64,000 nucleotides of DNA from a bacterium. Its GTDB lineage: Bacteria > Bacteroidota > Bacteroidia > Bacteroidales > FEN-979. The stretch covers positions 17,057 through 81,056 of the forward strand of contig JBAXDH010000002.1 in NCBI GenBank assembly GCA_037141055.1. Direction: 5' to 3'. The translations under genes were made by a program, and so were the position numbers. Below the pieces are notes generated by a model that was not told where the DNA came from, did not search any database, and saw only the letters and a list, made by a program, of their open reading frames with translations. Positions within the stretch are counted from its first letter, which is position 1. Each line of letters opens with the position of its first letter. This document shows positions 1 to 64,000 of this stretch, piece by piece.

Positions 1-133
1 CCCGGCCCTGGGGGCCTCCTGCTGAAACGGCAAGAGCTGCACCCCTGCAGGTTTTACATCCTGCGCAAAAATAAATGCAGGCAAAAAAAAGAACAGCATG
101 ACACCCGAAATCAGAATCCTGTCCACCAACTTA

Positions 134-161
134 TTTTTCATTTTTCACTGTTCATCTTTCA
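134..161. repeat. Heptamer tandem array TTTTTCA x4 (TGAAAAA-type on the minus strand)
   Basis: Units tttttca/tttttca/ctgttca/tctttca were read directly. The array contains the TGA stop (152-154) of the M20 gene. Confidence 0.85.
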
Positions 162-1366
162 CTGCTCGTTGCTGTCTCCCTCAATACCTCCACCGCAAAC
201 CACGCCATAAGCCCCATGCCGGTCTGCAGGCATTGCTCATCCACATCGAAGGTGGCGGTGTGAAGATTGGAACCTATCCCTTTTTCCTTGTTGGCAATAC
301 CAAGCCTGAACATGCACGACGGCACCTCGCGGGCAAAATAGGCAAAGTCTTCGGCCGTCATTCGTTTTTCCAGTTCTTTAACGTGACCGGCTCCCAGGTA
401 TTCCGATGCCAGCCGGAAGAGTGTGGCGGACAGATCCGGGTCATTGTACAGGAACGGGTATCCATGGGCAATTCTCACATCACAGGCAGCTCCCATTGCC
501 GAAGCGATGCCGCCGGCAATTGTCCCGATGCGCCTGTGAACCTCCTTTCGCCATGACTCATCGTAGGTGCGCACGGTTCCTTCGATTTTCACTTCATCCG
601 GGATGATGTTGGTGCGACCGTCGCCGGTAATCTTTCCGAACGACAGCACCGTCGGCATCACCGGGTCGGCATTGCGGCTCACGATCTGCTGCAGCGCAAC
701 AATGATATGTGAAGCAACCAGGATGGGGTCGATCACCTGGCTGGGCGTTGCGGCATGGCCGCCCTTTCCCTTCACGGTCAGAAATATTTCGTCGGTTGAA
801 GCCATGTAGGCCCCGGGCCGCAAACCTGCCTCCCCGGCATCCAGGGTGTTGATGACATGCTGGGCAATGACGAACTGCGGTTTCGGATTTTCAAGGACCC
901 CCTCCCCGATCATGCGGATGGCTCCACCCGGGTAAGTTTCTTCGGAGGGCTGGAAAATAAGCTTTACCGTACCTTCAAACTGATCTTTAACGGCATTCAG
1001 AATCTTTGCCGCTCCAAGCAGGCAGGCCATGTGCACGTCATGACCGCAGGCATGCATTTTCCCCGGTGCGGCGGATTTATATTCGACATCATTTTCCTCC
1101 CGGATGGGCAGAGCATCCATATCCGCCCGGAGCGCAATGCAGCAGGAAGCAGGGTTTCTGCCTTCAATGAGTCCGACAATGCCCGTTTCCGCCACCCCGC
1201 TTTTATAAGGGATCCCGTATTCGTCGAGTTTGCTGCAGATAAACTCGGCGGTACGAAATTCTTCACAGGATAATTCAGGATTCTGATGAAAGTGCCGGCG
1301 GATTGCCACAACCTCCTCAAAGCAGGAACGCGACAATGATTCGATCTCTTGTTTTAAATGTGCCAT
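152..1366 (-). CDS. M20 family amidohydrolase (N-acyl-L-amino-acid amidohydrolase / hippurate hydrolase-like)
   Basis: 404-aa ORF with peptidase M20D-type metal-binding blocks (HACGHDVH, FQPSEE, GKGGHAA). The stop codon at 152-154 lies inside heptamer array 134-161. Confidence 0.85.
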   Translation of the reverse strand: MAHLKQEIESLSRSCFEEVVAIRRHFHQNPELSCEEFRTAEFICSKLDEYGIPYKSGVAETGIVGLIEGRNPASCCIALRADMDALPIREENDVEYKSAAPGKMHACGHDVHMACLLGAAKILNAVKDQFEGTVKLIFQPSEETYPGGAIRMIGEGVLENPKPQFVIAQHVINTLDAGEAGLRPGAYMASTDEIFLTVKGKGGHAATPSQVIDPILVASHIIVALQQIVSRNADPVMPTVLSFGKITGDGRTNIIPDEVKIEGTVRTYDESWRKEVHRRIGTIAGGIASAMGAACDVRIAHGYPFLYNDPDLSATLFRLASEYLGAGHVKELEKRMTAEDFAYFAREVPSCMFRLGIANKEKGIGSNLHTATFDVDEQCLQTGMGLMAWFAVEVLRETATSSER

Positions 1367-1405
1367 TGTATCGGACTGTAAATAAAATACAAAAGTAGGG
1401 AATGT

Positions 1406-4400
1406 TTAATTGAGCATCAACTTCAGGGTTGAAACCGAGCTCCCGGCCTGTACCCTTACAAAATAAAGGCCTCCCCGGAAACCTGCCAGGTTTAACGTGA
1501 TCAGCTCATGAATTCCATCCGGTGAAGGGGTTTGTTCCATTAATGTTCTGCCGGTAAGATCGAAAATTGTAATCTTACAATGCCCGCTGAAGTTCCTGTT
1601 TATTTCGATGGTCACATGATCCGTTGCAGGATTCGGATAAATCCTGAATAATGCTGAGGAATTTGCCAGTTCCCCGGACCCCGAGCAGTAGTCAACATGC
1701 ATATACTTTTGTTTCAGGATCGTCCGTGTATGGATCCCGTTCGAAACGGTCAGGTTCACATCATATTTCCCGGGGATGTCATACCTCACCAATGGATTAA
1801 CCTCCGTACTTGTGGCCGGGATTCCTCCTGGAAATTCCCAGTTCCTCGTCGTGATATTATCGAAGGAATCGTCACTGAACATGACAGTCTGCCCCTGGCA
1901 TGAGGAGGTGCCTGCAGCATGGAACAATGGCCATGGCCCTGTAATGTTAAGATCAAAAAACTCGAGATAACGCTGCATCAGCACGGTATGGGTAGAAGGA
2001 GCCGATCCGCCACCCATCTGGCTGAAATCAAGCATCGTCCCGATGGTCTTATAATCACTGCCGTGATATGCGAACTCCAGGTTCCTTGCAGGAGTATCCG
2101 TATTGACCAGTGTCGGATACGCCGGGGCCTGGGGTTCAAGGCTGAATACAGAATAATTGATGGGAGCCAGGTAGGAATAGTTCATGAACTCTGTAAACGT
2201 TTGTGGCACTCCCTTCACTGTGGGATAAAAATAGACCGGCACCTTTTTACTTGTGTATTTAAACATCGGCAGCAACGCTGTCTTGTTAAAATAATACCAT
2301 GTATAATAGCTCTCCAGGTAGAGATTTCCCCCATGCTGCAGGTAGGTAACCAGGGCGGCAGTTTCCTGATCGGTAAGTACATGTGAACCGGAAGATGCAG
2401 TGCCGAGGATCAGGAAGATGCTGCTGTAACGATCTAAACTGAACAGCAGGTCACTGATGGTATCATGACCGATATTCAGGCTTTCGAGGGCATTCATCAT
2501 GGCCATCATGGAAGCGCGGGAGGCTGCCAGGTTGACAAGTGCGACCGGCCTGGTTCCGATCAGAAGGGTGGCGCTGAGTGTTTGAATAACTCCCGAGGAA
2601 TCTCTCAGTGTGACCTGGACCGGCACCTCCATCCCGGGCTGTGCATGGCGTGAAGCTTTGATCTGAAAAAAGTAATCTTCAACTGTAAACACGTTCAGCT
2701 CACCGATCTGGATTTGAGGGGCCGATAAAACTGTGACCACGGTATCCGATGAGATGACTTTCAACTGAAGGTTCCGGGCCATCAGTGAACCTGTATTCCT
2801 GACGCTCACCCTCAGTTCGGCTACCTCCCCGGGATCGAGGCGTTCGTTGTACCCATCTGCTACGACAGGGGTTTCAACCTCCAGTTCAGGCTCCGCAACA
2901 GGGAACACAAGCTCCTTTGACCAGGTCCGGGTGGCAGTTTGGGAGCGCAGGGTCATCATCACCGGGTAGTTGTTTGGCAGGGTCTGGCCCAGCCGGAAAG
3001 AAAATGCTGTCGGTATGGTCAGCGTTTGGCCGGGACTGATCATCGGAACCGTAAATGAACTATCAGACAGCAGGATGTAGCTCTCTGCAGTTCGGAGCTT
3101 TAAAATAAGGTTTTGTAACGGCTGGCTGCCATTATTTGTTAATACCAGTTTCAGGGAGGCCTGCATTGCCTTTTTCAACCGCTTGTCATTGCCGCATATC
3201 AGTTCATCAGCGACCGATAAACCATCTGATAAAAACAGCATTTTTGAACCGGAAATCTTCCTTGAATCCGCCACACGGATGTTGAGGCCATAGATTATGG
3301 ACGAATCTGCCTGGCTTACAGTTAAGAAACCTGACCTTGAGAGGTTTAGTCCCGGGGGTAAAACCGGAGGATAAAAGATGAAACTCTTTCCCGAAAGGTC
3401 GTTCGCATTCCATTGGGTCTGAATGTCATAATTGAGCCCGTCACCTTTCGAAACCCCCTTGTAAAACGTATGAACGAAGCCCTGGTTGTTCATCGTGCCG
3501 TAGCAGAATTCAAACCGCCCGTCGGGATACAGGATCACTGAAAAATCATCAGTCGACCCTGTTATATACCTTGAAACGGAGGTTTTCCACCGGATGACGG
3601 CCTGGCTGGCATCCGCCTGGTACCATATTCCGTCGTTTTTGTTGGCCTGGTAAACATACTGTTGCGAGAAGGAGGGCACGATCAGCGGGAACATCCGCAG
3701 CATGGCCGTTTCATCGGTGGTGTATGGGGCAGGCAGGCTTTGCGGTTCAAAGGCGATGAACCCGTCATAATTTACATAAATCGAATCGTATTTCTTTCCG
3801 AAGAAAGGAAAACTGAACGGCAGGGCCACCGATGCAAAATACCTGGTTTCATAATGCACCTGGATGGATGTTCCCCCGATGAGCGGTTCGGGGGTGGAAG
3901 AGGGCTTGTTGATATACTCCTCCGCAACCGACCAGTCATACGGAGGCGTCCCTCCCGAAGCCTGCAACTGTACCTGCAGGGGCTGTGTTCCGGTGAACGG
4001 GGGCAGGCTGTTCGTTGCAACCCGCACATCCGGTTTTTCAAAGGCAGCTACCGCCGAAACCAGCGTCATATTGTTTTCCCTGATAACCACATCCGTGTCC
4101 CTCACGGGGATTTCCTGTGCCGACCCGTCATAACGGATGAATGACGCACGTTTGATCATCCCCTGGCCGATCTGGTCAGGATCCCGTTCCTCCACCATCA
4201 TGAAAAAACGGGCAGGTTGTCCTGACGGGACATAATTGAGCAAGTCAGACACATCCAGTCCAAACTCAATTGATTCAGCCCCGGGTAAGGTATCATTTCC
4301 AGTCATGACATGTTCCCCGCCCTGGAAGTTGAAGATGGGAAAATCAATCACATGTTCGGGGAACTGAGCCAGCGTATCACTGCTGACACCCGCCAGTATC

Positions 4401-5491
4401 CTGATCTTGTTGCGGGCATTATAATTTACCGTTGCCCTGACGGTGAGAAGCGGCCGACAGGCGGTATCGGCATCCAGAACGTAAACACGGTTGTTCCAGA
4501 TACCGCCTTCTCCATAATTCAACGCGAAGGACCGGTACAATGCATAGACAAAACCGGTATCGGCCCACCATGTCCCGTATGAATTGGCAATCTTGAACCC
4601 GCCGATTTCCCAATCGCGGGCGTCGACGATTCCATCGCCGGTGATGTCGAGGTTGTTGGTGAACTTACCGTCATGGTTCACGTCATACCTGATGGAATCG
4701 TTGTACCCGACCACCGTCATTCCGTGATCCGGGTCAGACTGCCAGGCAAGCAATACCGTTTTCCCTGCCCCGGGCGTGCCAACAGGCAGAATCGGCATGT
4801 TGTAAAGTGTGCTGCTGCTGGTTGTGAAGCAGGCAATGCCACCTGCAGGGGAACCATCCAGGTGGTTGTAGAGGTAATTTTTAAGCGTGCCGATTCCCTC
4901 AATGCTGTTGACTTCTATTGCGGAAACCTGCTTCACGTGATTGAACATTCCACGGTAATACTTATCGTACCCGCTGATCCAACCCAGAACCGAATTGGAT
5001 GTGTCCAGCCCGTAATCATCCGACGTCATATGCCCCTGCTGCCTGATGGCCTCAAAACTCTGCAGGAAATTCACCCCGACGTACCGGTCGCCCTGGTTCA
5101 TAAAATTCCAGGTATAATGGGCCGGATAACTATTGTTCCAGAACCAGCCGGGTTGGTTCCGCAACCTGTTTATTTCATATGTAAACACATAGACCACACC
5201 TGCATACTGCTGGCACGTGTAAAACATATACTGGTCCCTGACCCCCGGCCAGTATTCATTTTTTGAATTATCAACGATGGCCGGGATCTGGCTTTTGCGG
5301 GTTACCTGCGAAAAACCGAGCAGGGGCACTCTCATCGCCATTACGGAATCACGGGCCCTCGCATCGCGGGAGTAAACAGGAACCATGGATCGCATGGCCG
5401 TTCCCTGGCCGTAGTTTGCACCATGCAGCATGATCGTCAAAATCATGGGGAGGAGGAAAAATCTGTACGGTCTCATCTGTTTAATAATCAT
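1406..5491 (-). CDS. Large secreted papain-like (C1-type) peptidase-domain protein with PKD domain and T9SS C-terminal sorting domain
   Basis: 1361-aa ORF with an N-terminal signal-like hydrophobic segment. His block DHGMTVVGYND and Asn/Trp block NSYGTWWADTGFVY resemble papain-family catalytic motifs. PKD-like segment (WEFPGG...YDVNLTVSNG). The last ~80 aa (RIYPNPATDHVTIE...GLYFVRV) look like a T9SS CTD. Confidence 0.65.
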   Translation of the reverse strand: MIIKQMRPYRFFLLPMILTIMLHGANYGQGTAMRSMVPVYSRDARARDSVMAMRVPLLGFSQVTRKSQIPAIVDNSKNEYWPGVRDQYMFYTCQQYAGVVYVFTYEINRLRNQPGWFWNNSYPAHYTWNFMNQGDRYVGVNFLQSFEAIRQQGHMTSDDYGLDTSNSVLGWISGYDKYYRGMFNHVKQVSAIEVNSIEGIGTLKNYLYNHLDGSPAGGIACFTTSSSTLYNMPILPVGTPGAGKTVLLAWQSDPDHGMTVVGYNDSIRYDVNHDGKFTNNLDITGDGIVDARDWEIGGFKIANSYGTWWADTGFVYALYRSFALNYGEGGIWNNRVYVLDADTACRPLLTVRATVNYNARNKIRILAGVSSDTLAQFPEHVIDFPIFNFQGGEHVMTGNDTLPGAESIEFGLDVSDLLNYVPSGQPARFFMMVEERDPDQIGQGMIKRASFIRYDGSAQEIPVRDTDVVIRENNMTLVSAVAAFEKPDVRVATNSLPPFTGTQPLQVQLQASGGTPPYDWSVAEEYINKPSSTPEPLIGGTSIQVHYETRYFASVALPFSFPFFGKKYDSIYVNYDGFIAFEPQSLPAPYTTDETAMLRMFPLIVPSFSQQYVYQANKNDGIWYQADASQAVIRWKTSVSRYITGSTDDFSVILYPDGRFEFCYGTMNNQGFVHTFYKGVSKGDGLNYDIQTQWNANDLSGKSFIFYPPVLPPGLNLSRSGFLTVSQADSSIIYGLNIRVADSRKISGSKMLFLSDGLSVADELICGNDKRLKKAMQASLKLVLTNNGSQPLQNLILKLRTAESYILLSDSSFTVPMISPGQTLTIPTAFSFRLGQTLPNNYPVMMTLRSQTATRTWSKELVFPVAEPELEVETPVVADGYNERLDPGEVAELRVSVRNTGSLMARNLQLKVISSDTVVTVLSAPQIQIGELNVFTVEDYFFQIKASRHAQPGMEVPVQVTLRDSSGVIQTLSATLLIGTRPVALVNLAASRASMMAMMNALESLNIGHDTISDLLFSLDRYSSIFLILGTASSGSHVLTDQETAALVTYLQHGGNLYLESYYTWYYFNKTALLPMFKYTSKKVPVYFYPTVKGVPQTFTEFMNYSYLAPINYSVFSLEPQAPAYPTLVNTDTPARNLEFAYHGSDYKTIGTMLDFSQMGGGSAPSTHTVLMQRYLEFFDLNITGPWPLFHAAGTSSCQGQTVMFSDDSFDNITTRNWEFPGGIPATSTEVNPLVRYDIPGKYDVNLTVSNGIHTRTILKQKYMHVDYCSGSGELANSSALFRIYPNPATDHVTIEINRNFSGHCKITIFDLTGRTLMEQTPSPDGIHELITLNLAGFRGGLYFVRVQAGSSVSTLKLMLN

Positions 5492-5635
5492 GGAATAACT
5501 TCCGGCATGTGATTTTCCGGAAAAATTATAAATATTCGGACAGAAGCAAAGTTACGAAGATTCAAATGATCCTTAATCCGGAATTAATATTTACTTTTAC
5601 GCCTTCAAATGCAATGCTGCGTTAACTTTATCTTC

Positions 5636-5980
5636 ATGAAAATCAAGGGCTTTTTTTTATTCTTAATACTTCTGGCCACGATCAGCAGTTGCAAACATGT
5701 GGTTCAGTACGATTGCACGGGGGCCACACCTACCTATACGGCAAATGTCAAGCCCATTCTCGATGCAACCTGTGCGCTTTCCAATTGTCATTCGGGACAT
5801 GGTGAAGTATTCGACCTTTCCACCTATGCAAGTGCCTCATCGGCAAGTAAGAAAAAAAGTTTCATGGGATCGATCCAGCACATGCCATTCTACGAGAAAA
5901 TGCCCAGGAATGCGGACCGGCTGACAGATTCACAGATTCACGTCCTATCTTGCTGGTGCCAGAACGGTTCGCCGGAATAG
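5636..5980 (+). CDS. Small lipoprotein with cytochrome-c-like (PSCyt1-like) motif, function unknown
   Basis: The ORF track starts at 5609. The lipoprotein signal MKIKGFFLFLILLATISSC starts at ATG 5636. KPILDATCALSNCH ... MP..ADRLT..QI..L..W resembles planctomycete-type cytochrome c domains, but the motif is C-x4-CH, not CxxCH. Confidence 0.5.
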   Translation: MKIKGFFLFLILLATISSCKHVVQYDCTGATPTYTANVKPILDATCALSNCHSGHGEVFDLSTYASASSASKKKSFMGSIQHMPFYEKMPRNADRLTDSQIHVLSCWCQNGSPE

Positions 5981-5985
5981 TCAGA

Positions 5986-6051
5986 GTGACAAGTGACAAA
6001 TGACAAATGATAAATAAGCCGGATTTTCATTTGTAATTTGTCACTTGTAAT
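5986..6051. terminator. 25-bp inverted repeat built from GTGACAA heptamers; bidirectional terminator-like hairpin
   Basis: The left arm gtgacaagtgacaaatgacaaatga (5986-6010) pairs with tcatttgtaatttgtcacttgtaat (6027-6051): 22 Watson-Crick pairs, 1 G-U and 2 mismatches. The loop is 16 nt. It lies between the convergent stops at 5980 and 6054. Confidence 0.8.
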
Positions 6052-6053
6052 TC

Positions 6054-7592
6054 TTACAATGGGATATTCCCATGTTTCTTCGGTGGGTTGGTTTTACTCT
6101 TGTTCTGTGTAAGTTCCAGCGCTTGGATGAGTTTGGTTCTGGTTTGGCGCGGAAGGATAATCTCATCCACATAACCCAGTTCGGCAGCTTTATAAGGGTT
6201 GGCAAACGTTTCGCGGTAATGATCGACAGCCTCGGCGCGATCGGCCTCATTCAGTTTCCCCTTGTGAATGATATTTACGGCGCCCTCTGGACCCATTACC
6301 GCAATTTCCGCGGTCGGATATGCATAATTTACATCCGCACCAATGTGTTTGCTCGACATCACATCATAGGCTCCGCCGTATGCCTTGCGGGTGATCAGGG
6401 TGATCTTTGGCACGGTAGCTTCAGAAAATGCATACAGTAATTTGGCTCCATGCTTGATGATCCCGCCAAATTCCTGGTTTGTACCCGGAAGGAAGCCTGG
6501 AACGTCGACCAGCGTAATGAGCGGAATGTTGAAGCAATCGCAGAACCTGACAAAGCGTGCGCCCTTGATGGACGAGTTGATATCCAGCACCCCGGCCAGG
6601 AAAGCAGGCTGGTTTGCGACGATTCCAACCGGTTTTCCGCCCAGGCGGGCAAACCCGGTAAGGATATTCTGCGCATAATGGGGCATCACCTCGAAAAAGT
6701 TATGATTGTCAACAACCGTGCTGATGAGTTCTTTCATGTCGTACGGTTTGTTGGGATCGGCCGGAACCAGCGTCTGGAGTTTCTCGTCCTGCCGCATTAC
6801 ATCGTCGGTACATGGCTGTGCAGGCGGATCTTCCATATTATTGGCAGGCAGGAAACTCATCAGTTCGCGGATCATCAGGATAACCTGTTCGTCGTTTTCA
6901 GCCGCGAAATGCGCCACACCGCTTTTCGAATTGTGCGACATGGCCCCGCCAAGTTCTTCCATGGTCACCTCTTCGTGGGTAACCGTTTTAATTACTTCGG
7001 GTCCTGTTACGAACATATAGCTCGATTCCTTGACCATGAAAATGAAATCGGTGATGGCCGGGGAATAGACGGCACCTCCTGCACAGGGGCCCATGATGGC
7101 TGAGATCTGCGGGATCACGCCCGAAGCCATCACATTCCTGTAAAAAATATCGGCATAACCGGCGAGGCTTTCAACGCCTTCCTGGATACGGGCTCCGCCC
7201 GAGTCGTTCAGCCCGATGAGCGGCGCACCCATTCGCATGGCCATGTCCATGATTTTAACCACCTTGTCGGCATTGGCCCGGCTCATGGTACCCCCGAAAA
7301 CAGTAAAATCCTGGGCAAAGACAAATGTGAGGCGCCCGTCGATTTTGCCGTAACCCGTCACCATGCCATCGCCCGGCACCTTGTTATGTCCCATCCCGAA
7401 ATCATGGCAACGGTGCATGACCAGTTTGTCCATTTCAACGAATGAGTTCACATCAAGCAGCGTGAGAATACGCTCGCGGGCAGTCATCCTCCCGTTTTTA
7501 TGGATCTTGGCAATTTTATCAACACCGCCACCCAACTCAGCCTTGCGATTTTTATCGTCAAAAAACTGAAAACGTTCTTCTATGGTTTGCAT
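6054..7592 (-). CDS. Acyl-CoA carboxylase carboxyltransferase subunit (propionyl-CoA carboxylase beta / methylmalonyl-CoA carboxyltransferase family)
   Basis: 512-aa ORF with blocks typical of this family ([36 protein letters not shown]). It is last in a three-gene minus-strand operon with biotin carboxylase and BCCP. Confidence 0.9.
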
Positions 7593-7620
7593 AATTTAGA
7601 GTTTGGTAAAAGGTTTAAAA

Positions 7621-7634
7621 GCGGACAGGCGGAC
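7621..7634. repeat. Short GGCGGACA-family array (about 1.75 units)
   Basis: gcggacaggcggac lies in the BCCP-carboxyltransferase spacer. The same unit occurs at 16680-16712 and 39955-39980. Confidence 0.6.
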
Positions 7635-7641
7635 CATTTCG

Positions 7642-8175
7642 CTATTCCGCTGGTTCGCTGGTGATATTTTCCAATTTTATCATCACCTGGTGCGAATCAA
7701 CGGTGTCGCCTTCTTTGACAAGAATTGCCTGTACAATTTTATCGCCGGTTGCTTTGAATTCACTTTGCATCTTCATGGCTTCCACCACGATGAGTGTATC
7801 GCCTGTTGCAACGACATCACCGACTTTGACAGGAATCTTGACGATCTTGCCGGGCATGGGGGACGCAACCTGGTTGGATCCTTCGACTTCCTGGCCTTTG
7901 TTGCGGTTGCTTATATACTTTGATTCTGCATCGATGACCTCAGCGTTGAAAGTTTTCGCAAAAGTGTTCACGATGAACTTTTTGCTCGACTCCCCCCTGA
8001 TCAGCTCAACATTGTACGAATGCCCGTTGTATAAAATGGAATAGACCCCGTTTTCAACTTCCACAATGTCGAGGTCATATTTATGGTCATCAACTTTGAT
8101 CAGGGCTTTGTTCCCAACCCGGTTGAGCAGTTCAATCTTTGCCGTGCGGTGTCCGATACTTATTTCGTATGCCAT
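7642..8175 (-). CDS. Biotin carboxyl carrier protein (biotin/lipoyl attachment domain)
   Basis: 177-aa ORF. The C-terminal biotinyl domain carries the EAMKM biotinylation motif (VVEAMKMQSEF). It sits between biotin carboxylase and carboxyltransferase. Confidence 0.85.
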   Translation of the reverse strand: MAYEISIGHRTAKIELLNRVGNKALIKVDDHKYDLDIVEVENGVYSILYNGHSYNVELIRGESSKKFIVNTFAKTFNAEVIDAESKYISNRNKGQEVEGSNQVASPMPGKIVKIPVKVGDVVATGDTLIVVEAMKMQSEFKATGDKIVQAILVKEGDTVDSHQVMIKLENITSEPAE

Positions 8176-8184
8176 GGTACAGGG

Positions 8185-9693
8185 TTATAAACGTAAAACA
8201 TTTCGTTTGCGGCCAAAATCCTTCCAGTTTGAGCCAAGCTCTTCACTGAATTTCTGGGGCTGAACTTCGGCCAGTTTGTCGAGGTAATCAATGAATGCAG
8301 TGATGATGGCCATATCCTCGCATTCGGTGCCGCATTTTTTAGTCGTGAACAACCGGTCATGATTGTCCTCGATGAAATGTGTGTTGTACTTTCCCTCGAT
8401 GAATTCAGGTGCATCCATGATTCGTTCCAGGAACTTGATGGAGGTTTTCACACCGGTGATCTTGTATTCATATAAAGCACGACGCATCCGCGCTATTGAT
8501 TCCTTGCGGGTTTCACCCCAGGTGATCAGTTTGCAGATCATCGGATCGTAATGCATCGGGATCTCATAGCCTTCGTAAACATAACCGTCATAGCGAACAC
8601 CCAGGCCGAGCGGAACTGTAATGTGCTTGATTACGCCGGGGTTCGGCATGAAATTGTTGTCGGGGTCTTCGGCATAAATCCTGCACTGGATGGCATGCCC
8701 GTACTGGTGAAGGTCCTCCTGCCTGAATGAAAGCGGCAGGCCGTTTGCAATGTTGATCTGCTCCTTAACGAGGTCAACTCCCACAACGCGTTCTGTTACA
8801 GGATGTTCAACCTGCAAACGGGTATTCATTTCGAGGAAATAATAATCCAGCTGATCGCTGACGATGAATTCGATGGTGCCGGCGCCTTCATAATTTACCG
8901 CTTTGGCTGCAGCAACCGCCTTTTCGCCCATCTCCTGCCTCAGCGCGGGATTCATCAGCGGCGACGGAGTCTCTTCGATAACCTTCTGATGACGGCGCTG
9001 GATGGAACATTCGCGTTCAAAGAGATGAACGACATTGCCATGCTGGTCGGCCAGTATCTGAAATTCAATATGATGGGGTGATTCAATATACTTTTCGATG
9101 TAAACGGCATCGTCGCCGAACGCATTCATGGCTTCCGATTTTGCCATACGGAGCGACGGGATCAGCTCCTCCATCTTTTTAACCAGGCGCATCCCCTTGC
9201 CGCCGCCACCTGCGGAGGCTTTGATCATGATGGGCAGGCCGATCTCGTTGACCACTTCAACCGCCTTTACTTCATCGGAAAGCTTTTCCTTGGTTCCCGG
9301 CACCACCGGGACCCCGGAGGCAATCATGGTTTGACGGGCAGTGATTTTATCACCCATGGTCCGGATAGCATAGGCATCGGGTCCGATAAATTTGATCCCT
9401 TCTGCTTTGCAACGTTCTGAAAATCCGGCATTTTCCGAAAGGAAACCGTATCCCGGGTGGATGGCATCGGCCCCCGACTGTTTAGCTGCACCGATGATGG
9501 CATCAACATTCAGATAGCTTTCCCGTGAAGGAGCCGGTCCGATGCAATAAGCTTCATCCGCATAGCGTACATGCATGGCCTGACGGTCGGCATCCGAAAA
9601 CACCGCAACAGTCACAATACCAAGCTCCCTGCATGATCGCATCACTCTTACCGCAATCTCCCCGCGGTTGGCCACCAATACTTTTTTAATCAT
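8185..9693 (-). CDS. accC: Biotin carboxylase (ATP-grasp) subunit of acetyl/acyl-CoA carboxylase
   Basis: 502-aa ORF with N-terminus MIKKVLVANRGEIAVRV, glycine-rich loop KASAGGGGKGMR and the EMNTRLQVEHPVTE block. Confidence 0.92.
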   Translation of the reverse strand: MIKKVLVANRGEIAVRVMRSCRELGIVTVAVFSDADRQAMHVRYADEAYCIGPAPSRESYLNVDAIIGAAKQSGADAIHPGYGFLSENAGFSERCKAEGIKFIGPDAYAIRTMGDKITARQTMIASGVPVVPGTKEKLSDEVKAVEVVNEIGLPIMIKASAGGGGKGMRLVKKMEELIPSLRMAKSEAMNAFGDDAVYIEKYIESPHHIEFQILADQHGNVVHLFERECSIQRRHQKVIEETPSPLMNPALRQEMGEKAVAAAKAVNYEGAGTIEFIVSDQLDYYFLEMNTRLQVEHPVTERVVGVDLVKEQINIANGLPLSFRQEDLHQYGHAIQCRIYAEDPDNNFMPNPGVIKHITVPLGLGVRYDGYVYEGYEIPMHYDPMICKLITWGETRKESIARMRRALYEYKITGVKTSIKFLERIMDAPEFIEGKYNTHFIEDNHDRLFTTKKCGTECEDMAIITAFIDYLDKLAEVQPQKFSEELGSNWKDFGRKRNVLRL

Positions 9694-9870
9694 GGGGTTG
9701 ACAATTAAAACTATTTATTCTGATTCTAAAAATCGGGCAAAACTATTAAAAAATAACCTTGCAGCCGTAATCACACATGCATATTTAAGGATATTTAACA
9801 TTTACCGGTTCAAAAAACAGGCAGATTTTATTGATATTTCTGTTGATTTTTAACGATATTTGGCGAATAT

Positions 9871-10734
9871 ATGCAACACCGTTCCATGCTCTCAAAACCT
9901 GTCCTGATTTCCCTGCTGATCCTGTTGCAATTGATGTTTTCCTGCCAGGGCGACAACGCGAAGTCCGACGCACACAAAGGACTTCCGGTAGCCGAAAAAA
10001 AGGGTACAAAACCGGGGTATGACACCATTATCCATGCGTTGCACCTGCTTCAGAAAGACCCGCTGCTCGAGAACGCATCACTCGGATATATGGTAATCGA
10101 TGTTACCAGCAAGGACCCTGTGGTCGTTGCCGACTACCATGCAAAACAACTCATGATCCCCGCTTCAACCCTGAAAATTTTCGTAACCGGCGCCGCGCTT
10201 GAGTACTTCGGGAAACCAATCATTCCTGAAGTTACGATTACAAACCAGATGAGCGTGAACTGGAGGTCGTCAAAACTGCTGAGGAAAATCGGCGGGAAAG
10301 TATACAACACACCCACAACCGCAGCCGGTGCAAAAGCCATCCTGGATTTCTGGACCACCAAGGGGGTTGATACCGAAGGCATGAATTTTTACGACGGGAA
10401 TGGCTTGTCGCGCAACAATGCGATTTCGCCAAAGCAGCTTGTGGACGCCTTGTATGCCATGAGAACTTCACCCTATTTTCAGGTGTTTTACGAATCTCTT
10501 CCGCTTGCCGGCCTAACCGGAACGCTGCATAAAGCCATGAAAGGCAGTGCCGCCGTCGGGAGGGTTCATGCAAAGACAGGAACAATCGGGAAAGTCAAAA
10601 GTTTTGCCGGCTATGTTGTCACGGTGACAGGCAGGAAACTCATTTTTTCGCTGATCGTCAACGATTATGATTGCCGCGTTAAATTAATGAAAAAGAAGAT
10701 GGAAGCGGTGATGATCAGTATGGCGGAGATTTAG
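9871..10734 (+). CDS. Compact S13 (PBP4/DacB-like) D-alanyl-D-alanine carboxypeptidase/endopeptidase lipoprotein
   Basis: 287-aa ORF with lipoprotein signal (LLQLMFSC). It has SxxK (ASTLK), SxN (GLSRNN) and KTG (HAKTGT) boxes in the order expected for PBP4. The spacing between SxxK and SxN is only ~81 aa. Confidence 0.7.
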   Translation: MQHRSMLSKPVLISLLILLQLMFSCQGDNAKSDAHKGLPVAEKKGTKPGYDTIIHALHLLQKDPLLENASLGYMVIDVTSKDPVVVADYHAKQLMIPASTLKIFVTGAALEYFGKPIIPEVTITNQMSVNWRSSKLLRKIGGKVYNTPTTAAGAKAILDFWTTKGVDTEGMNFYDGNGLSRNNAISPKQLVDALYAMRTSPYFQVFYESLPLAGLTGTLHKAMKGSAAVGRVHAKTGTIGKVKSFAGYVVTVTGRKLIFSLIVNDYDCRVKLMKKKMEAVMISMAEI

Positions 10735-11645
10735 CTTTTTTTTATCGGAAGCAACATGCTTACACGCTGCCGGTAGTTATCGTAATCTTTCCTGCGTTTG
10801 AGCATTCTTTTTTCGATCATCGGGATGCTGGCAAATATGAACATCAGTGTAATGGCCAGGGGCCCGGCGATAACCCACCAGAAGGAAGGGTTGGCGGCAA
10901 CGGCGAAAAGGTACAGCCCCCACCAGAACAGGATTTCCCCCAGGTAATTCGGATGGCGCGACAATGACCACAAACCCTTGTCCATTGTTTTCCCCGTCTC
11001 CCTGTTATGGGCGAGAAAATGCCTCATTTGCCTGTCGGCGGCCCCCTCCAGCAAAACAGCGCCGGCGGTAACAACGATCGCAAAAAGGTCGATGATGTTG
11101 AGTTCCCTGTACCCCTGCACAACTGCCACCCAAATTGACAGCGTTCCGCCGAAAACCATCAGTGCGGGAAACAGGTGAATCCCGCCGAGGCTGACAATCC
11201 AGTATGCTTTGCCGGTATTGGCGCGGAAATCGGCATAGCGCCAGTCTTCATGCTTCATCCCGGGCCAGCTGCGTAAAAAATTCCAGGTAAGCCGCACACT
11301 GTAGACCAGCGTGAGCAGGAACAGGATCAATATGCGCGTGGAGCCTGTAAAAAGATTATGGACCGCGAATCCCGGATCCTGCATCACCGGGGATGCCTGA
11401 ACGGTGGCTGCATAGTAAAACAACACCATCAGCGGCGGCGCAACACTCCAGTAAGGATCGAAAACGCTCGAGTTATTGAAAGCAAAACTGCCCGCATAGA
11501 TCAGGATCACACTCATTAACACCGCCACGGCCGATTCGAACAATATTCCTCCGCCTGAAGAGGCCCGCAACCAATAACCTGTGCCCATAGCCACAAGGTA
11601 CACACAAAATAATATTATCCTTCCTTTGGTCCTGTCATTCATCAT
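10731..11645 (-). CDS. DUF1295 / steroid 5-alpha-reductase-like polytopic membrane protein
   Basis: 304-aa hydrophobic ORF. The C-terminal block SLSRHPNYLGEILFWWGLYLF is typical of the DUF1295/ICMT-like fold. Confidence 0.75.
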   Translation of the reverse strand: MMNDRTKGRIILFCVYLVAMGTGYWLRASSGGGILFESAVAVLMSVILIYAGSFAFNNSSVFDPYWSVAPPLMVLFYYAATVQASPVMQDPGFAVHNLFTGSTRILILFLLTLVYSVRLTWNFLRSWPGMKHEDWRYADFRANTGKAYWIVSLGGIHLFPALMVFGGTLSIWVAVVQGYRELNIIDLFAIVVTAGAVLLEGAADRQMRHFLAHNRETGKTMDKGLWSLSRHPNYLGEILFWWGLYLFAVAANPSFWWVIAGPLAITLMFIFASIPMIEKRMLKRRKDYDNYRQRVSMLLPIKKS

Positions 11646-11682
11646 CTTTACGGGTATTAGTCAATTATCATATCGGATGGGG

Positions 11683-13503
11683 TTAAACAAATGATTGCAG
11701 TTCATACAATTTCCTGTACACCCCGTTTTTCTCAAGCAAATTATTGTGTGTTCCGCGCTCGACCAGCTCTCCCCGCTGCATAACGATGATTTCGTCGGCA
11801 AACTGGATGGTCGACAGGCGATGGGCAATAACGATCGAAGTACGGTTGCGCATCAGGTTTTCAAGCGCCTGCTGTACCAGCCTTTCCGATTCGGTATCCA
11901 GGGCCGATGTCGCCTCATCCAGGATGAGGATCGGCGGGTTTTTCAAAACAGCCCGGGCGATGCTGAGCCGCTGGCGCTGACCGCCGGAAAGTTTTGTGCC
12001 CCGGTCACCAATATTGGTATTGTATCCGTGCGGCATTTTTTCAATGAACTCATGGGCATTGGCAACCTTTGCAGCGGCAATGACCTCCGCCTCGCCTACG
12101 TTTTCCATGCCAAACGCGATGTTGTTGAATACCGTATCGTTAAACAGGATGGTTTCCTGGGAAACAATGCCCATCAGGCCGCGAAGATCATGAATGATCA
12201 GATCGCGAATATCCACACCATCAATAAAAATTCCTCCGCCTTTACAATCATAAAACCGCGGGAGCAAGTCAACCAGCGTGGATTTTCCCCCGCCTGAAGG
12301 CCCGACAACCGCAATGGTGCGCCCTTTGCGAATCACCAGGCTGACTTTATTCAACACCGGTTCCTCCGCATATGAAAAACTGACATCCCTGTATTCAATC
12401 TCTGTCTGAAACTCCTTCTTCCCCACAGCATCCTGTTTTTCCTCGATCACTTCAGGCTCTGCCAGTACCTGCTCGATCCGGTCGACCGATGCAGCCCCTT
12501 TCTGAATGTTGTAAAATGCCTGGGTAATGGCTTTGGCGGGGGGCATAAGCTGGGAAAAAATTCCAAGGTAGACCAGGAAAGCAGCCGCATCGAGAAAATT
12601 CCCGGGTGTAAACACAAGTTTTCCGCCGTACCACAGCACAATGGTGAGCACGCAGGCGCTCAGGAATTCACTTAACGGCGAAGCCAGGTCACGTTTCCGG
12701 TACAAACGGACCATCAACCGGTTATATTCATTGTTCGTGATGCGGAAACGGTTGTCGGCAAACCCGATGGCGTTGAATGCCTTGATAATGCGCAATCCTG
12801 AAATCGTCTCTTCGATCATTGAAAGAAGGATTCCCATTTTAAACTGTCCTTTGTCGGATGTACGTTTCAGGCTTTTACCGATCCTGCCGATGATCAATCC
12901 GCTGACAGGCAGCAAAACCAGTACAAAAACCGTCAGTGAAGGGCTGATCACGAATAGTGTAACGAGGTAGGTTATCATCGTGATCGGATCGCGGAACGCC
13001 ATTTCCAGCGAACTCATGATGGACCATTCAACCTCCTGAACGTCCGTGGTCATGCGCGCGATGATGTCGCCTTTCCGTTTTTCGTTGAAATACGACAGCG
13101 GCAGAATCAATATTTTAAGATAAAGGTCGTTACGCAGGTCTCTGACAACGCCGTTTCTCACGACTGCCAGGAAGTACATCGCCAGGTACCTGAACAAATT
13201 CTTCAGGAAATACAGCACGATAATGGTGATCCCGATGTAAACCAGCATTTTTTCTTTGCCGTACTGTTCAATCAGCTGTCCGCAGTAGTAGTAAAAATTA
13301 GCCTGGAGCACATCTATTTCGAGACGCAGCGGAGGAGCCGAATGAGGGATCACCATGCTGTGAAAAAGCATCTGCAGTACCGGGATGAACAAGGCAAATG
13401 AAACCAGGGAAAAGAGAACGGAAAGGATGTTGAAAATAACGTTAAGCATCGCATAAACCCAATAGGGGCCCGCGTAGCGCAGTATTTTGAAGAAGCTTTT
13501 CAT
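11683..13503 (-). CDS. ABC exporter, fused permease/ATPase (MsbA-like)
   Basis: 606-aa ORF with an N-terminal six-helix exporter domain. Walker A GPSGGGKST, ABC signature LSGGQRQR, Walker B ILILDEATSALD. Confidence 0.9.
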   Translation of the reverse strand: MKSFFKILRYAGPYWVYAMLNVIFNILSVLFSLVSFALFIPVLQMLFHSMVIPHSAPPLRLEIDVLQANFYYYCGQLIEQYGKEKMLVYIGITIIVLYFLKNLFRYLAMYFLAVVRNGVVRDLRNDLYLKILILPLSYFNEKRKGDIIARMTTDVQEVEWSIMSSLEMAFRDPITMITYLVTLFVISPSLTVFVLVLLPVSGLIIGRIGKSLKRTSDKGQFKMGILLSMIEETISGLRIIKAFNAIGFADNRFRITNNEYNRLMVRLYRKRDLASPLSEFLSACVLTIVLWYGGKLVFTPGNFLDAAAFLVYLGIFSQLMPPAKAITQAFYNIQKGAASVDRIEQVLAEPEVIEEKQDAVGKKEFQTEIEYRDVSFSYAEEPVLNKVSLVIRKGRTIAVVGPSGGGKSTLVDLLPRFYDCKGGGIFIDGVDIRDLIIHDLRGLMGIVSQETILFNDTVFNNIAFGMENVGEAEVIAAAKVANAHEFIEKMPHGYNTNIGDRGTKLSGGQRQRLSIARAVLKNPPILILDEATSALDTESERLVQQALENLMRNRTSIVIAHRLSTIQFADEIIVMQRGELVERGTHNNLLEKNGVYRKLYELQSFV

Positions 13504-13555
13504 TGCGGCAAAGATAGAATTTTAACATGAAATATTGCAGGTTTTCCAAAAAACG

Positions 13556-13587
13556 TTTAATCTCAAATAATTAACTACGTATATTTG
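13556..13587 (+). promoter_or_regulatory. Bacteroidota-type promoter (TTTA-N20-TATATTTG)
   Basis: The -7 box TATATTTG at 13580-13587 matches consensus TAnnTTTG. A -33-like TTTA lies at 13556-13559. It is 22 nt upstream of ATG 13610. Confidence 0.55.
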
Positions 13588-13609
13588 TATTCTGAAAAAT
13601 CTGTACAAA

Positions 13610-13957
13610 ATGAGAAATGTCATATCAATTCTTTGCCTGGTAACAATCGTGATCCTGGCGTCCTGTGCAAAAAGTTCAACAACCCCTGATCCCGGTACCG
13701 GGGGTAATTTCAAATTCAGCAACCTTGTTGCCGCCGATACGGTAATCAAGGTAAATGACATCACCACCATTTCCGCCACCGCCACCGGCGACGGGCTAAC
13801 GTATAAGTGGACTGCATCATACGGAACCTTTGTTGGCAGCGGTGCCACCGTTCAGTGGACGGTTTGCCACCAGGCCAAGTTCACCATTACCTGCCTGGTA
13901 ACGGATCAGTACAGCCACTCCGAAACAAAGTCCATCATTGTCAGGTCGCATAATTAA
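13610..13957 (+). CDS. Small lipoprotein with PKD/Ig-like domain
   Basis: 115-aa ORF with lipoprotein signal (LVTIVILASC). Ig-like repeat signature (ISATATGDGLTYKWTASYGTF...ITCLVTD). A TTTA-N20-TATATTTG promoter-like pair lies upstream. Confidence 0.5.
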   Translation: MRNVISILCLVTIVILASCAKSSTTPDPGTGGNFKFSNLVAADTVIKVNDITTISATATGDGLTYKWTASYGTFVGSGATVQWTVCHQAKFTITCLVTDQYSHSETKSIIVRSHN

Positions 13958-14957
13958 ACCGGCGCTGATCCTGCTTGTTTCAGCAGGTTTCCTGTTTTCC
14001 TCCACTTCCCTGAAATCACAATGCTGTTCGACCGGCAGTCCGGTTGGCGCTTCTGTATATGTAGGTGTTCTCGGCAAAAACTACCTGCGGGCGATCACGT
14101 ATTACAGGCACAGTTATTCCGATACCTATTACGAAGGGTCTCAAAAAACAACCGAAAATACCGATCTTGCCAATTCAAGTTACAATTTTGCCGGCATCGC
14201 CATTGCGTACGGGATTACCAAACGGCTGACCATCGAAACGGACGCAGGATATTACTTCGACAAAACACAGAACCATCATAATCCGCTTGTTCCGCAAACC
14301 AAGGGGTACGGCCTTTCCAACGGAAGTGTGACCCTGAAATACGGCATGTACATCAAGCCGGCCTCGCAGGTTGAAATCACGGCCGGTGCCGGGTTCAGGT
14401 ATCCCTTTACCACCAATCCGCAATACATCAACGGGAACCAGGTAAGCCGGGATCTGCAGCCGTCAACCAATGCCTTCGGCGCTTCAGCCATGCTCTTTTT
14501 CAACAAAGGATTCCCGTCAATTACCCTGAGGGTTTTTTCCATCAACCGGTATGACTATAATTTCCGCATGCAAAATGACTACATCCAGCATAGCGACTAT
14601 AAATACGGAAATATCCTGCTGAACTCGGTTTTTGTGTCAAAGAAAATCGCAAAGTATTTTTTCGGTATCCTGCAGGTTCGCAATGAATGGAAGACCAACG
14701 ACATGGATTTTGCCAACACCAACGATAACGGCGGACATGAAGTGATAAATTCCGGATTTGACCTTATCACCGTTTCCCCGCAGCTGAGTTACAGCTTCGT
14801 CGGAAAATGGAACCTGACGGTTCTGTGCGACATCCCGGTGTACAAATATTACAACGGGAAGCAAATGACTCCGAAATATTCATTTGCAATCAGTCTCACC
14901 CGCGATTTCAACCTCGGGAAAAAGCAGCCACAGATCAAGCCTGAGCCAGTTAAATAA
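13938..14957 (+). CDS. Putative outer-membrane beta-barrel protein, unknown function
   Basis: 339-aa ORF with a non-ATG (TTG) start at 13938 per the ORF track. It has a signal-like N-terminus, an alternating aromatic/polar pattern, and an aromatic-rich beta-strand-like C-terminal region (YSFAISLTRDF). It overlaps the preceding lipoprotein gene by 20 nt. Confidence 0.5.
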   Translation: MSGRIIKPALILLVSAGFLFSSTSLKSQCCSTGSPVGASVYVGVLGKNYLRAITYYRHSYSDTYYEGSQKTTENTDLANSSYNFAGIAIAYGITKRLTIETDAGYYFDKTQNHHNPLVPQTKGYGLSNGSVTLKYGMYIKPASQVEITAGAGFRYPFTTNPQYINGNQVSRDLQPSTNAFGASAMLFFNKGFPSITLRVFSINRYDYNFRMQNDYIQHSDYKYGNILLNSVFVSKKIAKYFFGILQVRNEWKTNDMDFANTNDNGGHEVINSGFDLITVSPQLSYSFVGKWNLTVLCDIPVYKYYNGKQMTPKYSFAISLTRDFNLGKKQPQIKPEPVK

Positions 14958-14963
14958 ATTTAA

Positions 14964-14996
14964 AGACCTTCCAGGGTTTGAAAATCTGGAAGGTCT
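14964..14996. terminator. REP-like palindrome AGACCTTCCAG-N11-CTGGAAGGTCT (copy 1); bidirectional terminator-like hairpin
   Basis: Perfect 11-bp stem with an 11-nt loop, between convergent stops at 14957 (+) and 15003 (-). A near-identical element lies at 16279-16310. Confidence 0.8.
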
Positions 14997-15002
14997 CTTC
15001 CG

Positions 15003-16175
15003 TTAGTTCTCAGCATCCAAAAATTCATCGGCATCATCGTAAGCCTCAAGTTTGCGGCCAAGCAGCGGGAGCACTTTCCCGGTGATCATGCCTGTTATGA
15101 CGGCAACCACAACCGTCACGAGTATACCCATGAGCTGGCTTTCCATGTGAAGGCCTTTGACGACAGGCAGGGCCACCAGTCCGCCCATTAACCCGGGAAG
15201 GCCATGGAGATTTGTAACTCCGCAGGTGTCGATGATCTTCATCAGTTTCTGCTGCCTCGACTGTATGACGGCAAATCCGAACGTGGAGAGGCCGCCTGCC
15301 ATGATGCCGATGATAACGGCCATGGTATGGCTTGCATCGGCGCAGGTTGAACCGATGGCAACACCACCGGCCAGGGCTGCATTGGCAATGTCGGCTATGC
15401 TGATCTTTTTCCGGATGGAAACGGAGACGAGATAGGTTGTGAGCGTGGACCCGCAGAGCGCGAGGATTACGTTAACAACAGTGTGTGGCATTTGTGCCGG
15501 TGGTACCAGTGCTGCGCAGAAACTCGGCCAGAATATCCAGAGCATCATGCTGCCAAGCATCGAGTACCTGTCGCTGGTTGAATCGGTTTCAATGGTCTTT
15601 TCAAACTCCTGTTTCGTAGTCATGGTAAGGGCAACGCCCAAACCGAAAATAGCACCAAATGCGTGGATCACGATCGACCCGCCGGTATCGACAACACCGC
15701 CGGCTTTAATCAGTCCAAGGCCTCCGTTGAGGACAATCCATTCATTCAGCATGTAGAATGGCACAAACAGCAATCCGAGCAACACATACTGCTGCATTTT
15801 AAGCCGGCCAAGAACCGCACCTGCCGCAATGAGCAAACTGGCCGCCCCGAATTCGGCAAGGATCAGCCTCCTGATTTCGCCGTCGGCATCCCCCAGGCCA
15901 ACCCTGTTGACCAGCATATAGAGCGGAAGGGATGTGCTTACCAGTAAAAAAGTTGCTGTCAGGGCCGAACGGCCATATTTCCTGACAAAAACCATTAAAA
16001 ATCCAAAACCGATCAGCAGCATCGCCATGATGTGAATGGCCCGGTTATACTGCTGGTCATCAATCACTCCTGAAGCGAGGGTATTTCCTGCTGCTTCAGC
16101 TGCGGATGCAATTACAGGAATCCCGGTGAGAATGAACAACATAACAATTAATTTAAAGTACCAGTGTTTTCGCAT
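15003..16175 (-). CDS. Rh-type (Rh50) ammonium/ammonia channel
   Basis: 390-aa polytopic ORF. Blocks IGFGFLMVFVRKYGRSA, DTGGSIVIHAFGAIFGLGV, LGSMMLWIFWPSF and NLHGLPGLMGG match Rhesus-family signatures rather than AmtB-type ones. Confidence 0.85.
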   Translation of the reverse strand: MRKHWYFKLIVMLFILTGIPVIASAAEAAGNTLASGVIDDQQYNRAIHIMAMLLIGFGFLMVFVRKYGRSALTATFLLVSTSLPLYMLVNRVGLGDADGEIRRLILAEFGAASLLIAAGAVLGRLKMQQYVLLGLLFVPFYMLNEWIVLNGGLGLIKAGGVVDTGGSIVIHAFGAIFGLGVALTMTTKQEFEKTIETDSTSDRYSMLGSMMLWIFWPSFCAALVPPAQMPHTVVNVILALCGSTLTTYLVSVSIRKKISIADIANAALAGGVAIGSTCADASHTMAVIIGIMAGGLSTFGFAVIQSRQQKLMKIIDTCGVTNLHGLPGLMGGLVALPVVKGLHMESQLMGILVTVVVAVITGMITGKVLPLLGRKLEAYDDADEFLDAEN

Positions 16176-16209
16176 ATCTTTTAGTTTTAAAGGAGTTGGA
16201 TAAGGGCGC

Positions 16210-16241
16210 CAAAATTATTGTTAATTTTTTCACCATACAAG
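16210..16241 (-). promoter_or_regulatory. Candidate promoter of the Rh50 gene (CTTG-N20-TAATTTTG on the minus strand)
   Basis: The reverse complement of 16210-16217 is TAATTTTG. The reverse complement of 16238-16241 is CTTG. It is ~34 nt upstream of ATG 16175. Confidence 0.45.
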
Positions 16242-16278
16242 AAATACTTATTTTTGTTACGTGGAATGCGTAACACAC

Positions 16279-16310
16279 AGACCTTCCAGGTTTTGATTCC
16301 TGGAAAGTCT
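16279..16310. repeat. REP-like palindrome AGACCTTCCAGG-N8-CCTGGAAAGTCT (copy 2)
   Basis: 12-bp stem with one mismatch. It shares the first 12 nt and the stem sequence with 14964-14996. It lies in the divergent Rh50/rbfA spacer, next to a second small hairpin gttacg-N7-cgtaac (16256-16274). Confidence 0.75.
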
Positions 16311-16328
16311 TGTCCACAAAATAATTGC

Positions 16329-16336
16329 TAACTTTG
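16329..16336 (+). promoter_or_regulatory. -7 box TAACTTTG 4 nt upstream of the rbfA ATG (possible leaderless transcript)
   Basis: The sequence reads TAACTTTG-tccc-ATG(16341). The upstream -33 is weak (CTTG with only 16-nt spacing). Confidence 0.4.
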
Positions 16337-16340
16337 TCCC

Positions 16341-16676
16341 ATGGAATCGACCCGTCAACAAAAAATATCACGCCTGATTCAAAAGGACCTGGGCGTCATT
16401 TTTCAGCAGGAGAGCAGGAACCTTTTCGATGGTTCACTGATCACCGTAACCAAGGTCCAGGTAAGCAAAGACCTGGCGATTGCAAAGGTGCACCTGAGCC
16501 TGTTCATTACCACGGACAAGCAAATACTGCTGGATAAAATCCGCCACCACGGGCGTGAAGTGCGTCACATGCTGGCACAACGCGTTCACAACCAGCTGCG
16601 GGTTATGCCGGATCTCCAGTTTTTCCTGGATGATTCGCTGGATTATATTGAGAATATTGACAGTTTGCTAAAATGA
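16341..16676 (+). CDS. rbfA: Ribosome-binding factor A
   Basis: 111-aa ORF. Its N-terminus (STRQQKISRLIQKDLGVIFQ) and size are typical of RbfA. Confidence 0.85.
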   Translation: MESTRQQKISRLIQKDLGVIFQQESRNLFDGSLITVTKVQVSKDLAIAKVHLSLFITTDKQILLDKIRHHGREVRHMLAQRVHNQLRVMPDLQFFLDDSLDYIENIDSLLK

Positions 16677-16679
16677 AAA

Positions 16680-16712
16680 GGCGGACAAGCGGACGGGCGG
16701 ACAGGCGGACGG
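16680..16712. repeat. Octamer tandem array GGCGGACA x4
   Basis: ggcggaca agcggacg ggcggaca ggcggacg g, starting 4 nt after the rbfA stop. Confidence 0.9.
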
Positions 16713-16752
16713 TTTTGCATTTTGAATTTGCATTTTAACTTTTGAATTTTTT
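16713..16752 (+). promoter_or_regulatory. AT-rich TTTGCATTTTGAA-family repeat abutting the methyltransferase start codon
   Basis: ttttgcattttgaatttgcattttaacttttgaatttttt ends 2 nt before ATG 16755. The 16-mer TTTGCATTTTGAATTT recurs, in gene orientation, just upstream of sufC (62851-62881). Confidence 0.5.
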
Positions 16753-16754
16753 CC

Positions 16755-17576
16755 ATGCAGTACGATCCTATTAAAAAAACCCTGGGAAAGGTCTTCAACA
16801 CAACACCATTTCTGCGGGTATTGTTTTACAAGCTGCTCGACCTGCTGCTGTTGCGCGCCTGGCATGTGCATGACGAAATCAGGTCATGGGCCGGATCCCG
16901 AAGCGGCAACCGTGCTTCGAAACTTTTCATCCTCGACGCAGGTTCGGGTTTCGGGCAATATACCTATTTTCTTTCCGGCCTCTCTCCAGCATGGTTTGTC
17001 GACGCCGTGGATGTAAAGGATGAACAGATTGACGATTGCAATGCATTTTTCACGCGGATCGGACGAAAAAATGTGCTTTTTGAAAAGGCCGATCTGACAC
17101 AATTCTCAAAGCCCGACCGGTTCGACTTCATCCTTTCCGTTGATGTGATGGAACACATCGGCGACGACGAAGCTGTGTTCCGTAATTTCTTTGATTCCCT
17201 TACCCAAAATGGCATGCTGCTGATATCGACTCCTTCCGACCAGGGCGGTTCTGATGTTCACGACCATGAAGAAGGAGAATCATTCATCGATGAACATGTA
17301 CGCGACGGGTATAACATCACCGAAATCCGGGAAAAGCTTGAACGTGCAGGGTTTACAAAAACTGAAGCGCGCTTTACATACGGAACTCCGGGAAAAATAG
17401 CCTGGAAGTTGTCCATGAAATACCCCATCCTGATGCTCAATGCCACGAAACTCTTTTTCATCCTGCTGCCTTTTTATTATATCCTCACCTACCCCATCGC
17501 TTTTTTCTGCAACTGGCTGGATACGAAAATGAAGCATGAGACCGGGACAGGGTTGGTGGTGAAGGCGTGGAAGTAG
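16755..17576 (+). CDS. Class I SAM-dependent methyltransferase
   Basis: 273-aa ORF with SAM-binding motif I ILDAGSGFGQYT and post-I/II acidic residues (DAVDV, SVDVMEHI). Confidence 0.75.
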   Translation: MQYDPIKKTLGKVFNTTPFLRVLFYKLLDLLLLRAWHVHDEIRSWAGSRSGNRASKLFILDAGSGFGQYTYFLSGLSPAWFVDAVDVKDEQIDDCNAFFTRIGRKNVLFEKADLTQFSKPDRFDFILSVDVMEHIGDDEAVFRNFFDSLTQNGMLLISTPSDQGGSDVHDHEEGESFIDEHVRDGYNITEIREKLERAGFTKTEARFTYGTPGKIAWKLSMKYPILMLNATKLFFILLPFYYILTYPIAFFCNWLDTKMKHETGTGLVVKAWK

Positions 17577-17590
17577 GTGGGTGGAAAGGC

Positions 17591-17622
17591 GTGAGTGGTG
17601 AGTCGTGAGTCGTGAGTGGTGA
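17591..17622. repeat. Heptamer tandem array GTGAGTS x4.5
   Basis: gtgagtg gtgagtc gtgagtc gtgagtg gtga, between the methyltransferase stop (17576) and the FtsX-like gene. The same family occurs at 38113-38136. Confidence 0.9.
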
Positions 17623-18874
17623 AAAAAATATATTTCTATTGAATTTTCCTTTCTACATAGCCCGCAGGTACCTGGTTTCCAGGAAATCGCATAATATCAT
17701 CAACATCATTTCCGGCATTTCGGTAATCGGGGTTGCCATCGGGGCCATGGCGCTCATCATCGTGCTTTCAGTTTTCAATGGCTTTGACAAGCTGGTGGTT
17801 TCCCTGTTCAGCTCCTTCAATTCCAGCATCCAGATCACGCCGGCCCATGGAAAAACATTCAACCTGGGCATGTTTCCCGTGGAGAAATTGAAAAGAATCC
17901 CGGGAGTATTGCACCTTACGGATGTTATCGAAGAGGATGCGCTAATGAAATACAAGGACAACCAGGCGATTGTGACCATCAAAGGGGTGGGTGAAGCTTT
18001 TACAAAGATGAGCGGACTGGATACCATGATGGCAGAGGGAAATTTCCTTTTACAGGAGGGGGAAAAAGACTATGCAATTTTAGGGTACGGGGTTGCCGGA
18101 ACGCTTAATGCAAACCTGCAGGATTATCTGAACCCGGTCACCATTTATGTTCCGCGGCGCGACGCTTCCTTTTCCGGCGGATTCGACAATGCCTTTAATT
18201 CCGACATTATTTTCCCGTCAGGCTTTTTTCAGATCCAGTATGAATACGATGTCAGGTATGCAATCCTTCCCCTGCGTTTCGTGAAAAAACTACTAGACTA
18301 CGGCGATGAACGGACATCCGTGGAGATCGACCTTGCAAAAAATACGGACCAGGCTGCCATCCAGAAGGAGATTGAAGCGGTTGCCGGCAGCGGCTTTGTT
18401 GTAAAAAACCGTTACCAGCAGCAGGAGATCCTTTACAAGATCATGGTCTCGGAAAAAAATTACATTTTCATGATCCTCACACTCATCCTGATTATCGCCA
18501 CCTTTAACGTGATCGGAACGTTATCGATGTTGATCCTCGACAAGAAAAAAGACATCGCCGTGCTCCAGAGCATGGGTGCCAGCCAGCGGCTGATCCGGCA
18601 CATTTTCCTCCTCGAAGGAATTTTAATCTCATTGATCGGTGCCATCCTCGGGTTGACGCTGGGTGCAATTGTTTGCTGGCTCCAGATCAGGTTCGGCCTC
18701 GTTCGGCTTGGTTCGGCAGACAGCAGCTTTGTAATCAGCGCCTATCCGGTCAACATGCAATTAGTTGATTTTATCGTTGTTTTCATGACCGTGCTTGCCA
18801 TCGGAATCCTTGCTGCATGGTATCCTGTTTACAACATCAAAAAAGTACACCTGGGAGAAATTAAACTTGACTAA
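17612..18874 (+). CDS. FtsX-like ABC transporter permease (LolC/E family)
   Basis: 420-aa ORF. It has the conserved N-terminus FPFYIARRYL, a large periplasmic loop, and a C-terminal FtsX 3-helix domain. The ORF-track GTG start at 17612 lies inside repeat 17591-17622, so the true start may be TTG 17639. Confidence 0.8.
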   Translation: MSGEKNIFLLNFPFYIARRYLVSRKSHNIINIISGISVIGVAIGAMALIIVLSVFNGFDKLVVSLFSSFNSSIQITPAHGKTFNLGMFPVEKLKRIPGVLHLTDVIEEDALMKYKDNQAIVTIKGVGEAFTKMSGLDTMMAEGNFLLQEGEKDYAILGYGVAGTLNANLQDYLNPVTIYVPRRDASFSGGFDNAFNSDIIFPSGFFQIQYEYDVRYAILPLRFVKKLLDYGDERTSVEIDLAKNTDQAAIQKEIEAVAGSGFVVKNRYQQQEILYKIMVSEKNYIFMILTLILIIATFNVIGTLSMLILDKKKDIAVLQSMGASQRLIRHIFLLEGILISLIGAILGLTLGAIVCWLQIRFGLVRLGSADSSFVISAYPVNMQLVDFIVVFMTVLAIGILAAWYPVYNIKKVHLGEIKLD

Positions 18875-18885
18875 GTATTGAATAT

Positions 18886-21429
18886 ATGTACAGAACTTTC
18901 GCACTCTTCGTATTGTCAGCCCTCACTGCAACCGGGTATTCAGGAAACTGGACCCCCATCGGCAACGCATTGCCCGCCCCTGCCAGGATCAGCCTTGTCA
19001 GTTCATCCGTTGACCGTTCAACCGTGCACTTCTCCCTGCAGGGGTTCAACATGCGCGAAGTGAACACCCCAAACGGCGCCGCTTTCATTGTTGAACTTGA
19101 AAATTCTACGCCGATGCTGGATGCCGGTGCGCCTGATTTGCCAAAGTTAACCGCTTCACTGGCAATTCCCGACCAGGCGGGCATGGGCGTTCGCGTTGCA
19201 GGTTCGAAATACAGGGACTTTCCGGGGATGACGATTGCCCCCTCGAAAGGGGTCATCATGCGGGATATTGATCCCTCCACCGTTCCGTATTCATTCGGAT
19301 CAGCCTATTCCGCTGATCAATTTTACCCGGGAACACTGGCTGCCGGCCGCGAGCCATTCATCATCCGTGATGTGCGCGGGCAAACCCTTGTCGTATACCC
19401 GTTCCAGTACAACCCGGTGACGAAAATCCTGCGTGTGTATTACGATCTTACCGTCGAGTTGTATAAAACCAGTGACACCGGCGAAAATCCCAGGCAACAG
19501 GTCAGCGGGATAAAAAAGACACCCGGTGATATTCAGCAGGTCATTCAGCACCAGTTCCTGAATTCAGATGCCATGAGCTATGCATCGTTGAGCGAATACG
19601 GAAACCTGCTGGTGATCTGTTACGGTCCGTTTATGAATGCAATGCAACCCTACGCCGACTGGAAACGGGCCGAGGGATATCAAACCGAACTGATAAACAG
19701 GGATTCGGCCGGAACCACCTCTGCCCAGATCAGGTCATTCATCGCAAACTATTATTCCACCAAAGGACTTACACACGTGCTCCTGGTGGGCGATGCGCAG
19801 CAGATACCAACCAACACGGGAACCGGGCTTGGAGGGCCATCCGACAATGCATACGGCTATATCTCCGGCAACGACCATTATTCCGATGTATTCATCGGGC
19901 GGTTTTCGGCGGAAAATGAAGCACAGGTTCAAACCCAGGTGCAACGCACCCTTGAGTATGAGCAGAACCCGCAATTTCTTACCGAAGACTGGTTCAGCAC
20001 GGTGATCGGCATTGCTTCCGACCAGGGCCCGGGCGACGACAACGAATATGATTACCAGCATGTCAGGAACCAGCAAACGCAATTGCTGGCGTATAAATAC
20101 ACCATGAACCCCGAGTTGTTCGACGGGTCGCAGGGCGGTAATGATGCTACCGGCAACCCCACGCCGCCCATGGTTGCGGCTGAAGTGAACAGCGGGGCCA
20201 GCCTCATCCTGTACACCGGGCATGGCAGCAACACCTCCTGGGGAACCTCCGGGTTCAGCAACAGCAATGTGAACCAGCTCACCAATGCCGGGAAACTGCC
20301 GTTCGTCTGGTCCGTTGCGTGTGTAAACGGCAATTTTACAACGGGAACCTGTTTCGCGGAGGCGTGGCTCAGGGCATCGCAGGGCGGGCAGCCTACAGGG
20401 GCAATCGCATTTTTAGGTTCAACAATCAATCAAAGCTGGAACTCCCCCATGGCAGGTCAGGATGAAATGACCAGCATCCTGGCAGAGGCAGACTCAAACA
20501 ACATCAAAAGGACATTTGCAGGCCTGTCGATCAACGGCTGCATGAAAATGATCGATTCCTACGGATCCGACGGCGCCGCCATGGCCGACACCTGGACTGT
20601 TTTCGGCGATCCTACCATCATGGTGCGCACTTCAACACCGCAAATCATGACGGTACAATACGACACAACAATTTTTGTTGGCGACACCTCGTTATCAGTT
20701 TTCTGCAATGCTCAGGGTGCCCGGGTGACCGCAACTGTATCCGACAGTATTCTTGCCACAGGACTTGTGATGAATAACACGGTAACCCTCACATTCCCGC
20801 CCTTATCCATGGCTTCTGACACCATTCACCTGGTCGTAACTGCATACAACACGATGCCTTACTTTGGAATCCTGATTGTGCAGGATGCACCCGGACCGGT
20901 TACAGCCGGTTTCACGGGTCAGCCAACACGGGTCATTCCCGGCCATACCGTGGCATTCGCCGATACAACCACCGGGCCCGCCACAACCCGGGAATGGCAT
21001 TTCCCCGGCGGGACGCCCTCCGTCTCCTCGGAAAAAAATCCGGTTATTACCTATTCCGACAAAGGCACCTACGAAGTGACGCTGATTGCAGGCAACGGAA
21101 CAAGCCATGATACTATTACCAAAACGGGTTATATCACCTGCGATTTCCCAACGGGAATCTCCCGCACGGATGAGCCTGTCACGGTTGAAGTATCGCCAAA
21201 CCCGAATCCGGGAAAATTCCTGCTGACCGTTCGGTCGCTGCCCGAGACGAAGGCAGCACTGACGGTATTGAACCTGGTGGGAGCTAAAGTATATGAAGAG
21301 ACGCTGGTTCCTGACGTGAACGGTTTGATTCAGCAAACGATCGTTTTGCCGGAAGTTGCGAAAGGCATTTATTTCCTGCAGCTAAAAGGGAATTCGCTGA
21401 ACCATTCCCGTAAAATCATCATCCGGTAA
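18886..21429 (+). CDS. Peptidase C25 (gingipain-like cysteine protease) with PKD domain and T9SS C-terminal domain
   Basis: 847-aa ORF. LLVGDAQQIPT, catalytic His context YTGHGS..W and Cys context WSVACVNGNF match the C25 family. PKD-like segment (WHFPGGTPS...YEVTLIAGNG). T9SS CTD (VSPNPNPGKFLL...GIYFLQL). Confidence 0.85.
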   Translation: MYRTFALFVLSALTATGYSGNWTPIGNALPAPARISLVSSSVDRSTVHFSLQGFNMREVNTPNGAAFIVELENSTPMLDAGAPDLPKLTASLAIPDQAGMGVRVAGSKYRDFPGMTIAPSKGVIMRDIDPSTVPYSFGSAYSADQFYPGTLAAGREPFIIRDVRGQTLVVYPFQYNPVTKILRVYYDLTVELYKTSDTGENPRQQVSGIKKTPGDIQQVIQHQFLNSDAMSYASLSEYGNLLVICYGPFMNAMQPYADWKRAEGYQTELINRDSAGTTSAQIRSFIANYYSTKGLTHVLLVGDAQQIPTNTGTGLGGPSDNAYGYISGNDHYSDVFIGRFSAENEAQVQTQVQRTLEYEQNPQFLTEDWFSTVIGIASDQGPGDDNEYDYQHVRNQQTQLLAYKYTMNPELFDGSQGGNDATGNPTPPMVAAEVNSGASLILYTGHGSNTSWGTSGFSNSNVNQLTNAGKLPFVWSVACVNGNFTTGTCFAEAWLRASQGGQPTGAIAFLGSTINQSWNSPMAGQDEMTSILAEADSNNIKRTFAGLSINGCMKMIDSYGSDGAAMADTWTVFGDPTIMVRTSTPQIMTVQYDTTIFVGDTSLSVFCNAQGARVTATVSDSILATGLVMNNTVTLTFPPLSMASDTIHLVVTAYNTMPYFGILIVQDAPGPVTAGFTGQPTRVIPGHTVAFADTTTGPATTREWHFPGGTPSVSSEKNPVITYSDKGTYEVTLIAGNGTSHDTITKTGYITCDFPTGISRTDEPVTVEVSPNPNPGKFLLTVRSLPETKAALTVLNLVGAKVYEETLVPDVNGLIQQTIVLPEVAKGIYFLQLKGNSLNHSRKIIIR

Positions 21430-21450
21430 CTGTTTTCCCCTGGCGGGACG

Positions 21451-22191
21451 TCAATGCTGAATGATGAGTTTTCGTGTGGATACAATCTTGCCGCCACATT
21501 CGATGGAATAGAAGTAAATGCCATTCGGGTACGAATCAACATTCCAGGCCAGGTCCCCGGATATGCCCTGCAACGGCAACCTGCAGATTTCCTTTCCGAC
21601 TATATTTTTTACCACGGCAAACGCTGCTTCACCGGTGAGTTTTGAGTAAACAAATTTAAGATTTGAAACTGCGGGATTCGGGCAGGCTCTTAAATCGGCA
21701 CCCTGGCTTACCAGTTCGTCATATCCTGTTACAGTGGCCTTAAACACTATATCAAACCCGATTGAATCGTTACGGTTGGAGCCATTGTAAACAACGAATT
21801 TCACCTTTGATTCGCCGGGTTTCCCTGCAGCATTGTAATGCGCATCGAATCCGTCGAACACATCGCCGGAGTTTATTTTGACCGGGCTTTTGCACACCAT
21901 GACATGCGGGAAATAGCATCCGTCCCAGCAAAACCAGTTTGTCGTGCCGGGCACTATATTGACATAATATTTCCTGACCCAGGAAACACATGGCACCGCT
22001 GAAACATTTTTGACGGTCAGCGGACACTGGTAATCCGTTTCGGATGCTTTCATCGAGCGGCTGAGAACCGCCCCGTTCAGAACCTTCACTGCCGATCCGG
22101 AACTGTTGTCATATACTTCATAGCTTGTCTGGGCAATGGCCTGGCCCAGGATGAGCATCAGCGCGATATAAAAAAAGATCAGCTTTTTCAT
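21451..22191 (-). CDS. Secreted hypothetical protein with T9SS C-terminal domain
   Basis: 246-aa ORF with a signal peptide (ALMLILGQAIAQ), several Cys, and a CTD-like end (CPNPAVSNLKF...GIYFYSI). It lies 2 nt downstream of the Omp28-like gene. Confidence 0.55.
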   Translation of the reverse strand: MKKLIFFYIALMLILGQAIAQTSYEVYDNSSGSAVKVLNGAVLSRSMKASETDYQCPLTVKNVSAVPCVSWVRKYYVNIVPGTTNWFCWDGCYFPHVMVCKSPVKINSGDVFDGFDAHYNAAGKPGESKVKFVVYNGSNRNDSIGFDIVFKATVTGYDELVSQGADLRACPNPAVSNLKFVYSKLTGEAAFAVVKNIVGKEICRLPLQGISGDLAWNVDSYPNGIYFYSIECGGKIVSTRKLIIQH

Positions 22192-22193
22192 GA

Positions 22194-23258
22194 TTACCTG
22201 ATTATCAGTTTGTAAATACTTTTTTCATTCCGTTCTTCCAGTACCAGGGAATAGAGGCCGGGCGGAAGTCCTGTGTTGTTCAACTGAATGTCATGGGAGC
22301 CGGAGCCAAAAACCTGGTCGGCCGGAACTGCAACCACTGCTCCCGATGCATTCACAAGGGAAACACGGATCCTCCCCGCATTTTTAACATTGATCCTCAG
22401 CGTAGCCAGCCCAGCCGAAGGGTTTGGGTAGACGGCCGTGACGGAGGCAACACTGTTTTCGTGCGTATCGATGCCGAGAGGGCGGGTTACCGACTGGCGA
22501 ACTGCCTGCTGAATTTCTGAACGAAAAAGGGAATCTGCCTTTTTATCGACATAGACCACCATGTCGCAATTTTCTGCCGCCCAGTCGGTGGAATCCAGTT
22601 TAAAGGAATACGATTTTGAGATGGTTTGATCTTTTGTCCAGGTTCCGCTGATGAATTCCTCGCCCAGGACCGGCAAAACCAGTTTCCGCAGTACGTTGTA
22701 ATGCGGAATGAATTTATCAGGATAGGGATCACCTCCCGGGCACCCGGGATCATGCTGCTGCGGTCCCATCAGGTTATTCTCGACAACGGCCAGGTTTATC
22801 CTGTAGGTACCGGGCATGTCGGCGACCACCGATGTCAGTTCCACCGACACATCAATCATGCGCGTTACGGCGTTATAGAATTTGGAAACGATCCTGATTT
22901 TGACGGGCGATTGACCGGCCGCGACATAGCGGGCATTTACCGAATCGACCATATCATCCACCGGGATCTCTTTCCCCTGGCGGTTTACGAGCGTTCCGGT
23001 ACTCTGGAAAGCCATTTCAGTGAAAAGTTGCTCAAACTGGGGTAAATAAAACATGGAACTCGGCCCCTGGATTCCCAGAACGACGGTATTCGGGTGCTGG
23101 TTCAGAACAATCCGGTTGATAACCGAATCCATGCAGGCACAATGTGAACAACCGGTTGCAGTGACATCATCGAGCAGGAGGTTCCTGGGATTTTGAGCGA
23201 TCAGTGAATTGAATGATGCCAGCAAGGCAAGGGCCAGTGACAGTAGCAGATTTTTCAT
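22194..23258 (-). CDS. Omp28-related thioredoxin-fold-like protein with T9SS C-terminal domain
   Basis: 354-aa ORF with a signal peptide. The N-terminal block DDVTATGCSHCACMD matches the (E/D)x(F/Y/V)TGxxCxxC pattern of Omp28-related proteins. CTD-like end (VYPNPSAGLATL...GLYSLVL). Confidence 0.6.
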   Translation of the reverse strand: MKNLLLSLALALLASFNSLIAQNPRNLLLDDVTATGCSHCACMDSVINRIVLNQHPNTVVLGIQGPSSMFYLPQFEQLFTEMAFQSTGTLVNRQGKEIPVDDMVDSVNARYVAAGQSPVKIRIVSKFYNAVTRMIDVSVELTSVVADMPGTYRINLAVVENNLMGPQQHDPGCPGGDPYPDKFIPHYNVLRKLVLPVLGEEFISGTWTKDQTISKSYSFKLDSTDWAAENCDMVVYVDKKADSLFRSEIQQAVRQSVTRPLGIDTHENSVASVTAVYPNPSAGLATLRINVKNAGRIRVSLVNASGAVVAVPADQVFGSGSHDIQLNNTGLPPGLYSLVLEERNEKSIYKLIIR

Positions 23259-23284
23259 GGGATGGCAATTAATTACATTACATC

Positions 23285-23292
23285 CAAATGTA
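23285..23292 (-). promoter_or_regulatory. Candidate internal promoter -7 box TACATTTG upstream of the Omp28-like/T9SS gene
   Basis: The reverse complement of 23285-23292 is TACATTTG, 26 nt upstream of ATG 23258. GTTG lies 20 nt further upstream. Confidence 0.4.
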
Positions 23293-23386
23293 AGAAATTA
23301 AAGCGGGGAAGTCAACCCTAAAATGAAAAAATACTACAAATAAAAGTAGAAATACGTATGGGACTGATTAAAGGTTCACTCAGCCT

Positions 23387-23416
23387 GATTTTCGATTGGG
23401 CGATTGACGATTGATA
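23387..23416. repeat. GATTGAC-family tandem array (4 imperfect units)
   Basis: gattttc gattgggc gattgac gattgatac, just downstream of the Omp28 gene stop (23422). The family recurs at 27630-27665. Confidence 0.8.
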
Positions 23417-23421
23417 CTGAA

Positions 23422-24282
23422 TCACGGCTTTATAACCGGCGATTTCATCACATGAAGCACTTCCTGCGTTTTCGAATTGGAGATGAAAGCGATAACACTG
23501 CAGTTGGCAGGAATCCAGGTTTCGGTACTGAAATTTTTGGAATAAGTTTTGGAGATATGATCCTGGGCTTTGGGATTAATTGCGACCTGTTCCCCAAAAC
23601 TTGTGTTCAGCGATCCACGCAAAATGTGCATGAACCGGAAAATTTTAATGATTGGGACGGAATCGGGCTTGATGATATTCAACTGCCCGCCGTAAATATT
23701 GTCCTCAAGGATGCAGACCGTAAGATTTACGGTGCCGGTATATCCGGCCAGGAATTTTATATCAACTTTTGAATTCATCATTTTGGTCGGGGCATCAAAC
23801 GTGTTATGGACCGTCATGACTGCAATTTTGGGCAACGTTGTGGCTACCTGAACAGCCTGGTTCCACTCCGAAGGGCCGAAGGAAATATTTCCCTTGTACG
23901 GCAGCCTGTTCACCATCCCCTTGGGATTTCCGTCGATGTTGAAGGCACTGTTTGCAAGCCAGTCATTTCCTGCAGTGCAGGTATAATCGGCCTCAAGGTA
24001 AGGCGGATACTGAACCGGGTTTGGCCTGGCAAACTGGCCTGCATGCACGGCGATCACAAATGCCTGCCCTGCATAAAGTTCCTGGATGGTGTTGGCGATT
24101 TTTGCGGCAGGGGCGCAGTTTACACACAGGTGGCCGGTATAATCCTCAATCAATACCGATCGTTTGGTGGTGTCAACATACACGGATTTTACAGTGTAAT
24201 ACGGATCACTGATCTTGGTGCACGACTGGAATAAAACAGCACCAAAGAGCAGAAGGATGGTTATCTGGAAAATCGTTTTCAT
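23422..24282 (-). CDS. Omp28-related outer-membrane lipoprotein (CxxC)
   Basis: 286-aa ORF with lipoprotein signal (LLFGAVLFQSC) and block VLIEDYTGHLCVNCAPAAK typical of the Omp28 family. Confidence 0.65.
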   Translation of the reverse strand: MKTIFQITILLLFGAVLFQSCTKISDPYYTVKSVYVDTTKRSVLIEDYTGHLCVNCAPAAKIANTIQELYAGQAFVIAVHAGQFARPNPVQYPPYLEADYTCTAGNDWLANSAFNIDGNPKGMVNRLPYKGNISFGPSEWNQAVQVATTLPKIAVMTVHNTFDAPTKMMNSKVDIKFLAGYTGTVNLTVCILEDNIYGGQLNIIKPDSVPIIKIFRFMHILRGSLNTSFGEQVAINPKAQDHISKTYSKNFSTETWIPANCSVIAFISNSKTQEVLHVMKSPVIKP

Positions 24283-24332
24283 GCTATGTTCAAATTTTCG
24301 TTCAAAATGTAAATATTAAACTGCCCCGGAGA

Positions 24333-26132
24333 TCAGAAACTGCTGGTTACCGTCAGGGTAAGTCCGTTCGTTGCAGGGACATACCTGCAGACCCCGCCCA
24401 CGCAGATGATTCCTTCGCGCTGCCTGCCGTATGAAACCGCGATTCTTGTGGAATGGTAGGTATACCCTCCGCTGAGCGTGTAATAATTCAAACGCTTCCC
24501 TGCATCGCTGTTCCCATAATTGTACTGGTCCATAACCGAGACAAACCATGCCGGTGAAATGGTGAGTTCAACCAGTCCTGCCACCCAGTTTCCCTTGTCC
24601 TGCTTCGTCCACAAACCCTGGACTTCCCATCGCAGCGTATGTTTTTTCGTGATATTCCAGGCGATGTCGGCAATTCCGATCTGCGAATAGATGGTGCCGT
24701 AATCGCCGGGGGCATGCGATTCAACCACATCCTTGTTATACGTCTGGTAGAGATAGGTGAAAATTCCCTTCCACTTCTTATTGAATTTCTTGGTCACCTC
24801 GATGTTGGCATCCTGGTAGTAGACGATATCGCCTGCACCATAGAATGAGGACTTGTATCCCAGGGTTCCGATCTGGCCGACAATGGTCGTGTCATTGACC
24901 TGCGTCCGTTTGAGGCCATTGACCTGTGAAAAGTTTGCCGCAATCGACAAGCCTGTCTTTCCGCCAAGTACCGAATTTTTCGCAAAATGCAGGGTAACTG
25001 TCCCAGAAACTCCTACTTCCCCATCGGGCTGGGTAGAGTAGGGATACATGCTTGCAAGCGCGTAGGAGTGCTCTTTCGTTATTGACGGGAGGTAGTTGAT
25101 GTTCACCATGTTGTTGGTCACAGTCCGGTCGGACTTGTAACTCATGTTATCGATCCATTTCGACATCAGGGAGATCCCCAGCCCTGGTTTTGAAAAGGAG
25201 AGATTGGTGAACAACCCGTCGCCGTTCTTATAGATATAGTTGTTCCTGGCCGACGGATCGTTGATCTTATGGGCATATTCGGTGAACCAGTTGAAGTCGC
25301 CGATGTTTAAATTGAAACGGCCGCCGTAATTCGAAACATTCTCCGGCATTTTCAGTGCCAGGATCTTGCCGTTGTTCGGGATATCCTTGGTGGTTCCCAA
25401 CTGGTAATCGCTTACAAAGGAGGCTCCCAGCGTCAGTTTGACTTTTGCGTCATTCAGTTTGGTAAAAATGTCATTCAGGTAGAAATCGGCATCGAAACCC
25501 TTAACGATTCCCCTGTTGTAATCTTTATATGGTTCCCAGTAGTAACGCTGAACGCCGTACACGCCTTTGAAGGTGATCCCCTTGGCGGGCATTACCTTGA
25601 CCCTGATTCCACGGAGGGAGTTGTCGAATCCGAGGGTCCATTCCTGGTAGGTTCGCAACATCATCCCATAGCCGAACTGCTCATAAAAATTCCCGGCGGT
25701 GATATCGATAAAATCGTTTTTGTAATTCACATACCAGTATGGAATCCCAACCCCGTTGTATTGCGCATCGTAACCGGTAAGCGGCGGAAGATATGCCTCG
25801 AAACGCAGTCCGGCGGTAAAATTACCAAGTGAATAATTAACCTCGGTGAAGGCATTCATTTTGATAAGTTTCCCGGCAAGGGTGGAATCCGTGATCCCGG
25901 TTTTGGGATCGGTCAGGTAGTACGTAGCATCCGCCTGCATGCTGCCATGAACTTCACTGCCCTTCAGAAAATCCTGTGAGCTGGCAACCACAGGAACAAG
26001 AAACAACAAACTGATTGCTCCCAGAAAAAAGTAGATTGGTCTATTCAAGGTGTCGGATTTATAAATTGAACAACTCGCAATTTCATCTCTATTTAACCTC
26101 TTCGCCCCGGTTGAGTTTTCGAACCATCTCAA
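24333..26132 (-). CDS. Large outer-membrane beta-barrel protein (DUF6029-like), unknown function
   Basis: 599-aa ORF, rich in aromatic/Gly beta-strand pattern, ending in LTLTVTSSF. ATG 26132 overlaps tlpA by 44 nt. A TTG at 26048 directly precedes a good signal peptide (NRPIYFFLGAISLLFLVPVVASSQ) and is the more likely start. Confidence 0.55.
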   Translation of the reverse strand: MRWFENSTGAKRLNRDEIASCSIYKSDTLNRPIYFFLGAISLLFLVPVVASSQDFLKGSEVHGSMQADATYYLTDPKTGITDSTLAGKLIKMNAFTEVNYSLGNFTAGLRFEAYLPPLTGYDAQYNGVGIPYWYVNYKNDFIDITAGNFYEQFGYGMMLRTYQEWTLGFDNSLRGIRVKVMPAKGITFKGVYGVQRYYWEPYKDYNRGIVKGFDADFYLNDIFTKLNDAKVKLTLGASFVSDYQLGTTKDIPNNGKILALKMPENVSNYGGRFNLNIGDFNWFTEYAHKINDPSARNNYIYKNGDGLFTNLSFSKPGLGISLMSKWIDNMSYKSDRTVTNNMVNINYLPSITKEHSYALASMYPYSTQPDGEVGVSGTVTLHFAKNSVLGGKTGLSIAANFSQVNGLKRTQVNDTTIVGQIGTLGYKSSFYGAGDIVYYQDANIEVTKKFNKKWKGIFTYLYQTYNKDVVESHAPGDYGTIYSQIGIADIAWNITKKHTLRWEVQGLWTKQDKGNWVAGLVELTISPAWFVSVMDQYNYGNSDAGKRLNYYTLSGGYTYHSTRIAVSYGRQREGIICVGGVCRYVPATNGLTLTVTSSF

Positions 26133-26613
26133 TCAGGCCAAGTTCATCCCCTTCCGAAAATGAAGTATGCTGAAAAACAACTTCTCCCTTGCCGTTCAGC
26201 AAAAAAGTGTGCGGTATGGGGCCAACGTTCATTGCGCGTTTAAAATCGCTGTTGGGGTCGAGCAAAACCGAAAAGTCCCAGCCTTTGCCATTTACCATCG
26301 GGGCAACCAGCGTCATCGAACGGGAATCATCCACGGAAATGGCATAGAGTTTTACCCCGGTTTCCTTTACCCAGTCATCATACACATCGGAAATGGTTGT
26401 GAGTTCACGCACGCACGGCTTGCACCACGTTGCCCAGAAACTGATGATGATCGGTTTGCCGCTGTTGGTAATGCTGTCGGAAGTAAAGGGCAGACCCTTA
26501 ACCGTTTTGAGTTTGACGGAAGGAAGTTTGTTGTAGGTGAAAACCCCCTCCTGTGCAACGGCGCAGGAAGAGATGAAAACAAAGAGCAGCAGGATTCTGA
26601 AACTTTTCATCAT
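26089..26613 (-). CDS. TlpA-family thiol:disulfide oxidoreductase (thioredoxin fold)
   Basis: 174-aa ORF with a signal peptide and active site FWATWCKPC. Confidence 0.85.
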   Translation of the reverse strand: MMKSFRILLLFVFISSCAVAQEGVFTYNKLPSVKLKTVKGLPFTSDSITNSGKPIIISFWATWCKPCVRELTTISDVYDDWVKETGVKLYAISVDDSRSMTLVAPMVNGKGWDFSVLLDPNSDFKRAMNVGPIPHTFLLNGKGEVVFQHTSFSEGDELGLIEMVRKLNRGEEVK

Positions 26614-26645
26614 GTATTGTTTTTGGTTTCACAAAGGTAAAAAAA

Positions 26646-27620
26646 TTACGGGATATAGACCTCCAGAATCTTAACAACCGGACCGGGAACCAGGGTAATA
26701 TCTTCTATGGTGGCAGGGAGGAGGATCACCTCCCCGGCTTTCAGGGATAGGCTTTCATCGCCGGTTTTGATGACCGCCTGACCTTCAGTGCAAAGATAAA
26801 TGACAAAAGAGTCAAGTGAACTGTAGTCCTTGCCCGTTTCCTTGTTGAGGTCCATCAGGTTTGTCCTGAAAAAGGGGCAATCGACGATGGTGGCAGGTTT
26901 ATTCGGGACGCTCCGGTAATTGGTCCGGTAACTTTCCACAGGGCTGAAATCGATGGCCTCGAGGGCGAGATCCGTGTGGAGGTCGCGCGGCCTTCCCTCA
27001 CCATCCACCCGGTCCCAGTCGTAGATCCGGTAGGTGGTATCGGAGGTTTGCTGGATTTCGGCAAGCAGGATTCCGGGCCCCAGCGCATGCACCCTTCCGG
27101 CCGGGATGAAAAAAGCATCGCCCTTGTTCACCTTCTCATTGTTGAGAACCTCCTTCAATTTTTTTTGCTGCAGGGATTCCAGGTAGGTTGCAGCACTCAT
27201 TTTCCGGTTAAACCCTGTGATCAGCTCTGCACCGGGTGCCGCATCGAGGATATACCACATCTCTGTTTTACCATGGCCGATGTCGCGCCTGGCAGCAAGC
27301 GCATCATCCGGGTGTACCTGGATGGAAAGCCAGTCGCTGGCATCAATTAGTTTGACAAGAAGCGGAAATTCATTTTCATACTTTTCGTACACCTTCTCCC
27401 CCACCAGTTCGTCCATGTAAATTTCCAGGATCTCATTCAGTTCGTTCCCGGCTAAAAAACCGTTGGCTATAACAGTTTGGCAATCAGAAACCCCGGACAG
27501 TACCCATGCCTCTCCGCAATTCGCCAACGGGGCAAAATCGAGGCCCAGGCTGGTTTTGATCTTTTGACCTCCCCAGATTTTATCCTTGAATACGGGTTTG
27601 AACTTTAACGGATATAACAT
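26646..27620 (-). CDS. manA: Type I mannose-6-phosphate isomerase
   Basis: 324-aa ORF. N-terminal KPVFKDKIWGG, metal-binding block LSIQVHPDD and cupin C-terminal half match the short bacterial PMI family. Confidence 0.85.
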   Translation of the reverse strand: MLYPLKFKPVFKDKIWGGQKIKTSLGLDFAPLANCGEAWVLSGVSDCQTVIANGFLAGNELNEILEIYMDELVGEKVYEKYENEFPLLVKLIDASDWLSIQVHPDDALAARRDIGHGKTEMWYILDAAPGAELITGFNRKMSAATYLESLQQKKLKEVLNNEKVNKGDAFFIPAGRVHALGPGILLAEIQQTSDTTYRIYDWDRVDGEGRPRDLHTDLALEAIDFSPVESYRTNYRSVPNKPATIVDCPFFRTNLMDLNKETGKDYSSLDSFVIYLCTEGQAVIKTGDESLSLKAGEVILLPATIEDITLVPGPVVKILEVYIP

Positions 27621-27629
27621 GAATAAAGG

Positions 27630-27665
27630 GATTGACGATTGGACGATTGACGGTTGACGATTTTC
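27630..27665. repeat. GATTGAC-family tandem array (5 units)
   Basis: gattgac gattggac gattgac ggttgac gattttc in the divergent manA/LOG spacer. Confidence 0.9.
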
Positions 27666-27745
27666 GGAAATTTAAATTTCAAAAATGTGTTGCAGGATTC
27701 TGCTTACCTTTGAATCCTTTTTCAAAAACAAAAATACAGATTTTA

Positions 27746-28339
27746 ATGATTAAAACCCTTTGTGTTTTCTGCGGTTCAAGTGTCGGACGACAGCCGCTGT
27801 ATTCGCATCATGCCGTTAAACTTGCCGAACACCTCCTTGCCGAAAAAATAACCCTGGTATACGGGGGAGCCAATGTCGGGCTGATGGGAATTCTTGCCGA
27901 TACGATGCTGGCCGGCGGCGGAAAAGTAATCGGGGTTATGCCCAAATCGCTTGTTGCACGCGAGGTTGCCCATGAGAACCTGACCGAAATGCACATCGTC
28001 GACGGGATGCAGGAACGCAAGGCACTGATGGCGAATCTGTCGGATGCTTTTGCCGCGCTTCCCGGTGCCTACGGAACACTCGACGAACTCTTCGAGGTAC
28101 TTACCTGGAACCAGCTCGGCATCATCAATAAACCCATCGGGTTGCTGAACATCGACAATTTTTTCAACCCCATGCTGCAGATGCTCGATCATATGGTGGC
28201 TGAAAAGTTCCTTCGCCCGGAACATCGCAGCATGCTGCTCTGCGGAAATGACTTTGCCGAATTGCTGAAGGAACTTGAGGAATACCGGCCTGTTGCTGCG
28301 GAGAAGTGGATTGAACGGTTGAAAGCCGGGGCAATTTAA
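27746..28339 (+). CDS. LOG-family (TIGR00730) nucleotide 5'-monophosphate nucleosidase
   Basis: The ORF-track start at 27632 is a TTG inside repeat 27630-27665. ATG 27746 gives MIKTLCVFCGSS. YGGANVGLMG and PGAYGTLDEL motifs are diagnostic of LOG proteins. Confidence 0.85.
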   Translation: MIKTLCVFCGSSVGRQPLYSHHAVKLAEHLLAEKITLVYGGANVGLMGILADTMLAGGGKVIGVMPKSLVAREVAHENLTEMHIVDGMQERKALMANLSDAFAALPGAYGTLDELFEVLTWNQLGIINKPIGLLNIDNFFNPMLQMLDHMVAEKFLRPEHRSMLLCGNDFAELLKELEEYRPVAAEKWIERLKAGAI

Positions 28340-28387
28340 TGCCAGCAATGCAAACAATGCAAGCAATGCAGACAATGCAGGAAATGG
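28340..28387. repeat. Nonamer tandem array TGCARNCAA x5
   Basis: tgccagcaa tgcaaacaa tgcaagcaa tgcagacaa tgcaggaaa tgg, starting immediately after the LOG stop codon (28337-28339). Confidence 0.9.
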
Positions 28388-28402
28388 TTTGGTTAGATTC
28401 TT

Positions 28403-28443
28403 TTTGATTTTTACAATTTGATTTTGCAATTTGATTTTTTGAT
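28403..28443 (+). promoter_or_regulatory. AT-rich TTTGATTTT(T)RCAA repeat abutting the kinase-like gene start
   Basis: tttgatttttacaa tttgattttgcaa tttgattttttgat is followed directly by ATG 28444. Its composition and position resemble 16713-16752. Confidence 0.45.
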
Positions 28444-29001
28444 ATGATTATCATCGGAATTACAGGAACGCTTGGCGCAGGAAAGGGGACGGTGGTTGAA
28501 TACCTTGTCGAAAAAAAAGGATTTAACCATTATTCGGTGCGATCCTACCTGCTTAAAGAAATCAACCGTCGCGGAATGCCGGAAAACCGCGACAGCATGG
28601 TGACGGTGGCGAATGAATTGCGCGCCCTTCACGGGCCGTCGTTTGTTACGGATCGGTTGTATGATGAGGCTGCACTTGTCGGGAAAGACTGCATTATTGA
28701 AAGCATCCGCACACCAGGGGAGATTGATTCGCTGCGGGGGAAAGGCGATTTTTTTCTTTTTGCCGTGGATGCTGACGCCCGCCTGAGATATGAACGTATT
28801 GTGGAACGGTCGTCGGAAACCGATAACGTTTCATTCAGCACCTTCATTGAAAATGAAACCCGGGAAATGAGCACCGCCGATCCGAATAAGCAGAATCTCC
28901 AGGCATGCATCAGGCAGGCCGATTTCGTCCTGAACAACGACGGCTCAAAGGCGGACCTCTTCCGTAACGTTGAAAAAGTCCTGGAAAAGATTACCGGGTA
29001 A
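28444..29001 (+). CDS. P-loop nucleoside/nucleotide kinase-like protein (dephospho-CoA kinase-like fold)
   Basis: 185-aa ORF with N-terminal P-loop IGITGTLGAGKGT. Its size and layout resemble small NMP/CoaE-like kinases. The substrate is unknown. Confidence 0.6.
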   Translation: MIIIGITGTLGAGKGTVVEYLVEKKGFNHYSVRSYLLKEINRRGMPENRDSMVTVANELRALHGPSFVTDRLYDEAALVGKDCIIESIRTPGEIDSLRGKGDFFLFAVDADARLRYERIVERSSETDNVSFSTFIENETREMSTADPNKQNLQACIRQADFVLNNDGSKADLFRNVEKVLEKITG

Positions 29002-31846
29002 TCGTCAGTTTTCTGACCGCCGTGCCGTCCTTACCTTTAATTTTGAACGTATAGGTTCCGGGAACAAGTTTTGAAAGATCGGCTCCGAATTCCGCCTCCC
29101 CGCCCACCTGCCTGGAAAAAACAACCCTTCCGGCCGGGTCAACCAGTGTTATTTCCTGCAAATGGTCGCTTCCCCGTTCGTCGATGATCCTGCAGAAATC
29201 CCTGGCCGGGTTTGGATAAATGCGGATTTTCCCCGCAGCATTTTCCTCAACCGAGATGTTGGAAGCATCCTGGATCAGGGTGACTGTCAGGGATTGTACG
29301 CCCGGGGCAGACACCCTGATGTTCGCAGTCCGTTTGCTGTATAGCTTGTTCTCCGTATACGTCCCGGTGATTATCCCGTCGCCGGGACCCGATGGCGTTA
29401 CGGTGCACCACGAAGGAGTATCACTGGTGGCAGTCCAGGCAGCCGGGCAGATTAGCGAAAACGTTGTTTCGCCGGCCGACATAGTTACATTCCTGGTTAC
29501 CGGCGAGATGGTCATGGTTTGCAGGGGAGTGCCGGAAACCTCGATATCATCGATGCAAACCCCGAGGGCCCACCTGGCATTTCCGCAGAATCCCAGCTGG
29601 ATTTCGCTTATGCCGATCGGAAGCGCGATCGTTTGCTCCTTCCAGGATGAGATTGACTGGGTGAAATTCTTTAACAGCACCCACGGGAGGCCGGGGTTGG
29701 TCCGGTAAAGCACTTTCAACTCATCCTGCCTCGATCCCCATTTTTGCATGAACATCCAGAATGTCAGCCGGATATCGGCATAGCCCGACAAATCCATCAT
29801 TGGTGTTATCAGGGTGTTATAGTCGGCGACCGTTGTGGCATCAACCAGGCAGGCATTCCGTTCGCCGGTATGGGCGGTTGCAGGATATCCGTATGGACTT
29901 CCCAGGCTGTTTCCGGCAACAAATTGCCAGGCCGGGTCCGGGTTGTCTTCATACCAGCAGCCGGGCCGATCAGCACTGTTTTCAAAACCTTCGGTATACG
30001 GAAGGCATACAATCACAGGGCAGAGTGTTACCGCTTCGCGAATCATCCCGGGAGAATATGAGTTCCCGGGCAGGACGGACCATGCTTTGTAGAAATACCG
30101 CTTATCTGACAACAGGCCTGAATGAACTGAACTTGTATCGGACCCGGAATAAATGATGTGGCCTCCTCCGGCGATTGAGCTTCCCGGGGAATAAATTGTG
30201 CCATTTGCCGGCACTCCGAATTGATTGATCGTGTCCCAGGCAATCATCACCTTGCTGCCTGCCTGGTTTTTCTGCCACCTTAACAGCACCTGTGAGATGC
30301 TTGTCGAAATAGCCGAAAACCTGGCCGGGTCGTTCAGGTTGATCACATTGACCGTGAACGAGATGGTGGAATCTGCCGCTGTTATGTTAAAAATTTCCAA
30401 TCCCCCCGCAGAACCATCCTGGAGAAACGGGGTCGGGTTGGTCTGACCGTTTATTTTCGTTCTGTGTATTCCTGCCGAAAAATAGGCGCTGCCGGGCGTT
30501 CCGTTGGTGGTGCGGGTTCCTCCGGGCCTGTATATATAAACTTCATCCGGAGGGCCGCTTGCATTCCCGCCAACCGATGGGTCAATGCGGTAAACAAGCA
30601 ATCCTGAACCCGGAACCGAGGACTCGTAATTCCCCGTTTTCCTGCGGTACTCCACTACGAAATACTGGCTGGAAGAGTACGGGGAAGCAATCGTATAACT
30701 GTTGTTTGTGGCGGAAGACAAAGGGTGCAGGGTGTAGGTGCCCGATGTCGTAATGGCAGGCATGGAAGCGATCCACGAATTCCCGGTGTACTTCCATTTC
30801 ATATAGGCACCCATGTGGCCGCTTCCGTTTTCCATCAGATCCCAGTCGCCGACCGGGGCGAACCCGTCGCTGGAATAATGGTACAAATCCGGAGATCCGA
30901 GGGCGTGAAACATTTCATGGCACAGTGTGGTGACGTCAACCTGGGTTTCAGGCTGAAAAGTGTAATCGTAGACCCGTTTCCCGTTGATGTACACATACTC
31001 GGTATAAAGCGACCACCGGTGTGCCCACAGCAATTCCGCCCATGCGTCGTTTCCTCCCCTGATAATGAAGCAGACATTGTCCACATTCCCGTCAGTATCC
31101 CCGTCAATGTTCAATCCGGCAGGCACAGGGGAATTGGCATTAATCCATGTGATTGCATCCTTCAGCAGGGTATGTTCCCTCTGGGTCCGCTGCGAATCGC
31201 CATAATACCCGGCAGGATTGGTCGTTGCGTTGTAGGGCTGGAAATAATTCCTGTCATGCGCATCTTTGTATGAATAATTCGTGGTCATCAGGCATTCGGG
31301 ATAATGCGTGCTGTTGAGCGTAAATGTTGTATACGATACCTCGGTGTAATACGATTTCAACGACTTTCCGGAAACCGCGTTAAATTTATTGTCATACAGC
31401 TGTCGGGTTGTGGTAAACTCGGGGTCGTTGTTGAACCGGATATAAACAACCAGGTTGTTCATGGTGCCGGTATGGGGAGCTTTGACGGACTGATCGGTAT
31501 TATTCGTATAGAATGCTTTTCGCTCATTGTAGCTGGCCAGGGAGATTTTTGCCCATTTTGCCAATCCTGCCCCGGCCGGATCAGCCTGATCTGCCCGCAG
31601 GGTAGTGGGAATAACCATGTCTCCGCTTGCCACACCCCAGTAAAAATAACCGTCATTCCCCTGGATGATGGTGTACCCCTCCCGGTTGTGCAACCAGTTG
31701 AAATACTCATCCCCCGAAACAAAGCAATTTATAACAGCACCATCAGGTTGACTGACGGTGTGGGGAAGAAAACTGAACCTGGCTGCCCCGGCAGGCAATG
31801 CATTCAGGAGCAGCAGGAAGAACAGGAAGGCAAATTTTAATTTCAT
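28991..31846 (-). CDS. M6-family (immune inhibitor A-like) zinc metalloprotease with BACON-like domain and T9SS C-terminal domain
   Basis: 951-aa ORF with a signal peptide and zinc motif LCHEMFHALGSPDLY (HExxH). One BACON-like module lies at ~29267-29524 (SWCTVTPSGPGDGIITGTYTEN). CTD (RIYPNPARDFCRI...GTYTFKI). Confidence 0.8.
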   Translation of the reverse strand: MKLKFAFLFFLLLLNALPAGAARFSFLPHTVSQPDGAVINCFVSGDEYFNWLHNREGYTIIQGNDGYFYWGVASGDMVIPTTLRADQADPAGAGLAKWAKISLASYNERKAFYTNNTDQSVKAPHTGTMNNLVVYIRFNNDPEFTTTRQLYDNKFNAVSGKSLKSYYTEVSYTTFTLNSTHYPECLMTTNYSYKDAHDRNYFQPYNATTNPAGYYGDSQRTQREHTLLKDAITWINANSPVPAGLNIDGDTDGNVDNVCFIIRGGNDAWAELLWAHRWSLYTEYVYINGKRVYDYTFQPETQVDVTTLCHEMFHALGSPDLYHYSSDGFAPVGDWDLMENGSGHMGAYMKWKYTGNSWIASMPAITTSGTYTLHPLSSATNNSYTIASPYSSSQYFVVEYRRKTGNYESSVPGSGLLVYRIDPSVGGNASGPPDEVYIYRPGGTRTTNGTPGSAYFSAGIHRTKINGQTNPTPFLQDGSAGGLEIFNITAADSTISFTVNVINLNDPARFSAISTSISQVLLRWQKNQAGSKVMIAWDTINQFGVPANGTIYSPGSSIAGGGHIIYSGSDTSSVHSGLLSDKRYFYKAWSVLPGNSYSPGMIREAVTLCPVIVCLPYTEGFENSADRPGCWYEDNPDPAWQFVAGNSLGSPYGYPATAHTGERNACLVDATTVADYNTLITPMMDLSGYADIRLTFWMFMQKWGSRQDELKVLYRTNPGLPWVLLKNFTQSISSWKEQTIALPIGISEIQLGFCGNARWALGVCIDDIEVSGTPLQTMTISPVTRNVTMSAGETTFSLICPAAWTATSDTPSWCTVTPSGPGDGIITGTYTENKLYSKRTANIRVSAPGVQSLTVTLIQDASNISVEENAAGKIRIYPNPARDFCRIIDERGSDHLQEITLVDPAGRVVFSRQVGGEAEFGADLSKLVPGTYTFKIKGKDGTAVRKLTITR

Positions 31847-31899
31847 AAAGCAGTATTTTCAGTGATTGGTGTGAATATCCGATGGGTTGATCATTTTAA

Positions 31900-34800
31900 T
31901 TACCTGATAACGCTGAGTTTCCTGCTCAGCGTCCCTCCTTCTGTACTGATCCTGACAAAGTAAAAACCAACGGGAAGTGCAGAAATATCAAAGATACAGT
32001 CATTGTTGAGCGTGCAGTTTTTTTCACTGACTGTTTTGCCTGTCAAATCCATCACCGTTACCTTCAGCAACCCGGAAACATTCCCGGATGCGATGATCCT
32101 GAACTTCCCTGCAGTGGGGTTCGGGTACAGCCTCATCGCGTCGTAATCCCGCTCAGCCACTGAAACCAGCGACTGTGTCTGCGATAAGGTCACAACCTGA
32201 GGCGCCAGCCCTGCGACGGCAACTGAAATTGCTGCCACCCGCGTGAAATAATATGGATTTTCCGGATAGCTGGCGAGGATCGTGCCATTGCCGCTGCCCG
32301 AGGGCGTTACAATACACCAGGCCGAGTCGGCGACGACAGTCCAATCGGTGTTGGAGGTTATCGTAAAGTCTGTCATCCCCGCAGCCGGTGAAACGATTCG
32401 ACTGGCAGGAGTTACCCCAAGTGTGGGCATGACTCCCGATTGAGTGACAGTTACCACAGACGACGGAGCACCGCTGGCCGACACTGTAATGCTGGCTATC
32501 CGCTGGTTTACCGACACGTTTTCGGTGTAGATTGCATTCAGGGTTCCTGGGCCAAAGCCCGAGGAGTTTACGGTACACCAGCCGGCATCGCTCAATGCCA
32601 GCCAGCTTGTGTTTGAGGTAACCGAAAAAGAGGTAAATCCTGAAGGTGCCGTGACATCCTGGTTTTGAGGAGACACGCCAAGTGATGGCAAGGCTCCATC
32701 CTGTGTTACAGTAACACTTACCGGCGGAAGGGTTGCCACGGTTACGGTAATTACTGCAACACGGCCTGCTATCCCTGTGTTTTGGGTATAATCTGAGAAG
32801 ATCGTTCCGGTGCCTGAGCCCGACGCTGTGACCGAACACCATGCTGCATTGCTAACGGCAGTCCACCCTGTGTTGGATGTTACTGAGAAATTTGTCGTCC
32901 CGGCTGAAAAGCCGACATTTTGATTTGGCGGCGTAACACTCAGCATGGCGGGTGCACCGGCCTGCGTAACAGTCACGACCTGGGGTGGCGGTCCGCCGGT
33001 GGGTGTTGCGGTAATGTTCGCAACGCGGGTGAAAATCCCGGGATTATCCGTGTAACTGGCCGTGATAGTCCCATTCCCCGAACCCGACGGGGTAACGGTA
33101 CACCAGGAAGCGTTGCTCGCGGCAGTCCATGAGATGGCTGCTGTTGCAGCAACACTGAAAGTTGTCAAACCAGCAGAATAAGCAACATTCTGATTGGCAG
33201 GCGTTACTGCAAAAGCAGAAAAGAGGTCCGACTGCCAGAGCCCCCGCCCGTAGGTGGCTGCCTTAATCCTGTTGTTTGACGGATTAGCCGCATCATAGAA
33301 TATTTCCAATTCCCTCACATCAATTAGCGGAAGACCCGTATTGAAGGCAATCCAGTCGCTCATGGTGGCATCTTTGTAAAACACATTGGTTTTATTACCG
33401 ATATACAGTCCTTCGTTGCTGTTTTTATCATAAACAACACAGTTGATATTTACAGATGGCAGTGTGCCGGAGATGTTTGTCCAGGTGGCACCTTTGTCGG
33501 TTGATTTGTACACCTTCGTGCCTGCCGTTGCGTAAACGATGTTCTGATCGGTGGGATGGGCCTCCAGGTCGGTGGGAGTGCCTCCGCCGGGCAAAGCGCA
33601 CGCCGTCCAGGTCGGGGTTGTAACGTTGGCATTGTCTGACCGCTTCAGGGAACCGCTCCTGACCACGTAAAGGATGTCGACGTTGGCCGGTGATTGCTCC
33701 AGCACGCTGCAGGTAGCCGTTTCTCCCGATGATAACTTAAGCCATGCAACCGAAGAAGCCGGGGAAGCTTTGACGTTGCTGCTTTTCCACACATTCAGAT
33801 ACCCGATGAACATGGTGGAAGGTATCGTTTCGTGAAGGATGAACGGCGTAACCCAGGCGCCGGCTTCGGTAATTCCGTTGCTTCCGTTTGCCGCAATGGT
33901 ACCGTAGCCTCCCCCGGCGGAACGGAAAATATTGCCATAATAGATTGACCCGTAGCGGTAAAGGGTATCGGAATAATCCACGATGCACTCCATACCGTCG
34001 CCACCGATCACCGTGGTAAAGTTCGCGCCCGTGTTTTTGGAGGTTCCGTTATCCTGGTAACCGTTCATGCACAGCGTTTGCTTGGTGGCACTCTGGCCGA
34101 TGCGGTAAACCTGGGCAATGGCAAGGCCCGAAGAAATGTCTGTCCAGTTTGTGCCCCCGTTGGATGTTTTGTAAACACCACCGTCGCAGCAGGTAAACAG
34201 GGATCCGCTGGCAGGCGACCATTCCAGGCAATGAATATCGGCATGAACCGAGGGAGCGCACGACGTTCCCCACGAACTGCCTACCCAGTGGGTGCTGATG
34301 GTCCAGGAAACACCGGCATTGACAGATTTCCATATGTTCACGCCTCCCACATACAGCGTATTCGCATTGGCAGGATCAACCGCAATGCAGAGGTCGTACC
34401 ATGCCTGACTTGCAGTTCCGCTGCCGTCGCAGGCATAATCCATGATGTTCGGCGAAGTGGACTGGGTTGTAAAATTCAATCCGCTGTCGGTAGAGCGCAA
34501 CAGCCCGGCGAACGGGCCGTTGGTAACGCAGGCGTAAACCGTGGCCGGCTGGTTTGGGCTCAAGCCGATCACAAGCCTGTTGCCGGTAATGATCCCCGCA
34601 GTAATCTGTGTCCAGGAATCCCCGGTGTTTGTGGAGCGGTAAAATTTCCCGCCTTCCGTTGCATAAACGATGGCGGGGTCGCCCGGTTTGAAACGGATGT
34701 CCTTGTAGCTGCTGGTATTGGATGATTTCCGCACCCAGGTTGCGCCTCCGTCTGTCGACTTGAAAATGCCCCCGCTGGTGGCTGCCAGAATAATGTTCGG

Positions 34801-35532
34801 ATCTGCCGGATGCATCATCATCATTCCAACCGTCAGGTTTCCCATTCCGGTGCTCGAAGCCGTCCATGTCAATCCCCCGTCGGTGCTTTTGTAAACGCCC
34901 ATGCCCGGAGAATCGCCGCCATCGCGGTCGCCGGTGCCGATCAGTATCAGGTTGGGGTTTGCCGGGTGAAGGAGTATGGAAGAAACCCCTGGCGTTGGCG
35001 CGCCCGTGGTGAGCACATTCCAGGTAGCAGCCCCATCGGTAGTCATCCAAAGACCGCCCGAAGGCGAACCGATATATATGGTATTCGGGTTGGTGGCATG
35101 AAAACAGATGCCGTTGATCCTGCCCAGCCCGTTCGGCTGGCCTGTCGCGTTTCCCGGTGAGTTTACAGGCCCCACCTGGTTCCAGTTCCCGGTGGCCGAC
35201 GTGGTGGCATCATGGGATGACAGATACTTTTCATATTCAATTATCGGTTGGCCCGGGGGAGGCAGTTTTCCATCGGGCTGAACGCAATCCTGGTTTATAT
35301 ATTCCCAGCGCCTGAAAACTTTCCATCCGTTATGGCGGAAATTTTCCCGCCCTTCCCAGTACTTTTCAAAAGCGCGCTGCGTATCCCTGAAACGCGCGCC
35401 GGGATCCTGCATCATCTGGATCCAGTATGGGTACCGGGCAGTATCGCCCGTTGCCGGATCAGGCAAAAACTGGGCTTGAATTGCAACGGAAAGTAAGAAC
35501 GAAAACAGGGCGGATAAGGTCAGTTTCAACAT
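31900..35532 (-). CDS. Secreted Asp-box (BNR/sortilin-like) beta-propeller protein with four tandem BACON-like domains and T9SS C-terminal domain
   Basis: 1210-aa ORF with at least 8 Asp-box motifs (STDGGLTW, STDGGATW, STNTGDSW, TSNGGTNW, STDKGATW ...), four 87-aa repeats and a CTD (RLYPNPTAGKFRI...GFYFVRI). Confidence 0.75.
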   Translation of the reverse strand: MLKLTLSALFSFLLSVAIQAQFLPDPATGDTARYPYWIQMMQDPGARFRDTQRAFEKYWEGRENFRHNGWKVFRRWEYINQDCVQPDGKLPPPGQPIIEYEKYLSSHDATTSATGNWNQVGPVNSPGNATGQPNGLGRINGICFHATNPNTIYIGSPSGGLWMTTDGAATWNVLTTGAPTPGVSSILLHPANPNLILIGTGDRDGGDSPGMGVYKSTDGGLTWTASSTGMGNLTVGMMMMHPADPNIILAATSGGIFKSTDGGATWVRKSSNTSSYKDIRFKPGDPAIVYATEGGKFYRSTNTGDSWTQITAGIITGNRLVIGLSPNQPATVYACVTNGPFAGLLRSTDSGLNFTTQSTSPNIMDYACDGSGTASQAWYDLCIAVDPANANTLYVGGVNIWKSVNAGVSWTISTHWVGSSWGTSCAPSVHADIHCLEWSPASGSLFTCCDGGVYKTSNGGTNWTDISSGLAIAQVYRIGQSATKQTLCMNGYQDNGTSKNTGANFTTVIGGDGMECIVDYSDTLYRYGSIYYGNIFRSAGGGYGTIAANGSNGITEAGAWVTPFILHETIPSTMFIGYLNVWKSSNVKASPASSVAWLKLSSGETATCSVLEQSPANVDILYVVRSGSLKRSDNANVTTPTWTACALPGGGTPTDLEAHPTDQNIVYATAGTKVYKSTDKGATWTNISGTLPSVNINCVVYDKNSNEGLYIGNKTNVFYKDATMSDWIAFNTGLPLIDVRELEIFYDAANPSNNRIKAATYGRGLWQSDLFSAFAVTPANQNVAYSAGLTTFSVAATAAISWTAASNASWCTVTPSGSGNGTITASYTDNPGIFTRVANITATPTGGPPPQVVTVTQAGAPAMLSVTPPNQNVGFSAGTTNFSVTSNTGWTAVSNAAWCSVTASGSGTGTIFSDYTQNTGIAGRVAVITVTVATLPPVSVTVTQDGALPSLGVSPQNQDVTAPSGFTSFSVTSNTSWLALSDAGWCTVNSSGFGPGTLNAIYTENVSVNQRIASITVSASGAPSSVVTVTQSGVMPTLGVTPASRIVSPAAGMTDFTITSNTDWTVVADSAWCIVTPSGSGNGTILASYPENPYYFTRVAAISVAVAGLAPQVVTLSQTQSLVSVAERDYDAMRLYPNPTAGKFRIIASGNVSGLLKVTVMDLTGKTVSEKNCTLNNDCIFDISALPVGFYFVRISTEGGTLSRKLSVIR
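32173..33216 (-). repeat. Four tandem 261-bp coding repeats (BACON-like Ig domains) inside the propeller protein gene
   Basis: Four consecutive 87-aa units share the frame V(T/S)P..Q.V....G.T.F.V.SNT.W.A.S...WC.VT.SG.G.GT....Y..N.....R.A.ITV......VVTVTQ.G. Boundaries were counted from the stop codon. Confidence 0.85.
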
Positions 35533-35692
35533 GGGCTGGTGCGATTTCGTATCAGGATTTCATGCTATAAAGATACACAAATGAATGTCAGGTTGCCTGT
35601 TGCACAGGGTAAAATGATTTCCGGGTTGACCTGCCGGAAAAATCAGATTGAAATGATTTGTACCTTTACGAAATTATCCCAAAAGCCCTCAC

Positions 35693-36184
35693 ATGGATTC
35701 AGAAAAATATAAGCGCCCGTCGTGGGACCAGTATTTCATGCAAATCGCCCAGACCGTTTCAGAACGAGCCACCTGCGACCGCGGCAGGAGCGGATGCGTT
35801 ATTGCACGCGACAAGCAGATCCTGGTTACGGGTTATGTTGGCTCGCCGCGCGGGCTGCCGCATTGCGACGAAGTAGGCCACCTGATGAAAAAAGTGCTGC
35901 ACGAAGACGATCGCGTCACCCAGCACTGCATGCGCACGGTTCATGCCGAGCAAAATGCCATCTGCCAGGCTGCACGGCTGGGAATTTCCCTGGCAAAATC
36001 AACCCTGTACTGCCGCATGACCCCCTGCCGGACCTGTGCCATGCTGATCATCAATTGCGGCATCGAGCGCGTTGTTTGCGAGCGGAAATACCATGATGCG
36101 AAAGAATCGGAAGAGATGTTCAGGCAGGCCGGAGTCCTGCTTGAATATGTGCACGATGAAGTTCAGCAATATGAGAAGCAGTAA
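35693..36184 (+). CDS. dCMP (deoxycytidylate) deaminase
   Basis: 163-aa ORF with zinc motifs HAEQNAI and PCRTCA and the N-terminal SWDQYFM block typical of ComEB/dCMP deaminases. Confidence 0.88.
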   Translation: MDSEKYKRPSWDQYFMQIAQTVSERATCDRGRSGCVIARDKQILVTGYVGSPRGLPHCDEVGHLMKKVLHEDDRVTQHCMRTVHAEQNAICQAARLGISLAKSTLYCRMTPCRTCAMLIINCGIERVVCERKYHDAKESEEMFRQAGVLLEYVHDEVQQYEKQ

Positions 36185-36204
36185 GGTTTCGTATAGAATC
36201 CTTC

Positions 36205-37290
36205 CTAGTAAATTGAAACTTCCTTTTCCCCCGTTGATTTCGCAAAACCCCTGAACATCGCATTGGTGTTGAACGGCATTGAGATGTTGCCTTCCTTGTC
36301 CACGGCAATGATGCCGCCCTCGGCTTTCAGGTTCTTTAATTTCTCCATGACGACTATCTTTGCTGCTTCTTCCAGCGGCATACCCCGGTATTCCATCATT
36401 GCGGATATGTCGAATGCAACAACGTTCCTGATGAAATACTCGCCGTGCCCGGTGGCCGAAACAGCGCAGGTATTGTTGTTTGCATAGGTTCCGGCACCGA
36501 TGATGGGAGAATCGCCAACGCGCCCGGCCAGTTTCCCTGTCATTCCCCCCGTTGATGTGGCGGCAGCCAGGTTGCCATTCTGGTCGAGAGCAACAGCGCC
36601 GACAGTGCCATGCTTTTCCTGTTCAGCCGGTTGCTTTTTGATCCCCGGTTGTGCGGCTGATTTCCATTTTTTCCATGCTTCCAGCCTTTCCGGGGTAATG
36701 AAATAAGACGGCTCCACCATTTGAAGGCCCGCTTTTTTTGCAAAATCATCGGCCCCTTTGCCAACCAGCATCACATGACTGGTCGTTTCCATCACTTTCC
36801 TGGCAGACGTTACCGGGTTTTTAACGACAGTGACCCCGGCTACGGCCCCGGCCATGCCTGTTTTTCCATCCATGATGGCCGCATCCAGTTCCGCCTTGCC
36901 GTTTTCGTTGAGCACGGCGCCAATTCCTGCGTTGAACATCGGGCAATCTTCCATGAATTTAACGGTTGCTTCAACCGCATCCAGGCTGCTGCCTCCGCCG
37001 GCCAGTATCCTGGATCCCAGCTGCAGGGCTTCATTCAGCTTTTCAAGATATGCTTTCTCCTTTTCTTCGGGCATGCTTCCTTTTGCGGGCCCTCCGGCGC
37101 CGCCATGAATCACAATCGTCCATTTCTGGCCGGAGCTGGCCACAGGGGCAGCCATGTCGGCCGATGTCGCAATCACCGGATTTACCTGTGCCATCACCGG
37201 CAAATACTGCAGTAAACCTGCCGCGAGAATGCCAAGCAGCATACAAAACCGGCGAACAATCAATTTTTGATACGTGTTGTGGTTTTTCAT
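36205..37290 (-). CDS. Isoaspartyl peptidase / L-asparaginase (Ntn hydrolase, asparaginase-2 family)
   Basis: The ORF runs to 37317, but ATG 37290 (MKNHNTYQK... followed by a signal-like segment) avoids overlap with the upstream gene. The autoprocessing site HGTVGAVALD and GDSPIIGAGTYA are family signatures. Confidence 0.85.
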   Translation of the reverse strand: MKNHNTYQKLIVRRFCMLLGILAAGLLQYLPVMAQVNPVIATSADMAAPVASSGQKWTIVIHGGAGGPAKGSMPEEKEKAYLEKLNEALQLGSRILAGGGSSLDAVEATVKFMEDCPMFNAGIGAVLNENGKAELDAAIMDGKTGMAGAVAGVTVVKNPVTSARKVMETTSHVMLVGKGADDFAKKAGLQMVEPSYFITPERLEAWKKWKSAAQPGIKKQPAEQEKHGTVGAVALDQNGNLAAATSTGGMTGKLAGRVGDSPIIGAGTYANNNTCAVSATGHGEYFIRNVVAFDISAMMEYRGMPLEEAAKIVVMEKLKNLKAEGGIIAVDKEGNISMPFNTNAMFRGFAKSTGEKEVSIY

Positions 37291-37313
37291 ACGAAAATTT
37301 AAAGGGTTCTGGA

Positions 37314-38096
37314 TCATAAAATATGCTTGAGCAAGGCCGTAAAATTAATCAATCCGCTGATTTGAAGGATGGTCATTACTACCGAAAACACGATGACTGC
37401 CCGGATAAATACCGATCCTTTTTTCACCGCAAGGTACGAAGCGATCAAAGCCCCGATCATGCTTCCGATCGAGAGGATGATCCCGTAAAGGTAATTGACT
37501 TTCCCGTCGATGATAAATACAAGCAGGGCAAAGATCGCATAAAAAAAGACGATCAGGTTTTTTACCGCGTTGGCCTTCACCAGGTCGTACCCGATGCCAA
37601 GAACAAGCGCCATCAGCAGGAAGTAGCCCACCCCGACCTGGATAAACCCGCCATAGAAGCCAACCACGAAAAAAATTGCAAACTGCCACCATTTCAGGGT
37701 ACCGCTGAGCAACCCCGGGTTCTCCTTCAGCCACTTGTCGGGCTTGTAGAACAGGAAAAACAGCATGACGACCATGGCCGCTGCCATCGCGATTTCGATT
37801 ACGCGGGTGTTCACATCCACAGCCAGGTAAGCGCCCAGGATGGCACCGATGGTTGCCGGTATCGCCAGCCACACAGGGCGAAGCTCGGTAAACATCTTTT
37901 GCCGGGTAAAACTGCTGACGGAAGACAGGGTTTGAAAAAAAATGCTGATCCTGTTGGTTCCGTTGGCAATATTGGCCGGCAAGCCAAGCAGGAGCAGCAA
38001 TGAAAGACTGATCACGGAACCGCCTCCCGACAGGGTGTTGATGAACCCGACGAAAATCCCGGCGATGATGATGACAATAACTTCTGTAACAGACAT
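37314..38096 (-). CDS. TauE/SafE-family sulfite/anion exporter membrane protein
   Basis: 260-aa ORF with ~8 hydrophobic helices and an internally duplicated pattern with GGG..ISLSLL / G.FIQVGVGYF blocks. Confidence 0.8.
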   Translation of the reverse strand: MSVTEVIVIIIAGIFVGFINTLSGGGSVISLSLLLLLGLPANIANGTNRISIFFQTLSSVSSFTRQKMFTELRPVWLAIPATIGAILGAYLAVDVNTRVIEIAMAAAMVVMLFFLFYKPDKWLKENPGLLSGTLKWWQFAIFFVVGFYGGFIQVGVGYFLLMALVLGIGYDLVKANAVKNLIVFFYAIFALLVFIIDGKVNYLYGIILSIGSMIGALIASYLAVKKGSVFIRAVIVFSVVMTILQISGLINFTALLKHIL

Positions 38097-38112
38097 ATTA
38101 AAAAATAAAATT

Positions 38113-38136
38113 GTGAGTCGTGAGTGGTAGAGTCGT
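38113..38136. repeat. GTGAGTS-family heptamer array (about 3 units)
   Basis: gtgagtc gtgagtg gtagagtc gt, in the 42-bp spacer between the permease stop (38139) and the TauE start (38096). Confidence 0.8.
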
Positions 38137-38138
38137 TC

Positions 38139-39893
<1,755 letters not shown>

Positions 39894-39954
39894 GTGGAAA
39901 TTTTCGCTAAAGGTAATTTTTTTTCCAATGGGGCTGGTGTTGAATGAGTAAACA

Positions 39955-39980
39955 GGCGGACAGGCGGGCGGGCGGACAGG
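39955..39980. repeat. Octamer tandem array GGCGGACA-family x3.25
   Basis: ggcggaca ggcgggcg ggcggaca gg in the divergent permease/NAD(P)H-binding gene spacer. Confidence 0.85.
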
Positions 39981-40015
39981 TCTGTTTTATTTGTAACTTC
40001 GTGCAAAATTTTCCT

Positions 40016-40633
40016 ATGAAAATTGCTGTATTTGGCGCCAGCGGAAGAACCGGTATTTTAATTGTTTACCAGGCGCTTAACCTGGGCCATAGCGTTACTG
40101 CTTTTGCCCGCCAGTCGTCGAAAGTCACGATTCAGCACAAAAACCTCCGGGTGATCGAGGGCGATGTATTGGATTTTGAGAATGTGAAAACGGCTGTTGA
40201 AGGACAGGACGCGGTTTTATGTGCACTCGGCGTGGATAAAAATAAACCAGGCACCCTTTTGTCCGAGGGAACCCGGAATATCCTGAGAGCGATGGAATCG
40301 ACGGGGGTAAAGCGGTTTATCTGCATGTCGTCGGCGGGCATCCTTGGAAATGACGCCGGTTTCTGGTTCGGAAAAGTATTCATGCCTTTGTTCCTGAAGC
40401 ATGTTTTTGAAGATAAAAAACGTCAGGCAGAGGTGGTCAGGGAAAGCAACGCCGAATGGGTGATCATTCGCCCGACCGGTCTTACCGATGCACCAAAAAC
40501 CAACACGTACAAAATAAACCTTGAAATTCCCACCTCAAGGAGCATCCCCCGGGCAGATGTGGCGGATTTCATGCTCAAACTGCTTGTCGACAAAAAATAT
40601 GACGGGAAAATGCCTGCACTTTCAAGTTCATGA
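40016..40633 (+). CDS. NAD(P)H-binding (atypical SDR / flavin reductase-like) protein
   Basis: The ORF track starts at 39944 and runs through repeat 39955-39980. ATG 40016 gives the Rossmann N-terminus MKIAVFGASGRTG. Confidence 0.75.
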   Translation: MKIAVFGASGRTGILIVYQALNLGHSVTAFARQSSKVTIQHKNLRVIEGDVLDFENVKTAVEGQDAVLCALGVDKNKPGTLLSEGTRNILRAMESTGVKRFICMSSAGILGNDAGFWFGKVFMPLFLKHVFEDKKRQAEVVRESNAEWVIIRPTGLTDAPKTNTYKINLEIPTSRSIPRADVADFMLKLLVDKKYDGKMPALSSS

Positions 40634-40655
40634 GGTGCAGAATGGATCGTACTCT

Positions 40656-41447
40656 CTAAAGCATTTTATCACACAGGTCGTACAACTGATCAATTGCCGC
40701 AGGTTCTTTACAGAAGCCGCATGCCACCGGTTTCAGGTGTTCGTAATAGTTCCCGGAAACATTTCTGACTTCATCTGAAAGTGCCAGGTAAAGCGGTGTT
40801 GCGGCTCCCTCCGCCGGGGATTCGGAGCCGCCGAATCCAAAGGCGTTGCTGAGTTTTGAATTCACATCGCCCGGATGGCAGGAATTTACGGTGATGCCGT
40901 ATGGTTTCAGCCGGGTGGCGAATGCAGCAGATAGCATCCTGTTCGCCTGCTTCGCCTGCCTGTATGCCACATCGTTGTCATACGGCCGGGTTTTAAATTC
41001 CGGATCGACAGTGTTCATCCCCCCTGCCCAGTAACTGGAAACATTCACAATTCTGGCATTCGCCTGGCCTCCCATGAATGGATGAAAATACCTCATCATC
41101 CAAAAATATCCCAGGACATTGGTAGCCCATTGTACTTCGATCCCTTCCGTGGTTTCGGCCCTCCGGCGGGGTGCCGTCGCAGCGTTGTTAACCAGCAGGT
41201 GCAGCGGCCCATCCCATCTCCGGCTGAATTCCCGGATTTGAGAATGAAGGCCAAGATCAACAACTTCATAAAAAATTTCCGGGTTGGATGTCCGGTGTAT
41301 CAGCGCGGCTTGCGTCTTTTCAAGCAGGGACCTGTCCCGGCCGGCCAGCGTAACCCGGTATCCTGCCGCTGCGACTCCCGCGGCAATGGCCTGTCCGATG
41401 GCTCCATATGCACCGGTAACGATTGCAGTTTTCCTGTTCATATTCAC
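40656..41447 (-). CDS. Short-chain dehydrogenase/reductase (classical SDR)
   Basis: 263-aa ORF with TGAYGAIG cofactor motif, NNAA, and a Y..AK catalytic pair (YRQAKQAN). Confidence 0.85.
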   Translation of the reverse strand: MNMNRKTAIVTGAYGAIGQAIAAGVAAAGYRVTLAGRDRSLLEKTQAALIHRTSNPEIFYEVVDLGLHSQIREFSRRWDGPLHLLVNNAATAPRRRAETTEGIEVQWATNVLGYFWMMRYFHPFMGGQANARIVNVSSYWAGGMNTVDPEFKTRPYDNDVAYRQAKQANRMLSAAFATRLKPYGITVNSCHPGDVNSKLSNAFGFGGSESPAEGAATPLYLALSDEVRNVSGNYYEHLKPVACGFCKEPAAIDQLYDLCDKML

Positions 41448-41629
41448 CGCTTTAGATATTCCCCAAAGTTACAGACAACTTTTTTGATTAAAAAAGTATC
41501 TTTACAATGAATCTTGGCAGGTTTGCAATCGCAAAGCTGCTTAGATTCAGTTATACTGAGCGTTTGAGTTTGCTTTTCTTTGCAAACTCAAGTAGCCGAA
41601 GTATATAATGGATTCTTAAATTTACGGCA

Positions 41630-44137
41630 ATGAAAAAAATACACCTGCTGATTATCTGTCTCGGTTGCTTTTGCCTGGCACAAGGCCAGCCGGCATCATT
41701 CGTTCCCCATGGTGCAGGAGGCGGAGGTGCCCTGTTTTTCCCTTCGATCAACCCGGCGAATGATGATGAATTCTACATCAGCTGCGACATGAGTGAACTG
41801 TTTCACTCCGTTGATTTCGGTAATTCCTACAGCCAGGTTCCGTTTTCAAAACTCCAGGTTTTCAACACCTCTACCTGGGAATTCACCATGAATCCTTCCA
41901 TTGCCTATTCCATTCACAACGACGGAAACCAGGGTTATCCCGTTAAAACCATCGACGGAGGCAATTCGTGGTCCATGCTTCCCGGGTATGATCCAAATCT
42001 TGGCCAGGTATACACGATCCGCGCCAATTACGACAATCCGGGCCAGTTCATCATGGGTTATTACGGCGACCTGGTGATTTCCGGTGACGGGGGAGTAACC
42101 TGCACGCTCATCAAACATGCCGCCAACATGGGTGCCGGCATCATCCTGGGCGGGGTGGTCTATGACGGCAGTAACATCTATATCGGGACAAATGAAGGAA
42201 TTTTTCACTCCGGGAACAGTGGCGGTTCATTCTCCCTGATTCCAATGACGGGGATTCCGGCCGGGCAGGTAATCTGGAACTTCACTGGCGCCAGGGTGGG
42301 CGGCACCCTGCGGTTTTACTGCATTTCGGGCAATATTGGCGACACCTACAACGGACTGATGCCCTGGGATTATTACAATTTTGCAAAAGGAGTGTATTCC
42401 ATGGATAATGCCTCCGGCGCATGGGTGCCCAAAATGGCCGGCATTGATTTTGCCAACGATTTTATCATGTATGCCGGCATGGCAAAAACCAGTATCAGTA
42501 CGATTTACCTGGCTGGCAATGATCATGCATTGAATGCGCCCCTCGTTTACAAATCAACCGATGCCGGGATTACCTGGGTGAAGGTATTCAAAAGCACCGG
42601 CAATCAGAATATTGCAACAGGCTGGTGCGGTTATGGTGGCGACAAAAACTGGAGCTGGGCGGAAACATGCTTCGGGATCACGGTTGCGCCGGCAAATCCG
42701 GAAAAAGTTGTGTTTGGTGATTTCGGCTTCGTACACAAAACAACCAACGGAGGTGATTCATGGCAGCAGGCTTATGTAAGCACAGCGGACCAGCACCCGG
42801 CCGGCCAGTCTACGCCGGTCAAACTGCCGTATCACAGCATCGGGCTTGAGAATACCACGTGCTGGCAGGTTTACTGGGTTTCGCCCGCCAATATATTCGC
42901 TGCATTTTCCGATATCGGCGGTATCCGCAGCGCCGACAGCGGCCTGACCTGGGGGTTCAATTACACCGGTTTCTCCGTCAATTCGCTTTACCGGATCGCG
43001 GGATTGCCCGACGGAACCATTTTTGCCGCAACTTCACGCATTCATGACCTCTACCAGAGCACCCGCCTGCGCGATGCGCTGCTCGACGTTTCCGATGCAT
43101 CCGGAAACATTTATTATTCCAAGGATGGCGGTTCCAGCTGGGCTTTACTGCATGCCTTCGGGCACCCGGTCTTCTGGATAAAACCCGATCCGGGCAACCC
43201 GGACAGGATGTATGCAAGTGTGGTTCATTATGGCGGCGGCGGCGCTTCCAGCCAGGGCGGAATCTGGATGACCGACAACCTGCAATCGCTGGGTTCCTCC
43301 TCCTGGACGCACCTGCCTGCTCCTCCGCGCACCGAAGGGCATCCTGCCTCCATCGAAGTTCTGGCCGACGGAAAAATGGTCTGTACATTCTCAGGGAGGA
43401 TCAACCCGGCCGGATCTTTCACCCCCAGCTCCGGCGTTTTCATGTACGATCCTGCCGCAGGATCATGGACGGATGTGAGTGACCCGAACATGTACTACTG
43501 GACCAAAGACATCATCATCGACCCCTCCGACCCGGTTCAGAATACCTGGTACGCCGGTGTTTTCAGCGGATGGGGTGGTGCGCCGAACGGGAAAGGCGGA
43601 CTTTATAAAACAACGAACCGCGGGGCGTCGTGGGTAAAATTAACCGGCAGCCAGTTCGACCGTGTCACTTCCCTGACATTCAATCCGCAAACACTTTCGC
43701 AGGGATATCTCACCACGGAAACACAGGGCCTTTGGGCAAGTATGAACATGAATGCCGCCATCCCGGCCTGGACCCTTGTCGAAAGCTACCCATTCAGGCA
43801 ACCCGAGCGGGTATTTTTCAACCCGTTCAATGCCAATGAAATGTGGGTCACAAGTTTTGGCAATGGAATGAAGTCGGGGTTAATGAATTCTACGTTCATC
43901 GACGAAAAGTCACCTGCCAATGCCGGATTTTCCGTTATTCCAAATCCGTTTTCAGAGGAATTCCTGGTAAAAGCAAAAACTTCGGGAAATTATTTCGAAG
44001 TGATAAACAGCCTCGGCATTCCGATGGAATCGGGAGTGATTGAAAACGGGTCAGCCATGGTTTCAACCTCCCGATGGCCGCATGGAGTATACCTGGTGCG
44101 AATTTCGGGGAAGACCGTGAAGGCAGTAAAATATTAG
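41630..44137 (+). CDS. Secreted Asp-box (BNR) beta-propeller protein with T9SS C-terminal domain
   Basis: 835-aa ORF with a signal peptide, at least 6 Asp-boxes (STDAGITW, TIDGGNSW, TTNGGDSW, SADSGLTW, SKDGGSSW, TTNRGASW) and a CTD (VIPNPFSEEFLV...GVYLVRI). Confidence 0.7.
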   Translation: MKKIHLLIICLGCFCLAQGQPASFVPHGAGGGGALFFPSINPANDDEFYISCDMSELFHSVDFGNSYSQVPFSKLQVFNTSTWEFTMNPSIAYSIHNDGNQGYPVKTIDGGNSWSMLPGYDPNLGQVYTIRANYDNPGQFIMGYYGDLVISGDGGVTCTLIKHAANMGAGIILGGVVYDGSNIYIGTNEGIFHSGNSGGSFSLIPMTGIPAGQVIWNFTGARVGGTLRFYCISGNIGDTYNGLMPWDYYNFAKGVYSMDNASGAWVPKMAGIDFANDFIMYAGMAKTSISTIYLAGNDHALNAPLVYKSTDAGITWVKVFKSTGNQNIATGWCGYGGDKNWSWAETCFGITVAPANPEKVVFGDFGFVHKTTNGGDSWQQAYVSTADQHPAGQSTPVKLPYHSIGLENTTCWQVYWVSPANIFAAFSDIGGIRSADSGLTWGFNYTGFSVNSLYRIAGLPDGTIFAATSRIHDLYQSTRLRDALLDVSDASGNIYYSKDGGSSWALLHAFGHPVFWIKPDPGNPDRMYASVVHYGGGGASSQGGIWMTDNLQSLGSSSWTHLPAPPRTEGHPASIEVLADGKMVCTFSGRINPAGSFTPSSGVFMYDPAAGSWTDVSDPNMYYWTKDIIIDPSDPVQNTWYAGVFSGWGGAPNGKGGLYKTTNRGASWVKLTGSQFDRVTSLTFNPQTLSQGYLTTETQGLWASMNMNAAIPAWTLVESYPFRQPERVFFNPFNANEMWVTSFGNGMKSGLMNSTFIDEKSPANAGFSVIPNPFSEEFLVKAKTSGNYFEVINSLGIPMESGVIENGSAMVSTSRWPHGVYLVRISGKTVKAVKY

Positions 44138-44214
44138 CCGATCCGGTTTATTTGAATTTTCCGGAGCCTGATAATTTCGTACCTTGCAGCATTAACCATT
44201 AAACCGGTTCTGCC

Positions 44215-44604
44215 ATGAAAACAAGCATCAAAATTTTCCATTGGATTCCCAGAATATTCTGCATCCTGGCTATTTTATTCGTCAGTTTGTTTGCCCTGGA
44301 TTCATTCGCCCCCGGAATACCGCTCTGGCAGCAGATCGGGGGATTTTTCATGCACCTCATCCCGACATTCGTACTCATCCTTTTCCTGATCGTGGCCTGG
44401 AAGTGGGAACTGATCGGAGGAATTATGTATGTGATCATCGGCCTGGGATTGCTGCCGTTTGTTTACATGATGAACTACCAGATGAATCATTCTATATGGA
44501 TGAGCCTGAGCGTGGTGCTCATGATCAATTTCCCGTTTGTCATGGCTGGAATCCTGTTCATTCTCAGTCACTTTCTTAAACGGAAAAACGCCAAAGTCTC
44601 CTGA
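44215..44604 (+). CDS. Small integral membrane protein, unknown function
   Basis: 129-aa ORF with four predicted hydrophobic helices and no recognisable motif. Confidence 0.5.
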   Translation: MKTSIKIFHWIPRIFCILAILFVSLFALDSFAPGIPLWQQIGGFFMHLIPTFVLILFLIVAWKWELIGGIMYVIIGLGLLPFVYMMNYQMNHSIWMSLSVVLMINFPFVMAGILFILSHFLKRKNAKVS

Positions 44605-44608
44605 AGTA

Positions 44609-46528
44609 TTATTCAGCGGTTTCTGCCCCGGCTGACAAGACTTTCAACACTGCGTCAACAATTCCCCCGGCATCGAACCCGCATTCATGATGCAGTTCTG
44701 CGACAGATCCCTGTTCGATAAAAAGATCAGGCACGCCGAGACGCTGTACCTGGGCAGAATACCCGTTATCGGACATGAATTCAAGAATTGCTGAACCCAT
44801 TCCTCCCATTACGGATCCATCTTCCACGGTGATGATCATGGTAAATTTTCTGAATACTTCATGGAGCATCGGCTGGTCCAAAGGTTTCAGAAAGCGCAGG
44901 TCAAAATGTGCGACGGAATGGCCCGCCTTTTCCAGGATGGCACATGCCTCGACCGCATAGTTTCCGACATGCCCGAGGCTGATGACCGCAATATCTTTGC
45001 CGTCGCATATCATTCTTCCCTTCCCGATTTCAAGGGGCATCATCGGCGTTTTCCATTGAGGCATGACGCCCCTCCCCTTCGGATACCTGATGGCAAACGG
45101 GCCCGCGTCTTTCAACTGCGCGGTGAACATCATGTTGCGAAGTTCTTCTTCGTTCATGGGAGAAGCCACAACGATGTTCGGAATGCAGCGAAGATAGGCA
45201 AGATCATAGGCCCCATGGTGCGTGGCTCCGTCTTCGCCCACCAGTCCCCCGCGATCGAGACAAAACACCACGTTAAGATTCTGCAGGACAACATCGTGAA
45301 TCAGCTGGTCATACCCGCGCTGCATGAATGTGGAGTAAATGTTGCAGAATGGCACAAACCCCGAAGCAGCCATCCCGGCGCTGAATGTAACTGCATGCTG
45401 CTCGGCGATTCCGACGTCAAAAGTCCTGTCGGGCATTTTCACCATCATCAGGTTAAGGGAACAGCCAGTTGACATGGCAGGGGTCACCCCGACAATCTTT
45501 GGATTAGCCTCGGCAAGTTCAATGATAGTGCGGCCAAAAACGGTCTGGTATTTCGGTGCCAGCCCGTGGCATTTATCCTCTTTGATCGTTCCTGTTGTTT
45601 TGTCGAACACACCGGGGGCGTGATAAACCGTCTGGTCCTTTTCGGCTTTTTCGAACCCCTTTCCCTTCACCGTGTGAATATGAAGCAGTTTAGGGCCTTT
45701 GATGACGTTCATATCCGTTAACAGCTTCACCAGCCTGATCACGTCATTCCCGTCCACGGGGCCGAAATACCGGAGGTTAAAGGCTTCGAAAAGATTGCCG
45801 CTTTTGAGCAGGGTGGTCTTTACGGCATTCCCCAGCTGTTTGACAATGGCCCTGGAATTTTTACCATATTTTGTACCACCTCCCATCAGCAGCCAGATCT
45901 TGTCGCGAAGCTTGTTATAGGTACGGGATGTTACGATATCAGCAAGGTAATCCTTGATGGCCCCCACATTTTTGTCGATGGCGATCTGGTTGTCATTGAG
46001 GATTACCATGAGGTTGGCATTCGAAACCCCGGCATTGTTGAGGGCTTCCATGGCCATGCCGCCGGTCATCGCACCATCGCCGATAATGGCAACGTGATGT
46101 CGGTTGGTTTGCCCGCTCAGTTTGGCGGCCACCGCCATTCCCAGGGCTGCAGAGATGGATGTGGAAGAATGACCTACTCCGAATGCATCGTATTCGCTTT
46201 CCGACATCTTCGGAAATCCGCTGATTCCCTTGTGGGTGCGGATGGTTGCAAACCGTTCTTTTCTCCCCGTAAGAATTTTATGCGCATATGCCTGGTGCCC
46301 GACGTCCCAGATAATTTTGTCGAAAGGTGCATCGTACACGTAATGCAGCGCAACGGCCAGTTCTACCGCGCCAAGGCTTGCCCCGAGATGGCCGGGGTTG
46401 ACCGACATCACCTCAATGATAAACTGCCTGATCTCCTCACAAAGGGCAGGAAGTTCATCCAGTTTGAGTTTTCTGAGGTCCGACGGGTAGTTGATGCCTG
46501 TTAACAATGGTCCAGTAAGCGGAGTCAT
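44609..46528 (-). CDS. dxs: 1-deoxy-D-xylulose-5-phosphate synthase
   Basis: 639-aa ORF with GHQAYAHKILTGR, the ThDP motif IGDGAMTGGMAMEALN and a transketolase-like C-terminal half. Confidence 0.93.
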   Translation of the reverse strand: MTPLTGPLLTGINYPSDLRKLKLDELPALCEEIRQFIIEVMSVNPGHLGASLGAVELAVALHYVYDAPFDKIIWDVGHQAYAHKILTGRKERFATIRTHKGISGFPKMSESEYDAFGVGHSSTSISAALGMAVAAKLSGQTNRHHVAIIGDGAMTGGMAMEALNNAGVSNANLMVILNDNQIAIDKNVGAIKDYLADIVTSRTYNKLRDKIWLLMGGGTKYGKNSRAIVKQLGNAVKTTLLKSGNLFEAFNLRYFGPVDGNDVIRLVKLLTDMNVIKGPKLLHIHTVKGKGFEKAEKDQTVYHAPGVFDKTTGTIKEDKCHGLAPKYQTVFGRTIIELAEANPKIVGVTPAMSTGCSLNLMMVKMPDRTFDVGIAEQHAVTFSAGMAASGFVPFCNIYSTFMQRGYDQLIHDVVLQNLNVVFCLDRGGLVGEDGATHHGAYDLAYLRCIPNIVVASPMNEEELRNMMFTAQLKDAGPFAIRYPKGRGVMPQWKTPMMPLEIGKGRMICDGKDIAVISLGHVGNYAVEACAILEKAGHSVAHFDLRFLKPLDQPMLHEVFRKFTMIITVEDGSVMGGMGSAILEFMSDNGYSAQVQRLGVPDLFIEQGSVAELHHECGFDAGGIVDAVLKVLSAGAETAE

Positions 46529-46537
46529 GTTGTGGTT

Positions 46538-46885
46538 TTATAGTAAGCCAAGTTCCAGGAGCGCGGATTCCGAAAGCATATCCTTGTCCCAGGGAGGTTC
46601 GAAGGTGAGTTCAACTTTCACCTCACCGACACCCTCCACCATCTTGACCGATTCGCGTACCTGCATGGGCATATCTTCAGCCACGGGGCAGTTGGGCGTG
46701 GTGAGGGTCATCAGGATATTCACATCATTGGTTTGCTCATCTATCTGCAGATTGTAGATCAATCCCATGTCATAAATGTTCACGGGGATTTCCGGGTCAA
46801 AAACCGACCTGAGTGCTGCGATGATTTTTGCCTCAAACGGGCTGTGATGAACTTGATTGCTGGATTCCACGATTTTTTTTTGCAA
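46538..46885 (-). CDS. DUF59 (SufT/MIP18-like) Fe-S cluster assembly protein
   Basis: 115-aa ORF with VFDPEIPVNIYDMGLIY and TLTTPNCPVAE blocks characteristic of DUF59. Confidence 0.8.
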   Translation of the reverse strand: MQKKIVESSNQVHHSPFEAKIIAALRSVFDPEIPVNIYDMGLIYNLQIDEQTNDVNILMTLTTPNCPVAEDMPMQVRESVKMVEGVGEVKVELTFEPPWDKDMLSESALLELGLL

Positions 46886-46933
46886 AGATAAAGCAATTAT
46901 GATTGACGAGCGGAGGATTCGCCAACAGACTTT

Positions 46934-47380
46934 CTATCTATTCAGTATAATCGGGCTGTTGACATCGCATACCGGCGGGCAAGGGCTCAGGCTCTGCGTA
47001 TCGGTGCTGTATATGGTGTTGCCGACTGCATCATTGCCGGCATTGTCGATCCCGACAACAATTCCGATCCTGTTCGAATTATTATCCTTTCCCATGTATA
47101 TCCTGAACCCGGTAAGACTTGCGTTTTCTGCCGCAATGCTGTTCATCGCACTCAGCTGGGCTTTGTCAATGGTAAACCCTTTGATCACCTGGTTGTACGC
47201 CGTCGCACCCGACAAATAATTGTTAAAGTAGCTGTGAGCCACGGCAGATGTAAGAGGGGTTATCCCCGGGGAAGGCATCGCCGGCGCACTTGTAAACGAC
47301 ATGAAACCGATGATCGAGATTCCGGAAACCATTCCCGTTAAAAACACCAGTGCCGTGAAAAAATATTTCTTTGTTTTCAT
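46934..47380 (-). CDS. Hypothetical membrane-anchored/secreted protein
   Basis: The ORF extends to 47428. ATG 47380 (MKTKKYFFTALVFLTG...) gives a signal/anchor. No recognisable domain. Confidence 0.45.
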   Translation of the reverse strand: MKTKKYFFTALVFLTGMVSGISIIGFMSFTSAPAMPSPGITPLTSAVAHSYFNNYLSGATAYNQVIKGFTIDKAQLSAMNSIAAENASLTGFRIYMGKDNNSNRIGIVVGIDNAGNDAVGNTIYSTDTQSLSPCPPVCDVNSPIILNR

Positions 47381-47508
47381 ATGATTTTTTATTTGGAATT
47401 GATTTAAATTAATATTAATTTTGCTCAAAGATAGTTGTTTATGATAAAATCACATAATTTTTTTTAGAAAAATTAACATAATTCATAATCATTAATTCCG
47501 GTGATCGG

Positions 47509-49335
47509 GTGGAAATTGTGAAAGAAAATTCAAAGGGCTTCCTTGCATTCCTGCTGCTGTTTATATTCCCGGTATCGGTACTCTACAGCCACGTCGATCA
47601 GGCCGGATATACCAGGATCTTGATTTCAGAGATCAGGGCCGCCGGGAACGACAGTGTGAAAATCAGCAAACTCGGCAGCCTTGCCTTCTTTTACCTCGAC
47701 TATGCCGGCAATGGCCGTTTAGCCGACAGTGTCAGCGAAACAGCCATCCGGCTTGCCGAGAAAAGTCACCGGCCCGAATTGCTGTTCCTTGCATATAACA
47801 TCTACGCCGAATCGAACGATCTGCACGAATTCAACCGGAAGGCGCTTGGCTATGCGTTGAAGGCGGAACAGATTCAGTTCAACGCAAAAAGTCCGGAACA
47901 GGTATTCCGTAATGATAAAAACCTGGTATCCGTTTTTCTGGCGGGCTACGGGTTCGACAAAGCCCTGGAGTACAGTTACAAGATGCTTTCGATAGCAGGA
48001 ACCTTGGAAAATGTTGAATTAAAGGCGGAAAGTTATCTCTCCATCGGGCAAAGCCTTGAAGGTAAAAGTCAGAAAGTTGAAGCCTTCCGAAACTACCTGA
48101 ACGCCGCAAGCCTTGCCGACAGGTCAGGCAACCTGGATTTAAGAATCATCTGCTGTTCCAGGCTGTCGGATTTCTACAACTTCAATAAGTTATACGACAA
48201 GGCTACCCGCTATAAATTGGTGCAGCGCGATCTGATTGTCAGGAACATGCCCGTAGATTCGGTTGCGCTGATGTGGGCGGAATATGAACTGCAGGTAATC
48301 GACCTCAATTCGAACTATAACGAGCTGTATGAAGGAAACATGAAGACCATTCTTGATTTCGCCGTGAGAAACAACCACAGGAGGATGCTGAACTATGAGA
48401 TTGCGCTGATTCGCACGCATTACATTGAAGCGAACAAAATAGTCCTACTGCATGATTTTTATTACAAAAAATTCCCGGGAGAACTTGCAAGGCTTTCTTC
48501 AGACAATCCCGCACTGTTTTTCCGGCTCAAGGCGTTTTTTTGCGAAGAGGAGCACATGCCTGATTCTGCGCTCTATTATTTCACCCTGGCCGAAACAAGA
48601 TTGCAATCCGATGCGAATCCGATCCTTCAATCGAAATTTTATTCCCGCTTCGGGCAGTTCCTCGTTCGGCACGGCTTCAGGGACAAAGCTATCGGGGCAT
48701 TTACAAAATCGATGGAGCTTGCCAGAACTGCATCCTATATTGAATACATGCTGGGCGCAGCCAAACAGCTTGAAGAATTGTACGCGGGCAAAGGAGATTA
48801 TAAAAATGCGTTCGCTTACTCCGTGTTAAACAAAGCGTTAAACGACAGCATCAGCAACATGTCGAAAAAGGATCAGTTGCTGATCATGGAAATCGACCAT
48901 GAAACCAGGCAGCGGGACCTTGCCTTTGAGCTGGAAAAACAGTCCACCGCAAGGAGGCACTATCTGCAATATACCGCCATGACCATCGGGATCCTGACCG
49001 TGTTTGTCATTCTGATCATGCTGGGCAGTTTAAAAGTTCCCGAATGGATCATCCGGATGCTGGGATTCTTCTCCTTTATCTTTCTGTTTGAATTCATTGT
49101 TTTGCTGGCTGACAAGATGATTGAAGAGATTACCCATGGCGAGCCCTGGAAAATACTGCTTATCAAGATATTCCTCATCGGAATCCTTCTTCCCCTTCAT
49201 CACAGCATTGAAAAGCGTGTCATCACGTACCTGCTTAACCACAAACTGATCAATATTCCCGGCTTTTCGATGGTAAAGAGGTTCAGGGCGCGGGGGAAGA
49301 AGAAGAAGTTAACGGGTGAAAAGGTGACAGGGTAA
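47509..49335 (+). CDS. TPR-like repeat protein with C-terminal transmembrane helices
   Basis: 608-aa ORF with a GTG start per the ORF track. It has N-terminal signal-like and helical repeat regions and three to four hydrophobic helices near the C-terminus. Its last codons and TAA stop (49333-49335) lie inside octamer array 49323-49410. Confidence 0.6.
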   Translation: MEIVKENSKGFLAFLLLFIFPVSVLYSHVDQAGYTRILISEIRAAGNDSVKISKLGSLAFFYLDYAGNGRLADSVSETAIRLAEKSHRPELLFLAYNIYAESNDLHEFNRKALGYALKAEQIQFNAKSPEQVFRNDKNLVSVFLAGYGFDKALEYSYKMLSIAGTLENVELKAESYLSIGQSLEGKSQKVEAFRNYLNAASLADRSGNLDLRIICCSRLSDFYNFNKLYDKATRYKLVQRDLIVRNMPVDSVALMWAEYELQVIDLNSNYNELYEGNMKTILDFAVRNNHRRMLNYEIALIRTHYIEANKIVLLHDFYYKKFPGELARLSSDNPALFFRLKAFFCEEEHMPDSALYYFTLAETRLQSDANPILQSKFYSRFGQFLVRHGFRDKAIGAFTKSMELARTASYIEYMLGAAKQLEELYAGKGDYKNAFAYSVLNKALNDSISNMSKKDQLLIMEIDHETRQRDLAFELEKQSTARRHYLQYTAMTIGILTVFVILIMLGSLKVPEWIIRMLGFFSFIFLFEFIVLLADKMIEEITHGEPWKILLIKIFLIGILLPLHHSIEKRVITYLLNHKLINIPGFSMVKRFRARGKKKKLTGEKVTG

Positions 49336-49410
49336 CAGGGGAACAGGGTAACAAGGTAACAGGGTAACAGGGTAACAGGGTAACAGGGTAACAGGGTAAC
49401 AGAGTGACGG
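49323..49410. repeat. Octamer tandem array GGTAACAG x11
   Basis: ggtgacag ggtaacag gggaacag ggtaacaa, then ggtaacag x6, then agtgacgg. The second unit provides the TAA stop of the TPR-like gene. Confidence 0.95.
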
Positions 49411-49460
49411 GGGAGCCGGCAAACTGATGACTATTGTATAATCCTGTGCCCTTGATCCCG

Positions 49461-49494
49461 TTCACTTGTCACTTGTCACTTGTCACGTTGTCAC
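49461..49494. repeat. Heptamer tandem array TTGTCAC x4 (reverse complement of the GTGACAA family)
   Basis: ttcac ttgtcac ttgtcac ttgtcac g ttgtcac. Same family as the hairpin arms at 5986-6051. Confidence 0.9.
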
Positions 49495-49530
49495 TAAATA
49501 TCAATCATTCACAAATAAACCATACTGCAT

Positions 49531-49653
49531 ATGAAAACAAAAATTGGAATCCTGGGATCGGGGGTGGTTGCGCAGGTGCTGGGCAGCGGATTCATGAAAC
49601 ACGGATATGACGTAATGCCTGGAACCCGCGATCTTTCAAAACTTGAAGGCTGA
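49531..49653 (+). pseudogene. Remnant (N-terminal 40 codons) of an NAD(P)-binding F420-dependent-NADP-reductase-like gene
   Basis: ATG 49531 to TGA 49651-49653 encodes MKTKIGILGSGVVAQVLGSGFMKHGYDVMPGTRDLSKLEG. This matches the Rossmann N-terminus of ~220-aa NADPH-dependent F420 reductase-family proteins. The rest of the gene is absent. Confidence 0.55.
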
Positions 49654-49665
49654 CAGGAAAGAGCC

Positions 49666-50088
49666 TCAGGCACCTTTCATTTTAAAGACTGTGGCGTAGA
49701 GTTTCATCTGTTTGATCATGGCCGACAAGCCGTTGCTGCGGGTGGGCGACAGGTGTTCCTGGAGCCCGATCCGGTTAATGAATTCCATCCTGGCTCCGAT
49801 AATGTCATCAGGGGTCTGGCCGGAAAGCACACTGATCAGGAGGTTTACTATACCTTTGGTGATAATTGCATCACTTTCGCCGGTAAATACCACCCGGCCC
49901 TCTTTCATTGCTGCATGAAGCCATACCTTTGACTGGCAGCCGGTAATCAGGTACTGATCGGTTCTATAACGGTCATCGATCTTTGGCAAAGTCTTTCCCA
50001 GGTCAATCAGGTAGTTATATTTATCCATCCAGTCGTCGAACATGTCGAACTCGGTGATAATCCTGGATTCTATTTCGGGGATGGTCAT
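49666..50088 (-). CDS. sufE: Cysteine desulfuration protein SufE
   Basis: 140-aa ORF with the conserved persulfide-acceptor context YLITGCQSKVWLHA. Confidence 0.85.
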   Translation of the reverse strand: MTIPEIESRIITEFDMFDDWMDKYNYLIDLGKTLPKIDDRYRTDQYLITGCQSKVWLHAAMKEGRVVFTGESDAIITKGIVNLLISVLSGQTPDDIIGARMEFINRIGLQEHLSPTRSNGLSAMIKQMKLYATVFKMKGA

Positions 50089-50206
50089 GGGGGTGTGGGT
50101 TTGGGGGGCAAAGGTAAGGAAAAGGAGGACAGGTCACTTGTCTGCTTTTTTTGTTAAAATATGTTAATTAATAGTACCATGTATTGCATAGTACTAAGTT
50201 TTGCAT

Positions 50207-50214
50207 TATATTTG
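50207..50214 (+). promoter_or_regulatory. -7 box TATATTTG 4 nt upstream of the padR ATG (possible leaderless transcript)
   Basis: The sequence reads TATATTTG-ccgc-ATG(50219). ATTG lies 20 nt upstream (50183-50186). Confidence 0.4.
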
Positions 50215-50218
50215 CCGC

Positions 50219-50569
50219 ATGAATACAGAAAATCAAAATGCCCAGATGCGAAAAGGAGTTCTCGAACTCTGTATCCTGGCGATCATCGCAGAACAGGACG
50301 CATACGCTTCCGACATCATCACCAGGTTGAAGGAAGCCAGACTCATTGTTGTGGAAGGAACCCTCTATCCTTTGCTCACACGATTAAAGAACGACGGACT
50401 GACGGTTTACCGGTGGGAGGAATCAAAGTCGGGACCGCCGCGCAAATATCACCAGGCAACTGAGCAGGGGCTGATAGCCCTGGCGGAACTGAAATCCGAC
50501 TGGCTGGACCTTGTCCTTTCGGTGGAGAAAATCGTCGGCATTCCACCAGGTAAGGCTGATGAAGCCTGA
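50219..50569 (+). CDS. PadR-family transcriptional regulator
   Basis: The ORF-track start is TTG 50201 and the first ATG is 50219. Winged-helix blocks KGVLELCILAII and EGTLYPLLTRLKNDGL..W......PRKYH are PadR signatures. Confidence 0.85.
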   Translation: MNTENQNAQMRKGVLELCILAIIAEQDAYASDIITRLKEARLIVVEGTLYPLLTRLKNDGLTVYRWEESKSGPPRKYHQATEQGLIALAELKSDWLDLVLSVEKIVGIPPGKADEA

Positions 50570-50613
50570 CGGGTTGGCAAATTTAGTTTACACAATTTCA
50601 ATTTATAATATCC

Positions 50614-52191
50614 ATGAAAAAAACATTGACAATAAACCTGGGTGGCATCGTTTTCCACATTGATGAAGACGCCTATACGCTTCTGAACCAGTACCTCGAG
50701 AAACTTAAAAACCATTTCAGCAGGGAGCAGGGATCGGATGAAATCCTCAACGACATAGAGGCGCGCATCGCTGAAATCCTGCAGGAAAAACAGTCGGAAA
50801 CGAAGCAGGTGATCACGATCGAAGATGTGAACGCTGTAATTGCCATCATGGGACAGCCGGTCGAGATTGACCAGGAAGAGGGTCCGAAAAAGCAGCAGGA
50901 TTCTCCCGGCAGCGAAAAAGGGGACAAACGGTTCTTCAGGAATCCCGACGAGAAAGTCATTGCAGGCGTGTGCTCGGGCATTGCCGCCTATTTTCACCTC
51001 GACCCGGTATGGGTGCGGCTGATTTTCCTCGTATTCATTGCAGCCGGAGGTTCCGGGATCCTGTTATACATTGTACTCTGGATTGTTATTCCTGAAGCAC
51101 AATCAACCACGGATAAACTTGAAATGAGGGGTAAAAAGATCAACATTTCCAACATTCAGCAATCCATGCGCGATGAGATATCCGACCTGGGCGGAAGGAT
51201 CGGCAGCATGGCCAGTGAATCCGCTTCAACCATCAGGCGGGCGGGTGCAGGATCGTCTTCGGTGTTCGAAGTGATCGGCAAAGGCGTTGCTGAAGTGCTG
51301 ACCTTTTTCTGGAAAGTACTGGTCATTTTAACCGGCATTATCCTGATCCTATTCGGCATCACCCTGCTCCTTGCGCTGGTTGCCTATACCCTCGGATGGA
51401 CCGGCGGCATTTATTCGGACAATGATTTTACAGTTCTGTCTTTCCCCTCCCTGGCAAAACTTCTGGTGGGATGCAACATGCCGGTGGTTTATCTCCAGCT
51501 GGTCATCCTGGTTGTTCTGGGGATTCCAGTCTTTATGATGTTTTACAACGGGCTGCGGATGGTATTTCGTTTCGACCGGATCAGGCATCTCGGGCTCACC
51601 ATGTTCAACATATGGCTTGTCGGACTATTCTTTCTCGCATGGTCGGCATTAAGGGTTTTCAACCTCTATAAATTTGAAGATGAAAAGCAGATTGAAATAG
51701 CACTCGTGCAACCAGCCTGCGACACCCTTTTTGTATCGCTGTTCCAGGATGATCCCGGGATGAAATATATTAAAGATGAACAGTACATGTTGCCCGGTGA
51801 ATGGAAAACCGTCATTACAGACGAACGGGAATTGTACGTGGTACCCAAAATAAGCATCGAAGAAGCCGGCGACAGCCTCTTCTCCATTTCGCAGGTCACA
51901 ATGGCACGCGGGAAATCGAGAATTGAAGCCCGTCAGCACCTTACCGGCGTCCGTTTTCAATCGGCAACTTCCGGGTCAACCCTGAGAATAAGCCCCTTTG
52001 CAAGGCTTCCCAGGGAAGAATGCTGGCGCGGACAGGTCGTCAACCTCACCCTCCGCGTTCCGAAAGGGAAATTCATTCATTTTGACAGGGAGTTTCAGTA
52101 CCTTCGGCCTTCCTGGCACTATATGCTGAGCGAATCGAAAGAATCGACCTTTCAGATGACCGACAGCGGTATTGAAGTCACTCCCAACTAA
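50614..52191 (+). CDS. PspC-domain membrane protein
   Basis: 525-aa ORF with PspC block FFRNPDEKVIAGVCSGIAAYFHLDPVWVRLIFLV followed by multiple TM helices. It lies immediately downstream of padR. Confidence 0.75.
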   Translation: MKKTLTINLGGIVFHIDEDAYTLLNQYLEKLKNHFSREQGSDEILNDIEARIAEILQEKQSETKQVITIEDVNAVIAIMGQPVEIDQEEGPKKQQDSPGSEKGDKRFFRNPDEKVIAGVCSGIAAYFHLDPVWVRLIFLVFIAAGGSGILLYIVLWIVIPEAQSTTDKLEMRGKKINISNIQQSMRDEISDLGGRIGSMASESASTIRRAGAGSSSVFEVIGKGVAEVLTFFWKVLVILTGIILILFGITLLLALVAYTLGWTGGIYSDNDFTVLSFPSLAKLLVGCNMPVVYLQLVILVVLGIPVFMMFYNGLRMVFRFDRIRHLGLTMFNIWLVGLFFLAWSALRVFNLYKFEDEKQIEIALVQPACDTLFVSLFQDDPGMKYIKDEQYMLPGEWKTVITDERELYVVPKISIEEAGDSLFSISQVTMARGKSRIEARQHLTGVRFQSATSGSTLRISPFARLPREECWRGQVVNLTLRVPKGKFIHFDREFQYLRPSWHYMLSESKESTFQMTDSGIEVTPN

Positions 52192-53408
52192 GTCAGCATC
52201 TCCTTCGCTTTGAGAATCGCCAAAACCAGCTGATCGATCTCTTCTGTTGTGTTGTAAAATGCAAACGAAGCCCTTACCGTTCCTGGGATTTTAAGGAAAT
52301 CCATCAGCGGCATGGCGCAATGGTGGCCGGTACGGACAGCTATTCCCATCTTGTCGATGATCATGCCCGCATCATAGGGATGTATGCCGCCGATAAGAAA
52401 TGAAACAAGGCTGGCTTTATTCGCAGACGTGCCATAGTATTTTATCCCGTCGACAACCGACAGTTTTTCAATGGCATATTGCAGCAGATGTTCTTCATAG
52501 GCAGCAATGTCGGCCATGCCAAGAGCCTGCAGGTAGGCAACGGCTGCCCTGAGCCCCGCAACGCCTTCCACATTCGGCGTTCCTGCCTCAAACTTAAACG
52601 GGAGTTCATTGAACGTGGTATGGTCAAGGTAAACATCTTTGATCATCTCCCCTCCCATCTGGTATGGGGGTAATTCTTCAAGGTACTTTTCCTTGCCGTA
52701 CAACACACCGGTGCCCATGGGTGCATACATTTTATGCCCCGAGAAACAATAGAAATCGCAGTCAAGATCCTGCATGTCGACCGGCAGGTGCGATACTCCC
52801 TGCGCCCCGTCGAGCAGCACCGGGATGTCATGCCGGTGTGCCAGTGCAATGATCTCCTTCACGGGATTGATGGTTCCCAGCACATTCGAAACATGCGTGA
52901 GGGCGACCAGCCTGGTTTTTTCGTTCAACAGGCCTTTCAATTCATCAGGATCAAGCTCTCCCTTTTCGTTGATCCCGAGCACACGCAATGTTGCCCCGCG
53001 TTCAAGGCACATCTGCTGCCATGGAACAAAATTGGAATGATGCTCCATGATGGTTGTGATCACTTCATCGCCTGTCTTGATATAACGTTTTCCAAAGGAG
53101 TAGGCTACAAGGTTCAGCGATTCGGTGGCGCCCTTGGTAAAAATGATCTCGCGGGTGTTTTTTGCATTGATGAACTGCCTGATCTCCTTGCGCGCCTCCT
53201 CGTATGCCTCCGTGGCCTTCACGCTCAGGTAATGCACGCCGCGGTGGATGTTGCAGTTGTCGTGTTCGTAGTAATGCCTGATCGCGTCAATGACCTGGCG
53301 GGGTTTCTGGGTCGAAGCCGCATTGTCGAAGTAAATGAGGGGGCGTTTATATACCTGCTGCTCCAAAATCGGAAAGTCAGCCCTTATCTTAGCAATATCA
53401 AAACTCAT
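52188..53408 (-). CDS. sufS: Cysteine desulfurase SufS (class V aminotransferase, group II)
   Basis: 406-aa ORF with FPILEQQVYKRPLIYFDNAAS, the PLP-lysine context FSGHKMYAPMG and the catalytic Cys context RTGHHCAMPL. Confidence 0.92.
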   Translation of the reverse strand: MSFDIAKIRADFPILEQQVYKRPLIYFDNAASTQKPRQVIDAIRHYYEHDNCNIHRGVHYLSVKATEAYEEARKEIRQFINAKNTREIIFTKGATESLNLVAYSFGKRYIKTGDEVITTIMEHHSNFVPWQQMCLERGATLRVLGINEKGELDPDELKGLLNEKTRLVALTHVSNVLGTINPVKEIIALAHRHDIPVLLDGAQGVSHLPVDMQDLDCDFYCFSGHKMYAPMGTGVLYGKEKYLEELPPYQMGGEMIKDVYLDHTTFNELPFKFEAGTPNVEGVAGLRAAVAYLQALGMADIAAYEEHLLQYAIEKLSVVDGIKYYGTSANKASLVSFLIGGIHPYDAGMIIDKMGIAVRTGHHCAMPLMDFLKIPGTVRASFAFYNTTEEIDQLVLAILKAKEMLT

Positions 53409-53614
53409 GATTCAGGTTTAATGTGCAAATTTAGCTGAATTTTTTCTCATACTCCTTAACTATCAGTCAAACCGACCGAACACGGCTCTGCGCCATTTTC
53501 ACAGTTCGGGCGATCGTACCAATACATTTCAGTACTTCAGTTCACTAAAGCGTACATCCGGAAATTTTTTGTAGTTTTATCTCCGAATAATCCACCTCTA
53601 AACCATCTGCCATC

Positions 53615-56419
53615 ATGAAAAAAATCATCATCCTGTTATTTGCACTTGCATTCCTTCTGCAGCCCTTGTTTGCCCAGCAGAAGACTGAATTAAAGATTGA
53701 ATTTGAAAAATACACCCTCTCCAACGGGCTTGATGTCATCCTGCATGTCGATCGTTCCGATCCGATTGTAGCACTCGCCATCCGCTTTCATGTCGGTTCA
53801 AACCGTGAAGTTGAAGGCCGCACCGGTTTCGCCCACCTTTTTGAGCACATGATGTTTCAGAAATCCGAAAATGTGCCCGAGGACCAGTTTTTCAAGATCA
53901 TCCAGAATGCAGGGGGAACGCTCAACGGCGGCACGAGCAACGATGCAACGACCTATTACGAAATCGTTCCGAAGAATGCACTTGAAAAGATCCTCTGGAT
54001 GGAATCCGACCGGATGGGGTATATGATCAATACAGTTACAGAAAATGCCTTCAACATCCAGCAGAACGTGGTGCAGAATGAAAAAAGGCAATCGTATGAC
54101 AACCAGCCATACGGATTCACCAGCTGGGTGATCGCCACCAACTTATATCCGAAGGGACATCCATACAGCTGGACGGTCATCGGGGAAATGGACGATCTGA
54201 AGAATGCCACCGTGAACGATGTGAAAGAATTTCACGACAGGTTTTATGTGCCAAACAATGCAACGCTGGTACTGGCAGGTGACTTTGATGTAGCAATTGC
54301 GAAAAAGCTGATCGGGAAATATTTTGGCGAAATCAAGCGCGGCAAGGATGTCTCGGACCCAAAACCGATCCCGGTAACGCTTGCGAAAACCAAAAAGGTT
54401 TACCATGAAGACAATTTTGCCAAAACATCGCAGATCCGGATGATATGGCCGACTGTTGAAGCTTACAATGATGATTCATACCCGCTGGAATACCTGGGTC
54501 AGCTGTTATCCCGCGGGAAAAAAGCGCCCCTTTATAAAGTACTTGAGAAAGAGAAGAAACAGTCGTCAAGCCAGAGTGCCCGCAATGGCTCGCAGGAAAT
54601 TGCCGGGACTTTTGTCATCAGCGCAACGGCGAATGACGGGGTGAGCCTGAACGATATCGAAAAAAGCGTTTTTGATGCTTTTACCATGTTCGAAAAAGAA
54701 AGTTTCACCGACGAAGATGTCGAGCGCATCAAGGCCAGCCAGGAAACGGATTTCTACAACGGCATCAGCAGCATCCTCGGAAAATCATATCAGCTCTCTT
54801 CTTACAATGAAGACAAGGGGGATCCGGGTTATTACAAAACCGACATCGCTAAAGTTAAATCTGTGACTAAGGCAGATATCCTGAGGGTTTACGGGAAATA
54901 CATTAAAAACAAACCTTACCTGGTCACGAGTTTTGTTCCCAAAGGCCAGCTGAACATGATAGTGGAGGGCTCGGAAAAAGCGGCAGTTAAGGAAGAAAGT
55001 ATTTCGGATGCAGCCCAGGTGGCGATCAAAGACAAGATCGACGAACCCGACGTTAAAACTCCAACACAGTTCGATCGCACGGTAATGCCTGCAGACGGTC
55101 CCGATCCTTCGCTCAGCCTCCCGGCAGTGTGGACATCCAAACTTTCAAACGGAATGCAGGTATTTGGCATTGAGCAGAATGAATTGCCCCTTGTCGAGTT
55201 CAGCGTGGAGATGAAAGGAGGCCATTTTCTTGACCCCATTCAAAAGCCGGGCGTTGCCAACCTTGTTTGCGAACTGATGATGGAGGGAACTAAAAACAAA
55301 ACCCCGCTGATGCTGGAGGAGGAAATCGACAAACTTGGAGCATCCATCAACCTGCGGGCTTCAAACAATTCAATTACACTTTCGGCCAACTCACTTGCCA
55401 GGAATTACGACCAGGTGCTTGCCCTGGCAAAGGAAATCCTGCTGGAACCCAGGTGGGACTCTGCAGAATTCGTCATGGCAAAAACACGATTGCTCAACAG
55501 TATCAAGCGCCAGAAGGCGAATCCGACAACCCTTGCCAGGAATGAGTTCAACCTTCTGGTCTACGGCAAAGACCACATCCTTGCCTCCCAGGTGATGGGA
55601 ACGGAGGAGTCGGTTGCTGCCATCACCCTTGATGACCTGAAATCTTTCTATGCAACTGAATTTTCACCGTCAATTGCCTCTTTCCTTGTTGCCGGCAGCA
55701 TCACCCGCGACAGGGCGATCGCTTCCCTTCAGGGGCTTGCCTCTGCCTGGAAGGCAAAGGAGGTGAAATTTCCTTCTTATCAGCTTCCCGCACCTTTGGA
55801 GCAGTCAAAGATTTACTTTGTCGATGTGCCCGGGGCCAAACAGTCGGTTATCAATATCGGATGTCTTGGACTGGCACGCCAGGACAAGGACTATTTTCCT
55901 GCCACGGTGATGAATTACAAGCTGGGCGGTTCATTCAACGGCAATGTGAACCTGGTGCTGCGGGAAGAAAAAGGGTTTACGTATGGAGCCCGCACGGGTT
56001 TCACTGCCCAGATCATCACAGGCACGTTTATGGCAAGTGCGAATGTCCGCTCATCGGCAACGGAAGAATCGGTTGATATTTTCAAAGACCTGATGGCAAA
56101 GTACGGAAAGGATGTGACTGCCGAGGACCTTGAATTTACACGCAATTCCCTTATTAAAAGCTATGCACGTCAATTTGAAACCCTGGGGGCAAAAATTGGC
56201 ATGCTGAGCGATATCAGTTTATATCAACTTCCGGTTGATTACGTCAAAGGAGAACAATCGATCATTCAGAACATGACCCTTGACCAGTTGAAATCATTGG
56301 CACAGAAATACATCAACCCGGATAAAATGTACTATGTGGTGGCCGGTGATGCAAAAACGCAATTGGATCTCCTGGAAAAAATCGGGTTCGGTAAACCGGA
56401 GGTGGTGAACAAAAAATAA
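53615..56419 (+). CDS. M16-family (pitrilysin/insulinase-like) zinc peptidase, fused two-half form
   Basis: 934-aa ORF with a signal peptide and inverted zinc motif HLFEHMMF (HxxEH). The length corresponds to four M16 half-domains. Confidence 0.88.
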   Translation: MKKIIILLFALAFLLQPLFAQQKTELKIEFEKYTLSNGLDVILHVDRSDPIVALAIRFHVGSNREVEGRTGFAHLFEHMMFQKSENVPEDQFFKIIQNAGGTLNGGTSNDATTYYEIVPKNALEKILWMESDRMGYMINTVTENAFNIQQNVVQNEKRQSYDNQPYGFTSWVIATNLYPKGHPYSWTVIGEMDDLKNATVNDVKEFHDRFYVPNNATLVLAGDFDVAIAKKLIGKYFGEIKRGKDVSDPKPIPVTLAKTKKVYHEDNFAKTSQIRMIWPTVEAYNDDSYPLEYLGQLLSRGKKAPLYKVLEKEKKQSSSQSARNGSQEIAGTFVISATANDGVSLNDIEKSVFDAFTMFEKESFTDEDVERIKASQETDFYNGISSILGKSYQLSSYNEDKGDPGYYKTDIAKVKSVTKADILRVYGKYIKNKPYLVTSFVPKGQLNMIVEGSEKAAVKEESISDAAQVAIKDKIDEPDVKTPTQFDRTVMPADGPDPSLSLPAVWTSKLSNGMQVFGIEQNELPLVEFSVEMKGGHFLDPIQKPGVANLVCELMMEGTKNKTPLMLEEEIDKLGASINLRASNNSITLSANSLARNYDQVLALAKEILLEPRWDSAEFVMAKTRLLNSIKRQKANPTTLARNEFNLLVYGKDHILASQVMGTEESVAAITLDDLKSFYATEFSPSIASFLVAGSITRDRAIASLQGLASAWKAKEVKFPSYQLPAPLEQSKIYFVDVPGAKQSVINIGCLGLARQDKDYFPATVMNYKLGGSFNGNVNLVLREEKGFTYGARTGFTAQIITGTFMASANVRSSATEESVDIFKDLMAKYGKDVTAEDLEFTRNSLIKSYARQFETLGAKIGMLSDISLYQLPVDYVKGEQSIIQNMTLDQLKSLAQKYINPDKMYYVVAGDAKTQLDLLEKIGFGKPEVVNKK

Positions 56420-56462
56420 CATTTCTACGGGGCTATACTTCGACTGTTTTCAAATGCAATCC

Positions 56463-56496
56463 TTCATTGCAGTCAGCATTAGCTGACTGCAATGGA
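56463..56496. terminator. Strong hairpin downstream of the M16 peptidase gene
   Basis: ttcattgcagtcagc-atta-gctgactgcaatgga forms a 15-bp stem (one G-U) with a 4-nt loop, 44 nt after the stop at 56419. Two more GC hairpins follow: ggcccc-atc-ggggcc at 56520-56534, and an 8-bp stem (two G-U pairs) at 56569-56587. Confidence 0.65.
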
Positions 56497-56657
56497 TTCT
56501 GTGCCAACCCTTGTACCCCGGCCCCATCGGGGCCTCATTCTGGTAGCCCGCAGTTAACCTGGACCTTCTGCGCGCCGTAGGTGCGCGATTATTGTTATTC
56601 AGAGCCCTTGGTTATTCAATCCATTATGATTTTCTCACGAAGAAAATTGTATTTTGT

Positions 56658-56689
56658 TTTGCATATAGAACAATATTATAGTATATTTG
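56658..56689 (+). promoter_or_regulatory. Bacteroidota-type promoter (TTTG-N20-TATATTTG)
   Basis: The -33 TTTG at 56658-56661 and the -7 TATATTTG at 56682-56689 both match consensus with 20-nt spacing. It is 21 nt upstream of ATG 56711. Confidence 0.65.
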
Positions 56690-56710
56690 TACCACAAATA
56701 GAACAAAATA

Positions 56711-57961
56711 ATGAACAAGGACATTGTCAAGAAAATAATCCTGGAGAACCAGCAGCGTATTCCCGCGTTGTCAATAATAAAAAGGGACTATACTGTTGAT
56801 TTGGAAGCCAACTACATTTTCACCGGTCAGCGCAGGGCCGGTAAGACGTATTTTCTCTTCAGCCTGATCCGGGACATGATTAAACTTGGCACTTCCATTC
56901 AAACGGTGCTTTATATCAATTTTGAAGACGAAAGGCTGATCGGGTTCGATGTTTCGGAGTTCGATGGCATCCTGGAGAGTTACCAGGAGATGTTCGCCCA
57001 CAAACCAATACTGTTTTTTGATGAAATACAGATTATCGGCGGGTGGCAGAAATTTGTCAGGCGCATGGCCGACAGCGGTTTTAAAATCCATATAACCGGA
57101 AGTAATTCGGAGATGCTCAGTAGTGAAATGGCTTCAACTTTGGGAGGAAGGTTTATGGTGATGGAGATTGAAACCTTATCATTTAAGGAATTCCTGTTGT
57201 TTCATGGAGTTGTCCCGGAAGCGAACCTTGAATTCTCACCCGGAAGGTTTGAGGTGATACGATTGTACGAACAGTATTTCTCGCAAGGCGGATTTCCCGA
57301 GCTCATTAAATTCAATGAAAAGAAAGAAAACCTGAGCAATCTCTTTCAGAAAGTTTTTCTCGGCGATATTATTGCACGTTACCAGGTAAGGAATCCTTAT
57401 GCATTGCGCCTGCTGATCAAAAAACTGGCTGAGAGTACGATGGATGAAGTTTCGTATACACGGATGCGGAATATTTTAATCTCAACAGGCTCACAGGTTG
57501 GCACAGCTACTTTGATTGAATATGTAAAGTATCTTGACGAAACTTTTCTGATCAGTCCGCTGCTCAATTTCAATGCAAAAATCAGCAGCCGGGAAGCGAA
57601 GAAAAAGTACTATTTCAGAGACAATGGGTTGTTATCGTTGTTTCTGATAGAACCCGCATCATTTCAGCTTGCAACTTTGGTTTTTAATACGTTGCGTAAA
57701 AGTTACGGGGCCAGCCTTTTCTATCTTCGCAATGGTTATGAAATTGACTTTTTTATTCCCGGTGAAGCCTTGATCCAGGTGTGCTACAGTCTGAGTGAAC
57801 CGGCTACACGGAAGCGTGAAACCTCTGCCCTGCTTCAGGCATTTGCTAAAAACCCGGTTAAAAACCTGTTCATTATTACTTATCAAACGGAAGAAGTCCT
57901 TGTTGAACACGGTGTCAATATCCATGTAATTCCTGCATGGAAGTGGCTGCTGCGGGAGTGA
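56711..57961 (+). CDS. AAA-type ATPase with DUF4143 C-terminal domain
   Basis: 416-aa ORF with Walker A GQRRAGKTYF and Walker B ILFFDEIQ. The layout matches AAA_14 + DUF4143 proteins. A consensus TTTG-N20-TATATTTG promoter lies upstream. GC looks lower than in flanking genes. Confidence 0.8.
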   Translation: MNKDIVKKIILENQQRIPALSIIKRDYTVDLEANYIFTGQRRAGKTYFLFSLIRDMIKLGTSIQTVLYINFEDERLIGFDVSEFDGILESYQEMFAHKPILFFDEIQIIGGWQKFVRRMADSGFKIHITGSNSEMLSSEMASTLGGRFMVMEIETLSFKEFLLFHGVVPEANLEFSPGRFEVIRLYEQYFSQGGFPELIKFNEKKENLSNLFQKVFLGDIIARYQVRNPYALRLLIKKLAESTMDEVSYTRMRNILISTGSQVGTATLIEYVKYLDETFLISPLLNFNAKISSREAKKKYYFRDNGLLSLFLIEPASFQLATLVFNTLRKSYGASLFYLRNGYEIDFFIPGEALIQVCYSLSEPATRKRETSALLQAFAKNPVKNLFIITYQTEEVLVEHGVNIHVIPAWKWLLRE

Positions 57962-58265
57962 TGCTTTCTCTTTTAACAGTCAGCCCGAATATGATGCCAT
58001 CAACAGGCGGTTGGCCGGGAAAATCTCCCTGGCTGATCATGCTCGCGACGATAAATTCTTTCATGTATCGGACCATCCAATTCGAAAGCGGGTATCCCGA
58101 ATTGCAAGACAATTGTAAATCAGTTTTAAGAAATTGTGAAGAAAATTTCCTGGTTTCTGGTATTACCTTTTAGCAAAAATCCGGATTAAGCAGAAAGTAC
58201 AATTTGGTTTCTACAGATGAAATTGAACAGTTACCTGTCTTATTTGCGACCTCAAACCGGAAAAT

Positions 58266-58781
58266 ATGCAAAATTCATTGATAAAGTCTGATTATCAGAC
58301 ATTAATATACGAATTTCGAGGATATAAAGTCATGCTTGACTTTGACTTAAGTACACTTTACAGCGTTGAAACCAAGCGGCTCAAAGAACGTGTGAGGCGC
58401 AATCTGTCAAGGTTTCCGGAAGATTTCATGTTCGAACTCAGCATCGATGAGTTTGAATCTTTGAGGACGCAAATTGCGTCCTCAAAGCGGGGAGGAAGCA
58501 GATATGTTCCAATGGCTTTTACAGAACAGGGTGTTGCGATGCTTTCAACAGTCCTGAATTCTGAAAAAGCGATTCAGGTAAACATTGAGATCATGAGAGC
58601 TTTCGCCAATTACAGGGCATTATTGGTCGACAGCAAAGATTTCAGGCGGGAGTTGAAAGGGCTTGACGATAAAATAACCCAGATTTTCAAGTTTCTTCTG
58701 GAAAAGATTGATGCACTCAGTCAGAAGCACATCAATACCCAACGCAAGAAAATGGGTTATAGAAGAAAAGATGAAGAATAG
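58266..58781 (+). CDS. ORF6N-domain (KilA-N-like) DNA-binding protein
   Basis: 171-aa ORF. YKVMLDFDLSTLYSVETKRLKERVRRNLSRFPEDFMFELS is the canonical ORF6N block. Confidence 0.75.
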   Translation: MQNSLIKSDYQTLIYEFRGYKVMLDFDLSTLYSVETKRLKERVRRNLSRFPEDFMFELSIDEFESLRTQIASSKRGGSRYVPMAFTEQGVAMLSTVLNSEKAIQVNIEIMRAFANYRALLVDSKDFRRELKGLDDKITQIFKFLLEKIDALSQKHINTQRKKMGYRRKDEE

Positions 58782-58782
58782 T

Positions 58783-60600
58783 CTATAACTTGTGCTCTTC
58801 CTCAAGGATAATCCCCATATTTTTCATCAGGAATGAGGCATTGAGGTTGCGGCAAACGCCCGGTGAAAGTTTGTAGTCGATTTCCATTTTGTCGCCGGTG
58901 ATCCGGATCTCAAAACAGAGGTTCCTGATGTTTTCAGGATAATGGTTGACCAGTTCACCCAGGGCAAGATCATGGGTGGCAAACAATCCGGCAAGTTTGT
59001 ATTTCATCAGTTGCCTGATCAGGGCGATCGATCCGGTTTGTTTATCGGAGGAGTTGGTTCCCTTTAGGATCTCATCCAGCAGTATAAGCTTTTCCCGGCC
59101 GGCTTCGAGGTCGGTGATGATCTCCTTCAGCCGCCTCAGTTCGGCATAGAAGTATGATTCCCGCTTTGCCAGCGAATCATTTGTGCGGATGCTGCTGTGA
59201 ATTTCAATGGGATAAAAAATGAGTTTTTCAGCAAAAACAGGGGCCCCGGTCATGGCCAGCAGCAAATTGGTACCGATGGTGCGCAGGAAGGTACTTTTCC
59301 CCGACATATTGGCCCCGGTGATGATGCGGAACTGGTTCCAGCCCGTGATGTCAATGTCGTTGGTGACGCATATTTCCGATGAGATAAGCGGATGCCCGAT
59401 CTTTTCCGCGATGAACTGAAACCTGTCGCTCACGGGCACCGGGTAAGCATAACCCGGATTATTGAATGCATAGGTTCCGAGGCTGGAAAGCGCGTCGAAT
59501 TCGGCCAGGATCGCAAACCATTCCGGCACCAGGTTGCGGTTAGCAACTCGCCATTTCTCCACTGCCATCAACACATGAATATTGAACATGAACAACCCGT
59601 TCATGATCACCGAAACCAGCAGGTTGAGGTTGGCATCCATCATGTTCAGCAGTTCCGACAGCCGTTTGATCAGTTTACCCGGTATCATCCCCGCCTTCGG
59701 GGAAAGACCATCCTGCAGTTTCCTGTTAAACTCCGCCGCGAATGTTGTTTCAGTTGCGAGTGTCAGTGCCATGGCATATTTTCTAAGGATATCAACCTGT
59801 GAAGTGACTGCCTGGTGAACGGCCATGGCTTTGCGGCCGTAAGCAAAAACGACCATCAATTGCAGCAATACCATGAAAACTGGAAACTGGACGGGTATGA
59901 TTCCGAAAGCCGACAACAGGATTGAGCCTGATGTAACAGCAGGAAGCAGGAATGACAATACTTTCACGTACCGGGCACCCGGCATGCCCGAAGGGTCATT
60001 CAGCCAGTCTTTGAGGGCGGCCAGATCCACCAGCGAGGTTTGCTCCTCCACGAAGATCAGCTGAAGTTTCTGCCGGAATTCAATATCAGCCGCAAGTTCT
60101 GCAACCGCCTGCTGACGGGCCCGAATTTCATCCCTGTATGAATATGCACGGCTGAAATAATCGGCCAGTTTTTCCTTCCCGAAAACGGTGGAAGTCCGGT
60201 TCAGATACTGGAACAACGAACCCGTTCCGAAGATATCGAGGTCGAACGTATACGGGTGCTCCTGGCTGACAAATTCATTCCCGGGATTAAACGCTGAAAA
60301 ATCATGTTGCAATGCAGGCAATTCCTGTTCATTGATTTTAATCATGCGTTGAAGCCGGAGAATTTTCCGTTTCAGGATGGTATCGTACCAGCCGGCAGCC
60401 AGGAAACCGCCGAAGAATGATACTGACGAAACAATAAAAAAAAGTCCCGGGAATTTAAATGCATAAAAGATGGAAAAGCCGGTAAGGATAAAAAGTGTCA
60501 ATCGGAGCCATGGTATCCAGCGGAGTGGTTTTCGCAACCGGTCGATCCCGGCGGAAAATCCAGCTATACGTTGCATATAAATGGATACAAGGGTGCTCAT
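58783..60600 (-). CDS. MutS-related ATPase (MutS domain III/V only) with N-terminal transmembrane helices
   Basis: The ORF extends to 60696 and overlaps sufD. ATG 60600 lies 22 nt downstream of the sufD stop. Walker A GANMSGKSTFLRTIG and Walker B LILLDEILKGTN. There is no mismatch-recognition domain. Two hydrophobic helices lie near the N-terminus (LTLFILTGFSIFYAF, LFFIVSSVSFFGGFLAAGW). Confidence 0.8.
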   Translation of the reverse strand: MSTLVSIYMQRIAGFSAGIDRLRKPLRWIPWLRLTLFILTGFSIFYAFKFPGLFFIVSSVSFFGGFLAAGWYDTILKRKILRLQRMIKINEQELPALQHDFSAFNPGNEFVSQEHPYTFDLDIFGTGSLFQYLNRTSTVFGKEKLADYFSRAYSYRDEIRARQQAVAELAADIEFRQKLQLIFVEEQTSLVDLAALKDWLNDPSGMPGARYVKVLSFLLPAVTSGSILLSAFGIIPVQFPVFMVLLQLMVVFAYGRKAMAVHQAVTSQVDILRKYAMALTLATETTFAAEFNRKLQDGLSPKAGMIPGKLIKRLSELLNMMDANLNLLVSVIMNGLFMFNIHVLMAVEKWRVANRNLVPEWFAILAEFDALSSLGTYAFNNPGYAYPVPVSDRFQFIAEKIGHPLISSEICVTNDIDITGWNQFRIITGANMSGKSTFLRTIGTNLLLAMTGAPVFAEKLIFYPIEIHSSIRTNDSLAKRESYFYAELRRLKEIITDLEAGREKLILLDEILKGTNSSDKQTGSIALIRQLMKYKLAGLFATHDLALGELVNHYPENIRNLCFEIRITGDKMEIDYKLSPGVCRNLNASFLMKNMGIILEEEHKL

Positions 60601-60622
60601 AGTGGCATTATTCGCAGCTCCT

Positions 60623-62032
60623 TTATATTCTGCTGAGGTCGATCTGAAACTCCACCGGGTGTTCCGGCGTACTGCAGTGAAGCACACATTGTTCACAAAT
60701 CTGGAGCTCCCCCTGCAGCCGTTTTTTCACCATATCTTCGATCCGCTGACGAAGTTGCGGGATGGCGATCTTCTTCACGATCTCATCGGCAAATGCGAAC
60801 ATCAGCAACATGCGGGCGGTTTCCTCGCCGATGCCTCGCTGGCGCAGGTAGAACATGGCATCCTGGTCGAGCTGGCCGGTTGTGGAACCATGCGAGCATT
60901 TTACATCGTCGTTGTATATCTCCAGGAACGGCTTCGAGTTCACCCTGGCAGTATCGGTGAGCAAAATATTCTTATTGCTCTGGCGGGCATCGGTCTTCAC
61001 GGCGTTGCGTCGAACCAGCACGTGACCGTTGAAGATTGCGTGCGCATGTTCATCCAGGATTCCCTTGAATGTTTCATTGCTGGTGCAACCGGGAAAAGCA
61101 TGATCAATAAAAACGTTGTTGTCGACATGTTGCCTGCCGTCCATGAGATAAATGCCAAAAATATTTGCATTCCCTTGCGGGCCGTTGAAATGCACCCTGA
61201 TGTTGTTCCGGATCAGTCTGCCATTGAGCGAGATATAATGCGACTCCAGGTTTGAAGATGCCCCGAGGCGGAAGTACACCGAGCTGATAAGCGTACTGTT
61301 GTTGTTGAGATTCTGAAGTTTGTAATGATCCATCACTCCATTTTCGCCAACATGGATTTCCGTCACAATGTTCGAAAAACTGGCCTGGTGATTATACGAA
61401 TCATCGCAGTGGACCAGTGAAAGCTTTGCATTGGCACCAACCACGATAAGGTTGCGCGACTGCAGGAAAAGGTTCTCATCATGGTGAATCACATTGATGA
61501 GCTGCACAGGTTTCGGGCTTTTCACATTGTCGGGAACGTAGATGAACACCCCGTCAAGTGCAAATGCCGTATTCAGTGCTGTGAAACCTTCAACGGCATC
61601 ATCGGCAATGGTTCCATAATACTTTTCAATCAGCTGAGGATATTTCTTTCTGGCTTCGGCCAGGCTTCCCATGATGATCCCGTTGCCAAGTTCCATCAGC
61701 GGGACATCTTTTGAAACATACCAGCCATTCAACAAGCCGATTACGGCCGTATCGAGGTGCGGGATGTTGCAGCGGAAAACCTTTTGGGCGTCAACCTCCT
61801 CAAAGGGATTCAGATGATAATCATATCCGTGCCTGAAGCTTTCTTCAAGATTGGTCAGACGCCAGGATTCAATACCGGTACCCGGGAAACCCAGTTTTGA
61901 AAACGAATCAAACGCCTTCTCACGGATTCCGGCAAGGGCCGCCGTATCATTTATTGCCAGGGACTTCCTGTTCTTTTCGAACAGGCCGATAAACCTTTCC
62001 GCAGTGATTGTTTCTTTGGTTTGGGGTTGCAT
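60623..62032 (-). CDS. sufD: Fe-S cluster assembly protein SufD
   Basis: 469-aa ORF. The C-terminal beta-helix block (KCSHGSTTGQLDQDAMFYLRQRGI) and its position after sufC support the call. Confidence 0.88.
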   Translation of the reverse strand: MQPQTKETITAERFIGLFEKNRKSLAINDTAALAGIREKAFDSFSKLGFPGTGIESWRLTNLEESFRHGYDYHLNPFEEVDAQKVFRCNIPHLDTAVIGLLNGWYVSKDVPLMELGNGIIMGSLAEARKKYPQLIEKYYGTIADDAVEGFTALNTAFALDGVFIYVPDNVKSPKPVQLINVIHHDENLFLQSRNLIVVGANAKLSLVHCDDSYNHQASFSNIVTEIHVGENGVMDHYKLQNLNNNSTLISSVYFRLGASSNLESHYISLNGRLIRNNIRVHFNGPQGNANIFGIYLMDGRQHVDNNVFIDHAFPGCTSNETFKGILDEHAHAIFNGHVLVRRNAVKTDARQSNKNILLTDTARVNSKPFLEIYNDDVKCSHGSTTGQLDQDAMFYLRQRGIGEETARMLLMFAFADEIVKKIAIPQLRQRIEDMVKKRLQGELQICEQCVLHCSTPEHPVEFQIDLSRI

Positions 62033-62049
62033 TGCTCACGTATTTACCT

Positions 62050-62089
62050 CACCCCCCGGCCCCCTCTCCCACGGGAGAGGGGGAGGGTG
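62050..62089. repeat. GC-rich palindromic element in the sufC-sufD spacer
   Basis: cccccTCTCC-cacg-GGAGAggggg forms a 10-bp stem (62060-62069 with 62074-62083). An outer caccc/gggtg pairing (62050-62054 with 62085-62089) flanks it. Confidence 0.8.
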
Positions 62090-62091
62090 TG

Positions 62092-62844
62092 CTACTTTTG
62101 TTCTTGTTTTATCCAGTCGTACCCTTTTTCCTCGAGTTCGAGCGCCAGTTCTTTTCCGCCTGATTTAACGATCTTCCCTTCGAAAAGCACATGAACAAAG
62201 TCAGGCACGATGTAATCGAGCAGGCGCTGGTAATGGGTGATGACCACGAAGGCATTGTCGCTGCGGCGGAGTTTGTTCACGCCATTGGCAACAATGCGAA
62301 GTGCATCAATATCAAGTCCTGAATCGGTTTCATCCAGGATGGCCAGCATGGGTTCGAGCATGGCCATCTGGAAAATTTCATTCTTTTTCTTTTCACCCCC
62401 TGAAAATCCCTCATTTACAGAGCGGTTGGTAAGGTTTGAAGTGATCTCAACGAGCCTTTTCTTTTCTTCCATCAGGCGGAGAAAATCACCGGCGGGCAAC
62501 GGATCAAGGCCTTTGAACTTACGCACCTCATTCACTGCCGTGCGCATAAAGTTGGTGATGCTGACGCCGGGAATTTCCACCGGGTACTGGAATCCCAGGA
62601 ATATCCCCTCCCGGGCGCGGTCTTCGATGGATAGCTTCTGCAGGTCTTTCCCCTGGTAGAGAATTTCCCCGGCCGTAACATCAAACACTTCCCGGCCGGC
62701 TATCACTGAAGCCAGTGTGCTTTTCCCGGTTCCGTTCGGGCCCATGATGGCGTGTACTTCGCCTTTGTTCACCTCCAGGTTGACTCCCCGGAGAATTTCT
62801 TTGCCGTTGATGCTGGCGTGAAGATTTTTAATTTGTAGTAGCAT
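62092..62844 (-). CDS. sufC: Fe-S cluster assembly ATPase SufC
   Basis: ATG 62844 gives MLLQIKNLHASING. Walker A GPNGTGKST, signature FSGGEKK, Walker B AILDETDSGLD. Confidence 0.93.
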   Translation of the reverse strand: MLLQIKNLHASINGKEILRGVNLEVNKGEVHAIMGPNGTGKSTLASVIAGREVFDVTAGEILYQGKDLQKLSIEDRAREGIFLGFQYPVEIPGVSITNFMRTAVNEVRKFKGLDPLPAGDFLRLMEEKKRLVEITSNLTNRSVNEGFSGGEKKKNEIFQMAMLEPMLAILDETDSGLDIDALRIVANGVNKLRRSDNAFVVITHYQRLLDYIVPDFVHVLFEGKIVKSGGKELALELEEKGYDWIKQEQK

Positions 62845-62850
62845 GTAAAT

Positions 62851-62881
62851 AAATTCAAAATGCAAAAATAAAAATGCAAAG
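62851..62881 (-). promoter_or_regulatory. AT-rich TTTGCATTTTGAA-family element immediately upstream of sufC
   Basis: The minus-strand reading is ctttgcatttttatttttgcattttgaatttatttac, followed by ATG 62844. It shares the 16-mer TTTGCATTTTGAATTT with 16713-16752. Confidence 0.5.
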
Positions 62882-62882
62882 A

Positions 62883-62903
62883 CCTCTCCCCCCGGGGGTG
62901 AGG
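62883..62903 (-). terminator. GC hairpin in the sufB-sufC spacer followed (on the minus strand) by a U-rich tract; attenuator/terminator-like
   Basis: cctcTcccccc/gggggTgagg is a palindrome with one T-T mismatch, directly after the sufB stop (62904). On the coding strand it is followed by TCTTTGCATTTTTATTTTTG. Confidence 0.5.
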
Positions 62904-64000
62904 TTAACCAACACTCCCTTCGAGCGAAATTGACAATAGTTTCTGTGCTTCCACCGCGAATTCCATGGGAAGCTGTTTCAACACTTCTTTCGCGTAGCCG
63001 TTAACGATCAGGCCGATGGCACTTTCGGCCGAAATTCCACGCTGCTGACAGTAAAAAAGCTGGTCTTCTGAAATTTTCGAAGTGGTTGCTTCATGCTCCA
63101 CGATCGATGATTTATTGTCTACCTGGATATAAGGAAAAGTATGTGCCCCGCAACTGGCGCCCAGCAGCAGGGAATCGCACTGACTGTAATTTCGCGAATT
63201 AACGGCGTTCTTCGAAATCCGGACCAGCCCGCGGTATGAATTGTTGCTCTTTCCTGCTGAAATTCCTTTGGAAATGATAGTGCTCCTGGTGTTCTTGCCA
63301 AGATGCATCATTTTCGTGCCGGTATCGGCCTGCTGGTGGTTGTTGGTAACTGCAACCGAATAAAACTCGCCCACCGAATGATCACCCAGCAGGATGCAGC
63401 TTGGGTATTTCCAGGTGATGGCCGATCCGGTTTCAACCTGTGTCCAGCTGATCTTGGAATTGCTTCCCTTGCAGATCCCACGTTTTGTTACGAAATTGTA
63501 TATCACCCCGACCCCGTTTTTATCACCGGGATACCAGTTCTGAACTGTCGAATATTTCACTTCGGCATCCTTCATCGCCACAATCTCGACGATGGCGGCA
63601 TGAAGCTGGTTTTCATCACGCTGCGGCGCGGTACAGCCTTCCATATAACTCACATACGCCCCTTCTTCGGCCACGATCAGCGTGCGCTCAAACTGCCCGG
63701 TATTGGCGGCATTGATGCGAAAATAGGTCGAAAGTTCCATGGGGCAGCGAACTCCTTTAGGAATAAAACAGAATGAGCCATCACTGAAAACCGCGGAGTT
63801 AAGGGCTGCAAAATAGTTGTCGGTATGCGGAACCACCGAACCCATGTATTGTTTTACCAGGTCGGGATGGTTTTGAACCGCCTCGCTGAAGGAACAAAAG
63901 ATGATTCCATGCTTTGAGAGTGTTTCGGAAAAGGTGGTTTTGACCGAAACGCTGTCGATCACAGCATCCACTGCCACACCGGCCACACCCGCCAGTTTTT
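62904..64000 (-). CDS. sufB: Fe-S cluster assembly scaffold SufB (partial; N-terminus lies beyond the window end)
   Basis: The ORF is open to the window edge. Conserved SufB C-terminal blocks are present ([36 protein letters not shown]). The ORF-track start at 63986 is internal. Confidence 0.93.

Follow-up and report, generated by a model that had tools for sequence, protein, structure and literature searches.

Intergenic heptamer repeats have been ranked by surveys as the most abundant periodic repeat of prokaryotes (bioRxiv 309039), and in Nostoc PCC 7120 TTTTGAA-type arrays are reported to stand 5' of start codons genome-wide, the deletion of a heptamer repeat having altered reporter activity. 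Bacteroidota showed a high STR density in a survey (PMC12699852), and MacGregor (2015) described heptamer direct repeats in five Bacteroidetes and proposed that S1, Csp or Csr proteins bind TAACTGA repeats (PMC4679880). In view of these publications, the statement in the initial annotation of the DNA studied here, that nothing equivalent was known in Bacteroidota, was too strong. In this study, we analyse a window of 64,000 nt, which is the whole stretch of DNA under consideration, from a lake bacterium of the Bacteroidales, together with syntenic loci of its relatives. Judging from sequence comparison, the explanation that we favour, with a confidence slightly above even, is that the arrays are hypermutable repeats of 7-8 nt, of the STRR/LSSR kind, which would be generated by slippage, filtered for their orientation and partly used as hairpin arms.

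Arrays in the spacers of the window

Arrays were called in the 64-kb window with TRF (period 5-12, three or more copies, minimum score 30), and 200 segment-wise dinucleotide shuffles of the window served as control. Fourteen arrays were observed against 0.54 ± 0.73 expected, with a shuffle maximum of 3, and TRF together with direct reading of the spacers recovered nearly all the arrays listed initially. Under conservative longest-ORF gene calls, intergenic DNA accounts for half or more of the length of 11 of these 14; since Pfam matches and the sequence itself place two true starts at ATG 40017 and ATG 27747, two further arrays become intergenic, and the claim that arrays populate spacers is borne out by 13 of 14 lying in or bordering spacers, to which 5.6% of the window belongs. 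Coding DNA is nearly free of arrays. Most of them occupy presumably transcribed intercistronic or 3' spacers without a promoter box, and the arrays are not promoters, as only 1 of 17 TAnnTTTG -7 boxes falls within an array. Known RNA families and tRNA were not found in the window.

The following calls are from TRF except where stated. A TGAAAAA-type heptamer of about four copies on the minus strand (about 133-164, with 77% matches at 133-161, read also from the spacer sequence; initially given as TTTTTCA x4) overlaps the stop codon, 152-154, of an M20 peptidase gene (152..1366, minus; Pfam). GTGACAA x4.1 (5987..6015, plus) begins directly after the stop of an ORF at 5609..5980 (plus), and the same family recurs inverted, as ACAAGTG/ACAAATT on the minus strand, at 6029..6052, directly 3' of the stop of the carboxyltransferase gene (6054..7592, minus). 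The adjoining BCCP-carboxyltransferase spacer (7593..7641, minus) is contracted, and holds, in the minus strand reading, one copy of GAAATGGT and two of GTCCGCYT (7621-7634, the two copies of the GGCGGACA family); its orthologues in relatives are arrays with 1-14 copies, and the BCCP gene also has its 3' end inside a degenerate array (~7642). A full array of GGCGGACA x4 (16679..16712, plus) begins 3 nt past the rbfA stop (16676), its sense strand being purine-rich and its unit without a stop codon, and is followed by T-rich TTTTGMA x5.6 (16713..16750, plus), which ends 4 nt 5' of a methyltransferase ATG (16755), in a spacer that folds more poorly than its shuffles (z +1.4). GTGAGTS x4.7, with an additional period of 21, spans about 17562..17622 (17590-17622; plus), between the methyltransferase stop (17576) and an FtsX-family gene (start 17639, L001 call).

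GTCAATC, initially written as GATTGAC, occurs on the minus strand as about four imperfect copies at 23387..23416, visible by eye and under the TRF score threshold, 3' of the stop of a gene at 23422..24282 (minus), and as 4.6 copies at 27630..27662, in a divergent spacer, 9 nt upstream of a mannose-6-phosphate isomerase start (27620) and facing a LOG-family gene, which is the gene with its true start at 27747. The 9-mer AATGCAAAC, in 4.7-5 copies (28338..28386, plus) and without a stop codon in its unit, begins at the codon that terminates the LOG-family gene (28339), and a TTTGATT-type T-rich array of period ~13/7 (28403..28439, plus) ends 4 nt 5' of ATG 28444, with a spacer z of +1.6. GACTCAC x3.3, of the GTGAGTS family (38113..38136, minus), lies between a permease stop (38139) and a TauE-family gene start (38096). 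The sole in-CDS array, ATCCCGC x7.4 with a 21-nt super-period (38369..38420, minus; initially GCGGGAT x7), was indeed found to be coding: it specifies the linker HPVSRIPYPISRIPH, which joins the core of an amino-acid permease to its C-terminal domain. GGCGGACA x3.6 (39952..39980, plus) occupies the divergent spacer 39894-40016, in front of the NAD-binding gene that starts at 40017. In GGTAACAG x10 (49323..49402, plus), which has the same copy number in the independent assembly L084, unit 2 holds the TAA stop (49333-49335) of the ORF 47509..49335; both this stop and that at 152-154, reported initially as lying within arrays, were verified. CACTTGT x4.7 (49462..49495, plus) is the GTGACAA family inverted, with a pyrimidine-rich plus strand, upstream of a 42-codon ORF remnant. 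Finally, T-rich TGCATTT x4.3 (62851..62880, minus) follows a GC-rich stem-loop (62870-62903), precedes an ABC ATPase gene (ATG 62844), and is the only array with a TAnnTTTG -7 box. The three T-rich arrays at 16713-16750, 28403-28439 and 62851-62880, each directly upstream of a start codon, were absent from the initial list.

Copy-number change and turnover

Apart from the window's origin in a metagenome-assembled genome, nothing speaks for the arrays being artefacts of sequencing or of the assembly of short metagenome reads, a reading to which we give next to no probability. The check on independent assemblies proposed in the initial annotation found the arrays base-for-base identical in ENA, NCBI, JGI and Logan assemblies from different samples, an agreement which refutes the artefact, and arrays are present in the genomes of 31 of 36 related species, often in the same spacers. 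Over window positions 2609-27576 and 41554-53756, independent assemblies are 99.8-100% identical, and their sole gap is the exact deletion of one 7-nt unit: the sister assembly L245 lacks exactly one TGACAAA (5994-6000) of the array at 5987..6015. For two other samples, alleles of +7 and -7 nt follow from the gene coordinates, which also imply that the spacer of the array at 17562..17622 is shorter by 7 nt in two other samples. The copy-number polymorphism suggested as a further check is thus found, and array length shifts by whole units between near-identical strains. Array purity is highest in the interior and falls toward both edges.

The arrays have multiplied within a single freshwater lineage of the Bacteroidales, of Prolixibacteraceae/Draconibacterium-like MAGs: period-7/8 arrays reach 2.42 per 10 kb at syntenic loci of 36 related lake Bacteroidales MAGs versus 0.19 at 44 outgroup loci, with a more than 10-fold spread of density among the syntenic relatives. 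Among 181 clade arrays, 87 have period 7 and 60 period 8, while periods 6 and 9 have 6 each; the heptamer peak appears again at 120 metagenome loci (320/453 arrays). At least 120 of the 181 are intergenic, in a clade where intergenic DNA is 7.2% of bases (p = 7e-91). The same spacers bear arrays in most genomes, and between species units and copy numbers (1-20) are replaced as the spacer sites are kept. Neutral DNA would not be expected to be retained in this way, given a bacterial deletion bias, between genomes with a DNA identity of only about 75-80%, and the retention counts against the favoured explanation; the BCCP-carboxyltransferase spacer ranges across relatives from 14 to 257 nt with 0-4 arrays, which argues that the arrays are dispensable.

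Orientation, stop codons and RNA folding

The orientation of the arrays follows the neighbouring genes. The sense strand is purine-rich in 38 of 39 post-stop arrays and pre-start arrays are pyrimidine-rich in 22 of 25, and the same polarity is found at homology-anchored gene ends (post-stop 43:13, pre-start 13:2) and in the relation of spacer position to purine fraction (Spearman -0.60, p = 1e-11). It amounts to one strand-symmetric rule: at either end of a gene, purines are enriched on the strand that leads 5' to 3' out of the gene and into the spacer. A non-random orientation had been noted initially in six of eight arrays, and is stronger here; the polarity itself was not part of that finding. 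Pre-start arrays carry a sense ATG or GTG in 4/26 cases versus 16/26 antisense and end 4-30 nt from the start codon, and 48 of 74 post-stop arrays begin at the stop codon or at most 5 nt from it.

It had been proposed that arrays act as three-frame stops, being retained since 7-8 nt units with TGA, TAA or TAG stop all frames and are a fail-safe against read-through or frameshifted ribosomes. Such a role would fit the closeness to stop codons, the all-frame sense stops in 25 of 43 post-stop arrays versus 6 of 43 antisense, the at least three window genes that terminate inside arrays, and T-G-A as the best-conserved heptamer positions. Most of the stop excess is accounted for by base composition, however (32 of 43 post-stop units are stop-bearing versus 26.2 ± 2.7 after letter shuffling), of which the three-frame stop is mostly a by-product, and a random 60 nt of equal composition already has all-frame stops. 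Moreover, GGCGGACA, GTGGACAA and AATGCAAAC arrays share the post-stop position without any stop codon, the same families are also found inverted 5' of start codons, and relatives have array-free spacers of 14-40 nt at the BCCP-carboxyltransferase site. Sense orientation after a real stop codon is only 20:11 in the metagenome sample, and pre-start, divergent-spacer and 10-20 copy arrays are left unexplained. We consider it improbable that the arrays are retained for this purpose.

At convergent genes, both post-stop arrays stand in sense orientation, and would therefore be inverted repeats of each other and form a long hairpin (z about -7). The arrays at 5987..6015 (5' arm) and 6029..6052 (3' arm) give 37-nt arms, 84% complementary, with -30.2 kcal/mol and z -7.2; relatives have a plain short terminator-type hairpin at the same site. 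Hairpins are restricted to convergent ends (median z -5.3 versus ~0 in co-directional spacers); the co-directional ones fold more poorly than shuffled sequence (z +0.8 to +1.6), operon-internal arrays being structure-poor. These features, with the strong polarity and the array ends close to start codons, would suit arrays that are under selection as cis-acting RNA modules in the spacers between cistrons, and whose copy number tunes expression: purine-only or pyrimidine-only direct repeats would give structure-free RNA, pyrimidine/U-rich pre-start arrays would be platforms for S1 or other single-strand RNA-binding proteins in a phylum without Shine-Dalgarno pairing, and inverted pairs would be terminator or mRNA-stabilising hairpins. 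Positions kept across genus-level divergence, a small common unit vocabulary with a shared core, and the Nostoc and TAACTGA precedents speak for it as well. On the other hand, the spacers of the same operon are short and free of arrays in many relatives, density varies greatly among syntenic genomes, units of the same spacer are scarcely more alike across genomes than those of different spacers (2.7% vs 2.0% identical), and the hairpin arm at 5987..6015 drops one unit in L245 although the other arm shows nothing that would compensate for it; nor did any protein emerge as a candidate for binding the units. We regard these modules as possible, though rather doubtful.

Origin of the arrays and comparison with known repeats

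The claim that units recur as families holds: identical canonical units are found in 20/293 pairs of non-adjacent arrays within a genome (6.8%) versus 86/5071 between genomes (1.7%; p = 8e-7), a 4-fold excess for which slippage alone is insufficient. Units also have a common core (T-G-A among 7-mers, G-Y-G-A among 8-mers), with a fit 8 SD above letter-shuffled units, and this non-random core counts against the favoured explanation. The re-use of units within a genome, at 6.8% against the 2.7% given above for orthologous spacers, and the purine strands pointing to the spacer centre could be accounted for by a templated or mobile mechanism, such as the addition of repeats at DNA breaks, with a template specific to the genome, or ectopic conversion among arrays; the strand-symmetric purine-to-pyrimidine layout and the inverted pairs of one family inside a single spacer are in keeping with it. 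We nevertheless judge it very improbable, as same-family arrays lack conserved flanks, terminal repeats and target duplications, each genome has several unrelated families, and single-unit indels point to slippage. In addition, purity is symmetric, if anything higher gene-proximally, the opposite of distal terminal addition, and the annotated parts of the window showed neither a reverse transcriptase nor a transposase gene.

Under the favoured combination of slippage and selection, replication slippage would make and resize the arrays, the 7-8 nt peak would come from the slippage machinery and not from reading-frame logic, and selection would sort which arrays survive. At gene 3' ends, only units that quickly stop read-through or frameshifted ribosomes would be retained, and as such units would be a T followed by purines, the sense strand would become purine-rich. 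Near start codons, only units free of ATG and GTG would survive; these would be pyrimidine- or T-rich and may keep the region of SD-independent initiation unstructured. To yield the single strand-symmetric rule, such a filter has to invoke two different selective reasons, both ad hoc, which counts against it.

The arrays belong with cyanobacterial STRR, LSSR(5-11) and the prokaryotic intergenic heptamer repeats, as members of the short-unit simple-sequence class, and the heptamer peak of the clade is that of published surveys (PMC4679880, bioRxiv 309039). The kind of repeat is thus already known; what differs here is its gene-dependent orientation.

Arrays in the window and in related genomes

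Under a fixed criterion (period 5–12, at least 3 copies, Tandem Repeats Finder (TRF) score of at least 30), 14 arrays were found in the window, compared with 0.54 ± 0.73 (maximum 3) in 200 shuffles that preserved dinucleotides separately inside every gene and spacer. Nearly all of the arrays located in the initial annotation were recovered by TRF; at 23387-23416 about four imperfect GATTGAC copies are seen in the spacer sequence, under the TRF score threshold. Three T-rich arrays that it had not listed (16713-16750, 28403-28439, 62851-62880) each lie immediately before a start codon. On a greedy ORF map, 5.6% of the window is intergenic, and for 11 of the 14 arrays half or more of the length falls there. 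Pfam domain boundaries together with the sequence set the true starts of two genes at ATG 40017 (the protein begins with MKIAVFGASGRTG, an N-terminus of Rossmann type) and ATG 27747 (the protein, of the LOG family, begins MIKTLCVFCGSS), which places two seemingly genic arrays upstream of genes and brings to 13 of 14 the arrays that lie between genes or run across a stop codon. The sole array within a coding sequence, at 38369-38420, preserves the reading frame and encodes HPVSRIPYPISRIPH, a linker between an AA_permease_2 core and an AA_permease_C domain. The neighbours of the arrays are housekeeping genes (the acc operon, rbfA, a LOG-family gene and a SufE-family gene), and the window genes also include type IX secretion (Por_Secre_tail) proteins. 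Exact-protein look-ups led to independent assemblies from several samples (ENA, NCBI, JGI, Logan), which span 2609-27576 and 41554-53756 at 99.8–100% identity. Within those spans all arrays were recovered, including the 10-copy GGTAACAG array, and this agreement rules out assembly artefact as their origin. As a separate observation, one unusually long spacer (330 nt), which also holds two arrays, contains a 42-codon ORF at 49533-49661 (+) whose product (MKTKIGILGSGVVAQVLGSGFMKHGYDV...) is like the N-terminal part of an NADP oxidoreductase with a Rossmann fold and is probably a truncated gene remnant.

A biotin carboxylase scan of the genome collection yielded 36 loci syntenic with the window and 44 outgroup loci. 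The syntenic loci share 79–96% amino-acid identity and only about 75–80% DNA identity, and the nearest species representatives are lake MAGs that carry the labels Bacteroidales, Prolixibacteraceae or Draconibacterium. In the DNA sampled (64 kb from the source genome, roughly 20 kb from each relative), arrays of period 7 or 8 occur at 2.42 per 10 kb in the relatives versus 0.19 in the outgroups, and at least one array is present in 31 of the 36 related loci, with a maximum of 20.7 copies. The arrays are a trait of the lineage, within which syntenic genomes range from array-rich (L015, L030, L010) to array-poor (L008, L024, L031). Window and relatives together (642 kb) hold 181 arrays, among which period 7 (87 arrays) and period 8 (60) far exceed periods 6 (6), 9 (6) and 10 (5). 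At least 120 of the 181 are intergenic by conservative longest-ORF gene calls, as against an intergenic share of 7.2% of the DNA (p = 7e-91), and many of the others fall in ORFs that exist solely through extension by a stop-free array. Very long stop-free arrays were observed in two relatives, TCACCCG x20.7 at 18433-18577 of locus L015 and, at 15338-15655 of locus L030, a mosaic 320 nt long that combines TTCTCCC with CCACGG units; each gives rise to an ORF of over 90 codons or lengthens one, and in MAG annotation such arrays will probably be mistaken for genes. The few outgroup loci with 7–8 nt arrays belong to Caldilineales (L044), the Bacteroidia chromosome OZ257140.1 (L059) and Methanobrevibacter (L072), and their arrays fit the sporadic cross-phylum distribution given in the literature; examples among the outgroup-locus arrays are GGTAGATT x11.2 and CACCTCAA x8.4.

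Unit turnover at fixed spacers

The spacer between the BCCP and carboxyltransferase genes measures 14–257 nt and holds 0–4 arrays, depending on the genome. Three kinds of array occur in it: a GARRTAGC, GGTGAAAT or ATGTGATG-type array that begins within the last BCCP codons and includes the BCCP stop, a YCACCYGT or GTCCGCYT-type array, and a TTTTGAR-type array immediately before the next start codon. The window carries a contracted form, consisting of GAAATGGT x1 and GTCCGCYT x2. At other spacers the position is likewise kept while the units change. Both at 7642-7660 of the window and downstream of the BCCP gene in the relatives L004-L039, the last BCCP codons and the stop lie inside an array, and the C-terminus is therefore rewritten by the arrays; the conserved part of the protein stops at residue 169-177, varying among relatives. 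Stop codons are shifted in this way, altering protein C-termini.

Between genomes, identical units were shared by 2.7% of array pairs from the same spacer and by 2.0% of those from different spacers, a difference that is not significant; with one mismatch allowed, the values become 10.7% and 6.3% (p = 0.005). Arrays in different spacers of the same genome share identical units in 6.8% of pairs, compared with 1.7% over all between-genome pairs (p = 8e-7), so that the repeat families proposed in the initial annotation are real, and unit identity is tied more closely to genome than to position. A loose core is common to all units, T-G-A for the heptamers and G-Y-G-A-R for the octamers, with a fit 8 SD above letter-shuffled units, and the pyrimidine-rich units are reverse complements of purine-rich ones (TTCACCTG/GGTGAACA, GTCCGCCT/GGCGGACA, TCACTTG/GTGACAA). 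GTGACAA is not specially favoured across biology, as it gave 16 viral-contig matches versus 18 for a permuted heptamer, and its 120-plus metagenome matches therefore weigh little alone.

Slippage is directly visible in changes of array length. Compared with the window, the sister assembly L245 shows a single mismatch across 874 nt and lacks exactly one TGACAAA unit (5994-6000). For two further samples, called gene coordinates, the only basis in these cases, imply +7 nt in spacer 5981-6053, and the GTGAGTS spacer comes out 7 nt shorter in each of the two. Array purity is highest in the interior and falls toward both edges, a profile that lacks the signature of telomere-like terminal addition. 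Around same-family arrays, no conserved flanks of a MITE-like kind were seen.

Orientation relative to genes and its possible origin

Among arrays adjoining only a gene 3' end, the sense strand, that of the flanking gene, is purine-rich in 38 of 39, and among those adjoining only a start codon it is pyrimidine-rich in 22 of 25. When gene ends were anchored by homology in place of ORF stops, which takes away a possible ascertainment bias in these counts, post-stop arrays were purine-rich by 43:13 and pre-start arrays pyrimidine-rich by 13:2, with the exceptions being mostly the distal member of an array pair. Put symmetrically, the purine-rich strand is the one leading 5' to 3' out of the flanking gene and into the spacer; since this holds at both ends, every spacer runs from purine to pyrimidine on both strands. 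Position in the spacer correlates with purine fraction accordingly (Spearman -0.60, p = 1e-11), a trend present in ++, -- and +- spacers and weaker in -+ ones. Replication-strand bias was rejected as the cause, because the + strand is the purine-rich one for 77 arrays and the - strand for 57, and the polarity tracks the flanking genes. A metagenome sample of 120 contigs, picked solely for GTGACAA x3 and spanning many taxa, as their GC range of 35–68% implies, has the same tendency by 31:6, or 20:11 counting only arrays that begin after a real stop codon.

As many as 48 of 74 post-stop arrays begin at the stop codon or at most 5 nt from it. The initial annotation had suggested that the arrays act as three-frame translation stops, and such stops are indeed present in the sense strand of 25 of 43 post-stop arrays, versus 6 of 43 in the antisense. 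As a reason for the arrays, the proposal fared less well: stop-bearing units number 32 against 26.2 ± 2.7 when each unit's letters are shuffled, and stop-free families (GGCGGACA, GTGGACAA, AATGCAAAC) occupy the same position. For these reasons the stops are better read as a tolerance filter, whereby an array overlapping a gene end would persist only if translation were terminated quickly. A mirror-image filter against start codons appears to operate upstream of genes, where ATG or GTG occurs in the sense strand of 4 of 26 pre-start arrays versus 16 of 26 in the antisense.

At convergent gene ends both post-stop arrays are of one family and therefore inverted. The pair at 5977-6060, with GTGACAA-family arms at 5987-6015 (+) and 6029-6052 (-), is the longest inverted repeat of the window, and for the spacer 5978-6056 the folding energy is -30.2 kcal/mol on one strand (z -7.2) and -26.7 kcal/mol on the other (z -6.9). 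A stable stem-loop directly after the gene end, as in an intrinsic (bidirectional) terminator, is present in the convergent spacer only, with only short, interrupted U runs 3' of the arms. Several relatives have the same arrangement with other units (ACAAGGTA/TACCTTGT, ATTTACG/CGTAAAT, AATGACG/CGTCATT), and others have a plain short hairpin only. Against mononucleotide shuffles, convergent spacers with at least two arrays have a median z of -5.3 (5 of 6 below -2), compared with about 0 to +0.4 in array-bearing co-directional spacers; the window's own intercistronic spacers fold more poorly than 93–97% of shuffles. Hairpins between adjacent arrays are not a general rule, as among 53 cognate pairs only 5 outdid the 5th percentile of the non-cognate set.

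Candidate promoters were found at 17 intergenic window sites as TAnnTTTG boxes (e.g., 56682-56689, 9738-9745 and 13580-13587), at distances of 5–109 nt (mostly 17–56 nt) from the start codon that follows, as expected of a Bacteroidetes-type -7 box. Only 1 of the 17 lies within an array, so that T-rich arrays are not supported as Bacteroidetes promoters and most arrays are intercistronic or 3'-UTR sequence. The full TTTG-N17-23-TAnnTTTG consensus has 2 matches in the window, outside arrays and not above chance. The boxes also help to tell operon-initial genes from internal ones. Neither Rfam families nor tRNAs were found in the window. Other structures were observed, including GC-rich CCCC...GGGG stem-loops after gene ends (62033-62091, 62866-62903, 56515-56545 and 1-20), of which the one at 62870-62903 is directly followed by a T-rich TGCATTT array and resembles an intrinsic terminator with its U-tract turned into a repeat. 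A palindrome of about 33 nt (AGACCTTCCAGG...CCTGGAAGGTCT) is present at 14964-14996 and 16279-16310, after the stop of an ammonium transporter gene (15003..16175, -) and upstream of its start, and might represent either a copied terminator or a regulatory hairpin that the two sites share. At 50171-50206, just upstream of a PadR-family regulator gene, ATAGTACCAAGTATTGC x2.1 forms a direct repeat of 17 nt that may be an operator.

Taken as a whole, we lean slightly towards the arrays being slippage-generated repeats shaped by orientation-dependent selection. A neutral model with filters leaves unaccounted both the sharing of units within genomes and the single symmetric polarity rule, and the main rival is that the arrays are truly functional intercistronic RNA elements, which we consider unlikely. 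Quite improbable in our estimation is a selected polar grammar of intercistronic RNA, with purine-rich units after stops and their reverse complements before starts, which would be read by genome-specific single-strand-binding factor(s), or act on terminating or re-initiating ribosomes, to set termination, mRNA stability and Shine-Dalgarno-independent re-initiation in operons; were units to co-evolve with the factor, unit sharing within genomes would follow. The lineage offers a natural comparative series of dozens of syntenic lake genomes, with differing units and copy numbers in corresponding spacers, in which the strict orientation rule, the array-built hairpins and the unit-step polymorphism could make function versus junk testable. 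In practical terms, the arrays cause spurious or over-extended ORFs in MAG annotation, are likely weak points in short-read assembly, and could be used as strain-typing markers.

Relation to known repeat systems

CRISPR arrays consist of 23–50 nt repeats parted by unique spacers, unlike the contiguous 7–9 nt copies described here. REP/BIME elements of enterobacteria are extragenic palindromes, in genome-specific families, located after stop codons or inside operons, whose hairpins can stabilise upstream mRNA; their units are imperfect palindromes of 20–40 nt, mobilised by RAYT transposases. The arrays are likewise extragenic, after stops and within operons, and form genome-specific families, but their units are 7–8 nt direct repeats that pair only between chance-inverted arrays, and co-directional arrays fold less well than shuffles, which sets them outside REP/BIME. 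In phase-variable contingency loci, slippage switches expression through a simple repeat that sits in the coding sequence of a surface or virulence gene or separates its promoter elements; the housekeeping neighbours, the in-frame state of the sole coding array and the single -7 box of 17 in an array speak against that class. Classical STRR units (CCCCAGT, TTGGTCA and CAACAGT), known in the strict sense from heterocystous cyanobacteria, a different phylum from the array-bearing lineage, have no tandem copies in the window or the 36 related loci.

The arrays resemble the cyanobacterial STRR and Nostoc PCC 7120 repeats in forming several intergenic heptamer families per genome, often beside start codons, and TTTTGAA, which is repeated upstream of start codons in Nostoc, is a unit in the window's T-rich pre-start arrays (16713-16750) (bioRxiv 10.1101/2022.06.06.494920). 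TAACTGA direct repeats are described from Beggiatoaceae, Cyanobacteria and five Bacteroidetes, as intergenic and preferring a 'forward' orientation just upstream of starts or after stops; the Bacteroidetes concerned also hold other heptamer repeats, and a post-transcriptional role involving S1, Csp or Csr was proposed (MacGregor 2015, PMC4679880). That system has one dominant unit, whereas here many units surround a GTGA/GYGA core, with octamers in addition, and TAACTGA x2 is absent from the window and related loci. Given the absence of those units, the arrays are not strict-sense STRR or TAACTGA repeats. The TTTTGAT heptads of the Vibrio cholerae ctxAB promoter are reported as protein-binding, strain-variable in copy number and located at one virulence locus (bioRxiv 10.1101/2021.05.14.444153); T-rich heptads of varying copy number upstream of a gene are common to both, but the present arrays lie beside housekeeping genes, with 1 of 17 candidate -7 boxes in an array.

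The closest likeness is to LSSR5-11, the prokaryotic long simple-sequence repeats with 5–11 nt units (Mrazek et al. 2007, as summarised in PMC4679880), a kind also known under the name intergenic tandem heptamer repeats (Mori et al., bioRxiv 309039); surveys describe such repeats as abundant but functionally unexplained. According to those summaries, common features are head-to-tail units of 5–11 nt with a heptamer peak, a mainly intergenic location, free-living non-pathogenic hosts, a sporadic distribution across phyla, slipped-strand length steps and a lack of established function. Here, by contrast, octamers are co-dominant with heptamers, orientation relative to genes is strict, arrays persist in orthologous spacers while genome-specific units turn over, and hairpins have arrays as arms, four traits absent from the descriptions in the portions of the literature cited. 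The units are tandem, 5–11 nt long and above chance, they peak at heptamers rather than multiples of three, lie mainly in non-coding DNA and vary in length by whole units; with every testable feature present, the arrays belong with the prokaryotic 5–11 nt simple-sequence and intergenic heptamer repeats, as these are outlined in the sources cited.

What the first reader, a model, noticed from the sequence alone, without database searches (positions are those of the whole stretch)
21451..26613. Five-gene envelope module: TlpA reductase, a large beta-barrel, two Omp28-like CxxC proteins and a T9SS cargo protein
Five co-directional, tightly spaced genes make up the module:
- a periplasmic thioredoxin-fold reductase (WCKPC);
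- a ~580-aa predicted outer-membrane barrel;
- a lipoprotein with an Omp28-type CxxC motif (CVNC);
- a second Omp28-like protein (CSHC) that carries a T9SS sorting domain;
- a Cys-containing T9SS protein of unknown function.

Three thiol-active proteins are predicted to sit in different envelope layers: periplasm, the lipid-anchored face of the outer membrane, and the cell surface via T9SS. Together with a dedicated barrel, this suggests a trans-envelope thiol-redox or thiol-dependent uptake pathway. No experimentally defined function for this combination is known to me.
Basis: partly seen in the sequence, partly recalled or inferred. Interest (0 to 1): 0.6.

Follow-up and report, generated by a model that had tools for sequence, protein, structure and literature searches.

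The report
Conserved outer-membrane thiol gene cassette
A Bacteroidota gene cassette for a periplasmic thiol reductase, a large plugless outer-membrane barrel and a thioredoxin-fold lipoprotein, often joined by two secreted cysteine-motif proteins, is conserved across several orders and has no known function; it probably handles thiol chemistry at the cell surface.

Summary
The five genes are real and mostly as described. The module has two layers.

**Core.** TlpA-type reductase, DUF6029 barrel and Omp28 lipoprotein are adjacent in 75/76 and 74/75 evaluable loci, down to 43% barrel identity, in several Bacteroidota orders.

**Accessory pair.** The T9SS Omp28-like protein and the T9SS 'FCWxxCY' protein accompany the core in about a quarter of loci, in at least three gene orders. 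The pair also occurs without the core.

**Cysteines.** All five proteins carry an invariant cysteine pair.

**Structure.**
- The lipoprotein models confidently (pLDDT 92) as a thioredoxin fold with CxNC and a conserved proline before β3, plus a β-sandwich. Its nearest solved fold is DUF1223.
- The barrel models as about 24 strands without a plug and has no close solved relative.

**Closest characterised analogue.** P. gingivalis HBP35, a T9SS surface protein with thioredoxin activity and hemin binding. The sequence link is marginal.

**Best reading (confidence 0.4).** A TlpA-fed barrel–lipoprotein complex presents a reduced dithiol at the outer membrane and works with secreted thioredoxin-like partners. 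Metal or heme uptake and purely structural disulfides remain live rivals. No publication I could find describes the cassette.

The parts
26089..26613 (-). Periplasmic TlpA/ResA-type thioredoxin-fold reductase, 174 aa, signal peptide, active site WCKPC (26413-26427)
   Evidence: Pfam AhpC-TSA 65.8 bits and Redoxin 54.5 bits, both above cutoff. Sub-threshold hits to ResA, StoA and DsbE models. Nearest solved chain is 2m72, 'uncharacterized thioredoxin-like protein', E=9.6e-48, followed by ResA and StoA. The CxxC is present in 76/76 orthologues next to the barrel.
24333..26048 (-). DUF6029 outer-membrane beta-barrel, 571 aa from the TTG at 26048 (the mechanical ORF runs to 26132). Signal peptide; C-terminal ...TVTSSF.
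   Evidence: PF19494 E=4.8e-181. Homologues are 570-571 aa. Start codon read. AlphaFold2 pLDDT 87.9 with about 24 strands and no plug domain. Foldseek finds only generic large barrels at TM 0.3-0.44, with the FimD usher on top. No PDB sequence relative. 1775 cluster representatives, all single-domain.
24372..24419 (-). Barrel loop 12 (residues 544-559, REGIICVGGVCRYVPA). It holds the protein's only two cysteines, C549 and C554 (CVGGVC, 24387-24404).
   Evidence: Most conserved segment of the barrel: mean column conservation 0.89, 9 of 16 positions invariant. C[VI]GG[VI]CR occurs in 79/79 complete loci. Cx4C is kept in 138/139 complete representatives. Extracellular placement is inferred from strand parity and the short periplasmic turns in the model.
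23422..24282 (-). Omp28-family lipoprotein, 286 aa. Lipidated Cys21 (24220-24222), conserved tether C-T/D-K-V/I/L-x-E-P-Y/F, thioredoxin-like domain with EDYTGHLCVNC (24115-24147), C-terminal beta-sandwich.
   Evidence: PF11551 69 bits. NF033782 scores 112 bits, below its cutoff of 150. Alignment A1 invariants: C21, E46-G50, C53, C56, H80, P120, G122, R126, W140, Q200, R222, G230. AlphaFold2 pLDDT 92.3. Foldseek top hits are 2axo (DUF1223, E=4.6e-9) and 2r2c (P. gingivalis Omp28 domain). The profile hits 2r2c at 5e-25. N-terminal motif statistics.
23285..23292 (-). TACATTTG, a match to the Bacteroidota -7 promoter consensus TAnnTTTG. It ends 27 nt upstream of the ATG of the fourth gene, inside the 163-nt gap.
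   Evidence: Read directly from the sequence. The consensus is from my own knowledge of Bacteroides promoters. It suggests the accessory pair can be transcribed on its own; this was not tested.
22194..23258 (-). T9SS-secreted Omp28-like protein, 354 aa. Signal peptide, CSHCAC (23133-23150), a further invariant Cys173, type A C-terminal sorting domain.
   Evidence: Omp28 60.4 bits and Por_Secre_tail 37.4 bits, both above cutoff. TIGR04183 34.7 against a cutoff of 23. Alignment A5 invariants: C37, H39, C40, C42, H55, C173, H186. A second Omp28-like CxxC protein lies beside the core in about 21 of 80 loci, in at least six architectures.
21451..22191 (-). T9SS-secreted protein of an unnamed family, 246 aa. 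About 150-aa N-domain with invariant FCWxxCY (FCWDGCY, 21913-21933) and an NDS motif, then a type A C-terminal sorting domain.
   Evidence: TIGR04183 30.5 against a cutoff of 23; Pfam 24.7, below its cutoff of 27. The sorting domain matches 8glj_D. Alignment A4: invariant C88, C92, D142. N-domain homologues lie beside the core in 17 of the 80 loci, and also in L082, in three arrangements. In metagenome loci it is paired with an Omp28-like T9SS protein even where the core is absent.

Best explanation
The locus encodes a dedicated, TlpA-fed thiol module of the Bacteroidota outer membrane.

**Shown**
- The three core genes are almost always adjacent.
- Each protein has an invariant cysteine pair.
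- The lipoprotein has a thioredoxin-type active-site geometry.
- The barrel is very large and has no plug.
- T9SS-secreted Omp28-like and FCWxxCY proteins recurrently join the locus.

**Inferred**
1. The periplasmic TlpA/ResA-type reductase, presumably fed by a CcdA/DsbD-type inner-membrane protein encoded elsewhere, keeps the CxNC of the Omp28 lipoprotein reduced in the oxidising periplasm. It may also act on the barrel's two loop cysteines while the barrel is in transit.
2. The lipoprotein docks on or inside the roughly 24-stranded DUF6029 barrel through its conserved N-terminal tether. The arrangement would resemble LptE in LptD or a surface lipoprotein capping a TonB-dependent transporter. 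The barrel's unusually conserved loops, above all the Cys hairpin, would form the contact or working surface.
3. The complex thereby exposes a reactive dithiol at or near the cell surface. That dithiol reduces or captures an external substrate (a disulfide, heme or thiophilic metal).
4. Where present, the two T9SS-secreted proteins act as surface partners or clients, in the manner of P. gingivalis HBP35, a T9SS surface protein with measured thioredoxin activity.
For: **Gene linkage**
- TlpA lies directly upstream in 75/76 loci and the Omp28 lipoprotein directly downstream in 74/75. Median gaps are 10-15 nt. Barrel identity ranges from 90% down to 43%. The loci come from Bacteroidales, Marinilabiliales, Lentimicrobiaceae, Saprospiraceae, Flavobacteriales/Vicingaceae and Cytophagales.
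- Precomputed Pfam annotation of two complete-genome-size contigs shows the same trio.
- No other neighbour family is conserved across the distant loci except housekeeping synteny.

**Cysteine conservation**
- Reductase CxxC: 76/76.
- Barrel Cx4C: 79/79 loci, and 138/139 representatives of a family with 1775 representatives.
- Lipoprotein CxxC: 75/75 loci and 118 database homologues.

**Thioredoxin geometry of the lipoprotein**
- The CxNC sits at the N-terminus of helix 1, after strand 1.
- Invariant Pro120 immediately precedes strand 3.
- pLDDT is 92.
- The nearest fold, 2axo/DUF1223, is classed as thioredoxin-like.

**Redox rather than structural role**
- NCBIfam curates an 'Omp28-related selenoprotein' family. 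It is homologous, below its threshold, to the CxxC region of the window lipoprotein and of the neighbouring T9SS proteins, down to E=7e-12.
- A dedicated TlpA-family reductase implies a partner cysteine pair that must stay reduced. The established precedents are ResA with apocytochrome c and TlpA with ScoI/CoxB (own knowledge).

**Barrel**
- About 24 strands, no plug, and no fused domain anywhere in the family.
- Predicted extracellular loops carry more invariant positions (22%) than strands (15%) or periplasmic turns (13%). Loop 12 is the most conserved segment.

**Accessory proteins**
- A second Omp28-like CxxC protein lies beside the core in about 21 of 80 loci, in at least six architectures.
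- The FCWxxCY protein lies beside the core in 17 of the 80 loci, and also in L082.
- One locus has a TlpA-like domain fused to a T9SS sorting domain.

**Precedent:** HBP35 reduces insulin faster than E. coli thioredoxin, and this needs C48 and C51. It is T9SS-exported to the surface (PMC2907840).
Against: - There is no evidence of physical contact between any two of the proteins. Multimer modelling was not available.
- Once the barrel is assembled, a periplasmic reductase cannot reach a loop that lies outside the cell. No route for electrons across an outer membrane is known.
- The side of the membrane on which the lipoprotein sits is unresolved. Its K-x-(S/D/E)-E tether only partly matches the published K-(D/E)2 export signal.
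- The barrel's Cx4C across a GG turn looks like a classic structural hairpin disulfide.
- Invariant histidines beside the cysteines fit a metal site as well as a redox site. These are H51 and H80 in the lipoprotein, and CxHCxC plus C173, H55 and H186 in the secreted paralogue.
- About three quarters of loci lack the accessory pair, and the pair occurs without the core within 10 kb (L090-L092).
- Similarity to HBP35 is marginal: E=0.011 and 0.16, essentially only the CxxC region.
- The one functional study of an 'Omp28-related' T9SS protein invokes no thiol chemistry. This is P. clara 00502, which recruits trypsin.
- No CcdA/DsbD gene was seen in the parts of the window scanned.
- The barrel topology rests on one AlphaFold2 model read through its secondary-structure string, not on coordinates.
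Confidence: 0.4

Rival explanations
1. This is a thiol-liganded uptake system. The barrel is a diffusion or gated channel for heme, a porphyrin or a thiophilic metal. The Omp28 lipoprotein is its substrate-binding lid, holding the ligand with Cys53, Cys56 and His residues. The reductase only keeps those ligand cysteines reduced, as TlpA does for the copper chaperone ScoI. The secreted Omp28-like proteins are surface scavengers that hand substrate to the lid.
For: - Invariant His80 and near-invariant His51 flank the CxNC. Invariant Arg126, Gln200 and Arg222 could line a pocket.
- The secreted paralogue has CxHCxC plus Cys173, His55 and His186, all invariant, which looks like a metal site.
- HBP35 binds hemin through its non-thioredoxin part and is needed for growth at low hemin.
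- Barrel plus surface-lipoprotein pairs are the standard Bacteroidota uptake design. BtuB-BtuG and OprC are among the fold matches.
- TlpA reducing ScoI is an established precedent (own knowledge).
Against: - No TonB box, plug or TonB-dependent receptor domain was found.
- There is no energy-coupling gene and no regulator in the conserved neighbourhood.
- The CxxC plus pre-β3 proline geometry and the curated selenoprotein relatives point to catalysis rather than ligand binding.
- HBP35 keeps its hemin binding when its cysteines are mutated.
Confidence: 0.25
2. The cysteine pairs are ordinary structural disulfides of exported proteins. The reductase is an assembly or proof-reading factor (an isomerase-like role) for a barrel-lipoprotein complex whose real job has nothing to do with thiols. 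One candidate job is polysaccharide export or anchoring, as proposed for DUF6029 from its profile similarity to the Wzi barrel.
For: - A Cx4C across a GG beta-turn and a Cx3C are typical structural disulfides.
- One paper reports HHpred similarity between Wzi-like barrels near OPX genes and DUF6029 (PMC9603273).
- A type I phosphomannose isomerase gene sits 32 nt upstream and co-directional. It is syntenic in 45 of 80 loci.
Against: - No OPX/Wza, Wzc, Wzx/Wzy or glycosyltransferase genes occur in the window locus or among the recurrent neighbours.
- Wzi is not among the top 50 fold matches.
- TlpA-family proteins are reductants of specific partners, not general isomerases (own knowledge).
- A thioredoxin-fold CxxC at a helix N-terminus is a catalytic arrangement, not a structural one.
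- Selenoprotein relatives exist.
Confidence: 0.15
3. The five genes are two unrelated units that happen to be neighbours. One is the three-gene core. The other is an independent two-protein T9SS surface adhesin or binding pair, comparable to Paraprevotella clara 00502 and 00509, which recruit trypsin.
For: - The pair has its own promoter-like motif after a 163-nt gap.
- It is absent from about 75% of core loci.
- It occurs without the core within 10 kb in L090-L092.
- 00502 is annotated Omp28-related and works with a second T9SS protein, with no role for the genes between them.
Against: - The pair, or one of its members, sits beside the core in at least three different gene orders, in lineages as far apart as Bacteroidales, Flavobacteriales and Cytophagales. 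This is far more than expected for two unlinked families.
- The secreted protein is a paralogue of the core lipoprotein, with the same active-site motif.
- 5 of the 8 metagenome loci that hold a small T9cargo-type protein and have usable flanks carry the core.
Confidence: 0.15

Closest known systems
HBP35 (hemin-binding protein 35) of Porphyromonas gingivalis, PDB 5y1a
   Same: It is about 344 aa, with a signal peptide, an N-terminal thioredoxin-like CxxC (C48, C51), a non-thioredoxin middle part and a T9SS C-terminal domain. It is displayed on the cell surface and has measured disulfide-reductase activity that depends on the two cysteines (PMC2907840). This is the same overall layout and size as the 354-aa fourth gene. 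The motif 'VVLEVFTAEWCGYCPGG...FVH' aligns with the Omp28 'VLLEDYTGHxCxNC...AVH'.
   Different: Sequence similarity is marginal: E=0.011 with the lipoprotein profile, 0.16 with a neighbouring T9SS protein, and none with the profile of the fourth gene itself. It is not in the top 50 fold matches of the lipoprotein model. I could not determine the genomic context of hbp35. Hemin binding by the window proteins is untested.
Omp28 (PG2173) of P. gingivalis, PDB 2r2c, Pfam PF11551 / NCBIfam NF033782
   Same: It is the namesake of the family to which genes 3 and 4 belong. It is a lipoprotein found in outer-membrane fractions. The profile of the window lipoprotein hits 2r2c at E=5e-25 over residues 98-280.
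   Different: Only the C-terminal beta-sandwich was crystallised, so the CxxC thioredoxin half has no solved structure. Its function is unknown. The window protein scores below NCBIfam's family cutoff (112 against 150). From memory only, PG2175 is the protein of PDB 2m72, which is the closest solved relative of the window reductase. PG_2174 is listed as an uncharacterised protein of outer-membrane vesicles. PG2173-2175 may therefore be the same trio; I did not test this.
TlpA / ResA / StoA / CcmG periplasmic thiol-disulfide reductases
   Same: Thioredoxin fold, WCxxC motif and export signal, each dedicated to a specific partner encoded nearby.
   Different: The window protein is below every NCBIfam equivalog cutoff. 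There are no cytochrome c maturation, cytochrome oxidase or Sco genes in the neighbourhood. The partner here would be an outer-membrane lipoprotein or barrel, for which I know of no precedent.
DUF1223 (PDB 2axo, Agrobacterium AGR_C_4864)
   Same: It is the best structural match to the lipoprotein model: E=4.6e-9, TM 0.52/0.65, and the same two-part build of a thioredoxin-like domain with CxxC plus a beta-sandwich. The neighbouring T9SS Omp28-like proteins give sub-threshold DUF1223 hits on their CxxC half. It is classed as thioredoxin-like.
   Different: Sequence identity is 11%. The window proteins give no Pfam DUF1223 hit. DUF1223 is itself uncharacterised and is neither a lipoprotein nor a T9SS cargo.
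Large barrel plus lipoprotein complexes (LptD-LptE, BtuB-BtuG, SusC-SusD)
   Same: A barrel of 22-26 strands encoded next to a lipoprotein that plugs or caps it. LptD also depends on correct cysteine pairing (own knowledge). These barrels are among the fold matches.
   Different: TM scores are only 0.3-0.44. There is no plug, TonB box or periplasmic domain. Contact between the barrel and the lipoprotein is not shown.
Paraprevotella clara 00502 / 00509 trypsin-recruiting T9SS pair
   Same: An 'Omp28-related' T9SS protein works together with a second, unnamed T9SS protein encoded nearby, and the pair is conserved as a pair in other genera.
   Different: 00502 is described as a WD40 domain plus five Ig-like domains, with no mention of a thioredoxin part or of cysteines. 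I had no sequences, so homology to the window pair is untested.

Membership tests
TlpA/ResA-type extracytoplasmic thioredoxin-fold reductase | Thioredoxin/AhpC-TSA fold recognised by family models | tested here: met
   AhpC-TSA 65.8, Redoxin 54.5 and Thioredoxin_8 39.9 bits, all above their cutoffs. No NCBIfam equivalog cutoff is reached; ResA scores 79 against 170.
TlpA/ResA-type extracytoplasmic thioredoxin-fold reductase | Conserved WCxxC active site and an export signal | tested here: met
   WCKPC at residues 63-67. The CxxC is present in 76/76 orthologues. The N-terminus is hydrophobic and ends AVA-QEG.
TlpA/ResA-type extracytoplasmic thioredoxin-fold reductase | Receives electrons from CcdA/DsbD and reduces a defined partner | not testable with these tools
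   No CcdA/DsbD gene was found in the scanned parts of the window. Biochemistry is needed.
DUF6029 (PF19494) | Full-length match to the family model | tested here: met
   603.5 bits against a cutoff of 27, covering profile positions 8-538 of 538.
Outer-membrane beta-barrel | Signal peptide, even number of amphipathic strands, C-terminal aromatic residue | tested here: met
   AlphaFold2 pLDDT 87.9. The secondary-structure string gives 24 long strands with 2-4-residue turns on one side. The protein ends in Phe.
TonB-dependent transporter / SusC-like | N-terminal plug domain and TonB box | tested here: not met
   No Plug or TonB_dep_Rec hit at E<=0.1. All 571 residues are taken up by the barrel. 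No longer fused forms occur among the 150 best representatives.
Polysaccharide export or anchor barrel (Wzi-like) | Fold similarity to Wzi and neighbouring OPX/Wzc/Wzx-Wzy genes | tested here: not met
   Wzi is absent from the top 50 fold matches. The profile search of PDB sequences found nothing. No such genes occur among the recurrent neighbours. The only link is an HHpred remark in PMC9603273.
Omp28 family (PF11551 / NF033782) | Match to the family model | tested here: met
   Pfam: 69.0 bits (gene 3) and 60.4 bits (gene 4) against a cutoff of 34.9. NCBIfam NF033782: 112.4 and 31.8 bits against a cutoff of 150, so not met at NCBI's stricter level.
Omp28 family (PF11551 / NF033782) | Lipoprotein signal with lipidated cysteine (gene 3) | tested here: met
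   LFQS-C21 is invariant in 58/58 aligned sequences and in 188/188 scanned sequences. Lipidation itself is not testable here.
Thioredoxin-fold oxidoreductase (Omp28 N-terminal half) | beta-alpha-beta ... beta-beta-alpha order, CxxC at the N-terminus of helix 1, conserved proline before strand 3 | tested here: met
   Model elements are E43-49, H56-69, E74-80, H103-110, E121-124 and H137-147. C53 and C56 precede H56. Invariant P120 precedes E121. The best fold match, 2axo, is classed as thioredoxin-like. The cis conformation of the proline could not be checked because no coordinates were available.
Thioredoxin-fold oxidoreductase (Omp28 N-terminal half) | Measurable disulfide oxidoreductase activity | not testable with these tools
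   Known only for the distant analogue HBP35.
T9SS type A cargo | C-terminal sorting domain (TIGR04183 / PF18962) | tested here: met
   Gene 4: 34.7 bits (cutoff 23) and 37.4 bits (cutoff 27). Gene 5: 30.5 bits (cutoff 23), but Pfam 24.7 bits is below its cutoff of 27. Gene 5 also matches the solved sorting domain 8glj_D.
HBP35-like surface thioredoxin / hemin-binding protein | Significant sequence or fold similarity to HBP35 (5y1a) | tested here: inconclusive
   E=0.011 (lipoprotein profile) and E=0.16 (L078 domain), with only the CxxC region aligned well. The profile of gene 4 gives no hit. HBP35 is not in the top 50 Foldseek matches.
DUF1223 (PF06764) | Match to the family model | tested here: not met
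   The window proteins give no hit at E<=0.1. There is only fold-level similarity to 2axo and sub-threshold hits in neighbouring T9SS proteins. It is a related superfamily, not the family of the window proteins.
Bacteroidota surface-exposed lipoprotein | Lipoprotein export signal K-(D/E)2 or Q-A-(D/E)2 just after the lipidated Cys | tested here: inconclusive
   The family consensus is C-[T/D]-K-[V/I/L]-[S/D/E]-[E/D]-P-[Y/F], with Lys at +3 in 92% and an acidic residue at +6 in 77%. It has a lysine and net negative charge, but the residues are not contiguous as in the published motif.

The most novel reading that the evidence does not exclude
The reductase, the barrel-bound thioredoxin-fold lipoprotein and the barrel's loop cysteines form a thiol-disulfide relay that carries reducing equivalents across the outer membrane to T9SS-displayed thioredoxin-like proteins. 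It would be an outer-membrane counterpart of the DsbD/CcdA relay of the inner membrane. It would explain how surface proteins such as HBP35 can act as reductases outside the cell.
Probability: 0.2. Interest if true: 0.85.

Novelty: new variant of a known kind. Interest (0 to 1): 0.6.

Why it matters
- **A defined system of unknown function.** DUF6029 has about 1800 cluster representatives, and Omp28 is a long-known P. gingivalis surface antigen. Neither has a function. Showing that they form one conserved cassette with a dedicated reductase turns three orphan annotations into one testable system.
- **A possible source of surface reducing power.** If the cassette supplies or uses reduced thiols at the cell surface, it would address an open question: where do T9SS-displayed thioredoxin-like proteins such as HBP35 get their reducing power? 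The same question applies to surface cysteine proteases.
- **A new kind of complex.** It would add a redox function to the repertoire of barrel-lipoprotein complexes of Bacteroidota.
- **A possible genetic model.** P. gingivalis PG2173-2175 may be the same trio. If so, a genetically tractable model already exists.

Tried and rejected
**Calls that failed or were unavailable**
- Model coordinates are not exposed. Cys-Cys distances, the cis-proline and lumen occupancy could not be measured.
- Two alignment calls failed on stop codons.
It was repeated with closer sequences.

**Searches that found nothing useful**
- The sigma-70 promoter and terminator scan was no better than shuffled sequence, as expected for Bacteroidota.
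- Rfam gave no hit in 20000-29000.
- Literature on DUF6029 yielded one incidental mention. 'Omp28 selenoprotein' yielded nothing. PG2173, PG2174 and PG2175 yielded only list entries.
- I looked for the identity of genes 00503-00508 in the P. clara trypsin locus, to see whether they are the core trio. The text and supplements do not name them.
- I looked for selenocysteine (in-frame TGA) variants among the fetched loci and saw none. The one apparent truncation (L007) is a masked N run.

**Ideas considered and dropped**
- The C25 peptidase (18886-21429) and the phosphomannose isomerase (26646-27620) as members of the module. Both are syntenic mostly among closer relatives, and both are housekeeping or independent cargo genes.
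- The reductase as a lipoprotein. 'ISSC' resembles a lipobox, but the cysteine is absent from orthologues.

Full report
**1. The observation**

Five co-directional minus-strand ORFs lie at 21451-26613, and the family assignments hold.

| Gene | Coordinates | Assignment |
|---|---|---|
| 1 | 26089-26613 | Thioredoxin-fold AhpC-TSA/Redoxin protein with WCKPC. It resembles ResA, StoA and DsbE but is below every equivalog cutoff. |
| 2 | 24333-26132 | DUF6029, E=4.8e-181. |
| 3 | 23422-24282 | Omp28 with a lipobox cysteine and CVNC. |
| 4 | 22194-23258 | Omp28 domain plus a T9SS type A sorting domain. |
| 5 | 21451-22191 | Only the sorting domain is recognised: above the TIGR04183 cutoff, just under Pfam's. 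|

The barrel's mechanical ORF starts at a TTG at 26132. Homologues are 570-571 aa, and an in-frame TTG at 26048 gives MNRPIYFFLGAISLLFLVPVVASSQ. The gene is therefore most likely 24333-26048 and does not overlap gene 1.

The gaps are 32 nt (from an upstream phosphomannose isomerase gene), 40, 50, 163 and 2 nt. The 163-nt gap before gene 4 contains TACATTTG 27 nt before the ATG. This matches the Bacteroidota TAnnTTTG promoter element (the consensus is from my own knowledge). No Rfam family matches the region.

**2. Is the combination conserved? Forward test**

A scan of one genome per species for relatives of the barrel returned 80 loci. Barrel identity runs from 90% to 43%. The loci are labelled Bacteroidales, Prolixibacteraceae/Draconibacterium, Marinilabiliales, Lentimicrobiaceae, Saprospiraceae, Flavobacteriales/Vicingaceae and Adhaeribacter (Cytophagales).

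- Searching all ORFs of these loci with the window proteins shows the reductase directly upstream in 75 of 76 evaluable loci. The Omp28 lipoprotein is directly downstream in 74 of 75. Median spacings are 10-15 nt.
- The single exception, L077, has the barrel alone.
- Independent precomputed Pfam annotation of two megabase-scale contigs shows the same trio.
- All-against-all clustering of the neighbours found no further family conserved across the distant loci. Housekeeping synteny is the exception: phosphomannose isomerase in 45 loci, plus a LOG-family gene, a kinase-like gene and dCMP deaminase.
- Genes 4 and 5 follow the lipoprotein, as in the window, in only seven of the 80 loci, all among the closer relatives (L004, 5, 9, 10, 20, 24, 39; L029 has relatives of both upstream instead).

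**3. The accessory pair recurs in other forms**

- In the distant loci a large (450-880 aa) T9SS protein containing an Omp28-type CxxC domain often lies just upstream of the reductase (L047, 66, 67, 69-73, 75, 76, 78, 80). In L060 it lies downstream.
- Pfam calls the Omp28 domain in most of the eight tested, three of them above cutoff. There are sub-threshold DUF1223 hits on the CxxC half.
- A homologue of gene 5 lies on the opposite strand beside them. Similarity extends through the N-domain, not just the sorting domain (L060, 66, 67, 69, 70, 71, 75, 76, 78). It lies directly beside the reductase in L082.
- L060 also has a TlpA-like domain fused to a T9SS sorting domain.
- In total about 21 of 80 loci carry a second Omp28-like CxxC protein, and 17 of the 80, plus L082, carry the gene-5 family. 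There are at least three gene orders.

**4. Reverse test**

Starting from the N-domain of gene 5, a metagenome scan gave 16 loci.

| Result | Loci |
|---|---|
| Core trio adjacent | 5 |
| Only an adjacent Omp28-like T9SS partner; no core in the flanks held (10 kb on both sides for L091, less for L090 and L092) | 3 (L090-L092) |
| Larger proteins that merely contain the domain (two of the four checked gave sub-threshold carbohydrate-binding-type Pfam hits), no core | 6 |
| Too short to judge | 2 |

The two secreted proteins therefore form a pair in their own right. The pair is frequently, but not obligatorily, parked beside the core.

**5. Cysteines**

Every component has an invariant pair.

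- **Reductase:** CxxC in 76/76, mostly WCKPC.
- **Lipoprotein:** [ED][ED][YF]TGxxCxxC in 75/75 evaluable loci and in 118 database homologues down to 31% identity. Further invariants are H80, P120, G122, R126, W140, Q200, R222 and G230.
- **Gene 4 family:** C37, H39, C40 and C42 (CxHCxC) plus C173, H55 and H186.
- **Gene 5 family:** C88 and C92 in N-x-FCWxxCY, plus an NDS motif.
its only two cysteines lie in GRQRxGIxC[VI]GG[VI]CRxVPA. The motif is present in 79/79 complete loci. It is kept as Cx4C in 138 of 139 complete sequences among the best 150 of 1775 family representatives.

**6. Structures**

*Lipoprotein.* It models at pLDDT 92.3.
- After a disordered tether (residues 25-35) comes a beta-alpha-beta ... 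beta-beta-alpha thioredoxin-type unit.
- The CxNC sits at the N-terminus of helix 1. Invariant Pro120 sits immediately before strand 3, the position of the cis-proline in thioredoxins.
- A ten-strand beta-sandwich follows.
- Foldseek's best solved match is 2axo (DUF1223; E=4.6e-9), followed by the crystallised C-terminal domain of P. gingivalis Omp28, 2r2c. DUF1223 has been classed as thioredoxin-like.

*Barrel.* It models at pLDDT 87.9.
- The secondary-structure string gives 24 long strands, with turns of 2-4 residues on one side and long loops on the other. There is no plug or extra domain.
- Fold matches are generic large barrels at TM 0.3-0.44: the 24-strand usher FimD first, then TonB-dependent transporters, porins and LptD. 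Sequence and profile searches of the PDB find nothing.
- With the N- and C-termini periplasmic, the Cys hairpin is the last extracellular loop. This is inferred from topology rules, not measured.
- Conservation mapped on this topology is unusual. Predicted external loops hold more invariant positions (22%) than strands (15%) or periplasmic turns (13%). Loop 12 is the most conserved segment (0.89), followed by loops 10, 3, 7 and 6.
- Loops that conserved are likely to fold into the lumen or to hold a conserved partner.

**7. Lipoprotein N-terminus**

After the lipidated cysteine the family keeps C-[T/D]-K-[V/I/L]-[S/D/E]-[E/D]-P-[Y/F]. Lys is at +3 in 92%, Pro at +7 in 99%. This resembles the published Bacteroidota surface-export signal K-(D/E)2 but does not equal it. 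It is more conserved than a sorting signal would need to be, which would fit a docking peptide. Orientation therefore stays open.

**8. What is known**

- **DUF6029:** mentioned once, as HHpred-similar to Wzi-like barrels near polysaccharide export genes.
- **Omp28 (PG2173):** a P. gingivalis lipoprotein and antigen without a function.
- **PG_2174:** listed as an uncharacterised vesicle protein.
- **Reductase:** the closest solved relative is 2m72, an 'uncharacterized thioredoxin-like protein' (E=9.6e-48). From memory only, this is PG_2175, which would make PG2173-2175 the same trio. I could not verify that.
- **HBP35:** the Omp28 lipoprotein profile also picks up P. gingivalis HBP35 (5y1a) at E=0.011 through the CxxC region. 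It is also the only PDB hit of a core-adjacent T9SS Omp28-like domain (E=0.16). HBP35 is a T9SS surface protein. Its recombinant form reduces insulin faster than E. coli thioredoxin, and this depends on C48 and C51. Its remaining part binds hemin.
- **Selenoprotein relatives:** NCBIfam holds an 'Omp28-related selenoprotein' model. It matches, below threshold, the CxxC region of the window lipoprotein and of several neighbouring T9SS proteins.
- **P. clara 00502:** the only functional study of an 'Omp28-related' T9SS protein. 00502 acts with a second T9SS protein, 00509, to recruit trypsin and promote its self-degradation. Thiol chemistry is not discussed.

**9. Interpretation**

*Shown.* The core trio is one conserved unit. 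Its cysteine pairs are under strict selection. The lipoprotein has catalytic-type thioredoxin geometry. The barrel is large, plugless and has conserved loops. Secreted paralogues and an FCWxxCY protein associate with it repeatedly.

*Best inference (confidence 0.4).* The reductase keeps the lipoprotein's CxNC reduced, and perhaps the barrel's cysteines during transit. The lipoprotein docks on or in the barrel. The complex offers a reactive dithiol at the cell surface, which cooperates with HBP35-like secreted partners.

*Weak points.*
- There is no evidence of contact between the proteins.
- There is no known way for electrons to cross an outer membrane.
- The invariant histidines fit a metal site equally well.
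- The hairpin Cx4C looks structural.
- Most loci have no accessory pair.

*Rivals.*
- A thiol-liganded heme or metal uptake channel, with the reductase acting as TlpA does for Sco (0.25).
- Structural disulfides with an unrelated function such as polysaccharide handling (0.15). This is weakly suggested by the isomerase neighbour and the Wzi remark. The absence of any export genes speaks against it.
- Two unrelated neighbouring units (0.15).

**10. Novelty**

Within the searchable literature I found no description of this cassette. Its parts belong to known families, and TlpA-dependent reductive pathways and barrel-lipoprotein complexes are both known kinds. I therefore rate it a new variant of a known kind. 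The boldest reading not excluded is a thiol relay across the outer membrane, which would be categorically new (probability about 0.2).

**11. Dead ends**

Noticed in passing
window 26646-27620 (-): A type I phosphomannose isomerase gene ends 32 nt upstream of the reductase gene, on the same strand. The same neighbour is present in 45 of 80 related loci, including 14 distant ones. It may be co-transcribed with the cassette, or this may be conserved synteny only.
   Followed up: partly
window 18886-21429 (+): A gingipain-like C25 cysteine peptidase with propeptide, PKD domain and T9SS sorting domain converges on gene 5, 21 nt apart. It is a neighbour in 31 loci, almost all close relatives. A surface cysteine protease would need a reduced active-site thiol, but the linkage looks like plain synteny.
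   Followed up: partly
window 1406-5491, 28991-31846, 31900-35532 (all -): Three more large T9SS cargo genes lie within 35 kb: a 1361-aa protein with only a sub-threshold PKD hit, an M6-like metalloprotease with BACON domains, and a 1210-aa Sortilin/BACON protein. The region is rich in secreted surface proteins.
   Followed up: no
window 9871-10734 (+): A 287-aa ORF matches only positions 274-431 of the 444-position Peptidase_S13 (PBP4-type D-Ala-D-Ala carboxypeptidase) model. Either the start lies further upstream in another frame (a frameshift or pseudogene) or the gene is truncated.
   Followed up: no
window 13938-14957 (+) and 47509-49335 (+): Two sizeable ORFs (339 and 608 aa) have no Pfam match at E<=1e-5.
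   Followed up: no
L060 5860-7311 (+): A 484-aa protein joins a TlpA-like AhpC-TSA/thioredoxin domain (WCGPC) to a T9SS sorting domain. It sits immediately upstream of the cassette's own reductase. It is a thioredoxin-fold reductase apparently destined for the cell surface.
   Followed up: partly
L077 8082-9710: This is the only barrel homologue without reductase and lipoprotein neighbours. It still keeps the CVGGVCR hairpin. Its divergent neighbour is a 737-aa protein that I did not identify.
   Followed up: partly
L093-L098 (e.g. L093 9926-11536): The FCWxxCY N-domain of gene 5 also occurs at the front of larger proteins (475-537 aa in my stop-to-stop ORF calls). The one scanned (L093, 537 aa) has a T9SS sorting domain and sub-threshold carbohydrate-binding-type hits (X25, CBM56, CBM48). 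None has the core cassette nearby. The domain may be a general surface-binding module.
   Followed up: partly
L066 3188-5821 (+): The cassette-adjacent Omp28-like T9SS protein here also carries a gingipain-type Cleaved_Adhesin domain and CARDB repeats. This links the thioredoxin-like module to adhesin architectures.
   Followed up: no
L082 1-3822 (-): The T9SS translocon gene sprA lies about 4.6 kb from the cassette in this 3.16-Mb contig. It is probably coincidence; I did not check other genomes.
   Followed up: no

Follow-up and report, generated by a model that had tools for sequence, protein, structure and literature searches.

A suf operon probably fragmented by lineage-specific gene insertions in a Prolixibacteraceae-like member of the Bacteroidales

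Introduction

The canonical SUF operon of E. coli has the gene order sufABCDSE. Operons can die by insertion, as in E. coli, where ptr interrupted an ancestral recCBD operon (Price, Arkin and Alm, 2006, 'The Life-Cycle of Operons', PMC1480536). Hotspots of gene turnover that sit between core genes and show no recognisable mobile elements have also been described (Oliveira et al., 2017, PMC5635113). Here we analyzed the SUF Fe-S cluster assembly genes of an uncultured Prolixibacteraceae-like Bacteroidales member, contained in a 64,000-nucleotide stretch of DNA that we refer to as the window. We attribute their present layout, with a probability of about 0.8, to fragmentation of a compact ancestral suf operon into roughly four pieces by lineage-specific gene insertions.

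The locus shares genes and gene order with canonical SUF operons, both that of E. coli and the sufBCDSE-sufT cluster of outgroup Bacteroidota, including the SufBC2D scaffold genes, the SufS/SufE sulfur donor pair and the DUF59/SufT accessory factor. In contrast to these, it is predicted no longer to be one transcription unit, has no sufA in the window region examined, and carries dxs downstream of sufT. Like the recCBD case, it represents a conserved ancestral operon whose genes are all retained and neighboring, with unrelated genes between them. The fragments are separately transcribed in both cases, at the suf locus by prediction only, but here three junctions of one essential operon were hit, the insertions are nested in layers, and many alternative contents occur within a single family. 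Like the hotspots, the junctions are fixed positions between core genes with high accessory turnover that includes candidate defence genes, with no integrase or transposase detected and a hint of flanking-gene mosaicism. Hotspots, however, are a within-species concept that rests on a statistical excess of transferred genes relative to the whole genome, whereas our comparison is a local contrast between species. Both operon death through insertion and hotspots without integrases are known, and the suf locus is a new example rather than a new kind, a well-resolved but ordinary operon fragmentation.

Results and discussion

Gene order and contents of the interrupted junctions

All suf genes lie on the minus strand in the canonical order, as originally described, and their identities and coordinates hold.

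62904 to beyond 64000, minus strand: sufB, 3' 364 codons (Pfam SUFBD_core, PF01458, 6e-78)
62092-62844 (or 62865), minus strand: sufC, ABC ATPase, 250 aa as called (PF00005, 4e-22)
60623-62032, minus strand: sufD (TIGR01981, 263.8, above the cut-off of 222; PF01458, 3e-80)
52188-53408, minus strand: sufS, Group II cysteine desulfurase (TIGR01979, 595.8, above the cut-off of 475.1)
49666-50088, minus strand: sufE, sulfur acceptor (PF02657, 1e-46; 157.7, above the cut-off of 27)
46538-46870 (or 46885), minus strand: sufT, DUF59 (PF01883, 5e-22; 78.4, above the cut-off of 23.5)
44609-46528: dxs, 9 nt downstream of sufT

The two SUFBD-core paralogues SufB and SufD, the SufC ATPase and the SufS/SufE pair together identify a SUF system. 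SufC shares 95-97% identity with the proteins at the sufC position in the nearest relatives, and its place between sufB and sufD is conserved. SufT scored slightly under the cut-off of equivalog TIGR02945 (140.5, cut-off 143.4); its place after sufE is conserved in outgroups, and the sufT-dxs adjacency is found throughout the family. Judged from the full-length SufB of relatives, about 121 codons at the 5' end of sufB fall past the window end together with its promoter/operator; in L007, whose SufB is 98% identical to that of the window, the start lies 363 nt further upstream. No gene interrupted sufB/sufC or sufC/sufD in any compared locus. In the window, the corresponding spacers hold the following features.

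62851-62880, minus strand: sufB/sufC spacer with a degenerate heptamer array, AAATGCA x4.3
62035-62090, minus strand: GC-rich hairpin between sufC and sufD (-31.9 kcal/mol, without a T-run)

A TATTTTTG box at 62863-62870, 19 nt ahead of the sufC ATG, is a possible internal promoter. The hairpin was restricted to the window, L007, L008 and L009. Non-suf blocks of 7.2, 2.1 and 2.8 kb had been described at the three remaining junctions, and we computed their lengths as 7,214 bp (sufD/sufS), 2,099 bp (sufS/sufE) and 2,780 bp (sufE/sufT). The sufD/sufS block holds one same-strand and three opposite-strand genes, as described, although the start of the MutS-related gene required correction.

58783-60600, minus strand: MutS-related ATPase with MutS_III and MutS_V only, 605 aa
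58332-58781, plus strand: ORF6N-domain protein, anti-repressor-like (PADLOC candidate PDC-S05; PDLC04856, 9.4e-52)
56711-57961, plus strand: AAA_14/DUF4143 ATPase (PADLOC candidate PDC-S01; PDLC04787, 1.3e-84)
56467-56492, plus strand: perfect hairpin just past the M16 stop
53615-56419, plus strand: double M16 (insulinase-type) peptidase, 934 aa, divergent from sufS

Position 60600 is the most likely start of the MutS-related gene, which then does not overlap sufD. Since the gene follows the sufD stop by 22 nt, is read from the same strand and lacks a preceding -7 box, we infer that it is co-transcribed with sufBCD. The AAA14/DUF4143 gene has a TATATTTG box of its own (56682-56689) and, like the ORF6N gene, is a candidate defence gene; the bin covering this block (56401-58800) has the lowest GC of the window (0.419). 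Among the loci fetched, the ORF6N gene was found in this species only. L090 carries an 88% identical AAA14/DUF4143 copy at the same junction in a different context. The hairpin marks the M16-proximal edge of the AAA14-ORF6N insertion, and a comparable hairpin lies between the M16 and MutS-related genes of L004. The M16 gene is common to the window, L004, L005, L007, L008, L021, L023 and L030. The ptr gene also encodes an M16 family member, which we regard as coincidence.

At the sufS/sufE junction, the predicted opposite-strand padR-pspC pair is present, but padR occupies a different frame.

50614-52191, plus strand: PspC-domain membrane protein with a toast-rack C-terminus
50246-50569, plus strand: PadR-family regulator, 107 aa, divergent from sufE

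An ORF at 50161-50463 was rejected as padR, the PadR family match falling in the 50246-50569 frame. The 3' end of sufS and the convergent pspC overlap by 4 nt. Between padR and sufE, a conserved repeat/inverted repeat (50171-50206) is a probable PadR operator, and a TATATTTG box (50207-50214) lies ahead of padR.

The sufE/sufT block contains the repeat arrays, gene remnant, TPR-like gene and hypothetical gene attributed to it.

49531-49653, plus strand: F420-dependent NADP oxidoreductase-type remnant (PF03807), first ~40 codons followed by a stop
49462-49495: tandem array TCACTTG x4.7
49323-49402: tandem array GGTAACAG x10
47509-49335, plus strand: TPR-like membrane protein, 608 aa
46934-47380, minus strand: hypothetical protein (hyp164), 148 aa, with an N-terminal hydrophobic segment

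Both arrays lie in the spacer from the 3' end of the TPR gene to the remnant, the GGTAACAG array overlapping the last TPR codons. The remnant, now identified by family, carries a W41-to-stop change, and its deletion junction lies right next to the stop of sufE. Intact copies of the gene occupy this position in L009, L011, L023 and one further relative, and L005 has lost it. The TPR-like protein has no Pfam match of its own, its label being backed only by TPR_12 calls in homologues and weak matches to TTC29 and FimS. Its gene and hyp164 are divergently oriented, a pairing that distant relatives conserve at another genomic location.

Predicted transcription units

The published Bacteroidota -7 consensus is TAnnTTTG (PMC7366714). 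In the window this motif was enriched ~18-fold at positions -60 to -10 of gene starts (14/41 sites, P = 1e-14), and it precedes each of the predicted downstream units, ~12-50 nt before the start codon.

53426-53433, minus strand: TAAATTTG, -7 box of a promoter predicted for sufS alone, its first base 25 nt ahead of the ATG
50109-50116, minus strand: TACCTTTG, -7 box of a promoter predicted for sufE alone, its first base 28 nt ahead of the ATG
47426-47433, minus strand: TATCTTTG box ahead of hyp164
46883-46890, minus strand: second TATCTTTG box, ahead of sufT

These canonical boxes before sufS, sufE, hyp164 and sufT support, at the sequence level, the earlier proposal of at least three or four transcription units. 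Because several inserts lie on the opposite strand, read-through from the sufB promoter would no longer be possible, and about four units would now express the suf genes. The first would comprise sufBCD and the MutS-related gene, with a promoter and palindromic operator past the window end; sufS and sufE are each predicted to be monocistronic; and the fourth would be hyp164-sufT-dxs, with a second promoter right before sufT. Each predicted downstream unit has its own sigma-A type box, and none has the palindrome AGGYATTNNAATRCCT, which in at least nine relatives adjoins the -7 box of sufB and was not found near sufS, sufE or sufT. Transcription would start at the boxes, dxs would be co-transcribed with sufT, and suf co-regulation would have been lost.

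Across loci, a -7 box ~25 nt before the start was present in 22/22 suf genes with a divergent foreign upstream neighbor and in 6/31 contiguous with a suf neighbor (Fisher P = 1.6e-9, shared ancestry of loci ignored), a contrast that is partly built in, since the short spacers of compact loci leave little room for the motif. Some contiguous loci already carry the box, before sufS in L020 and before sufE in L006, L018, L024, L031 and L032, and in some cases the promoters may therefore have been in place before the genes were inserted.

Polarity of change across relatives

We compared the window with 80 loci from other genomes, mostly species-level MAGs, and scored junction contents across 28 family loci (Prolixibacteraceae-like MAGs). 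The genes sufBCDS(-E-T-dxs) are contiguous in outgroup Bacteroidota (L031, L032, L034, L035, L064, L074, L078, L083), with contiguous sufBCDSET in at least eight distant Bacteroidota loci, and the genes that separate them in the window are absent from the outgroup locus. They are likewise contiguous in the family members L027-L029, L019, L020 and L013, the last three being compact sufBCDSET clusters. Spacers in contiguous loci measure 10-100 nt, and contigs labelled as other phyla also have contiguous sufBCDS. In the window's clade, gene inserts are nested, variable and confined to three junctions. The sufD/sufS junction is split in 21/28 family loci with at least nine different contents, sufS/sufE in 13/21 loci with six, and sufE/sufT in at least 10/15 loci with about eight, so that different accessory genes occupy the same core-gene interval between species rather than strains; sufT/dxs was interrupted once (L018). 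Junction genes in other species include glycosyltransferases, an amylase, a histidine kinase and a T9SS-sorted protein. In a simple neighbor-joining tree of concatenated SufBCDS (four proteins from MAG contigs, inner nodes weakly supported), compact loci were basal and outside the window's clade, and the clade of split loci had 84-99% bootstrap support. An interrupted layout is thus neither ancestral nor universal, compact loci occurring in outgroups and in the family on branches outside the window's clade. Nor is the suf order scrambled in relatives, apart from L023, with sufT-dxs in inverted orientation upstream of sufB, and four loci in which over 10 kb lies between sufBCD and sufS. Of the two patterns named beforehand as refuting serial insertion, neither was found.

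The inserts form layers of different age. The M16, padR-pspC and MutS-related genes are common to the nearest species, the TPR pair occurs in fewer, AAA14 in one other and ORF6N in none. This history would start from an ancestor with a tight sufB-C-D-S-E-sufT(-dxs) operon, and unrelated genes would have accumulated at three permissive junctions in the lineage to this genome. At sufD/sufS, the MutS-related ATPase and M16 peptidase would have come in before AAA14/DUF4143 and ORF6N; sufS/sufE would have gained padR-pspC; and sufE/sufT would have received an F420-type oxidoreductase gene that was subsequently truncated, as well as the TPR/hypothetical gene pair by translocation, the sufBCD core never having been broken by a gene. 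The proposal that serial insertions split one operon is supported in its insertion history but not as insertion only. The events also include deletion (the F420-type remnant), block translocation (the TPR pair), cassette turnover (AAA14/DUF4143, ORF6N) and, probably, cassette exchange among relatives. In general, the edges of the inserts do not fall on repeats or hairpins, a correspondence that had been proposed as a check. The inserts seem incidental to suf, with more distant MutS-related homologues in unrelated contexts, the TPR/hypothetical pair placed elsewhere in distant relatives, and AAA14-ORF6N showing low GC and PADLOC matches.

Alternative explanations

The mechanism of gene gain has to be inferred from such distributions. 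The MutS-related and M16 genes form a mosaic (either, both or neither, the former also in L026) that only partly follows the tree and needs several losses or exchange between relatives. A tentative possibility is cassette exchange at a recombination hotspot, with suf genes serving as homology arms and whole junction variants swapped between related species by homologous recombination. L090, the closest SufS relative (89.7%), has a T9SS-sorted protein and AAA14 between sufD and sufS; its SufD is nearest that of L009 (87.2%, versus 83.6% to the window), and its SufS N-terminus is nearest that of the window. However, the identities differ by just 3-6 points, and comparing the SufS tree with the SufBCD tree revealed no well-supported conflict. 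No Pfam integrase or transposase match was found in the window insert genes or in representative insert genes scanned in relatives, and marker-free hotspots whose flanking core genes recombine are on record (PMC5635113), but our data come mostly from species-level MAGs, not strains. Such exchange would be a mechanism of gain and turnover, compatible with fragmentation by insertion.

If the MutS-related ATPase, M16 and PadR-PspC had instead been selected into the locus for Fe-S assembly or stress regulation, it would be an extended cluster and not a disrupted operon. The MutS-related gene directly follows sufD in at least eight species (in one, L085, at 61% identity), the divergent M16/sufS promoter region is conserved in at least eight species, and padR diverges from sufE across the operator-like repeat. 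We consider such recruitment unlikely, because occupancy varies even in close relatives, each insert being absent in some, more distant MutS-related homologues (<=58% identity) adjoin unrelated genes, functionally unrelated genes occupy the same junctions in other species, and the association occurs in no outgroup.

An interrupted layout ancestral for the family, with compact clusters arising by deletion of intervening genes, is very improbable. Deletion does happen here, as the F420-type gene attests, and operon formation by this route has been described (Price et al., PMC1480536), but all distant Bacteroidota sampled and the contigs labelled as other phyla are compact, compact family members are basal, and many independent precise deletions would be required to leave short spacers similar in length to those of outgroups. 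A chimeric assembly or binning artefact has a negligible chance, since, although the source is a metagenome-assembled genome and at least one related contig (L017, labelled Alphaproteobacteria) is clearly mis-binned, the identical arrangement recurs in three independent assemblies of the species from different samples (L001-L003) and sub-arrangements are common to several other species.

Within fragmentation by insertion, it is conceivable but doubtful that suf junctions are preferred landing sites of small integrase-less cassettes (AAA14/DUF4143; 23S-rRNA-IVS-type four-helix-bundle genes) moved via short tandem arrays or promoter-proximal sequence; if true, essential operons could be taken apart by a mobility mechanism so far unrecognised. 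The AAA14/DUF4143 gene (PDC-S01) is found at five different positions of the suf locus across species, and the four-helix-bundle genes occur at the padR/sufE junction of three relatives, in both orientations, between inverted 8-nt repeat arrays.

Arrangement of the suf genes

We mapped the suf genes by ORF listing together with Pfam and NCBIfam scans, which agreed that all of the named genes lie on the minus strand in the canonical order, as originally predicted.

62904 to past the window end, minus strand: sufB
62092-62844, minus strand: sufC
60623-62032, minus strand: sufD
52188-53408, minus strand: sufS
49666-50088, minus strand: sufE
46538-46870, minus strand: DUF59/sufT
44609-46528: dxs, 9 nt after sufT

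The three expected gaps between suf genes measured 7,214, 2,099 and 2,780 bp, and their contents were as described apart from small corrections to the MutS-related start, the padR frame, the TPR label and the identity of a gene remnant. The MutS-related gene has MutS_III/V only, with its likeliest start at 60600, 22 nt past sufD, and padR is frame 50246-50569. In the 608-aa TPR-like gene (47509-49335, plus strand) the profile scan found no TPR match, while TPR_12 is present in most homologues. The remnant (49531-49653) retains the opening ~40 codons of a gene of the F420-dependent NADP oxidoreductase type and is closed by a stop at codon 41. Across codons 1-56 it shares 70% identity with the intact copy in L009, the suf locus of a relative (loci from other assemblies carry L numbers). 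No tRNA genes were found within the window. The identical layout recurs in three independent assemblies from this species and is therefore not an assembly artefact.

Junctions between suf genes in relatives

We compared synteny across related Bacteroidota by scanning with SufS, taking one genome per GTDB species, which gave 80 loci with flanks of up to 10 kb. About 27 of these belong to a Prolixibacteraceae/Draconibacterium-like group (SufS 67-88% identical), here called the family. All window proteins were mapped onto the loci by tblastn, leftover ORFs were clustered, and inserts were identified with Pfam. In distant Bacteroidota (L031, L032, L034, L035, L064, L074, L078, L083 and others) sufB-C-D-S-E-sufT are contiguous, as are sufBCDS in contigs labelled as other phyla. 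Outgroup loci were compact and splits varied within the family, where L019 is compact all the way to dxs, and L020, L013, L022 and L027-L029 keep most of their junctions intact.

Contents of interrupted suf junctions
sufD-sufS, interrupted at 21 of 28 family loci, with nine or more kinds of content: MutS-related gene by itself; M16 by itself; the two together; the two together with AAA14-ORF6N; T9SS-sorted protein; T9SS protein with AAA14; TPR-glycosyltransferase-acyltransferase trio; 758-aa unknown protein; DUF2142/GT2 cluster longer than 10 kb
sufS-sufE, interrupted at 13 of 21 loci: padR-pspC, either on its own or joined by a 23S-rRNA-IVS-type gene; DUF3795; amylase; another AAA14/DUF4143
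sufE-sufT, interrupted at 10 or more of 15 loci, among others by: F420-type oxidoreductase gene; TPR pair; histidine kinase; membrane protein; M23 plus DUF3089

No gene insertion was found at sufB-sufC or sufC-sufD among the compared family loci. The sufT-dxs junction is interrupted once, in L018, and in L023 sufT-dxs is inverted and lies upstream of sufB. The SufBCD scaffold genes stay joined, and the links to sufS, sufE and sufT tolerate interruption.

Some contigs, namely L017 (SACF01000053.1), L033, L053 and L063, have taxonomic labels that clash with what they contain. For L017 the label is Alphaproteobacteria, yet its SufS is 79% identical to this Bacteroidales clade and its gene order almost matches that of L018, so that mis-binning is probable. 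In L026 an inverted repeat of 0.45-0.6 kb, 95% identical (2888-3494 and 9352-9928), brackets sufBCD and the MutS-related gene, an arrangement that could permit inversion of the bracketed segment.

Order and turnover of the inserts

A SufS-only tree was too poorly resolved to polarise events, and we therefore used a neighbour-joining tree of concatenated SufB, SufC, SufD and SufS. Compact loci were basal in this tree, and the clade of the window's own locus (W), (L023,((L024,L012),(L010,(W,(L007,L008))))), had bootstrap values of 84-99% and contained most split forms. Synteny and tree together support the original prediction that serial insertions broke up one operon, with the refinement that deletion, block movement and possibly exchange also took part.

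The insert layers are graded by how widely they are shared, from M16 down to ORF6N. The window has M16 in common with L004, L005, L007, L008, L021, L023 and L030, padR-pspC with ten loci, the MutS-related gene with L004, L007, L008, L010, L024, L026 and L085, and the TPR-like gene with its divergent partner hyp164 (hypothetical gene, 46934-47380, minus strand) with L005, L009 and the contig of one further relative, P0125. Its AAA14 gene has a counterpart only in L090 (88% identical), and ORF6N has none among the compared loci. The AAA14-ORF6N block has a GC content of 0.419, the lowest of the window's 2.4-kb bins (others 0.457-0.548), and both genes match PADLOC candidate defence models.

The history of the locus is not one of insertion alone. 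The oxidoreductase gene is truncated in the window and lost in L005, and the TPR/hyp164 pair sits as a unit elsewhere in the genomes of more distant relatives, and so arrived here as one block. Across relatives the MutS-related gene and M16 are distributed as a mosaic, and L090 looks chimeric, its SufD and T9SS protein being L009-like and its AAA14 and SufS window-like; both patterns hint that junction variants may have been exchanged between relatives. The MutS-related proteins of the window and L004 are only 69% identical, compared with 85% for M16 and 88% for SufS, which reflects either unusually fast evolution or exchange.

Two gene families recur at the junctions. AAA14/DUF4143 (PADLOC candidate PDC-S01) occupies five different suf-locus positions in different species (window 56711-57961; L090:764-2020; L017, sufS-sufE; L029:16737-17876; P0125 contig) and in this resembles a mobile accessory gene or one with fast turnover; no recombinase was seen near it at these loci. 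Genes of the 23S-rRNA-intervening-sequence family (PF05635, four-helix bundle) lie between padR and sufE in four relatives and between sufE and sufT in one outgroup (L009:7131-7499; L011:13418-13798; L023:13343-13723; L034:11786-12187; P0125 contig). Their mutual identity of only 46-54%, their occurrence in both orientations, and their flanks (inverted 8-nt repeat arrays in L011 and L023, complex mixed-orientation arrays in L009) suggest repeated, independent insertion.

The inserts are probably not functionally linked to suf: MutS-related homologues of at most 58% identity adjoin unrelated genes, insert occupancy varies among close relatives, and the same junctions hold unrelated functions in other species. 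M16 or the MutS-related gene may nevertheless have such a link, since the divergent promoter region between M16 and sufS is conserved and the MutS-related gene is apparently co-transcribed with sufBCD. Scanning metagenomes with the MutS-related protein yielded one locus, and genomic context was taken from the homologue search and contig look-ups.

Break-up of the operon by insertion has known parallels. Operon death by insertion has been described, for example ptr splitting recCBD (Price et al., 2006; PMC1480536), as have integrase-free hotspots of gene turnover between core genes that recombine (Oliveira et al., 2017; PMC5635113), and the window's suf locus appears to fit both. It is no new kind of system. 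What it adds is one particular case in which several junctions of an essential operon are hit and finely graded intermediates survive, a clean natural record of the stepwise dismantling of a stoichiometry-sensitive operon.

Predicted transcription units

A sigma-70 promoter scan was uninformative (27 sites against 24.3 expected), the Bacteroidota consensus being different, and was replaced by an analysis of TAnnTTTG, the published -7 consensus of the Bacteroidota primary sigma factor (PMC7366714). Of its 41 occurrences in the window, 14 fall on the correct strand between 10 and 60 nt ahead of a predicted start, a zone covering 1.9% of strand positions (P = 1e-14), which makes the motif informative for this genome. 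Four genes are preceded by the perfect boxes listed below, and padR, AAA14 and sufC also have a box upstream.

53426-53433: box before sufS
50109-50116: box before sufE
47426-47433: box before hyp164
46883-46890: box before sufT

We surveyed the 100 nt upstream of suf genes in the family and four outgroups. A box was present in 22/22 suf genes with a divergent foreign upstream neighbour, in 12/20 with a same-strand foreign neighbour, and in 6/31 contiguous with a suf neighbour (Fisher P = 1.6e-9, uncorrected for phylogeny). The sufS and sufE boxes usually start 24-28 nt before the ATG, even where the remaining spacer is unalignable. The window scan gave no convincing terminators at unit ends save hairpins after M16. 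From boxes and divergent inserts we infer about four transcription units, in line with the three or four or more originally proposed: sufBCD with the MutS-related gene would form the first, sufS the second, sufE the third, and hyp164-sufT-dxs the fourth, with an additional putative promoter before sufT. Because a few contiguous loci already have internal boxes, promoters may sometimes precede insertion and make it tolerable.

The spacer from which the padR and sufE promoters diverge contains a 17-nt repeat, TAGTAC...GTACTA (50171-50206), conserved in L005, L007, L008 and L010. It is probably a PadR operator, and its position raises the possibility that PadR influences sufE expression.

A candidate operator at sufB

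Upstream of sufB in relatives, a region outside the window, we found a 16-bp palindrome, AGGYATTNNAATRCCT, directly 5' of a -7 box, TATCTTTG. The box is followed by a conserved leader of ~75 nt with an apparently covarying hairpin, and a second box, TAGATTTG, lies 25 nt before the sufB ATG.

L007:1277-1385: sufB upstream region
L008:1310-1417: sufB upstream region
L013:6113-6223: sufB upstream region
10 other relatives: sufB upstream region, by alignment

A search against Rfam detected no known RNA family, either across the window or in the L007 and L013 sufB leaders. Palindrome and leader are probably an operator/leader controlling suf expression in the family. Each suf locus has a single copy of the palindrome, and none was found near sufS, sufE or sufT when we searched beside split units. 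All fragments split off by a divergent foreign gene thus have their own predicted promoter without this palindrome, and the split units would no longer be directly coupled to the sufB operator. If expression bears this out, matched compact and split species could reveal the contribution of operon linkage to Fe-S assembly, and the same clade could show whether internal promoters precede or follow insertion.

Repeats and hairpins

A proposed match of insert boundaries to direct or inverted repeats (target-site duplications, MITEs) did not materialise, only short matches at chance level being found. The two tandem arrays between sufE and DUF59, at 49323-49402 and 49462-49495, are real. We rejected 7-8-nt arrays as general marks of cassette boundaries, since they also lie between housekeeping genes throughout the window and once within a permease ORF.

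Arrays of 7-9-nt units are frequent in intergenic spacers of this genome and its relatives.

49323-49402, 49462-49495, 62851-62880: spacer arrays in the suf region
5987-6052, 16679-16750, 17562-17622, 27630-27662, 28338-28439, 39952-39980: other spacer arrays

They resemble the heptamer arrays known from some Bacteroidota, Cyanobacteria and Beggiatoaceae (PMC4679880). The unit at one junction varies by species, as at sufB-sufC in L008-L027 (TTTACGA, CAATGAC, CACCCGTT, ATGTGGTA, GTGCTGAT and others), and related units recur at several spacers inside one genome. The array in the amino-acid-permease-like ORF (38139-39893, minus strand) is a heptamer array, GATACGG x7.4 (38369-38421), that encodes a repeated ...PVSRIPYPISRIP... 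stretch and has thus been absorbed into coding sequence. The GGTAACAG x10 array starts inside the 3'-terminal codons of the TPR-like ORF (608 aa; overlap at 49323-49335), so that gain or loss of units would change the C-terminus of the protein or lengthen it.

Between sufC and sufD lies a GC-rich hairpin, CCCTCCCCCTCTCCCGTGGGAGAGGGGGCCGGGGGGTGAGG (62035-62090, -31.9 kcal/mol), present only in the window, L007, L008 and L009; in other relatives the stop and start codons overlap or abut at this junction. A partial inverted copy of the hairpin lies at 62891-62907 in the sufB-sufC spacer.
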